Shown here piece by piece: positions 1 to 64,000 of a stretch of 64,000 bases of DNA. The notes under the pieces were generated by a model. It was given only the letters and a program-made list of their open reading frames with translations, searched no databases and was not told where the DNA came from. Position 1 is the stretch's first letter; each line of letters starts with the position of its first letter. The DNA lies in contig JAPDFW010000075.1 in assembly GCA_028826165.1 (NCBI GenBank), positions 124,001 to 188,000 on the forward strand, given 5' to 3'. A program made the position numbers and the translations under genes. Source of the stretch: Anaeramoeba ignava BMAN. Lineage: Eukaryota > Protista > Anaeramoebae.

Positions 1-535
1 TCAAAATCAAAATATAAATCAAAATCAAAATCAAAATAATCAAAATAATCGAAATAATCAAAATCAAAATAATCAAAATAATCAAAATAATCAAAATCAA
101 AATAATCAAAATCAAAATAATCAAAATCAAAATAATCAAAATAATCAAAATCAAAATAATAATAATCAAAATCAAAATAATCAAAATCAAAATAATAATA
201 ATAATCAAAATCATAATCAAAAACAAAATAATAATCAAAATCAAAATAATCAAAAACAAAATATAAATCAAAATCAAAATAATAATAATCAAAATCAAAA
301 TAATAATCAAAATCAAAATCAAAATAATCAAAATAATCAAAATAATAATAATAATCAAAATCAAAATAATCAAAATATAAATCAAAATCAAAATAATAAT
401 CAAAATCAAAATAATAATCAAAATAATCAAAATAATCAAAATAATAATAATAATCAAAATCATAATAATCAAAATCAAAATAATCAAAATCAAAATAATC
501 AAAATATAAATCAAAATCAAAATATAAATCAAAAT
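1..535 (+). repeat. Coding microsatellite (CAAAAT/AAT)n encoding a poly-N/Q tract
   Basis: Degenerate AATCAA/AAT repeats in frame with the downstream ChAPs coding sequence. Confidence 0.85.
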
Positions 536-2410
536 TTAAATTCAATCGAAACAAAAATTTGGATTGAAACTTTCATCTCATCTTATTTAAGAACTATCAT
601 TGTTCAAAATTCAAATATCCTTCGTCCTCTTCCAATTATTAAGAAAGTTCAAGATTTAGATCAAAAACCAATCCAAAATAAAATTTTAGATACTTTCAAA
701 TTTCTTTTTTGGGAAGGCAAAAAATTAGGTTCTTCAAAATCAAGAAGATTAGTTTCAAATCAACAAAACTTTTTTACAAAATCTATTTTAAAATATTTTT
801 TCATCAACTTTAATTTCAAACTTGCAATTAATTTTTTTTCAACATTTGTTGATCAAGATCCAGAAATGTCGGTTCCAATTAGTAAAGCCTATTGTAAATT
901 GAGAGACTATAAATCATCTAATGATATTTTGATTAAAAATTATACAAGAAAACCAAATTCAATACCAATAATATCACAATTAGTAAAATCACTTCTTCGA
1001 TCAAACAGAATAGCACAAGCAATCAAATTAACAAACAGATTAGTATCACTTGCTCCTTTTTGTCCTTATTCGTATATTCTTCTTGCAAAGGCAAGATTGA
1101 AAGACAAAAATTTTCATGGAGTTTTTGAAACTATTAATAATATTCCATTTTCTTCAAACAAAGAATGTCAAAAATTTCCACTTTTAAATTTAGATGATTT
1201 ATTTCCAAAACCTGCAAAAATATTTGCTTCAGATCACAAACAAAACCATTTGAATATTGATTCTTTCAATAAGAAAATTCCTCAAAAAAATCAAAATATC
1301 CCTAAAATTTCTATTCCAAAAAGGGAATGATCATAAAAATATATTTAATTTAAAAGTTGGAATTTTGAAACTCATTTGGAAAAGAAAGTTTACAAAATTT
1401 TAATTAGTTTTGTTAATGTTTATGGATGGATAAAATGATAGAATGCAGAACAGAGGTTTTTGATAGAAATATTCGGAATTCAGGAAATATTAAATCACAA
1501 GTATATCAACAATATTTTGGGGAATGTATTCATTATTCAGAACAAATTAATAATGAATTATCTGAAGAAGAAAAAGGAAATTGAAAAAGAAATTAAGAAA
1601 AAGAAAAATGCGATTAAAAAAAAAAAGCAAATGAAGAAAAATAATCAAGAAAATCATCAAGAAAATAATAATAATCAAGAAAATAATAAAGAAAATAATA
1701 ATAATCAAGAAAATCATATTAATATCAATATTAATAATCAAGAAAATCATTGCGGATTTACAACCGATATCTCCAATTCATCAAAAAGAATTCGATGAAA
1801 TTTTCTCAAAACAAAAAGATCAAAAATATTCCAAAAAGAATTGGAGCTCCATTTTTCACCAATAGTCCCATATTATATTAAAATTCATTGTCGAAGTTGG
1901 TTAGATAACTTCATTCAAATACTTTATCAAGATTCAAAATGCTTTAACTCTTTTTGGTTTTGGAAGAAAAATCAAAAACAAGAAATAGCAAATTTCAAAA
2001 ATAGTTTTTCAAAAAGAATTTGAATTATTTGGAGATTTAGCTGTTAGATTTAAAATTACAGAATAGCAAAAATCTTATATATTTGCAATCCAAAAATCAG
2101 GAAATAAAATTAAAACGGAAAAATAGGAAACATTTGGAGAAAATTATTAGAAATGAACGTTAAAAGAGAACAATTTCAGAAGTGATCGTAAATGCAGATA
2201 GAATATCAACATATTTACAAGAAAAATTCTCTTTTTGAGGAAAGTATACTTTTGGTTCGTTCACTTAAAGATTCTATTTTTAAATTAATTTTTAGACATG
2301 GAATTTTTGCAATTGAAAAATTTATTGAAAAAGATTTTCTTCAGAACAATCAAAATTAAATCCAAAAAATTAGTGAATTAATATTAGAAGCAAAAATTGG
2401 TTTAAATAAT
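1..2410 (+). CDS. ChAPs (Chs5p-Arf1p-binding; Bch1/Bud7/Chs6 exomer cargo-adaptor-like) TPR protein, 5'-truncated, with frameshifts after ~1320
   Basis: The frame of ORF 866-1330 is open from position 2: an N/Q tract, then IWIETFISSYLR (ChAPs W.ET..S..LR motif) and TPR-like helices. Downstream fragments give CRSWLDNFIQILYQD (cf. LCERWLDNLFMVLYED) and FELFGDLAVRF (cf. WEILGDLA.RL). The 3' end is approximate. Confidence 0.7.
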
Positions 2411-2487
2411 TAAAATATTTTATTTTTATTTTTGAATTTTCCTTTTTAAAAATTTCATTTTTACTTTTTATAATTTAATAAACAAAA

Positions 2488-4454
2488 ATGATTCCAAATC
2501 AAAATCAAAAACAAAAACAAAATAAAACACCTTATTATCAAATTATTGAAACTTTTCCAAATATTAGTTATAATACTTTCCTTCAAGAAATTTATCCAAG
2601 TTCAAAAGCAAATAAAATGATTAGTTTAATTGAAAAAAATAGTTATAATTATAATTATTATGATTATGACTATGATGACGAATATGATTATGATTATGAT
2701 TCTATTCATCAATATAAAGGAAATAGATACAAAAAAAGTTTTCCAGAATTTACAAATAAGAATGTTGATTTATATTCAAATATTAATTTAAATTTTATTG
2801 AGAAAGAAAATGAAAAAGAAAAAGAAGATGAAGATGAAGATGAAAATGAAGATTATTTTGATTGGTTACCTGAAGAACGTAAATAAAAATCAAATAAAAT
2901 TAATCCAAAATTCAAATTCAAATCTAATTTAATAATTTTAAAAAAAATTAAATAGTTATTTTAATGATATTTGAATATCTTGATAAACCAAGTCATCTTT
3001 GTATTTGTGAAGCAACTTGTTCTCAATTTCAAAGAATTTCAAATGAACCTATTTTATGGAGAAATGTTTTAAGGAAAACTGCTCCTTATTTGGATTTTTT
3101 AATGGTATCAAGTTCTGTTTCAAAATATGCAACAACAGTTTCTTGTTATTTTTCATTTAAAGGAGTAATTGGGATTTGTAAATATTTTGAAGAAGAATAT
3201 GAAAGATTATTAGAACAACAAAAAGAAGAAAATTATTTTGATAAAAAGAAGAAATTGAAAAAGAAGAAAAAGAAGAAAAAGCCAATTGTTCATTTAAATA
3301 ATGATTATAAAGATTCTCTTCTTGATCCACTTCTTGAGTCAGATTATGATCCAAATTATCAAAACCAAATTTCAAAACCAACTTTTTATCAAAATATTCC
3401 TTATGATCGATATAGTGAATCTATTCGAAATTTAGAAATCGAAAAAAGCGTTGTTAGATTAATTGAAAATAATCCAAAAAAATTAATTGTTCAACAAATT
3501 AATAAATTTGAAAGTGCTTATCGATTAGCAGAGAAAGGTTTTAAATTTTATGAGTCACATCATCAATATCCCGAAAAAGTAGATAAAGCATTGAAAATAT
3601 TTGAAGAAGGAGTTGTTCCAATATTATTTTCATTATCATTCTTGATCACAATTATATTATCAATGCTAAAACTTGATTTGATTATTGAAACAAATTGCAT
3701 TTACATATTCATTCCTGTAGAAATATTTTTATGTTGTTTGCTTTATATTGGATTTTGTTTCTATTTCATGAAAACAAATAGAAATTCTTATCATTTGACA
3801 ATTTCAATGATAATATCAATTATAAGTACAATAATATTTTTAATATTATTAAGTATTAAATTAGAATATTCAAATTCATTTCCATGGTTTATAATATTAA
3901 TTCCTCATTTAACTTCATTTGGAGCTTGGATTTATTTTCCAATAAAAGCTTACAGGAAAATAAGAGATGAAGAAGATTATTTGATAAACATTATTATTTC
4001 TTATATTCTTATATTTCATATACCAATTACAATTTTTATGATATTATTTATTCTTTATAAACAAAATATTTCAGGAATTACACAAAATTCAATATTTATT
4101 CCATTATTTATTATTGATATACTTCCAACAGCATTATTTATATTTTGGCCTATTTATCTTAGATATTGTCGTAAACACATGGATTCATGGAAAAGTGTTA
4201 GAAATTTACCAAAACCTTATGATTCTTATCTCAAAATCAATTTCATTTCATTATTTATTTATCAAATTCCAATGTTAATTTTATTTATTCAAGAATTATT
4301 AATTTATTTAAAATTAAATCAAAAAATATTTATTGAATGGATAACTGTTTCAATTCCTTCAATAATTACTCTTGGTGGAATTTTGATTTTTGGGATAATT
4401 CTTGAAGTTGATTATATTAAAAAGGAATTATTTTCTTCTAAATATTATTATTGA
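2488..4454 (+). CDS. F-box + ~8-TM TMEM185-like membrane protein, copy 1 (intron 2879-2955)
   Basis: Removing the GT..AG intron joins two ORFs into DYFDWLPEELILMIFEYLDKPSHLCICEATCSQFQRISNEPILWR, a canonical F-box. The C-terminal half has four hairpin repeats of the (L/I)KL....(W/Y)..(F/I)IP type typical of Tmemb_185A. Confidence 0.8.
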
Positions 4455-4464
4455 AAAACAATAT

Positions 4465-6345
4465 CAAAATTAAATATAAATTAAATCAAAATTAAATCAA
4501 AATTAAATATAAATTAAATATAAATTAAATCAAAATTAAATATAAATTAAATCAAAATTAAATCAAAATTAAATCAAAATTAAATCAAAATTAAATATAA
4601 ATTAAATCAAAAAATTAAATCAAAATTAAATCAAAATTAAATCAAAATTAAATCAAAATTAAATATATAAATTAAATCAAAAATTAAATCAAAATTAAAT
4701 CAAAAATTAAATCAAAAATTAAATCAAAATTAAATCAAAATTAAATATAAATTAAATATAAATTAAATCAAAATTAAATATAAATTAAATTAAAATTAAA
4801 TCAAAATTAAATATAAATTAAATTAAAATTAAATCAAAATTAAATCAAAATTAAATATAAATTAAATCAAAATTAAATATAAATCAAAAAATTAAATCAA
4901 AATTAAATCAAAATTAAATCAAAATTAAATCAAAATTAAATCAAAATTAAATCAAAATTAAATCAAAATTAAATCAAAATTAAATCAAAATTAAATCAAA
5001 ATTAAATCAAAATTAAATCAAAATTAAATCAAAATTAAATCAAAATTGTCAAAAATTAAATCAAAATTAAATCAAAATTAAATCAAAATTAAATCAAAAT
5101 TAAAAATTAAATCAAAATTAAATTAAAATTAAATCAAAATTAAATCAAAATTAAATCAAAATTAAATATAAATTAAATCAAAATTAAATCAAAAAAATTA
5201 AAATCAAATTTAAATCAAAATTAAATCAAAATTAAAAATTAAAATTAAATCAAAATTAAATCAAAATTAAATATAAATTAAATATAAATTAAATCAAAAT
5301 TAAATCAAAATTAAATATAAATTAAATTAAATTTAAATATAAATTAAATCAAAATTAAATCAAAATTAAATCAAAAATTAAATATAAATTAAATCAAAAT
5401 TAAATCAAAATTAAATATAAATTAAATCAAAATTAAATTAAAATTAAATATAAATTAAATATAAAATTAAATATAAATTAAATATAAATTAAATCAAAAT
5501 TAAATCAAAATTAAATTAAATATAAATTAAAATCAAATCAAAATTAAATTAAAATTAAATATAAATTAAATATAAATTAAATCAAAATTAAATCAAAATT
5601 AAATCAAAATTAAATTAAAAATTAAATCAAAAATTAAATCAAAAATTAAATCTAAATTAAATATAAATTAAATATAAATTAAATTAAAATTAAATCAAAA
5701 TTAAATATAAATTAAATCAAAATTAAATTAAAATTAAATTAAAATTAAATCAAAAATTAAATTAAAATCAAATCAAAAATTAAATATAAATTAAATCTAA
5801 ATTAAATATAAATTAAATCAAAAATTAAATCAAAAATTAAATCAAAATTAAAATATAAATTAAATCAAAATTAAATCAAAAATTAAATCAAAATTAAATA
5901 TAAATTAAATATAAATTAAATTAAAATTAAATCAAAATTAAATCAAAATTAAATCTAAATTAAATATAAATTAAATTAAAATTAAATCAAAATTAAATAT
6001 AAATTAAATATAAATTAAATCAAAATTAAATATAAATTAAATCAAAATTAAATCAAAATTAAATCAAAATTAAATCAAAATTAAATCAAAATTAAATCAA
6101 AATTAAATATAAATTAAATCAAAATTAAATCAAAAAATTAAATCAAAATTAAATATATAAATTAAATCAAAATTAAATCAAAATTAAATCAAAATTAAAT
6201 ATAAATTAAATCAAAATTAAATTAAAATTAAATCAAAATTAAATCAAAAATTAAATATAAATTAAATATAAATTAAATTAAAATAAATTAAAATTAAATC
6301 AAAAATTAAATTAAAATTAAATATAAATTAAATCAAAATTAAAAT
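4465..6345 (+). repeat. ~11-bp satellite (AAATTAAATCA / AAATTAAATAT)n, ~1.9 kb
   Basis: Directly visible tandem array between F-box copies 1 and 2. Confidence 0.95.
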
Positions 6346-6422
6346 TTTTTTTGATATTTTTTTTTTAAAAAATCATTTTTTTTCTTTTTTTCTTTTAATA
6401 AAAAAATCTTTGAAAAACAAAA

Positions 6423-8392
6423 ATGAATTCAAATCAAAATAAACCGTTATATTATTATGAAATAATTCAAATTTATTTACATCTACATTATACAACTTTT
6501 ATTAATCAAATTTACCCAACTTCAAAAGCAAATAAAATGATTAATTATCTTGAAAAATATACACAAAAAAATCAATATGAAATTGAAGAATTTACAAATA
6601 AAAATGTTGATTTATATTCAAATATTAATTTAGATTTTATTGAGAAAGAAAATGAAATAGAAATTGAAAATAAAAGAGAAATAGAAATAGAAATTGAAAA
6701 AGAAAAAAGAGAAGATGAAAATGAAGATTATTTTGAATGGTTACCTGAAGAAAGTAAATAAAAATCAATTAAAATTAATTCTAAATTCAAATTCAAATCT
6801 AATTTAATAATTTTAAAAATTTAATAGTTATTTTAATGATATTTGAATATTTCGATAAACCAAGTCATCTTTGTATTTGTGAAGCAACTTGTTCTCAATT
6901 TCAAAGAATTTCAAATGAACCTATTTTATGGAGAAATGTTTTAAGAAAAAATGCTCCTTTTTTGGATTTCTTAATTTTAGCAGGTTCAAGTTATAGATAT
7001 CAAACAACAGTTTCTTGTTATTTTAATTTTGATGGAGTAATTGGGATTTGTAAATATTTTGAAGAAGAATATGAAAGATTATTAGAACAACAAAAAGAAG
7101 AAATTTATTTTGATAAAAAAGAAGAAGAAATTGAAAAAGAAAAAGAAAAAGAAAAAAAACCAATTACTGATATAAATGATCCAAATTATGATCCACTTCT
7201 TGATCCAAATAATCCGATTTATGATCCATTTTATGATCAGAATAACGATTCAAATGATACATTTTATCATCCAAATTATCGATATAATATAAATCCTCAA
7301 AATAAAGATTTAAAATCTAAATTATATCCAAAAATCAAACATGATAAATATCAACAATATTTCAAAGAAAATTTACAAATTAACCAAGAAGTTGTTGATT
7401 TAATTGAAAATAATCCAAAAAAATTAATTGTTCAACAAATTAATAAATTTGAAAGTGCTTATCGAGTAATAAAGAGAGATTATAAATTTTATGATTCAAA
7501 TCCAAATCCTATAAATTCTGAAAAAATAGATAAAGCATTGAAAATATTTGAAGAAGGAGCTATTCCAATATTATTTTCATTATCATTCTTGATTACAATT
7601 ATATTATCAATGTTAAAACTTGATTTGATTATTGAAACAAATTATGTTTATATATTTCTTCCTGTAGAAATATTTTTCTGTTGTTTGCTCTATATTGGAT
7701 TTTGTTTTTATTTAAAGCGAACAAATCGGCATACTTATCATTTCACAATTTCAATGATAATATCAATTATAAGTACAATAATATTTTTAATATTATTAAG
7801 TATCAAATTAGAATATTCAAATTCATTTCCATGGTTTATAATATTAATTCCTCATTTAACTTCATTTGGAGCTTGGATTTATTTTCCAGTAACAATTTAC
7901 AGGAAAATAAGAGATGAAGAAGATTATTTGATAAACATTATTATTTCTTATATTCTTATATTTCATATACCAATTACAATTTTTATGATATTATTCATTC
8001 TTTATAAACAAAATATTTCAGGAATTACACAAAATTCAATATTTATTCCATTATTTATTATTGATATACTTCCAACAGCATTATTTATATTTTGGCCTAT
8101 TTATCTTAGATATTGTCGTAAACATACTGATTCATGGAAAAGTGTTAGAAATTTACCTTCAAGTTACAATTCTTATCTCAAAATCAATTTCATTTCATTA
8201 TTTATTTATCAAATTCCAATGTTAATTTTATTTATTCAAGAATTATTAATTTATTTAAAATTAAATCAAAAAATATTTATTGAATGGATAACTGTTTCAA
8301 TTCCTTCAATAATTACTCTTGGTGGAATTTTGCTTTTTGGGACAATTCTTGAAGTGAAATATATTAAAAGAAGACATCTTTATGGTTATTAA
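6423..8392 (+). CDS. F-box + ~8-TM protein, copy 2 (intron 6754-6827)
   Basis: Same intron position; spliced WLPEEIILMIFEYFDKPSHLCICEATC. The TM domain is nearly identical to copy 1. Confidence 0.8.
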
Positions 8393-8497
8393 TCTAAATT
8401 AAATCTCAAAATTAAAATTTTTTTTGATATTTTTTTTTTAAAAAATCATTTTTTCTTTCTTTTTTTCTTTTAATAAAAAAATTTTTGAAAAACAAAA

Positions 8498-10451
8498 ATG
8501 AATTCAAATCAAAATAAACAAACACCTTATTATGAACTTATTAAAACTTATGTGCATCTACATTATACAACTTTTATTAATCAAATTTATTCAACTTCAA
8601 AAAGCAAATAAAATGATTAATTATCTTGAAAAGAAACATCACGTTATCAACGAAACATAAATCGAAATCCAAATTTTATTGAAGAATTTGCAGATAAGAA
8701 TATTGATTTATATTCAGATATTAATTTAAATTTTATTGAGAATAAAACAGAAAAAGAAAAAGAAGAAGATGAAGATGAAAATGAAAGTTATTTTGATTGG
8801 TTACCTGAAGAACGTAAATAAAAATCAATTAAAATTAATTCTAAATTCAAATTCAAATCTAATTTAATAATTTTAAAAAAAATTTAATAGTTATTTTAAT
8901 GATATTTGAATATTTCGATAAACCAAGTCATCTTTGTATTTGTGAAGCAACTTGTTCTCAATTTCAAAGAATTTCAAATGAACCTATTTTATGGAGAAAT
9001 GTTTTAAGGAAAAATGCTCCTTTTTTGGATTTTGTCTTTATAACAAGTTATACTTATAGATATCAAACAACAAGATCATTTAATTTTGGATTTAGAGGAG
9101 TAATTGGGATTTGTAAATATTTTGAAGAAGAATATGAAAGATTATTAGAACAACAAAAAGAAGAAATTTATTTTGATAAAAAAGAAGAAGAAAAGGAAAA
9201 AGAAAAAGAAAAAGAAGAACAAAAAAAACCAATTACTGATCCAAATGATCCAAATTATGATCCACTTCTTGATCCAAATAATCCGATTTATGATCCATTT
9301 TATGATCAGAATAAAAATCAAAATGATACATTTTATCATCCAAATTATCGATATAATATAAATCCTCAAAATAAAGATTTAAAAATCTAAATTATATCCA
9401 AAAATCAAAACATGATAAATATCAACAATATTTCAAAGAAAATTTACAAATTAACCAAGAAGTTGTTGATTTAATTGAAAATAATCCAAAAATTAATTGT
9501 TCAACAAATTAAGAAATTTGAAGATGTTTATCGATTAGTGGAAAAAGATTTTAAATTTTATGACTTACATCCAAATTCGAATTCTCAAAAAGTAGATAAA
9601 GCATTGAAAATATTTGAAGGAGGAGTTGTTCCAATATTATTTTCATTATCATTTTGATTACAATTATATTATCAATGTTAAAACTTGATTTGATTATTGA
9701 AACAAATTATGTTTATATATTTCTTCCTGTAGAAATATTTTTCTGTTGTTTGCTTTATATTGGATTTTGTTTCTATTTCATGAAAGATAGTCGACATGCT
9801 TATCATTTCACAATTTCAATGATAATATCAGTTATAAGTACAATAATATTTTTAATATTATTAAGTATCAAATTAGAATATTCAAATTCATTTCCATGGT
9901 TTATAATATTAATTCCTCATTTAACTTCATTTGGAGCTTGGATTTATTTTCCAGTAACAACTTACAGGAAAATAAGAGAAGAAGAGGATTATTTGACAAA
10001 CATTATTATTTCTTATATTCTTATATTTCATATACCAATTACAACTTTTATGATATTATTTATTCTTTATAAACAAAATATTTCAGGAATTACACAAAAT
10101 TCAATATTTATTCCATTATTCATTATTGATATACTTCCAACAGCATTATTTATATTTTGGCCTATTTATCTTAGATATTGTCGTAAACATACTGATTCAT
10201 GGAAAAGTGTTAGAAATTTACCTTCTTACTATGATTCTTATCTTAAAATCAATTTCATTTCATTATTTATTTATCAAATTCCAATGTTAATTTTATTTAT
10301 TCAAGAATTATTAATTTATTTAAAATTAAATCAAAAAATATTTATTGAATGGATAACTGTTTCAACTCCTTCAATAATTACCCTTGGTGGAATTTTGATT
10401 GTTGCTTCTATTTTCGAAATTGATTATCTTAAAAGACATTATTTTTATTAA
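8498..10451 (+). CDS. F-box + ~8-TM protein, copy 3 (intron 8814-8890; several homopolymer frameshifts)
   Basis: Colinear with copy 2 including the 5' flank. Single-base indels in A/T runs (e.g. near 8600, 9385, 9410, 9490) split it into several ORFs. Confidence 0.75.
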
Positions 10452-10530
10452 TCAATTTAATCTCAAAATTATTTTCAGAAAATAAAAATCAACCAAAAAA
10501 ATTTTCTGATTTTGAATTTTAATTTTAATT

Positions 10531-12288
10531 TTAATTTTGATTAATAAATTTTTTAATTAATAAATCAAATAAATTTGGATTTGTTTGATTTAATTGAAAA
10601 TAATCAATTCCAATTTTAATTTCATCAATTATTTCTTGTGTAATTTGAATTTCTTCTTTAATTTGATTTGAATAAATCCAATATTCAAATATTTGAAATG
10701 ATTTATTACTTAATTCACTATAATCTGTAACTTTATTTGATTTATCTTCAGTTACAGATAAAAACATTCCTCGATATAATTCACTTCTCATTATTAATAT
10801 TAATTTGGGAAATTTATATTGTTTTTCTTTTCTTTCAATTATAAAATCTTTTTCATTTTCATTTTCATTTAAATAAATTCTTTTCATTGTTTCTTCTATT
10901 TTTTCATTTGAATTTATAATTTCTTTAATTTCAGAATATAATTTTGGATTTATTATGGAATTATTTGAATAAATCATTTCAAATATTTGATTTGATTCTT
11001 TAATTGATTTATTTGAAATAATTTCTTCAAGTTTTTCATTTTGATTTTGATTTAATCTATATTTCAATATTAATTTATGAGCTTCAATTATTTCTCCATT
11101 TTTGGTTTTAAATGAAATATCACAAAATTCTTTTCTTCTAAATAGTTTTATCAAATCTTCTTCAAGATTAGAAAAAGAAGGAGAATAATAAAGAAATGAT
11201 CTATAAGCACCACAAGAAATATGATAATTGGAAATATTTTCATTAAATCTTAATTTAGGAAGTTCAATTTGAATTGGAATTGATTGATTATTTGTATCTC
11301 CATTTCCTAATTGACCATAATAATTACCTCCAAATGAAAATAGTTTTGAATTGGAAGTTAAAATCAAAGTATGGTAATGTCCAACAGAAAAATCAAGAAT
11401 ATCATTATTTTCAAATAAAGATGATTTGATTTCAGTAAATTCATAAATATCTCCATCTTTGCCAAGTCCATTAAATTTGTACTTTCCACATGAATAAAGT
11501 TTTCTTTTTGGATTTTGATTTTCATTTTCATCTTCAATCAACATTATTGAATGTTTATATCCACATTTAATATCAATTATTTTACCTTTTGGAATATTTT
11601 GAATTTTGGTTAATTTTTGGATTTTTGTTTCTTTTCTTCTTGATTCTCCTAATCCAAGTTGACCATGATAATTATCGCCAGATACAAATAATTCTTGATT
11701 TGAATTTAAAAGAAAAACAGATTTTGAAGTATTTCCTGAAAATATTTTAGAAATATTTTTCATCATTAAAATTCGTTTTTTTGTTTCTTTAAGTGTTTCA
11801 GAATCAAAACCAAATTGACCAAAATAATTTAATCCAATTCCATAAGCATTTCGATTTGAAGTTAATAAGTAAATTGAATCCCATCCAGGAACAATATCTT
11901 GAATTATTCTATCATTTGTATCTTCAATTAATGATGAAATATTGATAAATTCTTTTGAATTTTTTGGATTGATATATATTCCTTTGGCTAATACATTTCC
12001 TTCTTTTGTTAAAATAGCTTCATTTCCGAGACCAACAGTTACTTTTTGAATATTTTCTTTAATTTGGATTTTTTGAAGATTTTGTTTTGAATCTTCTTCG
12101 TCTAAATATTCTATTGCTTTTCCATTTTTAAAAAGGAAAATTGTTCCAAAATAACTTGAAAAAATTTGTTTAATTTGTTTTTCATTTTCATTTTCAAATT
12201 TAAATTGAATTGGTTTTGTTATTTTTTCTGGTTTATTTTTGATAAGTTTTGGTTTTAGATTTGAACCAAAAAATATAATTTCATTCAT
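10531..12288 (-). CDS. RCC1-repeat propeller + tandem BTB/POZ protein (array A)
   Basis: GxNxxGQLG and VG..HT RCC1 motifs; BTB motifs EFCDISF...AHKLIL and KDFII...FPKLILIMRSELYRGMF. Confidence 0.9.
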   Translation of the reverse strand: MNEIIFFGSNLKPKLIKNKPEKITKPIQFKFENENEKQIKQIFSSYFGTIFLFKNGKAIEYLDEEDSKQNLQKIQIKENIQKVTVGLGNEAILTKEGNVLAKGIYINPKNSKEFINISSLIEDTNDRIIQDIVPGWDSIYLLTSNRNAYGIGLNYFGQFGFDSETLKETKKRILMMKNISKIFSGNTSKSVFLLNSNQELFVSGDNYHGQLGLGESRRKETKIQKLTKIQNIPKGKIIDIKCGYKHSIMLIEDENENQNPKRKLYSCGKYKFNGLGKDGDIYEFTEIKSSLFENNDILDFSVGHYHTLILTSNSKLFSFGGNYYGQLGNGDTNNQSIPIQIELPKLRFNENISNYHISCGAYRSFLYYSPSFSNLEEDLIKLFRRKEFCDISFKTKNGEIIEAHKLILKYRLNQNQNEKLEEIISNKSIKESNQIFEMIYSNNSIINPKLYSEIKEIINSNEKIEETMKRIYLNENENEKDFIIERKEKQYKFPKLILIMRSELYRGMFLSVTEDKSNKVTDYSELSNKSFQIFEYWIYSNQIKEEIQITQEIIDEIKIGIDYFQLNQTNPNLFDLLIKKFINQN

Positions 12289-12537
12289 TTTTAAAAAGAA
12301 AAAAAATGAAAAAAATAATTTTGAATTTTAATTTTAATTTTGATTTTAATTTTAATTTTAATTTTAATTTTAATTTTAATTTTAATTTTTGATTTTGATT
12401 TTAATTTTAATTTTTATTTTAATTTTTATTTTTATTTTAATTTTAATTTTTGGAATTTTTAATTTTTGATTTTAATTTTAATTTTAATTTTAATTTTAAT
12501 TTTAATTTTAATTTTAATTTTAATTTTAATTTTAATT

Positions 12538-14331
12538 TTAATTATTAAATTTGTTAATTAATAAATCTAATAAATTTGGATTTGTTTGATTTAATTGAAA
12601 ATAATCAATTCCAATTTTAATTTCATCAATTATTTCTTGTGTAATTTGAATTTCTTCTTTAATTTGATTTGAATAAATCCAATATTCAAATATTTGAAAT
12701 GATTTATTACTTAATTCACTATAATCTTTAACTTTATTTGATTTATCTTCTGTTACAGATAAAAACATTCCTCGATATAATTCACTTCTCATTATTAATA
12801 TTAATTTAGGAAATTTATATTGTTTTTCTTTTCTTTCAATTATAAAATCTTTTTCATTTTCATTTTCATTTTCATTTAAATAAATTCTTTTCATTGTTTC
12901 TTCAATTTTTTCATTTGAATTTATAATTTCTTTAATTTCAGAATATAATATTGGATTTATTTTGGAATTGTTTGAATAAATCATTTCAAATATTTGATTT
13001 GATTCTTTAATTGATTTCTTTGAAATAATTTCTTTAATTTTTTCAATTTGATTTTCATTTTGATTTTGATTTAATCTATATTTCAATATTAATTTATGAG
13101 CTTCAATTATTTCTCCATTTTTGGTTTTAAATGAAATATCACAAAATTCTTTTCTTTTAAATAGTTTTATCAAATCTTCTTCAAGATTAGAAAAAGAAGG
13201 AGAATAAAGAAAGGATTTATCATGTCCACAAGAAACATGATAATTAGAAATATCTTCATTAAATCTTAATTTAGGAATTTCAATTTGAATTGGAATTGAT
13301 TGATATTCTTTTTTATTTCCAGTTCCTAATTGTCCATATAAATTATATCCAAATGAAAATAGTTTTGAATTGGAAGTTAAAATCAAAGTATGAGCATCTC
13401 CAACAGAAAAATCAAGAATATTATCATCATTTTCAAATAAAGATGATTTGATTTCAGTAAATTCATAAATATGCCCATCTTTGTCAAGTCCATTAAATAC
13501 AGAATTTCCACATGAATAAAGTTTTCTTTTTGGATTTTCATTTTCATTTTCATTTTCAATCAACATTATTGAATGATAATAACTGGATTGAATATCAATT
13601 ATTTTACCTTTTGGAATATTTTGGATTTTAGTTAATTTTTGGATTTTTGTTTCTTTTCTTGATTCTCCTAATCCAAGCTGTCCGTAAAAATTATATCCGC
13701 ATCCAAATAATTCTTGATTTGAATTTAAAAGAAAAACATGATCTGAATTAATTCCTGAAAATATTTTAGAAACATTTTTCATCATTAAAATTGGTTTTTC
13801 TGTTTTTTTAAGTGTTTCAGAATCAAAACCAAGTTGACCATATTCATTATCACCAATTCCATAAACATTTTGATTTGAAGTTAATAAATAAATTGAACTA
13901 GATCCAGAAACAATATCTTGAATTATTCTATCATTTGTATCTTCAATTAATGATGAAATATTGATAAATTCTTTTGGATTTTCTGTATTAATATTTCTTC
14001 CTTTTGCAAATACATTTCCTTCTATTGTTAAAATAGCTTCGTTATGAACACCAACAGTTACTTTTTGAATATTTTCTTTAATTTGAATTTTTTGAGGATT
14101 TTGATTTGAATATCTTAAATATTCTATTGCTTTTCCATTTTTAAAAAGGAAAATTGTTGATAAAAAACTTGATGAAATTTGTTTAATTTGTTTTTCATTT
14201 TCATTTTCATTTTCATTTTCATTTTCATTTTCATTTTCAAATTTAAATTGAATTGGTTTTGTTATTTTTTCTTGTTCATTTTTGATAAGTTTTGGTTCTT
14301 TATTTTGACCAAAAAATATAATTTCATTCAT
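12538..14331 (-). CDS. RCC1 + tandem BTB protein (array A)
   Basis: Intact paralogous ORF, 597 aa. Confidence 0.9.
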   Translation of the reverse strand: MNEIIFFGQNKEPKLIKNEQEKITKPIQFKFENENENENENENENEKQIKQISSSFLSTIFLFKNGKAIEYLRYSNQNPQKIQIKENIQKVTVGVHNEAILTIEGNVFAKGRNINTENPKEFINISSLIEDTNDRIIQDIVSGSSSIYLLTSNQNVYGIGDNEYGQLGFDSETLKKTEKPILMMKNVSKIFSGINSDHVFLLNSNQELFGCGYNFYGQLGLGESRKETKIQKLTKIQNIPKGKIIDIQSSYYHSIMLIENENENENPKRKLYSCGNSVFNGLDKDGHIYEFTEIKSSLFENDDNILDFSVGDAHTLILTSNSKLFSFGYNLYGQLGTGNKKEYQSIPIQIEIPKLRFNEDISNYHVSCGHDKSFLYSPSFSNLEEDLIKLFKRKEFCDISFKTKNGEIIEAHKLILKYRLNQNQNENQIEKIKEIISKKSIKESNQIFEMIYSNNSKINPILYSEIKEIINSNEKIEETMKRIYLNENENENEKDFIIERKEKQYKFPKLILIMRSELYRGMFLSVTEDKSNKVKDYSELSNKSFQIFEYWIYSNQIKEEIQITQEIIDEIKIGIDYFQLNQTNPNLLDLLINKFNN

Positions 14332-14555
14332 TTTTGAAAAGAAAAAAAATGAAAAAATGATTTTAATTTTAATTTTAATTTTAATTTTAATTTAAATTTT
14401 AATTTTAATTTTAATTTTAATTTTATAAATTAATTTTAATTTTAATTTTGATTTTAATTTTAATTTTGATTTTAATTTTAATTTTAATTTTAATTTTAAT
14501 TTTAATTTTGATTTTAATTTTAATATTAATTTTAATTTTAATTTTAATTTTAATT

Positions 14556-16343
14556 TTAATTTTGATTTTTAAATTTGTTAATTAATAAATCAAATAAATT
14601 TGGATTTGTTTGATTTAATTGAAAATAATCAATTCCAATTTGAATTTCTTCAATTATTTCTTGTGTAATTTGAATTCCTTCTTTAATTTGATTTGAATAA
14701 ATCCAATATTCAAATATTTGAAATGATTCTTCACTTAATTCACTATAATCTGTAACTTTATTTGATTTATCTTCTGTTACAGATAAAAACATTCCTCGAT
14801 ATAATTCACTTCTCATTATTAATATTAGTTTTGGAAATTTATATTGTTTTTCTTTTCTTTCAATTATAAAATCTTTTTCATTTTCATTTTCATTTTCATT
14901 TTCATTTTCTTTTTCATTTAAATAAATTCTTTTCATTGTTTCTTCTATTTTTTCATTTGAATTTATAATTTCTTTAATTTCAGAATATAATTTTGGATTT
15001 ATTTTGGAATTGTTTGAATAAATCATTTCAAATATTTGATTTGATTCTTTAATTGATTTATTTGAAATAATTTCTTCAAGTTTTTCAATTTGATTTTGAT
15101 TTAATCTATATTTCAATATTAATTTATGAGCTTCAATTATTTCTCCATTTTTGGTTTTAAATGAAATATCACAAAATTCTTTTCTTCTAAATAATTTTAT
15201 CAAATCTTCTTCAAGATTGGAAAAAGAAAGAGGAGAATAATAAAGAAATGATCTATAAGCACCACAAGAAATATGATAATTAGAAATATCTTCATTAAAT
15301 CTTAATTTAGGAAGTTCAATTTGAATTGGAATTGCTTGATTATTTGTATTTCCAGTTCCTAATTGACCTGAATCATTATTTCCAAATACTATCAATTTTG
15401 ATTTGGAAGTTAAAATCAAATTATGATATTGTCCACAAGAAATTTTAAGAATATCATCATCATTTTCAAATAAAGGTGATTTGATTTCAGTAAATATTTT
15501 TGTATCTTGAGCCTTGCCAAGTCCATTAGATTTATAATCTCCAGTTGAATAAAGTTTTCTTTTTGGATTTTCATTTTCATTTTCATTTTCAATCAACATT
15601 ATTGAATGATTAAATCCACCTTTAATATCAATTATTTTACCTTTTGGAATATTTTGGAATTTAGTTAATTTATAGACTTTTGCCTGTAGTATTGCTTCTT
15701 TTAATCCAAGTTGACCATGATAATTATATCCGCATCCAAATAATTCTTGATTTGAATTTAAAAGAAAAATGCAATCTGATGTATTTCCTGAAAATATTTT
15801 AGAAATATTTTTCATCATCAAAATTGGTTTTTCTGTTTTTTGAAGTGTTTCAGAATCAAAACCAAGTTGACCCCAATAATTATCACCAATTCCATAAACA
15901 TTTTGATTTGAAGTTAATAAATAAATTGAACTATCTCCAGAAATAACATCCTGAATTATTCTATCATTTTTATCTTCAATTAATGATGAAATATTGATAA
16001 ATTCTTTTGGATTTTTGTAATAAATATCTTTTCCTTTTGCAAATACATTTCCTTCTATTGTTAAAATAGCTTCATTTTCATGGCCAGCAGACACTTTTTG
16101 AATATTTTCAATTTGAATTTTTTTAGGATTTTGATTTGAATCTCTTAAATATTCTATTGCTTTTCCATTTTTAAAAAGGAAAATTGTTGCAAAAGGTCCT
16201 GATGAAATTTGTTTAATTTGTTTTTCATTTTCATTTTCATTTTCATTTTCAAATTTAAATTGAATTGGTTTTGTTATTTTATTTGGTTCATTTTTGAAAA
16301 GAATTGGATATTTATTTAAACCAAAAAATATAATTTCATTCAT
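14556..16343 (-). CDS. RCC1 + tandem BTB protein (array A)
   Basis: Intact paralogous ORF, 595 aa. Confidence 0.9.
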   Translation of the reverse strand: MNEIIFFGLNKYPILFKNEPNKITKPIQFKFENENENENEKQIKQISSGPFATIFLFKNGKAIEYLRDSNQNPKKIQIENIQKVSAGHENEAILTIEGNVFAKGKDIYYKNPKEFINISSLIEDKNDRIIQDVISGDSSIYLLTSNQNVYGIGDNYWGQLGFDSETLQKTEKPILMMKNISKIFSGNTSDCIFLLNSNQELFGCGYNYHGQLGLKEAILQAKVYKLTKFQNIPKGKIIDIKGGFNHSIMLIENENENENPKRKLYSTGDYKSNGLGKAQDTKIFTEIKSPLFENDDDILKISCGQYHNLILTSKSKLIVFGNNDSGQLGTGNTNNQAIPIQIELPKLRFNEDISNYHISCGAYRSFLYYSPLSFSNLEEDLIKLFRRKEFCDISFKTKNGEIIEAHKLILKYRLNQNQIEKLEEIISNKSIKESNQIFEMIYSNNSKINPKLYSEIKEIINSNEKIEETMKRIYLNEKENENENENENEKDFIIERKEKQYKFPKLILIMRSELYRGMFLSVTEDKSNKVTDYSELSEESFQIFEYWIYSNQIKEGIQITQEIIEEIQIGIDYFQLNQTNPNLFDLLINKFKNQN

Positions 16344-16394
16344 TTTTGAAAAGAAAAAAATGAAAAAAATGAAAAAAATGAAAAAATGAAAAAA

Positions 16395-17776
16395 TTAAAA
16401 TTTGATAATTTCTTCAAGAATTTCTACTTCTCTTTGAAGTTTTTTATCACCAATAATGGGAATTTCTGATTTGAAAAGTTGAATAAGTTTGTTTGCTTTT
16501 TGTTTGTTTTCTTCATTCCTTTCAAAATTTTTGATAAACTTAACATAACGAATCAACAAAATAGCTTTTCTGATTGAAGAATCTTGATAAAATTCATCTT
16601 GATCTTGATTCAAAGAAGGGAAAACAACTTGGTCAACTTCTTTTAAAGGATTTCCCTTTTTATCATTAAAGGAAAGTGTCAAATTAAGAGGCAAACCGTC
16701 TGAAACAGTGGGATCCATTTTCAAAACAATGATTCCTCCTTGAGTCTCGTTTTGTTCGTTCATGTGTGAAGGCATTGCAGTGGAAATATCAGCAATTGTT
16801 GTGTCTTTCTTATCCTCCGAATCAGGAGAACCATAGACTCTTTTTATTTTGGATCCATCAACTTGAAGTTTTATATCAAAACAAATAGGCATCATCATGT
16901 AATCAAACTCCGTTTCCATTCTGCGCTTGAATTCCGAGGCAGAATGCACAGAAAAGTACATCGCGCCTTTTGTCTTTGTGATAACCTCAAGCAATTGGGT
17001 ATTGAAATCAACTCCAACTCCAATAAAAGTGCAATATATCCGCTGTTCAGAATATTCCTTTGCCAACGAAAAAAGTCCTGTTGATTTGGTTTCTCCCGCT
17101 GTCGGTTGCGCATCGGTTAGGAAAAGAATTCGGTTTTCTCGATCACTGATCTCATTCGGATCTGTTCCACTTTCCTTGAGAAATTTTTGGATCATTCTTG
17201 CCCCTCTATAATTCCTTCTGACATATTTGTTCCGCCACGGCTTTTTAACGAATTAATTGATTTTTAATTGCTCTTGATCCACTTGCCCCCATTTTTGGAA
17301 TGGGAAAAGAACCTCTGCGTCGTTGTCAAAAATAACTACTCCAAAATTGTCATCTTTTCTGGAAATTCTCTGTTAATCCAAGAATTGTTCTTTTGCCACT
17401 TCAAGTTTGCTTAATTTTTCTTCTTCTTGATTTGATCTTCCTCTAAAACCTGATCCCATTGAGCCCGAAATATCAAGAACAACAGCACAATTCAAAGGAG
17501 GTCTCCCAATTTTTGATTCCTTCTCCATCATATTTGGATTTCATTGCAAACCGATATGAAATAAATATTCTTTGTTGCCTGTAAATGGATTTTTGGAAAT
17601 TGCAACTGTATCATGAGTTGTCATTAATTTTTCATTTTCTGGTTCGCCTATTGAGAAATAATATTCATTGAATAATCCATGGTAAGTTATTGATGATTTC
17701 ACTACTCTCTTTTTTGTCCTGATTGTATGTTTTGTCGAAAATTTCCTGTATCTCTTGCTCCTGTAAATTTCTTCAT
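16395..17776 (-). CDS. von Willebrand factor A (MIDAS) domain protein, frameshifted in the assembly
   Basis: ATG at 17776 follows the TCATTTTT leader: MKKFTGARDTGNFRQNIQSG...SITYHGLFNEYYF...RPPLNCAVVLDISGSM (DxSxS MIDAS)...RILFLTDAQP...TFIGVGVDFN. Confidence 0.8.
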
Positions 17777-18211
17777 TTAAAAATATAAAAATGAAAAAAA
17801 TGAAAAAAATGAAAAATGAAAAATGAAAAATGAAAAATGTTAATTTTACTTTCTTAGACATTTTTTATGATTGGAAATTAATTAAAAAATAAAAATAAAA
17901 ATGATCAAAAAATGAGGAAATTAAAAGAAAAATGAAATAATATTTTAAATACTCTTTTTATCATTTTCTATTTTGAATTAATAAAAAATAAAATAAAATT
18001 GAATTGGAAAAATAAAATAAATTAAAATTGGAATTAAAAATTTAATTTTACTTACTCTACTCATTTTTAAAATTAAATAATTAAAATTAAAAATGATCAA
18101 TTAATAAAGAAAAATATTTTATTTTTGTTTTTTTCTTAAATTTGGAACTTTTTAATTTTAATTAATATTTTTCATTTTTTTTTCAATTTTAAAAAGAGAA
18201 AAATTTATAAA

Positions 18212-20560
18212 ATGGATATTTGGAAAATTATTGAAAAAAATAATATTCAATTATTAAAAGAAGTTAATTTCAATACAAAAACAGATTTAAAACAAAATGC
18301 AAAACCTATTTTAAACTTTGCAATAGAAAAAAAAGTTTCAAAAGAAATTATTGAGTTTTTAATTAGAAAAGGAATAAATGTAAATTCATTTGATAATTTG
18401 GGAAGAAATGCGTTACATTTAGCTATTATGAACAATTCCGAAATGGAAATAATTGATTTACTAATTTCAAAAGTTGATGATATTAATGCTAAAACAAATC
18501 ACAATCAAACAGCTTTTCATTTTGCTTGCAAATATAGTTCATTTGCAATGATTAAATATTTAATTTCCAAGGGAATCGATATCAAAGCAAAATCAAATTA
18601 CAAAAACAAATCAGCTTTGCATTTTATTTGCGAACATCAAAATGAAAATTTGATTGAGATTATTGAATTACTAATTTCAAAAGGATTTGATGTTAATGAA
18701 AAAACAGACTATAATAAAACTGCTTTGCATTATGTTTGTGAAAATAAATCACCAAATTCGTATGAGGTTATTGAATTCTTAGTTTCAAAAGGGATTGATG
18801 TTAATGAAAAAACAGACTATAATAAAACTGCTTTGCATTATGCTTGTGAGACTCCAAATTTAAATTCTCTTCAAATTGTCAAGTATTTAGTTTTAAAAGG
18901 AGCTGATATTCATGTCAAAACCAATTCAAATGAAACTCCTTTGTATTATGCTTGTGAAAATCCAGATTCAAATTCTTTAGAAATTATCAAATATTTAGTT
19001 TTAAAAGGAGCTGATATTAATGAAAAAACCAATTCAAATCAAACAATTTTACATGAAATTTGCCGAAATCCAAATCCAAATTCTTTAGAAATTATCAAAT
19101 ATTTAGTTTCAAAAGGAGTTGATATTAATGCAAAAACAGACAACAATCAAACAATTTTACATGAAATTTGTCAATATCCAAATTCAAATTCTTTAGAAAT
19201 TATGGAATATTTAGTTTCAAAAGGAGTTGATATTAATGCAAAAACAAATCAAGACAAGACAGCTTTGCATATTGTTTGTGAATCACAAAATCTAAATAAT
19301 CAAAATCAAAATCAAAATCAAAATAATCAAAATCAAAATGCACTTGAAATTGTTAAATACTTGATTTCAAAAGGAATTGATATTAATACAATTTCAAATA
19401 ATAATGAAACAGCTTTGCATTGTGCTTGTTTAAATGAAAATCAAAATACACTTGAAATTGTTAAATACTTGATTTCAAAAGGAATTAATATTAATACAAA
19501 AACCAATAATAACGAAACAGCTTTGCACTTGATTTGCCAAATTCCAAGTGAAAAATATTCATATTTCCTTTTGAAAAATCAAAACCAAAATAAACTTGAA
19601 ATTGCTAAATACTTGATTTCAAAAGGAATTAATATTAATACAATGTCTAATACTAGTGATACAGCTTTGAATTATGCTTGCAAAAATAGCTTTGTTGAAT
19701 TTATCAAAATTTTATTGATGAATGATGCTAATGTGTTTCTTTTAAAAAAATACCAATTGAATAAAGAATTTCTCCATTTATTCTCTCAAATTTATTCAAT
19801 TAATCAAGATATGAATCAATTATTACATTCAAATGAAAATTTTTCAGATTTAACAATTCAATCCAATGATTCTTTCAAATTTCATGTTCACAAATTAATT
19901 CTTCTATCCAGATTGAATAATGATGATTCTATTGTGCAAAAATTGATCGGTATTTGTTTTCAAAAATCAAAAGAATATGTTGAATCAGCTTTAAATTTCC
20001 TTTATACAGGATTTGTTGATTTGGAAAAGCTTTATCAAACATTCCATCAAAATATTCCTGATTCTGATTTTTTTTACTTTGGAGATCACAATGATCCATT
20101 TTCAAAAGCTCTCAGATATGAAGAAAAGAAAGAAAAAGAGATAATTCAAGAATTTTTCAAAGAAATTGGATTTGATTCAAATTGGATTGAATTAAAAAAG
20201 GGAAGAAAAGGATTATTGAAAGATTTACACCAATTATTTCAACAAGAATCAACAAAGGATTTCAAAATAATTGTTGAAGAAAAAGAAATTAAAGTGCACA
20301 AATTAATTTTATTAGCAAGAAGTGAATTATTTAAAGGGATGTTCCAATTAAATATTTCAGATTCATCAAATCAGGTTCATAATTATTCAGAAAAATCATT
20401 TGAAACAATAAAGCAATTTATTTATTTTCTTTATCATGATGAATTTAATGAAGAAAAAAGAATTAATTTAAAAATGAAAGAAGAAATGAATGATTTACAA
20501 GATTTTTATCAATTAAATCCAAATTCAATAATAGGATTAATTTCAAAAGATTTCAAATAA
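18212..20560 (+). CDS. Ankyrin-repeat + tandem BTB/POZ protein
   Basis: More than 10 ankyrin repeats (TALHYAC..EIVKYLISKG.DIN), then FSDLTI...VHKLILLSRL and TKDFKIIV...VHKLILLARSELFKGMF. Confidence 0.92.
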   Translation: MDIWKIIEKNNIQLLKEVNFNTKTDLKQNAKPILNFAIEKKVSKEIIEFLIRKGINVNSFDNLGRNALHLAIMNNSEMEIIDLLISKVDDINAKTNHNQTAFHFACKYSSFAMIKYLISKGIDIKAKSNYKNKSALHFICEHQNENLIEIIELLISKGFDVNEKTDYNKTALHYVCENKSPNSYEVIEFLVSKGIDVNEKTDYNKTALHYACETPNLNSLQIVKYLVLKGADIHVKTNSNETPLYYACENPDSNSLEIIKYLVLKGADINEKTNSNQTILHEICRNPNPNSLEIIKYLVSKGVDINAKTDNNQTILHEICQYPNSNSLEIMEYLVSKGVDINAKTNQDKTALHIVCESQNLNNQNQNQNQNNQNQNALEIVKYLISKGIDINTISNNNETALHCACLNENQNTLEIVKYLISKGININTKTNNNETALHLICQIPSEKYSYFLLKNQNQNKLEIAKYLISKGININTMSNTSDTALNYACKNSFVEFIKILLMNDANVFLLKKYQLNKEFLHLFSQIYSINQDMNQLLHSNENFSDLTIQSNDSFKFHVHKLILLSRLNNDDSIVQKLIGICFQKSKEYVESALNFLYTGFVDLEKLYQTFHQNIPDSDFFYFGDHNDPFSKALRYEEKKEKEIIQEFFKEIGFDSNWIELKKGRKGLLKDLHQLFQQESTKDFKIIVEEKEIKVHKLILLARSELFKGMFQLNISDSSNQVHNYSEKSFETIKQFIYFLYHDEFNEEKRINLKMKEEMNDLQDFYQLNPNSIIGLISKDFK

Positions 20561-20675
20561 ATTTTTTTTATTTTTGATAATGTGAAAAATTTGATCAAAA
20601 AAAAAAAGAAATTTAAATAAAATAAAATCATAAAAAATAACTTTTCATTTTTTTTTGAAATATTTTTTAATTGAG

Positions 20676-21047
20676 ATGAATTTGAACTTTTTCTTTTTAT
20701 TAATTCTTTTAGGATTGACAAGTTGTTTTTCATTCGAGACTGCAGACAACACAACTTTATTATTTTATGATGATGAAAGTTGTAATCAACTTTTATTTAG
20801 TATGAATATGACTGAGGGACAATGTGAAGCATCAACACTTTTAGCTGTTTCTTCTGGTCAAGGTGGATTAAAGACAACAGTAGCAACTATTATCTATTAC
20901 TATCCAGATTCGCAAGATTGTACCGGAAATAGTATTATTACTAATGTTCAACCTGGTCAATGTTACAAAGAAAGTGAGATTGAAGCTGGATCTATTCAAA
21001 CTTTTACTTTTTTCTTTCTTTTTTCTCTTCTTTTGTTTTTTTTCTAA
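20676..21047 (+). CDS. Small secreted, probably GPI-anchored Cys-containing surface protein
   Basis: ATG 20676 gives the hydrophobic signal MNLNFFFLLILLGLTSC, a mature part with 4 Cys, small residues (AGS), and a terminal hydrophobic tail with no cytosolic segment. Confidence 0.65.
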   Translation: MNLNFFFLLILLGLTSCFSFETADNTTLLFYDDESCNQLLFSMNMTEGQCEASTLLAVSSGQGGLKTTVATIIYYYPDSQDCTGNSIITNVQPGQCYKESEIEAGSIQTFTFFFLFSLLLFFF

Positions 21048-21236
21048 TAAGTTCTCAAAAAAACCAAAATTCCTCTTTTTTCTTTCCCTAATTCCATTTT
21101 TTTTCTTTTTTAATTTTCCAATTCATTAAAAAAAAATAAGGATTAATTTCAAAAAATTTCAAATAAATTTTTTTTTTTGATAAATTTTATTTTTGTTGAT
21201 TTAAAAAAAAAATTAATTCGTTTAAAATGATAAGAA

Positions 21237-21608
21237 TTATTTTCTTTTTGATTTCCATTCAAGATAACTTTTTAATTCTTCACAATTCCGAATTTCTTCA
21301 ATAGAAGAAAAACGAGTTGCTAAAGTTTTATGATCAAAAGTATCATGAAGAGTAGAATGACATTTGCGACAAATTTTAGCAAAAATTGGAACTACTTTTT
21401 TTTTTCTTCTTTTCATTCTTTTTATAATTAATTTTGGTATTAAATGATGAATTGTAATTTTTTCAGTTGTTGTTCCACATAATTCACATTGACCTTCAAT
21501 TTCTTCTCCAGAATCAGATTCAATTTCACTTGAATCTTCTGAATCACTTTTACTTTTTCTCTTTTCATCACTAAATGAATCTGATGAATATAATTTAATT
21601 TTAGACAT
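21237..21608 (-). CDS. HNH-fold nuclease-like protein (YisB-like)
   Basis: CELCG...TIHHLIPK...ICRKCHSTLH...LATRFSSIEEI...YLEW, with an acidic/Ser N-terminal extension. Confidence 0.8.
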   Translation of the reverse strand: MSKIKLYSSDSFSDEKRKSKSDSEDSSEIESDSGEEIEGQCELCGTTTEKITIHHLIPKLIIKRMKRRKKKVVPIFAKICRKCHSTLHDTFDHKTLATRFSSIEEIRNCEELKSYLEWKSKRK

Positions 21609-21677
21609 TTTAAAAATGAAAAATGAAAAATGAAAAAAATGAAAAAAAATTTTTTTATTAATTAATCAATTAAATTT

Positions 21678-24323
21678 TTAATCCAAATCAAGAGAAGCTT
21701 TTAAAAGCTTCAATCAAATTTGAAATGTCTACATTTTTCACTGAAGAATCAAATTTATAAGCTGTAGGTAACCAATGAAGAGTTTCTAAAATTGATTGAA
21801 TTGATAAAAATATCTGATCTTCATCTCTTTCAAATTTTGAAGGAAAACAAAAATCACTTTTGAAGAAAATTCCTTCAGAATCATTTCGATTTGGTTGATG
21901 GAAAAACGTTGATTTTCAAATGTTTGAGTTTTTGGATCATTTCCTTCGCAATTAAAGAAATGGCAGTTTCTTTTTGATTGGATCATTTGAACGTTTTTTG
22001 GTTTTTGAGAAACATTAACGTTAACATTTTCATTTTCAGAAACACTTAAGAATTGAGTTTCGAGCATAGCCAAAAGCTCAGAAATATATTCCATATCGCG
22101 AGTGGATCCATTAATAAAACAAACATAGAAAAACTTTCTGATGACGAACTGAAGAAGAGAGGAATAGCAAGAAATGGATTTTTCGAAAATTTGGATCATT
22201 TCGTCGTTATTGTATTTTGAACCATTTGGGTCGTTAATGTTTTTATAAGGTTGTTTGAAGGTCATTAATTCCCAGACAAAAAGACCAAAGGAATGCACGT
22301 CTGAGCCCTGGTGGAAATGGATGCTCATTATGTGGGGAAATCCTTTGTAAACGGTTCTTTGGGAAGCATAAACATGTCAACAATTTTGAATTGACTTGAT
22401 TTTGAAGTTAGCATGACATTTTCAGGTTTCAAAGTGAGAAGTAATAGATCCTTTTCTGAATGCAATAAGGAAATTGCTGCGGCGGTTTTTTGGAGGATGT
22501 TGAGCAAGGTTGTCCTGTCGAACTTGGTGTTTTGAGCTTGCATTCTGTCCATCCAATCGCGAATACTTCCTTGAGGATAATATTTTCTAATTGCGACAAA
22601 TGCGCTTTTCCATTTTCTTCGTGATCAATAAAATATCCGTAAAAAGTGCCAAAAAAATGTTTTCCTGAAAAATTTCTTTTTGAATCAAAGAAGCTATTGA
22701 TATTTTCTTCAACGTTGGATTTTTGCCTAATTTTGACATTCTTTTCCATTTGTTCGTTGTAATATTTTTGTTCCAATGCGAGATTTGGCTGGCTCAAATC
22801 CTCCACAATTTTGATTACAACGTCTTTTGATTCCCATTTTCCAAGATAGCTCTTTCCGTTTATTCCTTTTCCGATTTGGTGAAGAACTTGGATCTTGTTC
22901 ATATCAATCCAGCAATTTATAAAAATACTAAATTCGGAAACTAAATCATTGAAGATATCTTTGTTTGATTTTTTTCTTGTTTTTAAAATGATTTTCTGTT
23001 GAAAATGACTGAGAATAAAATTGGAAACTTGATTTCGAGCGCAATCAATCGGTTTTTCCGAGTCTTTTTGCTGATAAATTTGCGTCGTATTTAAAAGAAG
23101 AAGTATAGCGGGAACGTTTCCTAATTCTGCTGCGATATGAAGAGGTGATTTATTTTCTGCTCCAATTATATTTGGATTTCCTCCATTTTCCAGTATAAGT
23201 TTGACAAGTAGATTATTATTCTCAAGAATAGCATAATATAATAGGGAATTTTCATATTGATCTCTGTAATTTTGGAAATGGAATTTTTGTAGAATTGATT
23301 TGATTTGCCCCAAATATCTATTTGATAAAGCTAAACGGAAAAATTTCTATTTTTATAAAATTCAGTTTAAAAAAATTCAGTTTAAAAAAATTCAGTTTAA
23401 AAATGAATGTATTTGTTTTTACTCCAATTTTATCTAGATCTAAGCCTGAGAATTTCGAGGAAATGATTGAACTCAGAAAACTTATATCTTCATTTATAAT
23501 TTCTATATCTTTTAATAAATGATAATTTGGAAAATTAAGTGGATTCATTTTGGATCGCAGAATTTTCTGAACAAAAATTGAATGAGTATAATGATAAGCA
23601 GTTTTTCCTTCTTGGGAAATTGTATTTGGATCTGCACCGTGATTGAGTAGCAATTCAACCAAGGAAGAATTGTTATTTCTTGCAGCAAGATGAATGGGAA
23701 GCAATTTTTTTGAAAAGAGATGAAAATTTGCGTTATTTTTCAACAATAATTCAGCAATTTTATAAAAACCAAATTCAACAGCAATAAATAAAGGTGTACA
23801 GCCACTCTTATCTTGGATATCGATATCTGCTTTGTTCTCAATAAATAGTTCGATAATATCATACATGTTTCCTGCAACAGCAATGTGCAAAGGTGATTTC
23901 CCTTTTTTATTTTGTGAATTAATTTTTATTCCACTTTTTCTATAAGTAATCGAATCATATCCAATTTTGAATTTTTGTGTTGCTTGATGAAGAAGGTTTG
24001 ATCCATCTTCTTCTTTATAATTCACTATTTCTTCATAATTGTTTGTGATTTTATCTTGATTGTTTTCATGTCATTTTTCATAATTGCTTCAAATAAGTTC
24101 TTATCTTTTGGTTGATTTTCTTTTTCCTCTTTCATTTCTTCTCCTCCATTTTGGAAAAATATTCTATTGCAAACTTTTTGGAAAGTGAATTTTTATTTAT
24201 TATTATAATTATTATAATTATTTTTTTTACTTCAAGATTCCAATTAAAACGACGAAGATATTTTTTTGCGAATTTTTCGTTTTTATTTGTTAAATTTGAA
24301 AAAATTTTAACTTGATTTTCCAT
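21678..24323 (-). CDS. UBA-like + ankyrin repeats + TKL-like pseudokinase (introns ~24174-24230 and ~23318-23422; frameshifts)
   Basis: Spliced N-terminus FAKKYLRRFNWNLE|FAIEYF (UBA_4-like); ankyrin repeats SPLHIAV, TPLFIAV, PIHLAA; kinase motifs GKGINGK, VVIK, LTLKPEN, IVDMF, DVHSFGLFVWELMT. Confidence 0.7.
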
Positions 24324-24514
24324 TTAAAAAATTAAAAAAAAAAATTAAAAAAAAAATGAAAAAAATGAAAAAAGGAAAAAAAAAGGAAAAAAAAAGGAAA
24401 AAGAAAAAAGAAAAAAGAAAAAAGAAAAAGAAAAAGAAAAAAGTGGATTTTGTTTTAATTTTGATTTTGATTTTAATTTTAATTTTAATTTTGATTTTAA
24501 TTTTAATTTTGATT

Positions 24515-26377
24515 TTAATTTTGATTATTAAATTTGTTAATTAATAAATCAATTAAATTTGGATTTGTTTGATTTAATTGAAAATAATCAATTCCAATTT
24601 GAATTTCATTAATCATTTCTTGTGTAATTTGAATTTCATCTTTAATTTGATTTGAATAAATCCAATATTCTAATATTTGAAATGATTTATTACTTAATTC
24701 ACTATAATCTGTAACTTTATTAGAAGTATCATTTGTTACAGATAAAAACATTCCTCGATATAATTCACTTCTCATTATTAATATTAATTTAGGAAATTTA
24801 TATTGTTTTTCTTTTCTTTCAATTATAAAATCTTTTTCATTTTCATTTTCATTTAAATAAATTCTTTTCATTGTTTCTTCAATTTTTTCATTTGAATTTA
24901 TAATTTCTTTAATTTCTAAATATAACTTTGGATTTATTATTTTGTTTGAATAAATCATTTCAAATATTTGATTTGATTCTTTAATTGATTTTTTTGAAAT
25001 AATTTCTTGAAGTTTTTCAATTTGATTTTCATTTTGATTTTGATTTTCATTTTGATTTTCATCTTTTAATCTATATTTCAATATTAATTTATGAGCTTCA
25101 ATTATTTCTCCATTTTCTGTTTTAAATGAAATATTACAAAATTCTTTTCTTCTAAATAGTTTTATCAAATCTTCTTCAAGATTGGAAAAAGAAGGAGAAG
25201 AATAATAAAGAAATGAATTGAAATATCCACAAGAAATATGATAATTAGAAATATTTTCATTAAATCTTAATTTAGGAATTTCAATTTGAATTGGAATTGA
25301 TTGATTATCTCTATCTCCAGTTCCTAATTGACCATATTCATTATATCCAAATACTATTAATTTTGATTTGGAAGTTAAAATCAAAGTATGAAAATTTCCA
25401 ACAGAAAAATCAATAATATTATCATTTTCAAATAAAGATGATTTGATTTCACTAAATTCATTTGTATCTCTATTTTTGCCAAGTCCATTCCATTGATAAT
25501 CTCCACATGAATAAAGTTTTCTTTTTGGATTTTGATTTTGATCTTCATTTTGATTTTGATTTTGATCATTTTGATTTTGATTTTGATTTTTATTTTGATT
25601 TTCATATTCATTTTGATTTTCAATCAACATTATTGAATGATAAAATCCAGATTGAATATCAATTATTTTGCCTTTTGGAATATTTTGGATTTTGGTTAAT
25701 TCTTGGATTTTTGTTTCTTTTCTTCTTGATTCTCCTAATCCAAGTTGGCCATAATTGTTGTTTCCAGATACAAATAATTCTTGATTTGAATTTAAAATAA
25801 AAACATGATTTGAAGTATTTCCTGAAAATATTTTAGAAACATTTTTCATCATTAAAATTGGTTTTTCTGTTTTTTTTAGTGTTTCAGAATCACAACCAAG
25901 TTGACCAAAATTATTTAAACCAATTCCATAAGCATTTTGATTTGAAGTTAATAAGTAAATTGAACCAATTCCAGAAACAATATCTTGAATTATTCTATCA
26001 TTTATATCTTCAATTAATGATGAAATATTGATAAATTCTTTTGAATTTTTTGGATTAATATTATTTCCTTTGGCAAATACATTTCCTTCTATTGTTAAAA
26101 TAGCTTCATTTTGATAACCAACAGCTACTTTTTGAATATTTTTAATTTGAATTTTTGAAGGATTTTGTTTTGAATATCTTGAATATTCTATTGCTTTTCC
26201 ATTTTTAAAAAGGAAAATTGTTGAAAAGAAACCTGTTGAAATTTGTTTAATTTGTTTTTCATTTTCATTTTCATTTTCATTTTCAAATTTAAATTGAATT
26301 GATTTTGTTATTTTATCTGTTTCATTTTTGATAAGTTTTGGATAATCATTTAAACCAAAAAATAAACAATCATTCAT
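24515..26377 (-). CDS. RCC1 + tandem BTB protein (array B)
   Basis: Intact ORF, 620 aa. Confidence 0.9.
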   Translation of the reverse strand: MNDCLFFGLNDYPKLIKNETDKITKSIQFKFENENENENEKQIKQISTGFFSTIFLFKNGKAIEYSRYSKQNPSKIQIKNIQKVAVGYQNEAILTIEGNVFAKGNNINPKNSKEFINISSLIEDINDRIIQDIVSGIGSIYLLTSNQNAYGIGLNNFGQLGCDSETLKKTEKPILMMKNVSKIFSGNTSNHVFILNSNQELFVSGNNNYGQLGLGESRRKETKIQELTKIQNIPKGKIIDIQSGFYHSIMLIENQNEYENQNKNQNQNQNDQNQNQNEDQNQNPKRKLYSCGDYQWNGLGKNRDTNEFSEIKSSLFENDNIIDFSVGNFHTLILTSKSKLIVFGYNEYGQLGTGDRDNQSIPIQIEIPKLRFNENISNYHISCGYFNSFLYYSSPSFSNLEEDLIKLFRRKEFCNISFKTENGEIIEAHKLILKYRLKDENQNENQNQNENQIEKLQEIISKKSIKESNQIFEMIYSNKIINPKLYLEIKEIINSNEKIEETMKRIYLNENENEKDFIIERKEKQYKFPKLILIMRSELYRGMFLSVTNDTSNKVTDYSELSNKSFQILEYWIYSNQIKDEIQITQEMINEIQIGIDYFQLNQTNPNLIDLLINKFNNQN

Positions 26378-26764
26378 TTTTGAAAAGAAAAATGAAAAAT
26401 GTGGTGATTTTAATTTTAATTTTGATTTTAATTTTAATTTTAATTTTAATTTTGATTTTAATTTTAATTTTAATTTTAATTTTGATTTTAATTTTAATTT
26501 TAATTTTGGAATTTTGATTTTAATTTTGATTTTGATTTTAATTTGATTTTAATTTTTGATTTTAATTTTTAATTTTAATTTTAATTTTAATTTAATTTTA
26601 ATTTTAATTTTTTAATTTTAATTTTGATTTTGATTTTTAATTTTAATTTTAATTTTTAATTTTAATTTTGATTTTAATTTTAATTTTGATTTTAATTTTA
26701 ATTTTAATTTTTAATTTTGATTTTAATTTTGATTATAATTTTAATTTTGATTTTAATTTTAATT

Positions 26765-28597
26765 TTAATTTTGATTATTAAATTTGTTAATTAATAAATC
26801 AAATAAATTTGGATTTGTTTGATTTAATTGAAAATAATCAATTCCTGTTTCTAATTCATCAATTATTTCTTTTGTAATTTGAATTCCATCTTTAATTTGA
26901 TTTGAATAAATCCAATATTCAAATATTTGAAATGATTTATTACTTAATTCACTATAATCTGTAACTTTATTAGAAGTATCTTCAGTAACAGATAAAAACA
27001 TTCCTCGATATAATTCACTTCTCATTATTAATATTAATTTTGGAAATTTATATTGTTTTTCTTTTCTTTCAATTATAAAATCTTTTTCATTTTCATTTTC
27101 ATTTTCATTTAAATAAATTCTTTTCATTGTTTCTTCAATTTTTTCATTTGAATTTATAATTTCTTTAATTTCTAAATATAATTTTGGATTTATTATTTTG
27201 TTTGAATAAATCATTTCAAATATTTGATTAGATTCTTTAATTGATTTTTTTGAAATAATTTCTTGAAGTTTTTCAATTTGATTTTCATTTTGATTTAATC
27301 TATATTTCAATATTAATTTATGAGCTTTGATTATTTCTCCATTTTCTGTTTTAAATGAAATATTACAAAATTCTTTTCTTCTAAATAGTTTTATCAAATC
27401 TTCTTCAAGATTGGAAAAAGAAGATGAAAGAGAAGGAGAATAATAAAAAAATGATGTTGAATATCCACAAGAAATATGATAATTAGAAATATTTTCATTA
27501 AATATTAATTTAGGAATTTCAATTTGAATTGGAATAAATTGATATTTTGTATTTCCATTTCCTAATTGACCATGTTCATTACTTCCAAATACTATTAGTT
27601 TTGAATTGGAAGTTAAAACCAAAGTATGAGATTCACCAACAGAAATATCAAGAATAATATTATCATCATCATTTTCAAATAAAGATGATTCGATTTCAGT
27701 AAATTCATCAGTATGTTGAATTTTATCAAGTCCATTATAATGATAATATCCACATGAATAAAGTTTTCTTTTTGGATTTTGATTTTGATTTTGATTTTGA
27801 TTTTGATCTTCATTTTGATTTTCATTTTGATTTTCATTTTCGATCATCATTATTGAATGAAAATTTCCACATTGAATATCAATTATTTTGCCTTTTGGAA
27901 TATTTTTAATTTTGGTTAATTTATGAATTTTTGTTTCTTCTCTTCTTGATTTTCCTAATCCAAGTTGACCATAATTGTTATTTCCGCATCCAAATAATTC
28001 TTGATTTAAATTTAAAAGAAAAACAGAATATGAAGAATTTCCTGAAAATATTTTAGAAATATTTTCCATTATTAAAATTGGTTTTTCTGTTTTTTTAAGT
28101 GCTTCAGAATCTAAACCAAGTTGACCAGAAGAATTTGAACCAATTCCATAAACATACTGGTTTGAAGTTAATAAGTAAACTGAATTAGCTCCAGAAACAA
28201 TATCTTGAATTATTCTATCGTTTATATCTTCAATTAATGATGAAATATTGATAAATTTATTTGGATTATTTGGATTAATATCTTTTCCTTTGGCAAATAC
28301 ATTTCCTTCTATTGTTAAAATAGCTTCATTTCCAACACCAACAGTTACTTTTTGAATATTTTCTTCAATTTGGACTTTTTCAGATTTTTGTTTTGAATTA
28401 TTTAAATATTCTATTGCTTTTCCATTTTCAAAAAGGAAAATTGTTCCAAAGTAACCTGTTGAAATTTGTTTAATTTGTTTTTCATTTTCATTTTCATTTT
28501 CAAATTTAAATTAAATTGGCTTTTTTATTATTTTTTCTGGTTCATTTTTGATAAGTTTTGGATATTTATTTCTTCCAAAAAATAAACAATCATTCAT
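26765..28597 (-). pseudogene. RCC1 + tandem BTB paralogue with an in-frame TAA at codon 29 (28513-28511)
   Basis: ATG 28597 (MNDCLFFG) is in frame with ORF 26765-28069. The conserved PIQFKF reads CCA ATT TAA TTT AAA. This could be a base-call error. Confidence 0.7.
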
Positions 28598-28876
28598 TTT
28601 TAAAAAAGAAAAAAAATGAAAAAAATGAAAAATGAAATTTTGATTTTAATTTTAATTTTAATTTTAATTTTAATTTTAATTTTAATTTTGATTTTGATTT
28701 TAATTTTGATTTTAATTTTGATTTTGATTTTAATTAAAAAATTAAACATTTTTCTTTCTTTTCTTTCTTTCTTTTGAATTTGAATTTGATTTTGATTTTG
28801 ATTTTGAATTTGATTTTGATTTTGAATTTGAATTTGAATTTTAATTTTGATTTTAATTTTAATTTTAATTTTAATT

Positions 28877-30691
28877 TTAATTTTTAAATTTTTTAATTAA
28901 TAAATCAAATAAATTTGGATTTGTTTGATTTAATTGAAAATAATCAATTCCTGTTTCAAGTTCATCAATAATTTCTTGTGTAATTTGAATTCCATCTTTA
29001 ATTTGATTTGAATAAATCCAATATTCAAATATTTGAAATGATTTATTACTTAATTCACTATAATCTGTAACTTTATTTGAAGTATCATTTGTTACAGATA
29101 AAAACATTCCTCGATATAATTCACTTCTCATTATTAATATTAATTTGGGAAATTTATATTGTTTTTCTTTTCTTTCAATTATAAAATCTTTCTCATTTTC
29201 ATTTTCATTTAAATAAATTCTTTTCATTGTTTCTTCTATTTTTTCATTTGAATTTATAATTTCTTTAATTTCAGAATATAATTTTGGATTTATTATTCTG
29301 TTTGAATAAATCATTTCAAATATTTGATTTGATTCTTTAATTGATTTTTTTGAAATAATTTCTTGAAGTTTTTCATTTTGATTTTGATTTAATCTATATT
29401 TCAATATTAATTTATGAGCTTCAATTATTTCTCCATTTTCGGTTTTAAATGAAATATTGCAAAATTCTTTTCTTCTAAATAATTTTATCAAATCTTCTTC
29501 AAGATTGGAAAAAGAAAGAGAAGAATAATAAAGAAATGAATTGTAATACCCACAAGAAACATGATAATTAGAAATATTTTCATTAAATCTCAATTTAGGA
29601 AGTTCAATTTGAATTGGAATTAATTGATTATTTGTATCTCCATTTCCTAATTCACCAAATAAATTATCTCCAAATCCAATTAATTTTGATTTGGAAGTTA
29701 AAATCAAAGTATGAAAATTTCCAACAGAAAAATCAAGAATAATATCATCATCATTTTCAAATAAAGATGATTTGATTTCAGTAAATTCATAAGTATCTCT
29801 ATTTTTGCCAAGTCCATTATATTCATAATCTCCACATGAATAAAGTTTTCTTTTTGGATTTTGATTTTCATTTTCATTTTCATTTTCATTTTCATTTTCA
29901 TTTTCATCTTCAATCAACATTATTGAATGAGCCCATCCATATTGAATATCAATTATTTTACCTTTTGGAATATTTTGGATTTTGGTTAATTTATGGATTT
30001 TTTCTTCTTCTTTTCTTGATTCTCCTAATCCAAGTTGGCCATATTTGTTATATCCGCATACAAATAATTCTTGATTTGAATTTAAAATAACATGATTTGA
30101 ATAATTTCCTGAAAATATTTTAGAAACATTTTTCATCATTAAAATTGGTTTTTCTGTTTTATAAAGTGTTTTAAAATCAAAACCAAGTTGACCAAAATTA
30201 TTTAAACCAATTCCATAAGCATTTTGATTTGAAGTTAATAAGTAAATTGAACCAATTCCAGAAACAATATCTTGAATTATTCTATCATTTTTATCTTCAA
30301 TTAATGATGAAATATTGATAAATTCTTTTGGATTTTTTGGATTAATATTCATTCCTTTGGCAAATACATTTCCTTCTATTGTTAAAATAGCTTCATTTTG
30401 AAAACCAACAGTTACTTTTTGAATATTTTCTTCAATTTGGATTTTTTGAGGATTTTGTTTTGAATTATTTAAATATTCTATTGCTTTTCCATTTTTAAAA
30501 AGGAAAATCGTTGAAAAATAACTTGTTGAAATTTGTTTAATTTGTTTTTCATTTTCATTTTCATTTTCATTTTCATTTTCATTTTCATTTTCATTTTCAA
30601 ATTTAAATTGAATTGGTTTTTTTATTTTATCTGATTCATTTTTGATAAGAATTGGATTTTTATTTCTTCCAAAAAATAAACAATCATTCAT
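28877..30691 (-). CDS. RCC1 + tandem BTB protein (array B)
   Basis: Intact ORF, 604 aa. Confidence 0.9.
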   Translation of the reverse strand: MNDCLFFGRNKNPILIKNESDKIKKPIQFKFENENENENENENENENEKQIKQISTSYFSTIFLFKNGKAIEYLNNSKQNPQKIQIEENIQKVTVGFQNEAILTIEGNVFAKGMNINPKNPKEFINISSLIEDKNDRIIQDIVSGIGSIYLLTSNQNAYGIGLNNFGQLGFDFKTLYKTEKPILMMKNVSKIFSGNYSNHVILNSNQELFVCGYNKYGQLGLGESRKEEEKIHKLTKIQNIPKGKIIDIQYGWAHSIMLIEDENENENENENENENQNPKRKLYSCGDYEYNGLGKNRDTYEFTEIKSSLFENDDDIILDFSVGNFHTLILTSKSKLIGFGDNLFGELGNGDTNNQLIPIQIELPKLRFNENISNYHVSCGYYNSFLYYSSLSFSNLEEDLIKLFRRKEFCNISFKTENGEIIEAHKLILKYRLNQNQNEKLQEIISKKSIKESNQIFEMIYSNRIINPKLYSEIKEIINSNEKIEETMKRIYLNENENEKDFIIERKEKQYKFPKLILIMRSELYRGMFLSVTNDTSNKVTDYSELSNKSFQIFEYWIYSNQIKDGIQITQEIIDELETGIDYFQLNQTNPNLFDLLIKKFKN

Positions 30692-30724
30692 TTTTGAAAA
30701 GAAAAAAATGAAAAAATGATTTTT

Positions 30725-31200
30725 TTAATTTTGATTTTAATTTTAATTTTAATTTTAATTTTAATTTTAATTTTAATTTTAATTTTAATTTTAAATTTTA
30801 ATTTTAATTTTAATTTTAATTTTAATTTTAATTTTAATTTTAATTTTAATTTTAATTTTAATTTTAATTTTAATTTTAAATTTTAATTTTAATTTTAATT
30901 TTAATTTTAATTTTAATTTTAATTTTAATTTTAATTTTAATTTTAATTTTAATTTTAATTATAAATTTTAATTTTTAATTTTAATTATAAATTTTAATTT
31001 TAATTTTTAATTTTTTTTAATTTTAATTTTAATTTGATTTTAATTTTAATTTTAATTTTAAATTTTTTTTTAATTTTAATTTTAAATTTTAATTTTTATT
31101 TTTAATTTTAATTTTAATTTTAATTTTAATTTTAATTTTAATTTTGTTTAAATTTTAATTTTAATTTTAATTTTAATTTAATAAATTTTAATTTTAATTG
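30725..31200 (-). repeat. (AAAATT)n microsatellite
   Basis: Top strand reads (TTTTAA)n. Similar tracts separate all RCC1-BTB copies. Confidence 0.9.
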
Positions 31201-31675
31201 GAATTTTGATTTTATTTTTTTTAAAGAATTCCAGAAATGAGTCATTTACGATATTTTTAAAGTTTATTTGCTAGATTTAAATTTTCCATTTTCTTTCTTT
31301 TTTATTTTAATTTTTGATTTTAATTTTTGTTTTTGATTTTAAGTTTAATTTTGATTTTAAGTTTAATTTTAAGTTTAATTCTTACAAAAAAAAAATTTTT
31401 AAAAAAAAAAAAGGAAAATTTTTAATTGAAAAAATTTTGATCTTTTTTTTTTAATTAATAAAAATAAAAAATAAATAAAAATAAAAGATTGTTATTTTGA
31501 CTTTTAAAAGAAAAAAGTTTTATTTATTTTTATTTTTTTTATTTTTTCATTTTTTTTTTCTCTTTTTTTTTTGTGTTTTATTCAATTTTTTCTTATAAAA
31601 AATTTTTTTTTTTTTTTCGATTTTCTTTTATTAAATTTCTTTTTTAAAAAACAAAAATAATAATTTAAAAATAAT

Positions 31676-33743
31676 ATGACTCAATTTTTAAAGAATAGAT
31701 GGCTTTTAAATAAGAAAATTGGTGAAGGATCCTTTGGTAAAAATAAAATAAAATAAAAAAAAATTAAAAATTAAAAATTAAAAAAACATGACAAAGAAAA
31801 GAAAATAAAAGAAAAAAATAATAAAATAAAACTTTCAATGATCAAAAAAATCCAATTAATAGAATATAAAATATAAATAAGAATATAAAATATAAATAAG
31901 AATATAAAATATAAATAAGAATATAAAATATAAATAAGAACTTAAAACAAATCTAAATAATATTTATAATTATTTTTTTTTTATTTGATCTTATTACATT
32001 TTTTTTTTAGGGGAGATTTATCAAGCTTATGATAGTGAATTACAAAAGAATGTAGCAATTAAATTTGAAAAGAAAACAGAACAAAGACAAACAATTAAAC
32101 TTGATATTGCAGTTATTCATCAATCAAAAGGTAAAAAAAAAAAAAATAACCGATTAAATTAAAATTTAAATTAAAAAAATTTAAATTAAAAAAATTAATT
32201 GTGATCTAATTTGATCTAAAAAAAATATTTTTTTTTTCCTCTTTTTTTTTGATTTTATTCATTTTAAAAAAATAAAAAAGGAAGTAAATATATTCCTGAA
32301 TTCATTTATTGTGGGCAAACTGAAACTCATTTTTTTCTTGTTATGGAATTACTTGGAGAAAATCTTTCCCAATTAAGAAGAAAACAAAAAACATCAACTT
32401 TTTCACTTCCAACAACAATAAAACTAGCAATTGATGTAAATTATATAATTTTTATTTAATATAAATAAATTAATTTATTTATAAAATGAATTTTTTTTAA
32501 TTATTTTAGATGATTTGTGGAATTGAATTTGTGCATTCTCTTGGTTATATTCATCGAGATATTAAACCAGTAATTAAATTTATTAAATTTTTATTTTTAA
32601 TTTTTATTTTTAAATTTTATTTTTATAGTCAAATTTCGCAATCAAAAATATTGATTCAAATGAAAGTTATTCAAATCTTTCACCTGTTTTATCAATTTTC
32701 GATTTTGGACTTTCAAGAAAATATATAGATTCTTCTGGAAAAATGAAACCAGTAAAAAAATTAAAAAAATTAAAAAATTAAAAAAATTAAATTAAAAAAT
32801 TAAAAAAATTGATTTAATAAATTAGTCAAGAGAATCAGTTGGATTCCGTGGAACAGCAAGATATGCATCAGTTGCTTCACATGAAGGCAAAGTAAATTAA
32901 TTTAAATTTAAATTTAAATTTTAATTTTAATTTTAATTTTAATTTTATTGAATTTTAAAAAGGAACTTGGAAGAAAAGATGATTTAATTTCCTTGTTTTA
33001 TTGCTTAATTGAATTTTTATATGGAAAACTTATGTGGTCTGATATTAAAGATAAACAAGAAATTCTAAATTTAAAAACTGTTTTTAATTCTTCAAAACTT
33101 CCATCAGAACTTCCTCATCAATTTACAACTTTTTTTGAATATATAAATTGTAAATTTTTTATATTTTTATTTTAAAAAATTTTTTTATATTTTTAATTTT
33201 AAAATTTTTTATTCAATTTATTTAGCTTTGAAAGAAAATGACGAACCAAATTATTCCTATCTAAAAAAATTATTAATTAATACATACGTTTCTTATGGAT
33301 TTGCTCCAAATTTAAAGTTTGATTGGGAAAAAAATAGTGTTGATTATAATTTAGTATCAAGTTTTATGTAAAAATCAAAATCAAAATCAAAATCAAAAAA
33401 GAAAAAATCAAAAAAGAAAAAATCAAAAAATTCATCTTCTTTTTTTTTTCTTTTAATTTTTATTATTAGGGCTTCTCCTTATAAAAACCCAAATCTTTCA
33501 GTTTTTAATTTTAATTCTCAGTTTCCAAATAATCCTCAAAATCAAAATGCTTTTTCTCAAAAATTTATGAATGAAGTTTTAGATCTTAAAGAATTATATG
33601 GACAAAAAACTAACGAAAAAAGATCAAATTCAAATCAAGAAGAATCACCAACTAAAAATCAAATTGCAGATCCAAAACAATATTGGAAAAATCAAAACCA
33701 AAAATCAACAAGCAAATGCGCTATGAAATGCACTATTTTTTAA
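31676..33743 (+). CDS. Tau-tubulin kinase / CK1-family Ser/Thr kinase, 9 exons, C-terminal CaaX (CTIF)
   Basis: Introns 31737-32010, 32131-32280, 32436-32509, 32570-32628, 32752-32825, 32892-32962, 33150-33225 and 33368-33469 (all GT-AG) splice in frame: IGEGSFGEIY, VAIKFE, HRDIKPSNF, DFGLSR, FRGTARYAS, ELGRKDDL. Confidence 0.9.
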
Positions 33744-33968
33744 ATTAAATTTGTTTCCTTTTCTGTTTTTTTTCTGTTTTTTTGTTTTGATTTTTTTTTT
33801 ATGTTCTTTTAGTTGTGAATTAACTTTCCAAAATTAAATTGAAAAATTGAATTGAAATTAAATCAAAACAATTTAAATTTTAAATTATAAATAAACAAAA
33901 ATTTAAAAAGAAAAATTAGTTTAAGTTTTGTTTTAAATTTTTGTTTTAATTGGTTTTAATTTTTAAAA

Positions 33969-35786
33969 TCACTCGCGAAAATCAATAAAACGTTGTAATT
34001 TCTTTGCATAAACAGAAGCAAATTCAAATTTTGTTAAAGAAGAATGAAATTTGGTTGTTATTTGATAAATGGAAGATTTTAAAATTTCATAAACAATTTT
34101 TAAAACTTGATGTTCATTTTCATTCAAAAAAGAATTATTTTCATTTTCATTAATTTTTTCAAGATCTTCTATTGTCAACAAGGATTCAAGAAAAGAACTG
34201 AGGATTTTTGGAATGGAATTTTGAATCAAACCGAAGGAATCCTCGTCATAAGAAAAAGTGACTAAATTGGCCAAACTTTCAATAAAAAAACTAAGTTGTT
34301 GTAAGCAAAAAGAATCATTGTTTTCCGAGTTTGTTTGAGATGTTGATTTTTTGGCTGATTTTGCGAAGTATGATTTGAGGGAATCCAAAATTGGCCAATC
34401 AGGAAGTAATGAGATTAAGAAGGGGAGTTTTTTTGGGAGTTGGGGTTGCGATTGTTTCTGTTGAAATTTGCTGTATTTGGCTGATAAATAAGGATTTTGC
34501 AATTGGTTTTGAAGAGGATTTTTAAAAGAAGAGGAAAAAGGATAATCTTGCATTGATTGCTGGTATTGATGCTGGTGTTGGTATATGCGCGTGGATGTTT
34601 CTTGCGCTTGAGGCTCTTGTGGGGGTTCTTGGAGCGGGGTGTGTATTTTGAATATTCTTTTCCACAACGGCTGAAGGAAGCTGTTGAATACTTCTTGAGC
34701 GGAGTTGAAAATTTTAGCCCAAGAATCGTTAACATCATCGGCAAAAATTGCCGCGCGTCGCAATTTGGAATATCGGGAGAGATTCCATAAATCAAGCGCG
34801 GAAAGGGCTTTGTAGATTGGATATTTGCATGAAAGCCCAAAAATAAGTGTTTGATTTGGAAATGAGTTGTCAAGTTGACTTGAAAATTGCACTGGTTTTG
34901 TGAAGAAGATTTCCAGCAAACTCCAAGCAAAATTTAATGTTTGAAGCAGCGCAAATACAGCCACAAATGAGGCGATGAGGAAACGAAGAGTGAATGATGA
35001 TAGCGCTGTGATTTGAAATATTTTTCCAACGAGTAAATAACTTGAGAGTTGAGGGAAAAACAAGAGAAATAAAGAAAAAACAAAAGCAGCAATCCAAACA
35101 AACAAGCTTTGGTTTAAAGACTTGAACAAATTGCGATAAAGTTTTTGTTTGGCAATATATATTGTTTCCTTCTGAATAAGTGGGAATTCAATTAATCTTT
35201 TTTGTACCACTTCGATTTGAAACCAATAAAAAATACCAATAAAAATGGTTAAAATATTAATAAAATTGGCTTGAGTTTCAATCAAGTTTTTTTGTGAGTT
35301 GATATTTTCAACTTCTGCATTTTCGAAATTAAGAAGAAAATTCCATGATTTGCCAAGAATAAAACTGACCAACAAAATTTCAAATAAATAAAACATTTTT
35401 TTATAGTTTCCAATAAACAATTTGATTGTTGTAAAAATTCCATTTGAAAAATTTTGATTTAATTTAATTGATTTTTTTTCAAAGAAAATGAAGATGAACA
35501 AAACGCAATGGTATGTGAATATAATGAATAGAGCTTTGAAAGACATTATTCGCCTGAAGATGTTTGTTGGAGAGATTATGAAGAGGATGATTTGCTGGAA
35601 GATGATTGAAAACGAGAGTGTCCATATTGATGCATTTAGGAATGTTTTTTTTTCAGTTTGTTGTATAAAGTTGTTGAATCTTTTTTGATCTATTTCTAGT
35701 AATTTTTTTGTTTGTAAATGGCTAGGATATTGCATTATTCTTCTGCTTTGTGGTTGATGGGGATATTTTCTAGCTTTTCTCAGCAT
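33969..35786 (-). CDS. NDC1: Transmembrane nucleoporin NDC1 (TMEM48) homologue
   Basis: N-terminal TM helices, then DLWNLSRYSKLRRAAIF, ESLANLVTFSYDEDSFGLIQNSIPKIL and LKSSIYQITTKF...KKLQRFIDFRE, which match conserved NDC1 C-terminal motifs (EDRFGVVQ; AIYRITTTF; RLQQFLEFKE). Confidence 0.85.
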   Translation of the reverse strand: MLRKARKYPHQPQSRRIMQYPSHLQTKKLLEIDQKRFNNFIQQTEKKTFLNASIWTLSFSIIFQQIILFIISPTNIFRRIMSFKALFIIFTYHCVLFIFIFFEKKSIKLNQNFSNGIFTTIKLFIGNYKKMFYLFEILLVSFILGKSWNFLLNFENAEVENINSQKNLIETQANFINILTIFIGIFYWFQIEVVQKRLIEFPLIQKETIYIAKQKLYRNLFKSLNQSLFVWIAAFVFSLFLLFFPQLSSYLLVGKIFQITALSSFTLRFLIASFVAVFALLQTLNFAWSLLEIFFTKPVQFSSQLDNSFPNQTLIFGLSCKYPIYKALSALDLWNLSRYSKLRRAAIFADDVNDSWAKIFNSAQEVFNSFLQPLWKRIFKIHTPLQEPPQEPQAQETSTRIYQHQHQYQQSMQDYPFSSSFKNPLQNQLQNPYLSAKYSKFQQKQSQPQLPKKLPFLISLLPDWPILDSLKSYFAKSAKKSTSQTNSENNDSFCLQQLSFFIESLANLVTFSYDEDSFGLIQNSIPKILSSFLESLLTIEDLEKINENENNSFLNENEHQVLKIVYEILKSSIYQITTKFHSSLTKFEFASVYAKKLQRFIDFRE

Positions 35787-35889
35787 TTTTTTTATTTTTT
35801 TTTTAATGAAAAAAAATGAAAATTTAAAAAATTACAAAAATTTATTTTAAAATTTAAAAAAAGAGGAATAAAAGAAATAATAAAAAGAT

Positions 35890-38800
35890 TTTTAAATTGA
35901 TTATTAAATTGATTTGAAAAAAAGTGGAATAAATAAAAAAAAAGGAATTTCTTTTAATAATAATAATAATTGATGATGAAAATATTTGGGAATTTATTAT
36001 TAAATTTATTATTAAATTTATTATTAAATTTATTATTAAATTGATTTAAAAATTGATTAAATAAAATAAAAAATTTCTTATTAAATTGATAATAAAATGA
36101 AATTATTAAATTGATTATTAAATTGATTATTAAATTGATTGATAAATTGATTAATTAAATTGATTATTAAATTGATTATTAAATTTATTAAATTGATTAT
36201 TAAATTTATTATTAAATTGATTAGTGATTATTAAATTTTATTAAATTGATTATTAAATTTATTATTAAATTGATTATTAAATTGATTATTAAATTGATTA
36301 AAAAATTTATTAAATTTATTTTCTTTTTAATATTAAATTGATTATTAAATTGATTATTAAATTGATTTAAATATTAAATTGATTATTAAATTGATTTATT
36401 AAATTGATTATTAAATTGATTAAAAATTGATTATTAAATTATTAAATTGATTATTAAATTGATTATTAAATTGATTATTAAATTGATTATTAAATTGATT
36501 ATTAAATTGATTATTAAATTGATTATTAAATTAATTTGAAAAATTGATTAAATAAATTGATTATTAAAAAATTGAATTTTTATTATTAATAATTGATTGA
36601 TGAAAATATTTGGAAATTGATTATTAAATTGATTATTAAATTGATTATTAAATTTATTATTAAAAAATTGGAATAAATAAAAAGGAATTTCTTTTTATTA
36701 TTAATAATATTAATAAAATGATGAAAATATTATTAAATTTATTATTAAATTGATTATTAAATTGATTATTAAATTGATTATTAAATTGATTATTAAATTG
36801 ATTATTAAATTGATTATTAAATTGATTATTAAATTGATTATTAAATTAATTTGAAAAAGATGGAATAAATAAAAAAAAGAATTTTTTTAAAATTAATAAT
36901 AATTAATTGATTATTAAATTGATTATTAAATTAATTTATGGAATAAATAAATTAAATTGATTAATAAATTGATTATTAAATTGATTATTATTAAATTGAT
37001 TATTAAATTGATTATTAAATTGATTATTAAATTGATTATTAAATTTATTATTAAATTAATTTGAAAATTGAATAAATAAAAAAATTTCTTTTTAATTATT
37101 AAATATTGATTATTAAATTGATATTAAATTATTATTAAAGTGTTGTAATTGATTATTAAATTGATTATTAAATTGATAAATTAAATTGATTATTAAATTG
37201 ATTATTAAATTGATTATTAAATTAATTTGAAAAAGTGGAATAAATAAAAAAAAGGAATTTCTTTTTAATAATAATAATAAATGATGAAAAATATTTAAAA
37301 TTATTAAATTTATTATTAAATTGATTATTAAATTGATTATTAAATTGATATTAAAATTAAATTATTAAATAAATTATTAAATTGATTATTAAATTGATTA
37401 TTAAATTGATTAAAATTAAAAATTGATTATTAAATTGATTATTAAATTGATTATTTAATTGATTATTAAAATTATTAAATTATTATTAAATTGATTATTA
37501 AATTGATTATTAAATTGATTATTAAATTGATTATTAAATTGATTATTAAATTAATTTGAAAAAGTGGAATAAATAAAAAGGAATTTCTTTTTAATAATAA
37601 TTAATGAAAATATTTGGAAATTTTTAATTATTTAAATTGATTATTAAATTGATTATTAAAAAATTGATTATTAAAAATTGATTATTAAATTGATTATTAA
37701 ATTGATTATTAAATTGATTATTAAATTGATTATTAAATTGATTATTAAATTGATTATTAAATTGATTATTAAATTAATTTGAAAAAAAGTGGAATAAATA
37801 AAAAAAAAGGAATTTCTTTTTAATAATAATAATAATTGATGAAAATATTTGGAAATTGATTATTAAATTGATTATTAAATTAATTATTAAAAAGTGGAAT
37901 AAATAAAAAAAAAGGAATTTCTTTTTCAATAATAATAATTAATGAAAATATTTGGAAATTTATTATTAAATTGATTATTAAATTGATTATTAAATTGATT
38001 ATTAAATTGATTATTAAATTGATTATTAAATTGATTATTAAATTGATTATTAAATTGATTATTAAATTTATTATTTAAAATTATTAAATTGATTATTAAA
38101 TTGATTATTAAATTGATTATTAAATTGATTATTAAATTGATTATTAAATTGATTAAAATTATTATTAAATTGATTATTAAATTAATTTGAAAAAGTGGAA
38201 TAAATAAAAAGGAATTTATTTTTTAATTAATAATATTATTAAATGATGAAAATATTTGGAAATTTATTATTAAATTTATTATTAAATTGATTATTTATTA
38301 TTAAATTGATTATTAAATTGATTATTAAATTGATTAATAAAATTGATTATTAAAATTAAATTTATTAAATTTATTATTAAATTGATTATTAAATTGATTA
38401 TTAAATTGATTATTAAATTGATTATTAAATTGATTATTAAATTAATTTGAAAAAAAGTGGAATAAATAAAAAAAAAGGAATTTCTTTTTAATAATAATAA
38501 TTAATGAAAATATTTGGAAATTGATTATTAAATTGATTATTAAATTGATTATTAAATTGATTATTAAATTGATTATTAAATTGATTATTAAATTGATTAT
38601 TAAATTGATTATTAAATTGATTATTAAATTGATTATTAAATTGATTTGAAAAAGTGGAATAAATAAAAAGGAATTTTTAAATAATAATAATAATGAAAAT
38701 AAATTTTGGAAATTGATTATTAAATTGATTATTAAATTTATTATTAAATTGATTATTAAATTGATTATTAAATTGATTATTAAATTTATTATTAAATTAA

Positions 38801-39000
38801 TTATTAAATTGATTATTAAATTAATTTGAAAAAAAGTGGAATAAATAAAAAAAAAGGAATTTCTTTTTAATAATAATAATAATGAAAATATTTGGAAATT
38901 GATTATTGAATTTATTATTAAATTGATTATTAAATTAATTGTTAAATTAATTATTAAATTGATTATTAAATTAATTATTAAATTGATTATTAAATTGATT
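35890..39000. repeat. Composite satellite: (TTGATTATTAAA)n arrays interrupted by a recurring ~80-bp element
   Basis: About 12 copies of TTAATTTGAAAAAAGTGGAATAAATAAAAAAAAGGAATTTCTTTTTAATAATAAT..ATGAAAATATTTGGAAA separated by variable numbers of 12-mers. Confidence 0.9.
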
Positions 39001-39132
39001 AGAAAAAAAATAAAAAAAAACCATAATTAAAAAAAAAATTAAAAATTAAAAAAAATAAATAATTTAAAATGAAAAATAAAAAAAAAAACAAAATTAAATA
39101 ACAAAAACATAATTAAAATAAATAACTCCGTT

Positions 39133-39430
39133 GGTCAATTCTTTCTTAGGATTGTCTGTAACCGAAAGGAACGGAAACAAAACACATTGAATCATAACAG
39201 AGAAGTGATATGATGATTAGTTGGGTGTTGACGTTCTTCCTCATTGAGATCCAGGTAAACAACGGGTCTTTTTCGAAAGAATTTTTAAAGACAAGTGGTT
39301 TTTATAGATTGGGGGATCTGGTCAGGCCGGTATCACGGAGCAGCCAATACCCAACGCCTTCATCTGCAATGAGATAGTTGAGCTGAGCTTTAACTAATCA
39401 TCCTCTATTGCTTCCTTTATGAAACGTGTG
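39133..39430 (+). ncRNA. Signal recognition particle RNA (7SL/SRP RNA)
   Basis: Alu domain: helix 3 CAATTC/GGATTG, UGUAA motif (39157-39161), helix 4 CCG/CGG, complementary loops UUUCUU/AAGGAA. Helix 5 pairings GAAGTGATA/TATTGCTTC, ATGATTAGTT/AACTAATCAT and GTTGGGTGTTG/CAATACCCAAC. Helix 6 has a GAAA tetraloop. Helix 8 reads CAGG-CCG-GTATCA-CGG-AGCAG (SRP54 site). About 300 nt. Confidence 0.92.
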
Positions 39431-39449
39431 AAAAAAAAATCTTCTTTTT

Positions 39450-39485
39450 TTTATTTCATTTTTTTCATTTTTTTTCTTTTTAAAA
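39450..39485 (+). promoter_or_regulatory. Recurrent TTTTCATTTTT(T)..CTTTTYAAAA-ATG leader (Inr-like); representative copy
   Basis: The TCATTTT motif lies shortly upstream of the ATG of all RCC1-BTB genes and of the HNH, VWA, F-box and Sin3 genes. Confidence 0.55.
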
Positions 39486-41345
39486 ATGAATGAAATTATA
39501 TTTTTTGGTTTAAATGATTATCCAAAACTTATCAAAAATAAACCAGAAATAATAACAAAACCAATTCAATTTAAATTTGAAAATGAAAATGAAAATGAAA
39601 ATGAAAAACAAATTAAACAAATTTCATCAGGAATTTTTTCAACAATTTTCCTTTTTAAAAATGGAAAAGCAATAGAATACTTAGATGAAAACGAATTAAA
39701 TCAAAATCCTGAAAAAATCCAAATTGAAGAAAATATTCAAAAAGTAACTGTTGGTTTTAAAAATGAAGCTATTTTAACAATAGAAGGAAATGTATTTGCA
39801 AAAGGATATAATATTAATTCAAAAAATCCAAATCAATTTATCAATATTTCATCATTAATTGAAGATAAAAACGATAGAATAATTGAAGATATTGTTTCTG
39901 GAGATTATTCAATTTACTTATTAACTTCAAATCAAAATGTTTATGGAATTGGATTAAATCAATTTGGTCAACTTGGTTTTGATTTTAAAACACTTAAAAA
40001 AACAAAAAAACCAATTTTGATGATGAAAAATGTTTCTAAAATATTTTCAGGAAATTCTTCAAATCATGTTTTTCTTTTAAATTCAGATCAAGAATTATTT
40101 GGATGTGGTGCTAATGAATCTCGTCAACTTGGATTAGGAAAATCAATAATAAAACAAGATTGGAAAATCTATAAATTAACACAAATCCAAAATATCCCAA
40201 ATTGTAAAATAATTGATATTCAATGTGGAAAGAGGCATTCAATAATGTTGATTGAAGAAGAAGATGAAAATGAAAATCCAAAAATAATACTTTATTCATG
40301 TGGAAGTAATCAATATAATGGACTTGGCAAAAATCAAAATAGTTATGAATTTACTGAAATCAAATCATCTTTATTTGAAAATGATGATAATATTCTTGAT
40401 TTTTCTGTTGGTGAATTTCATACTTTGATTTTAACATCCAATTCAAAATTAATTGGATTTGGATATAATGATTCAGGTCAATTAGGAACTGGAGATATAA
40501 ATAATCAACCAATTCCAATTCAAATTGAACTTCCTAAATTAAGATTTAATGAAAATATTTCTAATTATCATATTTATTGTGGATTTTCCAGATCATTTCT
40601 TTATTATTCTCCTCTTTCTTTTTCCAATCTTGAAGAAGATTTGATAAAATTATTTAGAAGAAAAGAATTTTGTAATATTTCATTTAAAACAGAAAATGGA
40701 GAAATAATTGAAGCTCATAAATTAATATTGAAATATAGATTAAAAGATCAAAATCAAAATCAAAATGAAAAACTTAAAGAAATTATTTCAAAAAAATCAA
40801 TTAAAGAATCAAATCAAATATTTGAAATGATTTATTCAAACAATTCCAAAATAAATCCAAAATTATATTCTGAAATTAAAGAAATTATAAATTCAAATGA
40901 AAAAATTGAAGAAACAATGAAAAAAATTTATTTAAATGAAAATGAAAATGAAAATGAAAATGAAAAAGATTTTATAATTGAAAGAAAAGAAAAACAATAT
41001 AAATTTCCTAAATTAATATTAATAATGAGAAGTGAATTATATCGAGGAATGTTTTTATCTGTTACCAATGATACTTCAAATAAAGTTACAGATTATAGTG
41101 AATTAAGTAATAAATCATTTGAAATATTTGAATATTGGATTTATTCAAATCAAATTAAAGATGGAATTGAAATTACACAAGAAATTATTGATGAAATTCA
41201 AATTGGAATTGATTATTTTCAATTAAATCAAACAAATCCAAATTTATTTGATTTATTAATTAGGAAATTTAATAATCAAAAACAAAAAGAAACAAAGAAA
41301 AAGAAAAAAAGAAAGAGTAAAAAAGAAAATTGTTTAATATTTTAA
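39486..41345 (+). CDS. RCC1 + tandem BTB protein with a polybasic CaaX tail (array C)
   Basis: Intact ORF ending KKKKKRKSKKENCLIF-stop. Confidence 0.9.
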   Translation: MNEIIFFGLNDYPKLIKNKPEIITKPIQFKFENENENENEKQIKQISSGIFSTIFLFKNGKAIEYLDENELNQNPEKIQIEENIQKVTVGFKNEAILTIEGNVFAKGYNINSKNPNQFINISSLIEDKNDRIIEDIVSGDYSIYLLTSNQNVYGIGLNQFGQLGFDFKTLKKTKKPILMMKNVSKIFSGNSSNHVFLLNSDQELFGCGANESRQLGLGKSIIKQDWKIYKLTQIQNIPNCKIIDIQCGKRHSIMLIEEEDENENPKIILYSCGSNQYNGLGKNQNSYEFTEIKSSLFENDDNILDFSVGEFHTLILTSNSKLIGFGYNDSGQLGTGDINNQPIPIQIELPKLRFNENISNYHIYCGFSRSFLYYSPLSFSNLEEDLIKLFRRKEFCNISFKTENGEIIEAHKLILKYRLKDQNQNQNEKLKEIISKKSIKESNQIFEMIYSNNSKINPKLYSEIKEIINSNEKIEETMKKIYLNENENENENEKDFIIERKEKQYKFPKLILIMRSELYRGMFLSVTNDTSNKVTDYSELSNKSFEIFEYWIYSNQIKDGIEITQEIIDEIQIGIDYFQLNQTNPNLFDLLIRKFNNQKQKETKKKKKRKSKKENCLIF

Positions 41346-41616
41346 AAAAGAATAAAAAAGTGGAATTGAGAATTAAATGATTAATTTTATTAAAATTAAA
41401 ATTAAAATTAAAATCAAAATTAAAATTAAAATTAAAATTAAAAATTAAAATTAAAATTAAAATTAAAATTAAAATTAAAATTAAAATTAAAATTAAAATT
41501 AAAATTAAAATTATAATTAAAATTAAAATTAAAATTATAATTAAAATTAAAATTAAAATCAAAATTAAAATAAAAATTTCATTTTTTCATTTTTTTCATT
41601 TTTTTTCTTTTTAAAA

Positions 41617-43441
41617 ATGAATGAAATTATATTTTTTGGTTTAAATGATTATCCAAAACTTATCAAAAATAAACCAGATAAAATAACAAAACCAATTCAA
41701 TTTAAATTTGAAAATGAAAATGAAAATGAAAATGAAAATGAAAATGAAAAACAAATTAAACAAATTTCAACAGGAATTTTTTCAACAATTTTCCTTTTTG
41801 AAAATGGAAAAGCAATAGAATATTTAGATGAAAAATTCAAAACAAAATCCTTCAAAAATCCAAATTGAAGAAAATATTCAAAAAGTAACTGTTGGTCGTT
41901 ATAATGAAGCTATTTTAACAATAGAAGGAAATGTATTTGCCAAAGGAAAAGATATTAATCCAAATAATTCAAAAGAATTTATCAATATTTCATCATTAAT
42001 TGAAGATAAAAATGATAGAATAATTCAAGATATTGTTTCTGGAGCTAATTCAATTTATTTATTAACTTCAAATCAAAATGCTTATGGAATTGGATTAAAT
42101 GAAGATGGTCAACTTGGTTTTGATTTTAAAACACTTTATAAAACAGAAAAACCAATTTTAATGATGAAAAATGTTTCTAAAATATTTTCAGGAAATACTT
42201 CAAATCATGTTATTCTTTTAAATTCAAATCAAGAATTATTTGGATGTGGTGGTAATTTATTTGGTCAACTTGGATTAGGAGAATCAATAAAAGATTGGCG
42301 AATCCAAAAAATAACTCAAATCCAAAATATTCCAAAAGGCAAAATAATTGATATTCAATGTGGAGAAACTTTTTCAATAATGCTGATTGAAAATGAAGAT
42401 GAAAATGAAAATCCAAAAAGAAAACTTTATTCATGTGGAAGTAATCAATATAATGGACTTGGAAAAGATGAAGATGAAAATACTTATGAATTTACTGAAA
42501 TCAAATCATCTTTATTTGAAAATGATGATGATAATATTCTTGATTTTTCTGTTGGAAGACAACATACTTTGATTTTAACATCCAATTCAAAATTAATAGT
42601 ATTTGGAAGTAATTCTTATGGTGAATTAGGAACTGGAGATAGAATAAATGATCAAAGAATTCCATTTCAAATTGAAATTCCTGAATTAAGATTTAATGAA
42701 GATATTTCCAATTATCATGTTTCTTGTGGTGGCCACAAATCATTTATTTATTATTCTCCTTCTTCTTTTTCCAATCTTGAAGAAGATTTGATAAAATTAT
42801 TTGAAAGAAAAGAATTTTGTGATATTTCATTTAAAACCGAAAATGGAGAAATAATTGAAGCTCATAAATTAATATTGAAATATAGATTAAATCAAAATCA
42901 AAATCAAAATCAAAATCAAATTGAAAAACTTCAAGAAATTATTTCAAAAAAATCAATTAAAGAATCAAATCAAATATTTGAAATGATTTATTCAAATAAT
43001 TCCAAAATAAATCCAAAATTATATTCTGAAATTAAAGAAATTATAAATTCAAATGAAAAAATTGAAGAAACAATGAAAAGAATTTATTTAAATGAAAATG
43101 AAAATGAAAATGAAAAAGATTTTATAATTGAAAGAAAAGAAAAACAATATAAATTTCCAAAATTAATATTAATAATGAGAAGTGAATTATATCGAGGAAT
43201 GTTTTTATCTGTAACAGAAGATAAATCAAATAAAGTTACAGATTATAGTGAATTAAGTAATAAATCATTTCAAATATTTGAATATTGGATTTATTCAAAT
43301 CAAATTAAAGATGAAATTCAAATTACACAAGAAATAATTAAAGAAATTCAAAGAGGAATTGATTATTTTCAATTAAATCAAACAAATCCAAATTTATTTG
43401 ATTTATTAATTAACAAATTTAATAATCAAAATCAAAATTAA
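41617..43441 (+). CDS. RCC1 + tandem BTB protein (array C), one frameshift near 41830
   Basis: ORFs 41617-41868 and 41828-43441 join across an A-run indel. Confidence 0.85.
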
Positions 43442-43788
43442 AATTAAAATTAAAATTAAAATCAAAATTAATAATTAAAATTAAAATTAAAATCAAAATT
43501 AAAATTTAAATTAAAATCAAAATTAAAATTAAAATTAAAATTAAAATTAAAATCAAAATCAAAATTAAAATTAAAATTAAAATTAAAATTAAAATTAAAA
43601 TTAAAATCAAAATTAAAATTAAAATTAAAATTAAAATCAAAATTAAAATTAAAATTAAAATTAAAATTAAAATTAAAATTAAAAATTAAAATTTAAATTA
43701 ATAAAATTAAAATTAAAATTAAAATTAAAATTAAAATTATTTTTTCATTGTTTTTAAATTCATTTTTTTCATTTTTTTTCTTTTAAAA

Positions 43789-45574
43789 ATGAATGAAATT
43801 ATATTTTTTGGTGAAAATCAAAATCCAAAACTTATCAAAAATGAACCAGAAATAATAATAAAACCAATTCAATTTAAATTTGAAAATGAAAATGAAAATG
43901 AAAATGAAAATGAAAAACAAATTAAACAAATTGCAACAGGTTATTTATCAACAATTTTCCTTTTTAAAAATGGAAAAGCAATAGAATACTTAAATGAAAA
44001 AGATTCAAAACAAAATCCTTCAAAAATCCAAATTGAAGAAAATATTCAAAAAGTAACTGTTGGTTATCAAAATGAAGCTATTTTAACAAAAGAAGGAAAT
44101 GTATTTGCCAAAGGATATAATATTAATCCAAAAAATCCAAAAGAATTTATCAATATTTCATCATTAATTGAAGATATAAACGATAGAATAATTCAAGATA
44201 ATGTTTCTGGAGCTAATTCAATTTATTTATTAACTTCAAATCAAAATGCTTATGGAATTGGTTCAAATGAATATGGTCAACTTGGTTTTGATTCTGAAAC
44301 ACTTCAAAAAACAGAAAAACCAATTTTAATGATGAAAAATGTTTCTAAAATATTTTCAGGAAATTCTTCATTTAATGTTTTTCTTTTAAATTCAAATCAA
44401 GAATTATTTGTATGCGGAAATAATGAATTTGAACAACTTGGATTAGGAGAATCAATAACAGAACAAGAAGAAACAAAAATCCATAAATTAACCAAAATCC
44501 AAAATATTCCAAAAGGCAAAATAATTGATATTCAATCTGGAAGTGCTCATTCAATAATGTTGATTGAAAATGAAAATCAAAATGAAAATCCAAAAAGAAA
44601 ACTTTATTCATGTGGAAATTATTTTGTCAATGGACTTGGCAATTATCGAGAAGATACTTATGAATTTACTGAAATCAAATCATCTTTATTTGAAAATGAT
44701 GATAATATTCTTGATTTTTCTGTTGGAAATTCTCATACTTTGATTTTAACATCCAATTCAAAATTAATTGGATTTGGATATAATGATTCAGGTCAATTAG
44801 GAATTGGAGATACAAATAATCAATTAATTCCAATTCAAATTGAACTTCCTAAATTAAGATTTAATGAAAATATTCCTAATTACCATATTTATTGTGGATT
44901 TTCCAGATCATTTCTTTATTATTCTCCTCTTTCTTTTTCCAATCTTGAAGAAGATTTGATAAAAATATTTAGAAGAAAAGAATTTTGTAATATTTCATTT
45001 AAAACCAAAAATGGAGAAATAATTGAAGCTCATAAATTAATATTGAAATATAGATTAAAAGATGAAAATCAAATTGATAAACTTCAAGAAATTATTTCAA
45101 AAATCAATTAAAGAATCAAATCAAATATTTGAAATGATTTATTCAAATAATTCCAAAATAAATCCAAAATTATATTCTGAAATTAAAGAAATTATAAATT
45201 CAAATGAAAAAATTGAAGAAACAATGAAAAGAATTTATTTAAATGAAAATGAAAAAGATTTTATTATTGAAAGAAAAGAAAAGAAATATAAATTTCCAAA
45301 ATTAATATTAATAATGAGAAGTGAATTATATCGAGGAATGTTTTTATCTGTAACAGAAGATAAATCAAATAAAGTTACAGATTATAGTGAATTAAGTAAT
45401 AAATCATTTGAAATATTTGAATATTGGATTTATTCAAATCAAATTAAAGATGAAATTGAAATTACAAAAGAAATAATTGATGAAATTCAAATTGGAATTG
45501 ATTATTTTCAATTAAATCAAACAAATCCAAATTTATTTGATTTATTAATTAACAAATTTAATAATCAGAATTAA
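43789..45574 (+). CDS. RCC1 + tandem BTB protein (array C), one frameshift near 45100
   Basis: ORFs 43789-45111 and 45062-45574 join; the A-run in ISKKS is shortened. Confidence 0.85.
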
Positions 45575-46255
45575 AATTAAAATTAAAATTAAAATCAAAA
45601 TCAAAATTAAATTTAATAATCAAAATCAAAATTAAAATTAAAATTAAAATTAAAATTAAAATCAAAATTAAAATTAAAATCAAAATTAAAATTAAAATTA
45701 AAAATCAAAATTAAAATTAAAATCAAAATTAAAATTAAAAATTAATAATAAAAATTAAAATTAAAATTAAAATTAAAATTAAAATTAAAATTAAAATTAA
45801 AATTAAAATTAAAATTAAAATTAAAATTAAAATTAAAATTAAAATTAAAATTAAAATTAAAATTAAAATTAAAATTAAAATTAAAATCAAAATTAAAATT
45901 AAAATTAAAATTAAATTTAAAAATAATAAAAATCAAAATTAAAATTAAAATTAAAATCAAAAATTAAAATAAAATTAAAATTAAAATTAAAATTAAAATT
46001 AATAAATAAAAATTAAAATTAATAATAAAAATTAAAATTAAAATTAATAATAAAAATTAAAATTAAAATTAATAATAAAAATTAAAATTAAAATCAAAAT
46101 CAAAATCAAAATTAAAATTAAAATTAAAATTAAAATTAAAATTAAAATTAAAATTAAAATTAAAATTAAAATTAAAATTAAAATTAAAATTAAAATTAAA
46201 ATTAAAATTAAAATTAAAATTAAAATTAAAATTAAAATTAAAATTAAAATTAAAA
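45575..46255 (+). repeat. (AAAATT)n microsatellite spacer
   Basis: Directly visible; begins at the stop codon of the upstream gene. Confidence 0.95.
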
Positions 46256-46305
46256 TCACCATCATGAAAAAAAAAATTATTTTTTTCATTTTTTTCTTTT
46301 CAAAA

Positions 46306-48126
46306 ATGAATGAAATTATATTCTTTGGTGAAAATAAATATCCAAAACTTATCAAAAATGAACCAGAAATAATAACAAAACCAATTCAATTTAAATTTGA
46401 AAATGAAAATCAAAATCAAAATGAAAATGAAAATGAAAATGAAAATGAAAAACAAATTAAACAAATTGCAACAGGTTTTTTTTCAACAATTTTCCTTTTT
46501 GAAAATGGAAAAGCAATAGAATACTTAAATGAAAGAGATTCAAAACAAAATCCTTCAAAAATCCAAATTGAAGAAAATATTCAAAAAGTAACTGTTGGTC
46601 ATCAAAATGAAGCTATTTTAACAAAAGAAGGAAATGTATTTGCCAAAGGATATAATATTAATCCAAAAAATACAAAAGAATTTACCAATATTTCATCATT
46701 AATTGAAGATAAAAACGATAGAATAATTGAAGATAATGTTTCTGGAGCTAATTCAATTTATTTATTAACTTCAAATCAAAATGTTTATGGAATTGGTTCA
46801 AATGAATATGGTCAACTTGGTTTTGATTCTGAAACACTTCAAAAAACAGAAAAACCAATTTTAATGATGAAAAATGTTTCTAAAATATTTTCAGGAAATT
46901 CTTCATTTAATGTTTTTCTTTTAAATTCAAATCAAGAATTATTTGTATGCGGAAATAATGAATTTGAACAACTTGGATTAGGGGAATCAATAACAGAACA
47001 AGAAGAAACAAAAATCCATAAATTAACCAAAATCCAAAATATTCCAAAAGGTAAAATAATTGATATTCAATCTGGAAGTGCTCATTCAATAATGTTGATT
47101 GAAAATGAAAATCAAAATGAAAATCAAAATGAAAATCCAAAAAGAAAACTTTATTCATGTGGAAATTATTTTGTCAATGGACTTGGCAATTATCGAGAAG
47201 ATACTTATGAATTTACTGAAATCAAATCATCTTTATTTGAAAATGATGATAATATTATTGATTTTTCTGTTGGAAATTCTCATACTTTGATTTTAACTTC
47301 CAATTCAAAATTAATTGGATTTGGATATAATGAATTTGGTCAATTAGGAACTGGAGATACAAACGATCAATTAATTCCAATTCAAATTGAACTTCCTGAA
47401 TTAAGATTTAATGAAAATATTTCTAATTATCATATTTATTGTGGATTTTCCAGATCATTTCTTTATTATTCTCCTCTTTCTTTTTCCAATCTTGAAGAAG
47501 ATTTGATAAAATTATTTGAAAGAAAAGAATTTTGTAATATTTCATTTAAAACAGAAAATGGAGAAATAATTGAAGCTCATAAATTAATATTGAAATATAG
47601 ATTAAATCAAATTGAAAATCAAATTGAAAAACTTAAAGAAATTATTTCAAAAAAATCAATTAAAGAATCAAATCAAATATTTGAAATGATTTATTCAAAT
47701 AATTCCAAAATAAATCCAAAATTATATTCCGAAATTAAAGAAATTATAAATTCAAATGAAAAAATAGAAGAAACAATGAAAAGAATTTATTTAAATGAAA
47801 ATGAAAAAGATTTTATTATTGAAAGAAAAGAAAAACAATATAAATTTCCAAAATTAATATTAATAATGAGAAGTGAATTATATCGAGGAATGTTTTTATC
47901 TGTAACAGAAGATAAATCAAATAAAGTTACAGATTATAGTGAATTAAGTAATAAATCATTTCAAATATTTGAATATTGGATTTATTCAAATCAAATTAAA
48001 GATGAAATTCAAATTACAAAAGAAATAATTAATGAAATTCAAATTGGAATTGATTATTTTCAATTAAATCAAACAAATCCAAATTTATTTGATTTATTAA
48101 TTAACAAATTTAATAATCAGAATTAA
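46306..48126 (+). CDS. RCC1 + tandem BTB protein (array C)
   Basis: The true start is MNEIIFFG at 46306, as in the paralogues; intact. Confidence 0.9.
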   Translation: MNEIIFFGENKYPKLIKNEPEIITKPIQFKFENENQNQNENENENENEKQIKQIATGFFSTIFLFENGKAIEYLNERDSKQNPSKIQIEENIQKVTVGHQNEAILTKEGNVFAKGYNINPKNTKEFTNISSLIEDKNDRIIEDNVSGANSIYLLTSNQNVYGIGSNEYGQLGFDSETLQKTEKPILMMKNVSKIFSGNSSFNVFLLNSNQELFVCGNNEFEQLGLGESITEQEETKIHKLTKIQNIPKGKIIDIQSGSAHSIMLIENENQNENQNENPKRKLYSCGNYFVNGLGNYREDTYEFTEIKSSLFENDDNIIDFSVGNSHTLILTSNSKLIGFGYNEFGQLGTGDTNDQLIPIQIELPELRFNENISNYHIYCGFSRSFLYYSPLSFSNLEEDLIKLFERKEFCNISFKTENGEIIEAHKLILKYRLNQIENQIEKLKEIISKKSIKESNQIFEMIYSNNSKINPKLYSEIKEIINSNEKIEETMKRIYLNENEKDFIIERKEKQYKFPKLILIMRSELYRGMFLSVTEDKSNKVTDYSELSNKSFQIFEYWIYSNQIKDEIQITKEIINEIQIGIDYFQLNQTNPNLFDLLINKFNNQN

Positions 48127-49146
48127 AATTAAATTCAAATTAAAATTAAAATCAAAATTAAATTTAATAATCAAAATCAAAATAAAATAAAATAAAATTA
48201 AAATTAAAATTAAAAATTAAAATTAAAAATTAAAATTAAAATTAAAATTAAAATTAAAATTTAAAATTAAAATTAAAATTAAAAAAAATTAAAAAATTAA
48301 AATTTTAAAAAAATTTAAATTAAAATTAAAATTAAAAATCAAAATCAAAAATTAAATCAAAATATTTTAAAAAAAATAAAAATTAAAATTAAAATTAAAA
48401 TTAAAATCAAAATTTAAAATCAAAATTAAAATTTATATTTTAAAAAGAATAAAAAGTGGAATTGAGAATTAAATGAAAAATTAAAAATTAAAATTTAAAA
48501 AATCAAAATCAAAATTAAAATTAAAATCAAAATTAAAATTAAAATTAAAATCAAAATTAAAATCAAAATTAAAATTAAAATTTAATATTTTAAAAAAGAA
48601 TAAAAAAGTGGAATTGAGAATTAAATGATTAATTTTATTAAATTTAAAATTAAAATTAAAATCAAAATTAAAATTAAAAATTAAAATCAAAATCAAAATT
48701 AAAATTAAATTAAAATTAAAATTAAAATTAAAATTTTATATTTTAAAAAAATAAAGAATAAAAATAAATGATTAATTTTATTAAATTTAAATTTAATAAA
48801 AAATAAAAATTAAAAAAATTTTAAAGAAAAGAAATTGGAAAATGACGAATAAAATTGTTTTTAAAAATAAAAAATAAAAATAAAAATTTATTATTAATTT
48901 TTCATTAAAAATAAATTAAAAATTTTTATTTTTTGGATTTAAAAAAATAAAAAATAAAAATAAAAATTTAAAATTTTAATCATTTATTTTTAATTTTAAA
49001 AATAAAATAGAAAAAAAAATAATTTTTTTATTTTTTTATTATAATTAAAAATTAAATAATTTGTTTGATTTCATTTATTATATTTAAAAATTAAAAAATT
49101 GAAAAAAAAATTAAAGAAAAATTAAAAAAAAATTAAAAAAAAATAG

Positions 49147-52100
49147 TGAGCGATGCACTTCAAGGATTAACTGAAACTATTAACATTTTAGCAGCATGTA
49201 AGTTAAAGATTTTTGATTTTGAAAATTTATTTTTTTTTTTTTTTACTTTTGAGTTTAATTTTTATTAAAGAATTTTTAAATGATTTGTCATTGTTTGAAT
49301 TTGATCTTTTTTAATTAATTTTTTTTCTTTTTTGTTTTTCTATTTGTTTTTATTTTTGTTTTTGTAGTACTTTTTATTTTTTCACTTTACGGACTTCGAC
49401 ATCAAGAAACATCAAAAAAAGGTAAATTTTTCATTTAAGAAATTTTTTTATTACAAAAGAAAAAAAAAAATTTTTTTTTGTGTGAAATTTAATCAATTCA
49501 ATTTATTAGCCATTTATAAAAGAAAAAAATTTTTAATAATAGATTTAAAAGATATAATAAAAATATTAATTAAATATTGGATATATAAAAAAAGATCCAT
49601 TTGTAATATTGATTGATTGATTTATTTATTTATTGATTTATTTATTTATTTATTTATTTAAAAGTTCACATTAACAATATTAACACAATATTTAATTTAA
49701 TTTAATTCAATATTCAATTCAATTAAATTTAATTAAATATTGAATATAAAAAAGATCCATTTGTAATATTGATTGATTGATTTATTTATTTATTGATTTA
49801 TTTATTTATTTATTTAAAAGTTCACATTAGCAATATTAACAATATTCAATATTTAATATTTAATTCAAAATATTCAATTCAATTCAATAATTCAATTTAA
49901 TTTAATATTCAATATTCAATTTAATTCAATATTCAATATTCAATATTCAATTCAATATTTAATTCAATTCAATATTCAATTTAATTCAATTTAATTTAAT
50001 TCAATATTCAATTTAATTCAATATTCAATTTAATTCAATATTCAATTCAAAATATTCAATTTAAAATATTCAATATTCAATATTCAATATTCAAAATATT
50101 CAAAATATTCAAAATATTCATTTCATTATAATATAGGAAACTTCTACGGAATGGGAGGAATGGTTATCGCAATTGTCGCACTACTCTTCTCGGAAAACAT
50201 CAAAGGATCAGGATACATTGTTTTCGTTATAGCTTTGGTTCCTGGATTGATTATTGGATTAATAATGGCAATTCGAGTGAAGATGACAGGAATGCCTCAA
50301 ATGGTTGGAATATTAAACTCTTTTGGAGGATTAGCAGCATTCCTTGCGTCAGTATCGATGTATCTCGATCCCGGCATCTCAAGCACATTCAAAGGCGCAG
50401 AAATGCTTCTGCTGAAAATATTTCTTATTCTGGGAGTGTCAATCGGAATCATCACATTTGTTGGATCAGTATTTGCCTGCCTCAAATTGCAAGGACTTCC
50501 AGGATTCCGGGGCGTTCTTCAACTCCCAGGCAAGCATTTCATCAACACAATACTTCTTCTGGGAATAATCGGCGTTGCTGTTCCATTCGTTATGGACGAT
50601 GTTCCCAACGGAATGTGGGCACTTGGAATTGTGACCGCACTTTCGGCTCTTTACGGATTCCATTTTGTCATGTGTATTGGAGGAGCAGACATGCCTGTTG
50701 TCATTTCGATGCTGAATTCGATGTCTGGATGGGCTGGTGTGATGGCAGGGTTTTCTGTCTCAAATGATCTGCTTATCACAACAGGATCCCTTGTCGGCTC
50801 ATCAGGCGCAATTCTGTCATACATCATGTGCCGCGCCATGAACAGATCGTTTCTGAACGTGTTCAAAGGCGGGGAGATTGCGAAGAAACCCAAGAAGGGA
50901 ATGGAGCAGATCAAGGAAAAGGAGCCTGAGATATATGTGGAGACAAACGTTGACGAAATGGCACAGACTCTTCTTGACAGCAAAAAGATCCTGATCACGC
51001 CCGGATATGGGATGGCAGTTTCACAAGCACAGCACTTAGTGTCTGAGATCTCCAAGCACTTGCGGTCTCGCGGAAAAGAAGTGATCTTCGGAATCCATCC
51101 AGTTGCAGGTAGACTTCCTGGCCACATGAACGTGCTTCTTGCCGAGGCGCAAGTGCCGTACGATATTGTTCTCTCAATGGATGAAGTCAACCCGACAATC
51201 GCAGATAACGACCTGGCTATTGTTATTGGCGCAAACGATACTGTGAATCCGTCTGCGGTTGAAGACCCACACTCTGCCATTGCTGGAATGCCCGTTATAG
51301 AGGTCTGGAAAGCAAAACAAGTTGTTGTGATCAAACGGACTATGGGTCACAAAGGTTATGCCGGAATCCCGAATCCGTTATTTTATAAGCCAAACACCAA
51401 AATGCTTCTTGGAGATGCAAAAGAACAGATCAGCTGCTTGCTCTCGAAAATCAAAGACATCGAAAAGCAGCGCGGTGTCAAGGATTCTGACCAGATCGCG
51501 GATTTCGATTCCAAATGCAAGGTTGATCAAGAGTCAAAAACAGACACCGACTGGGTGGATCTTGATGAGTTCGAGACAACCGAACTTGAAACCGAGCTCG
51601 AGACCTACCGCAAAATTGGGGTTGTGAAAGAAATCAAGCCAAACGAAACACGGGTTGCAATCACACCTGATATTGCACAGAAACTCGTCAAAAAGGGATT
51701 TGAGATTCTTGTGGAAACAGGCGCAGGAGTTTTGGCCAACTTCTCAGACTCAGATTACAGACGTTTCGGCGCCACTATTCTCCCGTCAGCATCCAAGGTG
51801 TGGAAACAAGCAGATATTGTGCTGAAGCTCGAGCCGCCAATGCTCAACAACGAAACCGGAGTGCATGAACTGGATCTTCTTCCTGAAGGAGGAATGTTTG
51901 CGTCTTTTATCTATCCATCACAAAACGAGGATCTTCTCGAAAGATTGAAACATCGCAAAGTAACCGCACTTTCAATGGAACTTGTGCCTCGAATCACTCG
52001 CGCACAAAAACTCGACGCATTGAGCTCTATGGCGAAGGTTGGGGGATATCGCGCAGTGATTGAATCCGCATATCATTTCGAGAAGTTCTTTTTGGGAGAA

Positions 52101-53219
52101 GTAACGGCTGCAGGGAAATATCCACCGGCAATTGTGATGATAATTGGAGCAGGCGTTGCTGGACTTGGTGCCATCGGAACTGCCAAGAATCTCGGCGCGA
52201 TTGTGCGAGCTTTCGACACACGGCCGGTTGTTAAAGAGCAAGTTGAGTCAATGGGCGGCGAGTTTCTTGAGCTTGATTTCAAAGAAGACGGAACAGGCGT
52301 TGGCGGTTATGCCAAAGTTATGAGCGAAGAATTTATCGCAGCTGAAATGAGACTTTTTGCGCAGCAAGCTAGAGAGGTCGACATCATCATCACAACAGCG
52401 CAGATCCCTGGCCGTAAAGCTCCCTTGTTGATCAAGAAGGAACATGTGGATGTGATGAAGAAAGGCTCAGTTATCGTTGATATGGCTGCGCAATCCGGTG
52501 GGAATTGTGAAGTCACACGCCCAGGAGAAATCTACAAATACAACGGTGTTACCGTCATTGGCCTCACTGATCTTCCCTCTAAACTCTCCACTCAATCCTC
52601 TCAAATGTACGCTACAAATCTTCTCAATCTCATGGAAGAAATGGGGAACGCCAAAAACTTCACATTTGATTTGGAAAATGAAATCATTGACGGCATGTGT
52701 GTTTCTCACAACGGTACTCTTCGTTGGCCAAAACCAAAGCCACCAACACCAGCACCAGCTCCTGAACCTGAGAAGAAGTCTGGTCCAGATGTTCCACCTT
52801 CACCTCAACCGCCTGCTATTAAACAAAAAAAACCCAAGTCACTCGGTCGCAAAATTTTCGACACAACTCTTTTCTGGCTTATCGCAATAGCCATCTTCTC
52901 CCTCATCGGCATTTACGCTCCAGACTCCTTCCTTCCACATCTTGGTATCCTCGCTCTCGCTTGTGTTGTCGGTTGGACTCTTGTTTGGGGTGTTGCTGCT
53001 GCTCTTCATACTCCTCTTATGTCCGTTACTAACGCCATTTCAGGTATCGTTATTTTAGGCGGAATGACCCTTGTTTCCAATCAGGCTTATACTCACCAAA
53101 GTACTCTTCTTGCTGCCTTTTCTATCTTTGTTGCTTCCATTAATATTGCTGGTGGTTTTCTTGTTACCCAGAAAATGTTGCTCATGTTCAAGACAGAAGA
53201 AAAGGTTATTGCTAATTGA
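49147..53219 (+). CDS. NNT: Proton-translocating NAD(P)+ transhydrogenase, single-chain beta-linker-alpha fusion (introns 49198-49367 and 49422-50136; start unresolved)
   Basis: Spliced N-terminus SDALQGLTETINILAALLFIFSLYGLRHQETSKKGNFYGMGGM matches the PntB start; beta/dIII motifs GADMPVV, PGYGMAV, HPVAGRLPGHMNV, GANDTVNP; alpha/dI motifs RAQKLDALSSM, GAGVAGL, TAQIPG; dII motif LHTPLMSVTNAISG. Confidence 0.93.
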
Positions 53220-53589
53220 TTTTCTTGTTCTTCTTCTTTTTTTCTTTTTTTCTTCTTTCTTCTTCTTTCTTCTTTCTTTTTTCTTTCTTTCTTTTTTCTT
53301 TCTTTTTTCTTTCTTTTTTCTTCAGGTTTTACATGTCAACCTCGAACGACATTTCTAGTCCACTTTTTGGTTCGAAATTCTTCTTTTTTTTCTTTTACTT
53401 TTTTTCTTTTACTTTTTCTTTAAATTCATTCTAATTTTTAAAAGACTTTTTTTTTCTCTCTCTCAATTCTTACATTTTATTTTTTTTCTCTTTTTCTTTT
53501 CTTTAAATTATAAAAATTTTTAATAAAATAAAAATTTTTAAAAGTTAAAAATCATTTTTTTATTTTTAAAAATTCACCAAAAACTATAA

Positions 53590-54860
53590 TACTTTTTTTA
53601 TTTATTTATTTATAATTAATTTTAAATTTATATTTTATTATTATTTTTTATTATTAAATCTTATTAATATTATTTAAAAATATTTATATTTTATTATTAA
53701 ATATTTTTATTAATTTTTTAATTTAATTTTTAAATAATTTTAATTTATTATTTATTTATAATTAATTTTAAATTTATATTTTATTATTATTTTTATTATT
53801 AAATCTTATTAATATTATTTAAAAATATTTATATTTTATTAAAAATATTTTTATTAATTTTTTATTTTAAATTTTATTAATTTTTAATAATTAATTTTTA
53901 AATAATTTTATTATTATTTTATTATTTATTTATAATATTTTTTTATTTTTATTAATTTTTTATTTAATTTATTAAATAATTTTAATTTATTATTTATTTA
54001 TAATTAATTTTATTAATATTTTTATTTAAAATTATTTAAATTTAAAATTATTTAAAATATTTTTTTATTAATTTTTTTTAATTTTTAATTTTTTTAAATA
54101 ATTTTAATTTATTATTTATTTGTAAATTAATTTTATTATTTTTTATTATTAAATCTTATTAATATTATTTAAAAATATTTTATTTTTATTTTAAATATTT
54201 TTATTAATTTTTAATTTAATTTTTTTAAATAATTTTAATCAATTATTTATTTATAATTAATTTTAAATAAATTTTTTTATTAATTTTTAATTATTTAATT
54301 TTTAAAAAATTTTATATTTATTTATTAAATTTTTATTAATTTTTAATTTAATTTAAATAGTTTTAATTTTTTATTTATTTATTATTAATTAAAATTTATA
54401 TTTTATTATTATTTATTTATTAAATCTTATTAATATTATTAAAAATATTTAAATATTTATTAAATATTATTATTAATTTTTTAATTTAATTTTTAAATAA
54501 TTTTAATCAATTATTTATTTATAATTAATTTTAAATTTATATTTTATTATTATTTTTATTATTAAATCTTATTAATATTATTTAAAATTATTTATATTTT
54601 ATTATTAAATATTTTTATTAATTTTTTAATTTAATTTTTAAATAATTTTAATTTATTATTTATTTATAATTAATTTTGAATTAATATTTTATTATTATTT
54701 TTATTATTAAATCTTATTATTATTATTTAAAATTATTTATATTTTATTTATTAAATATTTTAATTTTTAATTTTTTAATTTTTAAATAATTTTAATTTAT
54801 TATTTATTTTTAATTAATTTTTAAATAATATTTTATTTTATTTTTATTATTTCTTTTAAT
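53590..54860. repeat. Degenerate, almost pure-AT tandem repeat, unit ~145 bp
   Basis: Anchor AAATCTTATT recurs near 53656, 53801, 54151, 54422, 54564 and 54709. Confidence 0.75.
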
Positions 54861-54906
54861 ATTATTTAAAAATCAAAATTTTATTTTCATTTTTTTCTTT
54901 TTAAAA

Positions 54907-56475
54907 ATGAATGAAATTTTATTTTTTGGTGAAAATGAATATCCAATTCTTATCAAATCAGAAAGAATAACAAAACCAATTCCAATTCAATTTGAAAATG
55001 AAAATGAAAATGAAAATGAAAATGAAAATGAAAATGAAAATGAAAATGAAAATGAAAATGAAAATGAAAATGAAAATGAAAAACAAATTAAACAAATTTC
55101 ATCAGGACCTTTTGCAACAATTTTCCTTTTTGAAAATGGAAAAGCAATAGAATATTTAAATGAAAATGAACCAAATCAAAATCCTCAAAAAATCCAAATT
55201 GAAGAAAATATTCAAAAAGTAACTGTTGGTTTTTATAATGAAGCTATTTTAACAATAGAAGGAAATGTATTTGCCAAAGGAGAAGATATTAATCCAAAAA
55301 ATCCAAAAGAATTTATCAATATTTCATCATTAATTGAAGATAAAAATGATAGAATAATTCAAAATATTGTTTCTGGAGCTAGTTCAATTTATTTATTAAC
55401 TTCAAATCAAAATGCTTATGGAATTGGTTTAAATCAATATGGTCAACTTGGTTTTGATTCTAAAACACTTGAAAAAACAGAAAAACCAATTTTAATGATG
55501 AAAAATGTTTTTAAATTCAATATTTTTTTTTTTTTCAAATTATTGGTAAAACGAATATAACTTGCATTAGGAAAATCAAGAAAAAGAAAAAAAATCTTTA
55601 TAAATTGATATTCAATGCGGATATTTTTAATAATAATTTTGAAAATGAAATTTTCCAAAAAGAAAACTTTATTCATTATTTATTTATAATGGATTTTAAA
55701 AATAAAGATATTTATGAATTTATTTCAAATCATCTTTATTTGAAAATCTTATTATTATTTTTATTTAAAATTGATTTTTATTTTATTCAATTCAAAACTA
55801 TTTTTATTAATTTTAAATTTAATTTTAAAGGTTTCTAATTTAATAATGAAATTTTTAATTATCATGTTCTTCTTTTTCTTTATTATTCTCCTTTCTTTTC
55901 TAATCTTGAAGAAGATTTGATAAAATTATTTAAAAATATTTTATGATATTTCATTTAAAACAGAAAATAAAAATTTAAATTAATTTTGAAATATAGATTA
56001 AATCAAAATCAAAATCAAAATGAAAATTGAAAAACTTCAAGAAATTATTTCAAATAAATCAATTAAATAATTAATTTCAAAAATTTTAAATGATTTATTC
56101 AAACAATTCCAAAATAAATCCAAAATTATATTCTGAAATTAAAGAAATTATAAATTTAAATGAAAAAATTGAAGAAACAATGAAAAGAATTTATTTAAAT
56201 GAAAATGAAAAAATTTTTAATTGAAAGAAATGAAAAACAATAATTTCCCAAATTAATATTAATAATGAGAATTTATAGAGGAATGTTTTAATTTTAACAG
56301 AAATAAATATTAAATTATTATAGTTTATTAATAATAAAATTTTAAAATATTTGAATTTAAAATTCAAAAAATAAAAATGGAATTTTCAGAAATTTTAAAG
56401 AAATTTTTTGATTTTCAAAAATGAAATCAAACAAATTTTTTATTTTTTGGTTTAAATAAACAAATTTAATAATTA
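54907..56475 (+). pseudogene. RCC1 + BTB paralogue, intact to ~55510 then degenerate
   Basis: The first ~200 codons are typical; the remainder keeps recognisable fragments (AATCTTGAAGAAGATTTG, GAAGAAACAATGAAAAG) amid deletions and stops. Confidence 0.7.
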
Positions 56476-56559
56476 AAATCAAAATTAAAATTAAAAATCA
56501 AATTAAAATTAAAATTAAAAAATTCAAAAATTTATTTTTCATTTTTTTTCTTTTCAAAA

Positions 56560-58468
56560 ATGAATGAAATTTTATTTTTTGGTTTAAATAAATATCCAAT
56601 TCTTATCAAAAATAAACCAAAAAGAATAATAAAACCAATTCAATTTAAATTTGAAAATGAAAATGAAAATGAAAATGAAAATGAAAATGAAAATGAAAAT
56701 GAAAACAACAGGAAATTATTCAACAATTTTCCTTTTTAAAAATGGAAAAGCAATAGAATATTTAAATGAAAATGAAAATGATGAAGATGATGATGATGAC
56801 GAAAATGAAGATGATGAAGATGATGATGAAGATGATGAAGATGAAAATGAAAATGAAAATGAAAATGAAAATGAAAATGAAAATGAAAATGGAAATGAAA
56901 ATGAAAATGGAAATAGAAATGAAAATCAATATCTAAAACAACCTGAAAAAATTCAAATTGAAAATATTCAAAAAGTAATTGTTGGTTATCAAAATGAAGC
57001 TATTTTAACAAAAGAAGGAAATGTATTTGCTAAAGGAGAAGATATTAATCCAAATAATCCAAAAGAATTTATCAATATTTCATCATTAATTGAAGATACA
57101 AATGATAGAATAATTCAAGATATTGTTTCTGGATTTAGTTCAATTTACTTATTAACTTCAAATCAAAATGCTTATGGAATTGGTTCAAATGAATATGCTC
57201 AACTTGGTTTTGATTCTAAAACACTTCCAAAAACAAAAAAACCAATTTTAATGATGAAAAATGTTTCTAAAATATTTTCAGGAAATTCTTCAAATCATGT
57301 TTTTCTTTTAAATTCAAATCAAGAATTATTTGGATGTGGTGATAATCAATATGGTCGAATTGGATTAGAAAAATCAAGAAGATATATCGAAAAATTAACC
57401 AAAATCCAAAATATTCCAAAAGGCAAAATAATTGATATTCAATGTGGATTTTATCATTCAATAATGTTGATTGAATATGAAAATGAAAATCCAAAAAGAA
57501 AACTTTATTCATGTGGAATATATGAATATAATGGACTTGGCAAAGATGAAGAATATACTTATGAATTTACTGAAATCAAATCATCTTTATTTGAAAATGA
57601 TGATAATATTCTTGATTTTTCTGTTGGAGATGCTCATACTTTGATTTTAACTGAAAAAAGAAAATTAATTGGATTTGGAGAAAATGAATATGGCCAATTA
57701 GGAAATGGAAATACAGATTATCAATCAATTCCAATTCAAATTGAACTTCCTGAATTAAGATTTAATGAAGATATTTCCAATTATCATGTTTCTTGTGGTG
57801 AAAGTAGATCATTTATTTATTATTCTCCTTCTTTTTCCAATCTTGAAGAAGATTTGATAAAATTATTTGAAAGAAAAGAATTTTGTGATATTTCATTTAA
57901 AACAGAAAATGGAGAAATAATTGAAGCTCATAAATTAATATTGAAATATAGATTAAATCAGAATCAAAAAGAAATTGGAAAACTTAAAGAAATTATTTCA
58001 AAAAAATCAATTAAAGAATCAAATCAAATATTTGAAATGATTTATTCAAACAGAATAATAAATCCAAAATTATATTCAGAAATTAAAGAAATTATAAATT
58101 CCAATGAAAAAATTGAAGAAACAATGAAAAGAATTTATTTAAATGAAAAAGAAAAAGATTTTATAATTGAAAGAAAAGAAAAACAATATAAATTTCCTAA
58201 ATTAATATTAATAATGAGAAGTGAATTATATCGAGGAATGTTTTTATCTGTAACAAATGATACTTCTAATAAAGTTACAGATTATAGTGAATTAAGTAAT
58301 AAATCATTTCAAATATTTGAATATTGGATTTATTCAAATCAAATTAAAGATGAAATTGAAATTACACAAGAAATCATTAATGAAATTAAAATTGGAATTG
58401 ATTATTTTCAATTAAATCAAACAAATCCAAATTTATTTGATTTATTAATTAAGAAATTTAATAATTAA
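56560..58468 (+). CDS. RCC1 + tandem BTB protein (array D) with an acidic insertion; frameshifting deletion near 56705
   Basis: ATG 56560 MNEILFFG; the KQIKQIS segment is partly deleted; D/E/N-rich insert at ~56770-56930; the rest is intact. Confidence 0.8.
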
Positions 58469-59035
58469 AATCAAAATTAAAATTAAAATTAAAATTAAAA
58501 TTAAAATTAAAATTAAAATTAAAATTAAAATTAAAATTAAAATTTAAATTTAAAATTAAAATTAAAATTAAAATTAAAATTAAAATTAAAATTAAAATTA
58601 AAATTAAAATTAAAATTAAAATTAAAATTAAAATTAAAATTAAAATTAAAATTAAAATTAAAATTAAAATTAAAATTAAAATTAAAATTAAAATTAAAAT
58701 TAAAATTAAAATTAAAATTAAAATTAAAATTAAAATTAAAATTAAAATTAAAATTAAAATTAAAATTAAAATTAAAATTAAAATTAAAATTAAAATTAAA
58801 ATTAAAATTAAAATTAAAATTAAAATTAAAATTAAAATTAAAATTAAAATTTAAAATTAAAATTAAAATTAAAATTAAAATTAAAATTAAAATTAAAATT
58901 AAAATTAAAATTAAAATTAAAATTAAAATTAAAATTAAAATTAAAATTAAAATTAAAATTAAAATTAAAATTAAAATTAAAAATTAAAATTAAAATTTAA
59001 AATCAAAATTAAAATTAAAATCAAAATCAAAATTA
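58469..59035 (+). repeat. (AAAATT)n microsatellite, ~570 bp
   Basis: Near-perfect hexamer array. Confidence 0.95.
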
Positions 59036-59147
59036 AAAAGAAAGAAAAATAATTTTTTTTTCATTTTTTCATTTTTCATTTTTTTTCTTTTTTAAATCAA
59101 ATTTTTTTTTATTACATCAAAAAAAAAAAATTTTTTTTCTTTTTTTA

Positions 59148-62100
59148 ATGTCTTTACCTCCTTCTGTTCCACGACAACTTCTACCACAAGATCCTCAAGA
59201 AATGCATCCATCTCATCAATCTGTTATTGATCAAACAATAACAAATCAAAATTTCATTCAAAACCCAACAATTGATTTTCAATTTTCGCATCCATTTGCA
59301 CATTTCGCAATGGGTGAATCAACTCAACCTTCACAACAATCACAACAACAATCCTATCATGAAAATCCTCAGTTTAATTTCCCTGTACAACAACCACAGA
59401 ACACAACACAAACACAACCGTCTTATACTTTTCCAATTCAACCAAATCGAAATTTAATTCCAAATCCTTATTATTCATCACAGTTTCGATATCCCGAATA
59501 TCCCAACACAAATCCACAGCAAAATCTTCAACAAAATCCTCAACAAAAACCAAAAATCAATGATTCGCAAGAAGAATCAAATCAAAATCATCCGCAATCT
59601 TTTCAAAAGCCAAATATGAGTTCTTTTGCTTTTATTCCGCAAAATTTTCAACATCCAAATTTAACTCAAAATTTCCAACAACAACAACAACAACAACAAC
59701 AACAAAATATTCCGCAAAATTTTCAACAACAAAATATTCCTTATCCTTTTGTATTTCAACGCTTTCCGTTTTCTTATTATGCTTCTCCTCAACAACCTTT
59801 ATATTATGCACAACCTTCTGTTCATCAAAAGTAACTAAAATAAAATAAAACAAAACAAAATTTTAATTGAATTTTTTTTAATTAATTTTGATCAGTTGAA
59901 TCATTTTTTTATTTATTTATTTTTAATTTAATTTAATTTTTTTTCCTTTTTTTAATTAATTAATTTTTATTGGAAAAAAAAAATTTTTTTTTATTAATCT
60001 TTATTTTTTATTCTTTTTTATTCTTTTTTATTCTTTTTTATTTTTAAATTAAGTAATGTTGAAGGAAAATCAGAAGATTCTCCCAAAAATTATAAATTTG
60101 AATTCGCAATTCGTTATCTTGATGAAGCAAAAGCTCAATTCCAAGATCGACCCGAAGTATTTGAGCAATTTTTACAAGCAATGAAGGAATTCAAAATGCA
60201 AATAATTGATTTACCAACTGTTTTAGAAAAGGTCAAAAAACTATTTGCAGGTCATGATAATTTAATCAGTAAATTCAACCATTTTCTTACAAACGGAGCA
60301 AATCTTCCAACACCAGAAACACCAGAATCTCGACTCAAAGAAATTTATCGCAGTCTTCCTCACGAAAAAGTTGGTCGATTTCATGCTCTTTTACAAAGAT
60401 TTCAAGAAAACAAAATTCCAAAAGAAAAACTTCTTTTTGAAGTCCAAAAACTTTTTCAAAATCGCCAATTATTCGAAAATTTCTTAAGTTATTTTCCAAA
60501 AGAATCCCCTCAAAAATTCAAACAAAATCAACGAAGTCCTCAAAAGCCTTTTCGTGTTGTAAATGAGCCAAAGACTTGGGAAAATATCATTGAAGAGGAT
60601 GATTCCATTTCTGATCCTGAATTTAAATTGAAAATCATTTCCGTTTTTTCAAAACTTAAAAGGAAACTTGATCGAGAAAATTATTCTCATTTCCTCAAGA
60701 TTTTGGGAATTTTTTCAAGTCGTTTAATAACATCAAAAGATGCTTTTATTTTGATGAAAAATCTTCTTGAATCAAATTCAATTACGGATACACGATTATT
60801 GAATCATATTCGAGATGTTTTATTGAATCCTAAATTGCAATTAGCTCAAAAAACATCTTCAGAAGATCAACACGATTCACATGTAAATTTAAAATTAAAT
60901 TAAAATTCATTTATAAAATTAAAATTCATTTATTAATTTTTTTTTCCTCTTCTCTTCTTAAAAGACTGGTCACTCATCAGAACAAATCACAAGTACAAAT
61001 GATAATAAATTATCAACATCAAAACCTTCTGCTGTTGATAATGATGATTCAACTAATTTAAATTTTGAAGAAACAATATCACAATTAAATACCTCAATTC
61101 AAAATAACAAAGAAATTATCGGCAAATTACAAGTCATTTTAAAAACTATCGAGCAAGACAACAATCCAAACGATCTTATCAAGGATCTTGTCAGTAATCC
61201 TTTTTATCAAAAAACCTTCTCAGTTATTTATGGAAAAACTACATCCGATGCTCTTATAAGTTTCCCTCAAAATCCAAAAGTAACAACACATATTTTCTGT
61301 CAAAGGTTCAAGCAAAGAGTTCAATTTTTAGAATCTCAACGCAGAAAATTAATTGATCAAATATGCTCTTATCAAAAACAAATGTTTGATACAATGAAAG
61401 AAGATTATGAGCATGAACTTTTTCATTATGAACAAAAACATTTCCAATTTCAATGTGAATTTTATTTTAATATTTTTAAATTTTTAATTTTTAATTTTTA
61501 ATTTTTAATTTTATTTAGATCTCCTTTTCCAATCTAAATTCAAATGCGTCTCTCAACAAATTGATAACAAAGATACTCATGATTTAATCCCAAATTCAAT
61601 TGAATATTACATGCCAAATGATAATGTTCACCAATTTATCATTGATATCCTCATCTCAGCACTCGATTATCTTCCAACACTAAGATCTTTCCAAAAAACC
61701 AATTCTTCACTTAGCTCAGCACTCAAGAAACTTTTAGCACATAAACTCAAATCAAAAACACCATCTATATTAACAAACAATGATCTCGAATTAATAAAAC
61801 ATAAAATTAGCAAATTTCATACACGATTTCTCATGAATTTCTGGAAATTTGGACCGTATATCAACAAAGGAGAATCGAATGAAGATCCAGTCCAAACTCA
61901 AATTGCCGCAGAAGAGAAATATTCTCCAATTATTTTCCAAGAAGATTCAAATTCACAAAATTTAAACGCAAAAAATTCACCAAAAACAGTTTTTTACGGA
62001 AACAAAAATTTCTATATATTTTTCCGACTTTATGGAGAATTGTACCAGAGAATACTTCAATGCGAAGAAGAGATGAATTCAATATCACAAGGCATTCATA

Positions 62101-62816
62101 GTGAAAACACAACACAAACAGCACAAATGGGAGCCAAAAAATCCAACGGAAAAGAAACTCCAATTGTGAAAATTTATCAACTTGTCAAGGATTATATTTC
62201 TGGGAAAATAAATTTCGACACGTATCGCGATAATTGCAATAATTGGTTCCATCAGCCTTGGAAAATTTATTACGCAGATCGATTGATTGGATCGTTGATT
62301 CAAATTGTGACCAAAATTATGCTCAAACCAAAAAATCAAAAGTTGATTTCTCTTCTAAAATACGAGTCTGCAAAGACTTATGTTACAGAAGATGCTTTGC
62401 TTTCTGATTGTTATACAATCATGAACAAGAAACCTGTTTTCAAGTTTGATTTTGTTCATAAGAATGAAACAGTTGAACAAAAAGATTCAGAAACGGTTTC
62501 AAATATTTTAAAAATTTCATGTGTTCAAAATCAATTTCCAAATAAAAAAGATTGGTTTGTTTCCACTTATCAATCACAGATTTTTATTGAGAAATTTATT
62601 CATAAAATTGAGGAAGGTGGAAATTATCAAACAAACACTCCTTATTTACTTAGAAATATTCTGAAATGTCCCATCTGTCGGAAACTAAATAATGTGGTTG
62701 GTTTCAATCAATTAGAAAGAAAATCTCATATAAAAAGATATTCTTGGGTTTATGTTCAAAATACTTGCGATTTTTTTTATCGAATGAATTTTTTGGATCG
62801 TCATCATAAATTATAA
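59148..62816 (+). CDS. SIN3: Sin3-like PAH-domain co-repressor (introns 59831-60053, 60883-60964, 61455-61518)
   Basis: PAH1 FAIRYLDEAKAQFQDRPEVFEQFLQAMKEFK...KLFAGHDNLISKFNHFL; a PAH3-like segment YSHFLKILGIFS; Sin3 C-terminal motifs FYGNKNFYIFFRLY, PYLLRN and VYVQNTCDFFYR. Introns splice in frame. Confidence 0.8.
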
Positions 62817-62929
62817 GGAATGATCTTGTAAATTTTTTTTTTTTGAAATGATTTTGCTTCTCTTAATTCAATAGAGATTAATTTTTTTTTTTTTCACAAA
62901 ATAAAATTCTTTTCTAATTTACAATATTT

Positions 62930-63660
62930 AATTTAAATTTATAAAATATTTTTAAAATATTAATCTTTTTTGATATTAAATTAAAATAATTTATATTATA
63001 TTTAATTTAAATATTTTAATATTTAAAATTTAAATCATTTTTATAATTTATAAAAAATATTTAATTTTAAATTTATAAAATATTAATTTTTAAATATTAA
63101 TCTTTTTTGATTTTAAATCAAATAATCTAAATTATATTTAATTTATAATATTTGGATAATTTATTAATTTAATTTTTATTTAAAATTTAAATCATTTTTA
63201 ATTTATAAAATATTAAATTTAAATTTATAAAATATTAATTTTTAAATATTAATCTTTTTTGATTTTAAATCAAATAATTTATATTATATTTAATTTATAA
63301 TATTTGGATAATTTATTAATTTAATTTTTATTTAAAATTTAAATCATTTTTAATTTATAAAATATTTAAATTTAAATTTATAAAATATTAATTTATAAAA
63401 TATTAATCTTTTTTGATTTTAAATCAAATAATTTATATTATATTTAATTTATAATATTTAGATAATTTATTAATTTAATTTTTATTTAAAATTTAAATCA
63501 TTTTTAATTTATAAAATATTTAAATTTAAATTTATAAAATATTAATTTTAAAATATTAATCTTTTTTGATTTTAAATCAAATAATTTAAATTATATTTAA
63601 TTTATAATATTTGGATAATTTATTAATTCAATTTTTATTTAAAATTTAAATCATTTTTAA
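62930..63660. repeat. AT-rich tandem repeat, unit ~153 bp, ~5 copies
   Basis: Anchor TCTTTTTTGATTTTAAATCA at ~63101, 63253, 63407 and 63560. Confidence 0.85.
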
Positions 63661-63872
63661 ATTGCGATCTTATTTAATTTAAATTTATAAAATTTGGATC
63701 ATTCAACATTTAATTTTCTTTTCTTTTTCTTTTTCTTTTGTTTGTGCTTTGTTTTGTTTTGTTTTGTTTGGTTCTCATTTTTAAAAAACAAATTTTTTTT
63801 TTAATTTTTTTTTCATTTTTTTTTTCATTTTTTTTTATTTTTAAAAAATTAATTTAAATTAAATTTTAAGAA

Positions 63873-64000
63873 ATGGATGTTCCTGTTGAAAGAGTTGAAT
63901 TAAGTATTTTATGCAATAATTTACCAAGAAGCCAGTCAGCACATTATTTTGTTGTTTTAACTGAAGAAAGTAATGGACAATGGATTGAACTCGGAAGAAC
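63873..64000 (+). CDS. Copine-like C2-domain protein, 3'-truncated by the window edge
   Basis: MDVPVERVELSILCNNL...VVL...GQWIELGRT matches the copine C2A pattern (VELS.SC.NL...W.ELGRTE). Confidence 0.7.
   Translation, partial: MDVPVERVELSILCNNLPRSQSAHYFVVLTEESNGQWIELGR

Follow-up and report, generated by a model that had tools for sequence, protein, structure and literature searches.

The genome of Anaeramoeba ignava BMAN, an anaerobic amoeba of the metamonads in which sulfate-reducing bacteria live inside a membrane network, carries about 1,070 to 1,210 copies of a gene encoding an RCC1 propeller followed by two BTB domains, with extreme variation at a small set of propeller loop positions. 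The anatomy of the family, its copy number, its site-specific hypervariability, the purifying selection on its scaffold and the frequent exchange between its copies are established by the results below. In explanation we propose, at even chances, that the proteins are CUL3 substrate receptors whose variable face would bind fast-evolving foreign proteins, gene conversion homogenising the framework and reshuffling the loops. A fuller version of the proposal is more tentative, and we regard it as possible rather than probable: an expressed germline repertoire of several hundred to a thousand antibody-like receptors, reshuffled by conversion, coupled to CUL3 and directed against symbiont, prey or virus proteins, with a prenylated subset at the symbiosome or phagosome membrane.

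The analysis started from a 64,000-nucleotide stretch of contig 76 (positions 124001-188000; here called the window) in the assembly of 42,843,398 bases and 147 contigs. An earlier note on this DNA had counted 12 genes; we found 12 RCC1-BTB-BTB loci between window positions 10531 and 58468, but only seven are intact ORFs; of the others, one is cut by a premature stop, three contain a single frameshift each and one is decayed. Copy 1 (10531..12288, 585 aa), which supplies the reference numbering used here, copy 2 (12538..14331, 597 aa), copy 3 (14556..16343, 595 aa), copy 4 (24515..26377, 620 aa) and copy 6 (28877..30691, 604 aa) are intact and lie on the minus strand, and a CaaX-coding tail is stranded beyond the stop of copy 6 (28734..28756, minus strand). 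Copy 5 (26765..28597, minus strand) is full length, with a premature TAA at 28513-28511. The remaining copies are on the plus strand. Copy 7 (39486..41345, 619 aa), which has a polybasic C-terminus ending in a CaaX sequence (CLIF), and copy 10 (46306..48126, 606 aa) are intact, and single frameshifts interrupt copy 8 (41617..43441) near codon 70, copy 9 (43789..45574) near 45100 in an A run, and copy 12 (56560..58468) near codon 43 in an EN microsatellite. Copy 12 also has an acidic insertion past strand C of blade 1. Copy 11 (54907..56290) is open for ~200 codons at its start and decayed in the rest, with many deletions. Copies 9 and 10 have most of their variable loops in common, presumably as a result of recent duplication or conversion. 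At 18212..20560, the plus strand encodes a protein with ankyrin repeats whose BTB-BTB tail is homologous to that of the family (30% identity).

Across the genome, a BTB2 DNA motif of the family gave 1,214 matches and a blade-2 motif 1,071, with none for the reversed controls. With every locus counted, the family occupies ~2 Mb, roughly 5% of the 42.8-Mb genome, and its loci amount to ~7% of the 14,759 CDS reported for A. ignava BMAN (PMC11550330, Table S1). The copies are intronless and form short tandem arrays spread over many contigs. Of the loci sampled, about half contain an intact ORF and the other half are broken in the assembly; the breaks are mostly indels of 1-2 bases and in-frame stops are very rare, suggesting that many of the broken loci are long-read assembly errors. 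An alternative genetic code was ruled out by the full ORFs under the standard code, and an assembly duplication artefact by the distance between copies (~18%) and by loop combinations that are all different in the 138 proteins sampled (138/138). No transposon or retrocopy ends were seen at the genes, which are flanked by a pyrimidine-rich leader and an AAAATT microsatellite. All named close homologues of the window copies are A. ignava proteins. The same architecture occurs in A. flamelloides at only about 27-31% identity, suggesting that the architecture is older and the expanded clade specific to A. ignava, and the expansion is presumably young. The motif counts, the broken copies and the distance of the A. 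flamelloides relatives together describe a large expansion, lineage-specific and accompanied by gene turnover. Transcriptomes are not the source of any of the top 120 homologues, while two divergent relatives do derive from transcriptomes.

The results that follow are based on a DNA sample of 39 CDS, weighted to contigs 1, 2 and 76, and on a protein sample of 138 family members, weighted to the copies nearest copy 1. Pfam returned an RCC1-like domain (PF25390, 201 bits over a cut-off of 150) and two BTB stretches. The AF2 model (pLDDT 88.8) shows seven four-stranded blades with RCC1 closure, and the propeller matches the RCC1 domains of HERC2, RPGR and UVR8, with a Foldseek TM of 0.8 to the HERC2 RLD. 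We defined hypervariable sites as alignment columns with an entropy of 2.2 bits or more among the 138 proteins. All 34 of these columns are located in residues 1-370, and none is found among the 217 BTB columns. Mean pairwise identity in the 39 CDS is 19% at hypervariable sites, compared with 83% for the propeller framework and 92% for the BTB half, the copies being ~82% identical overall. The BTB half, described earlier as almost invariant, is indeed so, and the framework too shows high conservation. The dipeptides listed as differing between copies were likewise present in the intact window copies (e.g. LG, VH, HE, YQ, FQ and FK before NEA).

Mapped on the AF2 model, the variable sites are clustered, not scattered: each is part of, or adjoins, an A-B loop (46-47, 87-88, 136-137, 187-189, 244-245, 304-305 and 361-362) or a C-D loop (9-12, 21, 63, 104, 155-156, 167, 205-208, 221, 269-271, 278, 321-323 and 333-336). 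Since the A-B and C-D connections lie at the same end of a four-stranded meander, the hypervariable sites likely form one face of the propeller, whereas the B-C turns on the opposite side are constant (entropy 0.46 vs 2.86). By the same topology, the chain would pass from strand B of blade 7 into the BTB tail and do so on the constant side. The variable pair of the G-xx-HT motif aligns to the W and R of the UVR8 GWRHT motif, which take part in photoreception and dimer contacts (PMC5108777). Aromatic residues make up 35% of the variable sites vs 10% elsewhere, and the sites are rich in Tyr and Phe, a composition that resembles that of a paratope. Both observations agree with the suggestion that the loops form a ligand-binding surface, and a natural variable-binder scaffold with ~30 sites on the putative RCC1 face is thereby mapped.

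The copies recombine frequently, on a scale of ~10-30 nt, a feature that is new here. The family tree is star-like, with internal branches making up 15%, and r2 is 0.115 at distances below 10 bases and has fallen to the background level by about 30 bases (PHI-like test, p = 5e-4). Close pairs differ mostly by alleles that are present in other paralogues. Near the genes, we saw no template, cassette, repeat structure or base-specific mutation signature. The family had been called antibody-like, a description that suits the pattern of variation; no signature of somatic diversification was seen.

We evaluated selection with our own implementations of the codon models, not PAML. The M2a model improved on M1a by 2dL = 617, with an omega of 4.2 on 7% of sites, and M8 improved on M8a by 2dL 342, with 31 sites of posterior >0.95 and none in the tail. 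The scaffold is under purifying selection, with an omega of about 0.07, and M0 on the BTB part only gave 0.09. The signal of the standard site tests is therefore strongly positive and confined to the propeller, but it is confounded. Null simulations with recombination and without positive selection reached a 2dL of 186-273 and an omega of 2.5-3.0 in six fitted runs, indicating that the M2a test is inflated although the observed 617 lies above that range, and we gave up reading M2a and M8 at face value. A tree-free mixture test gave 2dL = 88 vs at most 2 in its two fitted null simulations, and with doublet and triplet changes allowed 2dL was still 393, the doublets improving the fit. A class of omega 1 whose overall rate is faster fitted as well as or better than a class with omega >1, and the variable codons alone gave an omega of 1.0-1.7. 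Silent heterozygosity was 0.27 at bases adjacent to a variable codon vs 0.08 elsewhere (p = 6e-5, an optimistic value since the site set was defined by repeat position after the entropies were known), and four-fold silent sites at least two bases from variable codons were at the background level (0.08). A dN/dS above 1 is thus not cleanly established, because recombination and the raised local silent rate confound the site tests.

Model-free evidence nevertheless favours selection. Replacement change at the variable codons is ~3.9 times as fast as background silent change would predict. Tyr and Ile account for 20% and 2% of the variable sites, respectively, vs the 12% and 22% predicted by AT-biased neutrality, and stops are nearly absent from the variable codons, about 10% being expected per saturated codon. 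At least three alleles occur at 48 of 56 loop bases, compared to 3 of 82 silent sites. We therefore consider it very probable that diversifying selection acts on the variable sites.

The same data were weighed against genomic drift, in which an easily duplicated cassette would spread with its loops unconstrained or locally mutable and with most copies idle, as argued for plant F-box genes (PMC3030570). The false positives that recombination alone produces in site tests, the equal fit of rate-class models, the raised silent diversity next to variable codons and the many loci that look broken are all in keeping with drift. Strong constraint on the scaffold, variation limited to one loop face, a composition far from the neutral expectation, the near absence of in-frame stops and the excess of multi-allelic loop bases are not, and we consider drift improbable. 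A dedicated mechanism that mutates or templates exactly the variable codons, with selection afterwards, would explain the silent excess at the adjoining base and the better fit with doublet changes. Yet the excess is gone two bases away, as it would be with ordinary multi-nucleotide mutations or tight linkage carried by selection, the genes have neither a base-specific signature nor a template or repeat structure nearby, and the differences within close pairs are mostly alleles of other paralogues; we hold targeted diversification to be slightly less probable still than drift.

The BTB half folds with a pLDDT of 90, and its best fold match is the tethered Miz1-BCL6 POZ dimer (186 residues, Z 15.2; SPOP, Z 9.5); in the model, the tandem BTB is an intramolecular pseudo-dimer. 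Because the best match is a transcription-factor POZ dimer, the fold alone is no proof of a ligase role. The adjacent tandem BTBs of RhoBTB, for which an intramolecular dimer was proposed, bind CUL3 (PMC1257465). A BTB fold in its long form is present (Pfam PF00651; fold match), BTB1 being truncated and BTB2 complete, and among the best PDB matches to the BTB2 sequence are the CUL3 adaptors KBTBD4, SPOP and KBTBD2. The protein stops after the last BTB core helix and aligns only to SPOP 177-297, so that 3-box or BACK helices are absent. The 3-box is critical for high-affinity CUL3 binding but not essential for weak binding (PMC4447969). The phi-x-E motif is degenerate in BTB2, with T-(E/N)-D vs L-K-E in KBTBD4, and is missing from BTB1; the acidic position D515 is nearly invariant, divergent relatives included. 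We found a CUL3 orthologue in the genome (C58 cullin, 428 bits to CUL3 vs 363) with intact N-terminal helices, the part of cullins that binds BTB domains in other species. The genome also has CUL2- and CUL4-like cullins and RBX1-like genes (zf-rbx1 matches). Given the CUL3 orthologue and the adaptor-like BTB2, but no 3-box and a degenerate phi-x-E motif, CUL3 binding by the tail is only plausible on sequence grounds.

A CaaX end (CLIF, CSIF or CFIF) follows a mostly basic tail in 20 of the 138 proteins (14%), a subset newly noticed here. Prenyltransferase genes are present in the A. ignava genome, and with the basic tail and CaaX end this makes it likely that the subset is anchored at the cytosolic side of membranes. 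A role as secreted effectors was ruled out, the proteins being devoid of a hydrophobic N-terminus, signal peptide or membrane segment. The homologous BTB-BTB tail also occurs with other heads, namely the ankyrins of the protein mentioned above and the armadillo-annotated heads of proteins called 'aardvark', and a first look with Pfam BTB returned 3,711 candidates in the genome.

It is possible, though on balance we doubt it, that the proteins are variable binders working independently of CUL3, with the two BTBs serving as a stalk or docking elsewhere and foreign proteins being blocked or sequestered instead of ubiquitinated. The missing 3-box, the degenerate phi-x-E motif and the truncated BTB1 would fit such a role, many of the matched BTB folds are not CUL3 adaptors, and the searches turned up one CUL3-like gene but thousands of BTB candidates. 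A tail freed from CUL3 is harder to reconcile with a D515 that is nearly invariant even among divergent relatives, with CUL3 adaptors as the closest sequence matches of BTB2, or with IBTK, which still binds CUL3 weakly without its 3-box region (PMC4447969). An internal arms race, in which the receptors would face selfish elements resident in the amoeba's genome (inteins, transposons, drive genes or toxin genes), could draw on the many inteins of Anaeramoeba genomes (PMC10710043) and on the failure to find an NCLDV capsid gene in the assembly, a search that lacked a positive control and is uninformative. However, a set of ~1,100 different faces implies targets that are many and diverse, and the CaaX subset points to membranes, and we rate such an arms race as improbable as drift.

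We therefore return to CUL3-coupled reception of foreign proteins as the preferred reading. The ~1,100 proteins would be cytosolic binders in which one face of the seven-blade RCC1 propeller, made of ~30 A-B and C-D loop residues, is the variable binding site, and the conserved BTB pseudo-dimer would leave the propeller from the opposite side. BTB2 would dock on the CUL3 orthologue, and each paralogue would then serve a cullin-RING ligase as substrate receptor. The targets may be foreign proteins that change fast, such as virus proteins or the effectors of bacteria that are ingested, symbiotic or parasitic; new binding faces would be retained by selection, with gene conversion homogenising the framework and mixing the loops. 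The CaaX subset might act at membranes, for example at the phagosome or symbiosome, and the ankyrin protein at 18212-20560 may carry a different recognition head on the same stalk. For the little-understood recognition of intracellular microbes by protists, the family offers a culturable, concrete case, and the proposal extends the long-standing idea of diversified cullin adaptors as intracellular immune receptors to a single-celled metamonad that has a bacterial symbiosome.

The family may be likened to the F-box and MATH-BTB families of nematodes and plants, in which positive selection affects the substrate-binding and not the cullin-binding domain, according to a passage of PMC4334554 citing Thomas 2006. 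Those expansions, as described there, are also large birth-death families of cullin adaptors in which a variable substrate-binding domain sits on a conserved cullin-binding one, and a role in protection from foreign proteins has been proposed for them. In contrast, the A. ignava proteins carry an RCC1 propeller as their head, their host is single-celled, the 3-box is lacking, and the copies are ~82% identical and recombining, with variation limited to ~30 periodic sites. In IBTK, a CRL3 receptor that binds CUL3 through its tandem BTBs, and in S. pombe Btb1 (ANK-RCC1-BTB-BTB), RCC1 repeats are likewise followed by two BTB domains (PMC4447969). Some A. ignava copies are annotated at source as 'btk-binding protein-related'. 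However, IBTK has ankyrins, a 3-box and a long substrate-binding C-terminal region, all of which the A. ignava family lacks, and the architecture thus speaks against orthology to IBTK/Btb1. To our knowledge, IBTK does not form an expanded or hypervariable family.

RCBTB1 and RCBTB2 combine an N-terminal RCC1 propeller with a C-terminal BTB in about 550 aa and gave weak matches (24-28%); they are conserved low-copy genes with a single BTB. RhoBTB differs from the A. ignava family by its GTPase head, helical C-terminal tail and few copies; a CaaX tail is present in RhoBTB3. In its main text, the genome paper does not use the terms BTB, RCC1, cullin or ubiquitin, and the family was not found in its searchable supplements; the A. 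pumila preprint does not describe it either, within a literature coverage that is incomplete. UVR8 and other RCC1-like domains share the propeller fold with the A. ignava proteins, but the GWRHT residues that are conserved in UVR8 are the most variable ones in A. ignava.

An ankyrin-repeat protein encoded at 18212-20560 (+) carries the same tandem BTB tail as the RCC1-BTB-BTB family, and the ankyrin head on this shared tail suggests a broader modular system in which varied heads are mounted on a single stalk. Three tandem genes at 2964-10451 (+), the third of which is split into two ORFs, each combine an F-box-like motif at the N-terminus with a multi-pass membrane region. These genes are a further putative cullin-adaptor type adjoining the RCC1-BTB-BTB array. 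The cullin genes of A. ignava themselves appear to be duplicated (loci L031 on contig 64, L035 on contig 109, L037/L038 on contig 57, as well as L032 and L036): apart from L032 and L036, the set comprises a pair of CUL4-like loci that are almost identical and a tandem pair of CUL1-like loci.

Copy 1 of the array (10531-12288, -) has a near-twin on the same contig, L002 (C76:21975-23762), which lies in reverse orientation at a distance of about 112 kb. The two loci are 95% identical and have common flanks; their differences are grouped in patches, as would be expected from gene conversion. An RCC1 and BTB protein of 800 aa (P0300) was also observed in a transcriptome of Arcella intermedia.

A Protozoan SRP RNA gene (39152-39401, +; Rfam RF01856, 74.8 bits) lies immediately upstream of copy 7, and the stop of a vWA-domain exon (16395-17252, -; domain match) is located approximately 50 bases upstream of copy 3. 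Domain matches also identified an Ndc1 nucleoporin homologue (33969-35786, -) and an NAD(P) transhydrogenase with fused beta and alpha parts (50034-53219, +), the gene for which has a GC content of 32-44% compared to 20% for the genome. Further genes are a Sin3-like gene in several ORFs (59037-62816, +), with PAH and Sin3a_C domains, and an ankyrin and kinase-like gene (21240-24070, -) whose pieces lie in several frames, which may reflect introns or breaks.
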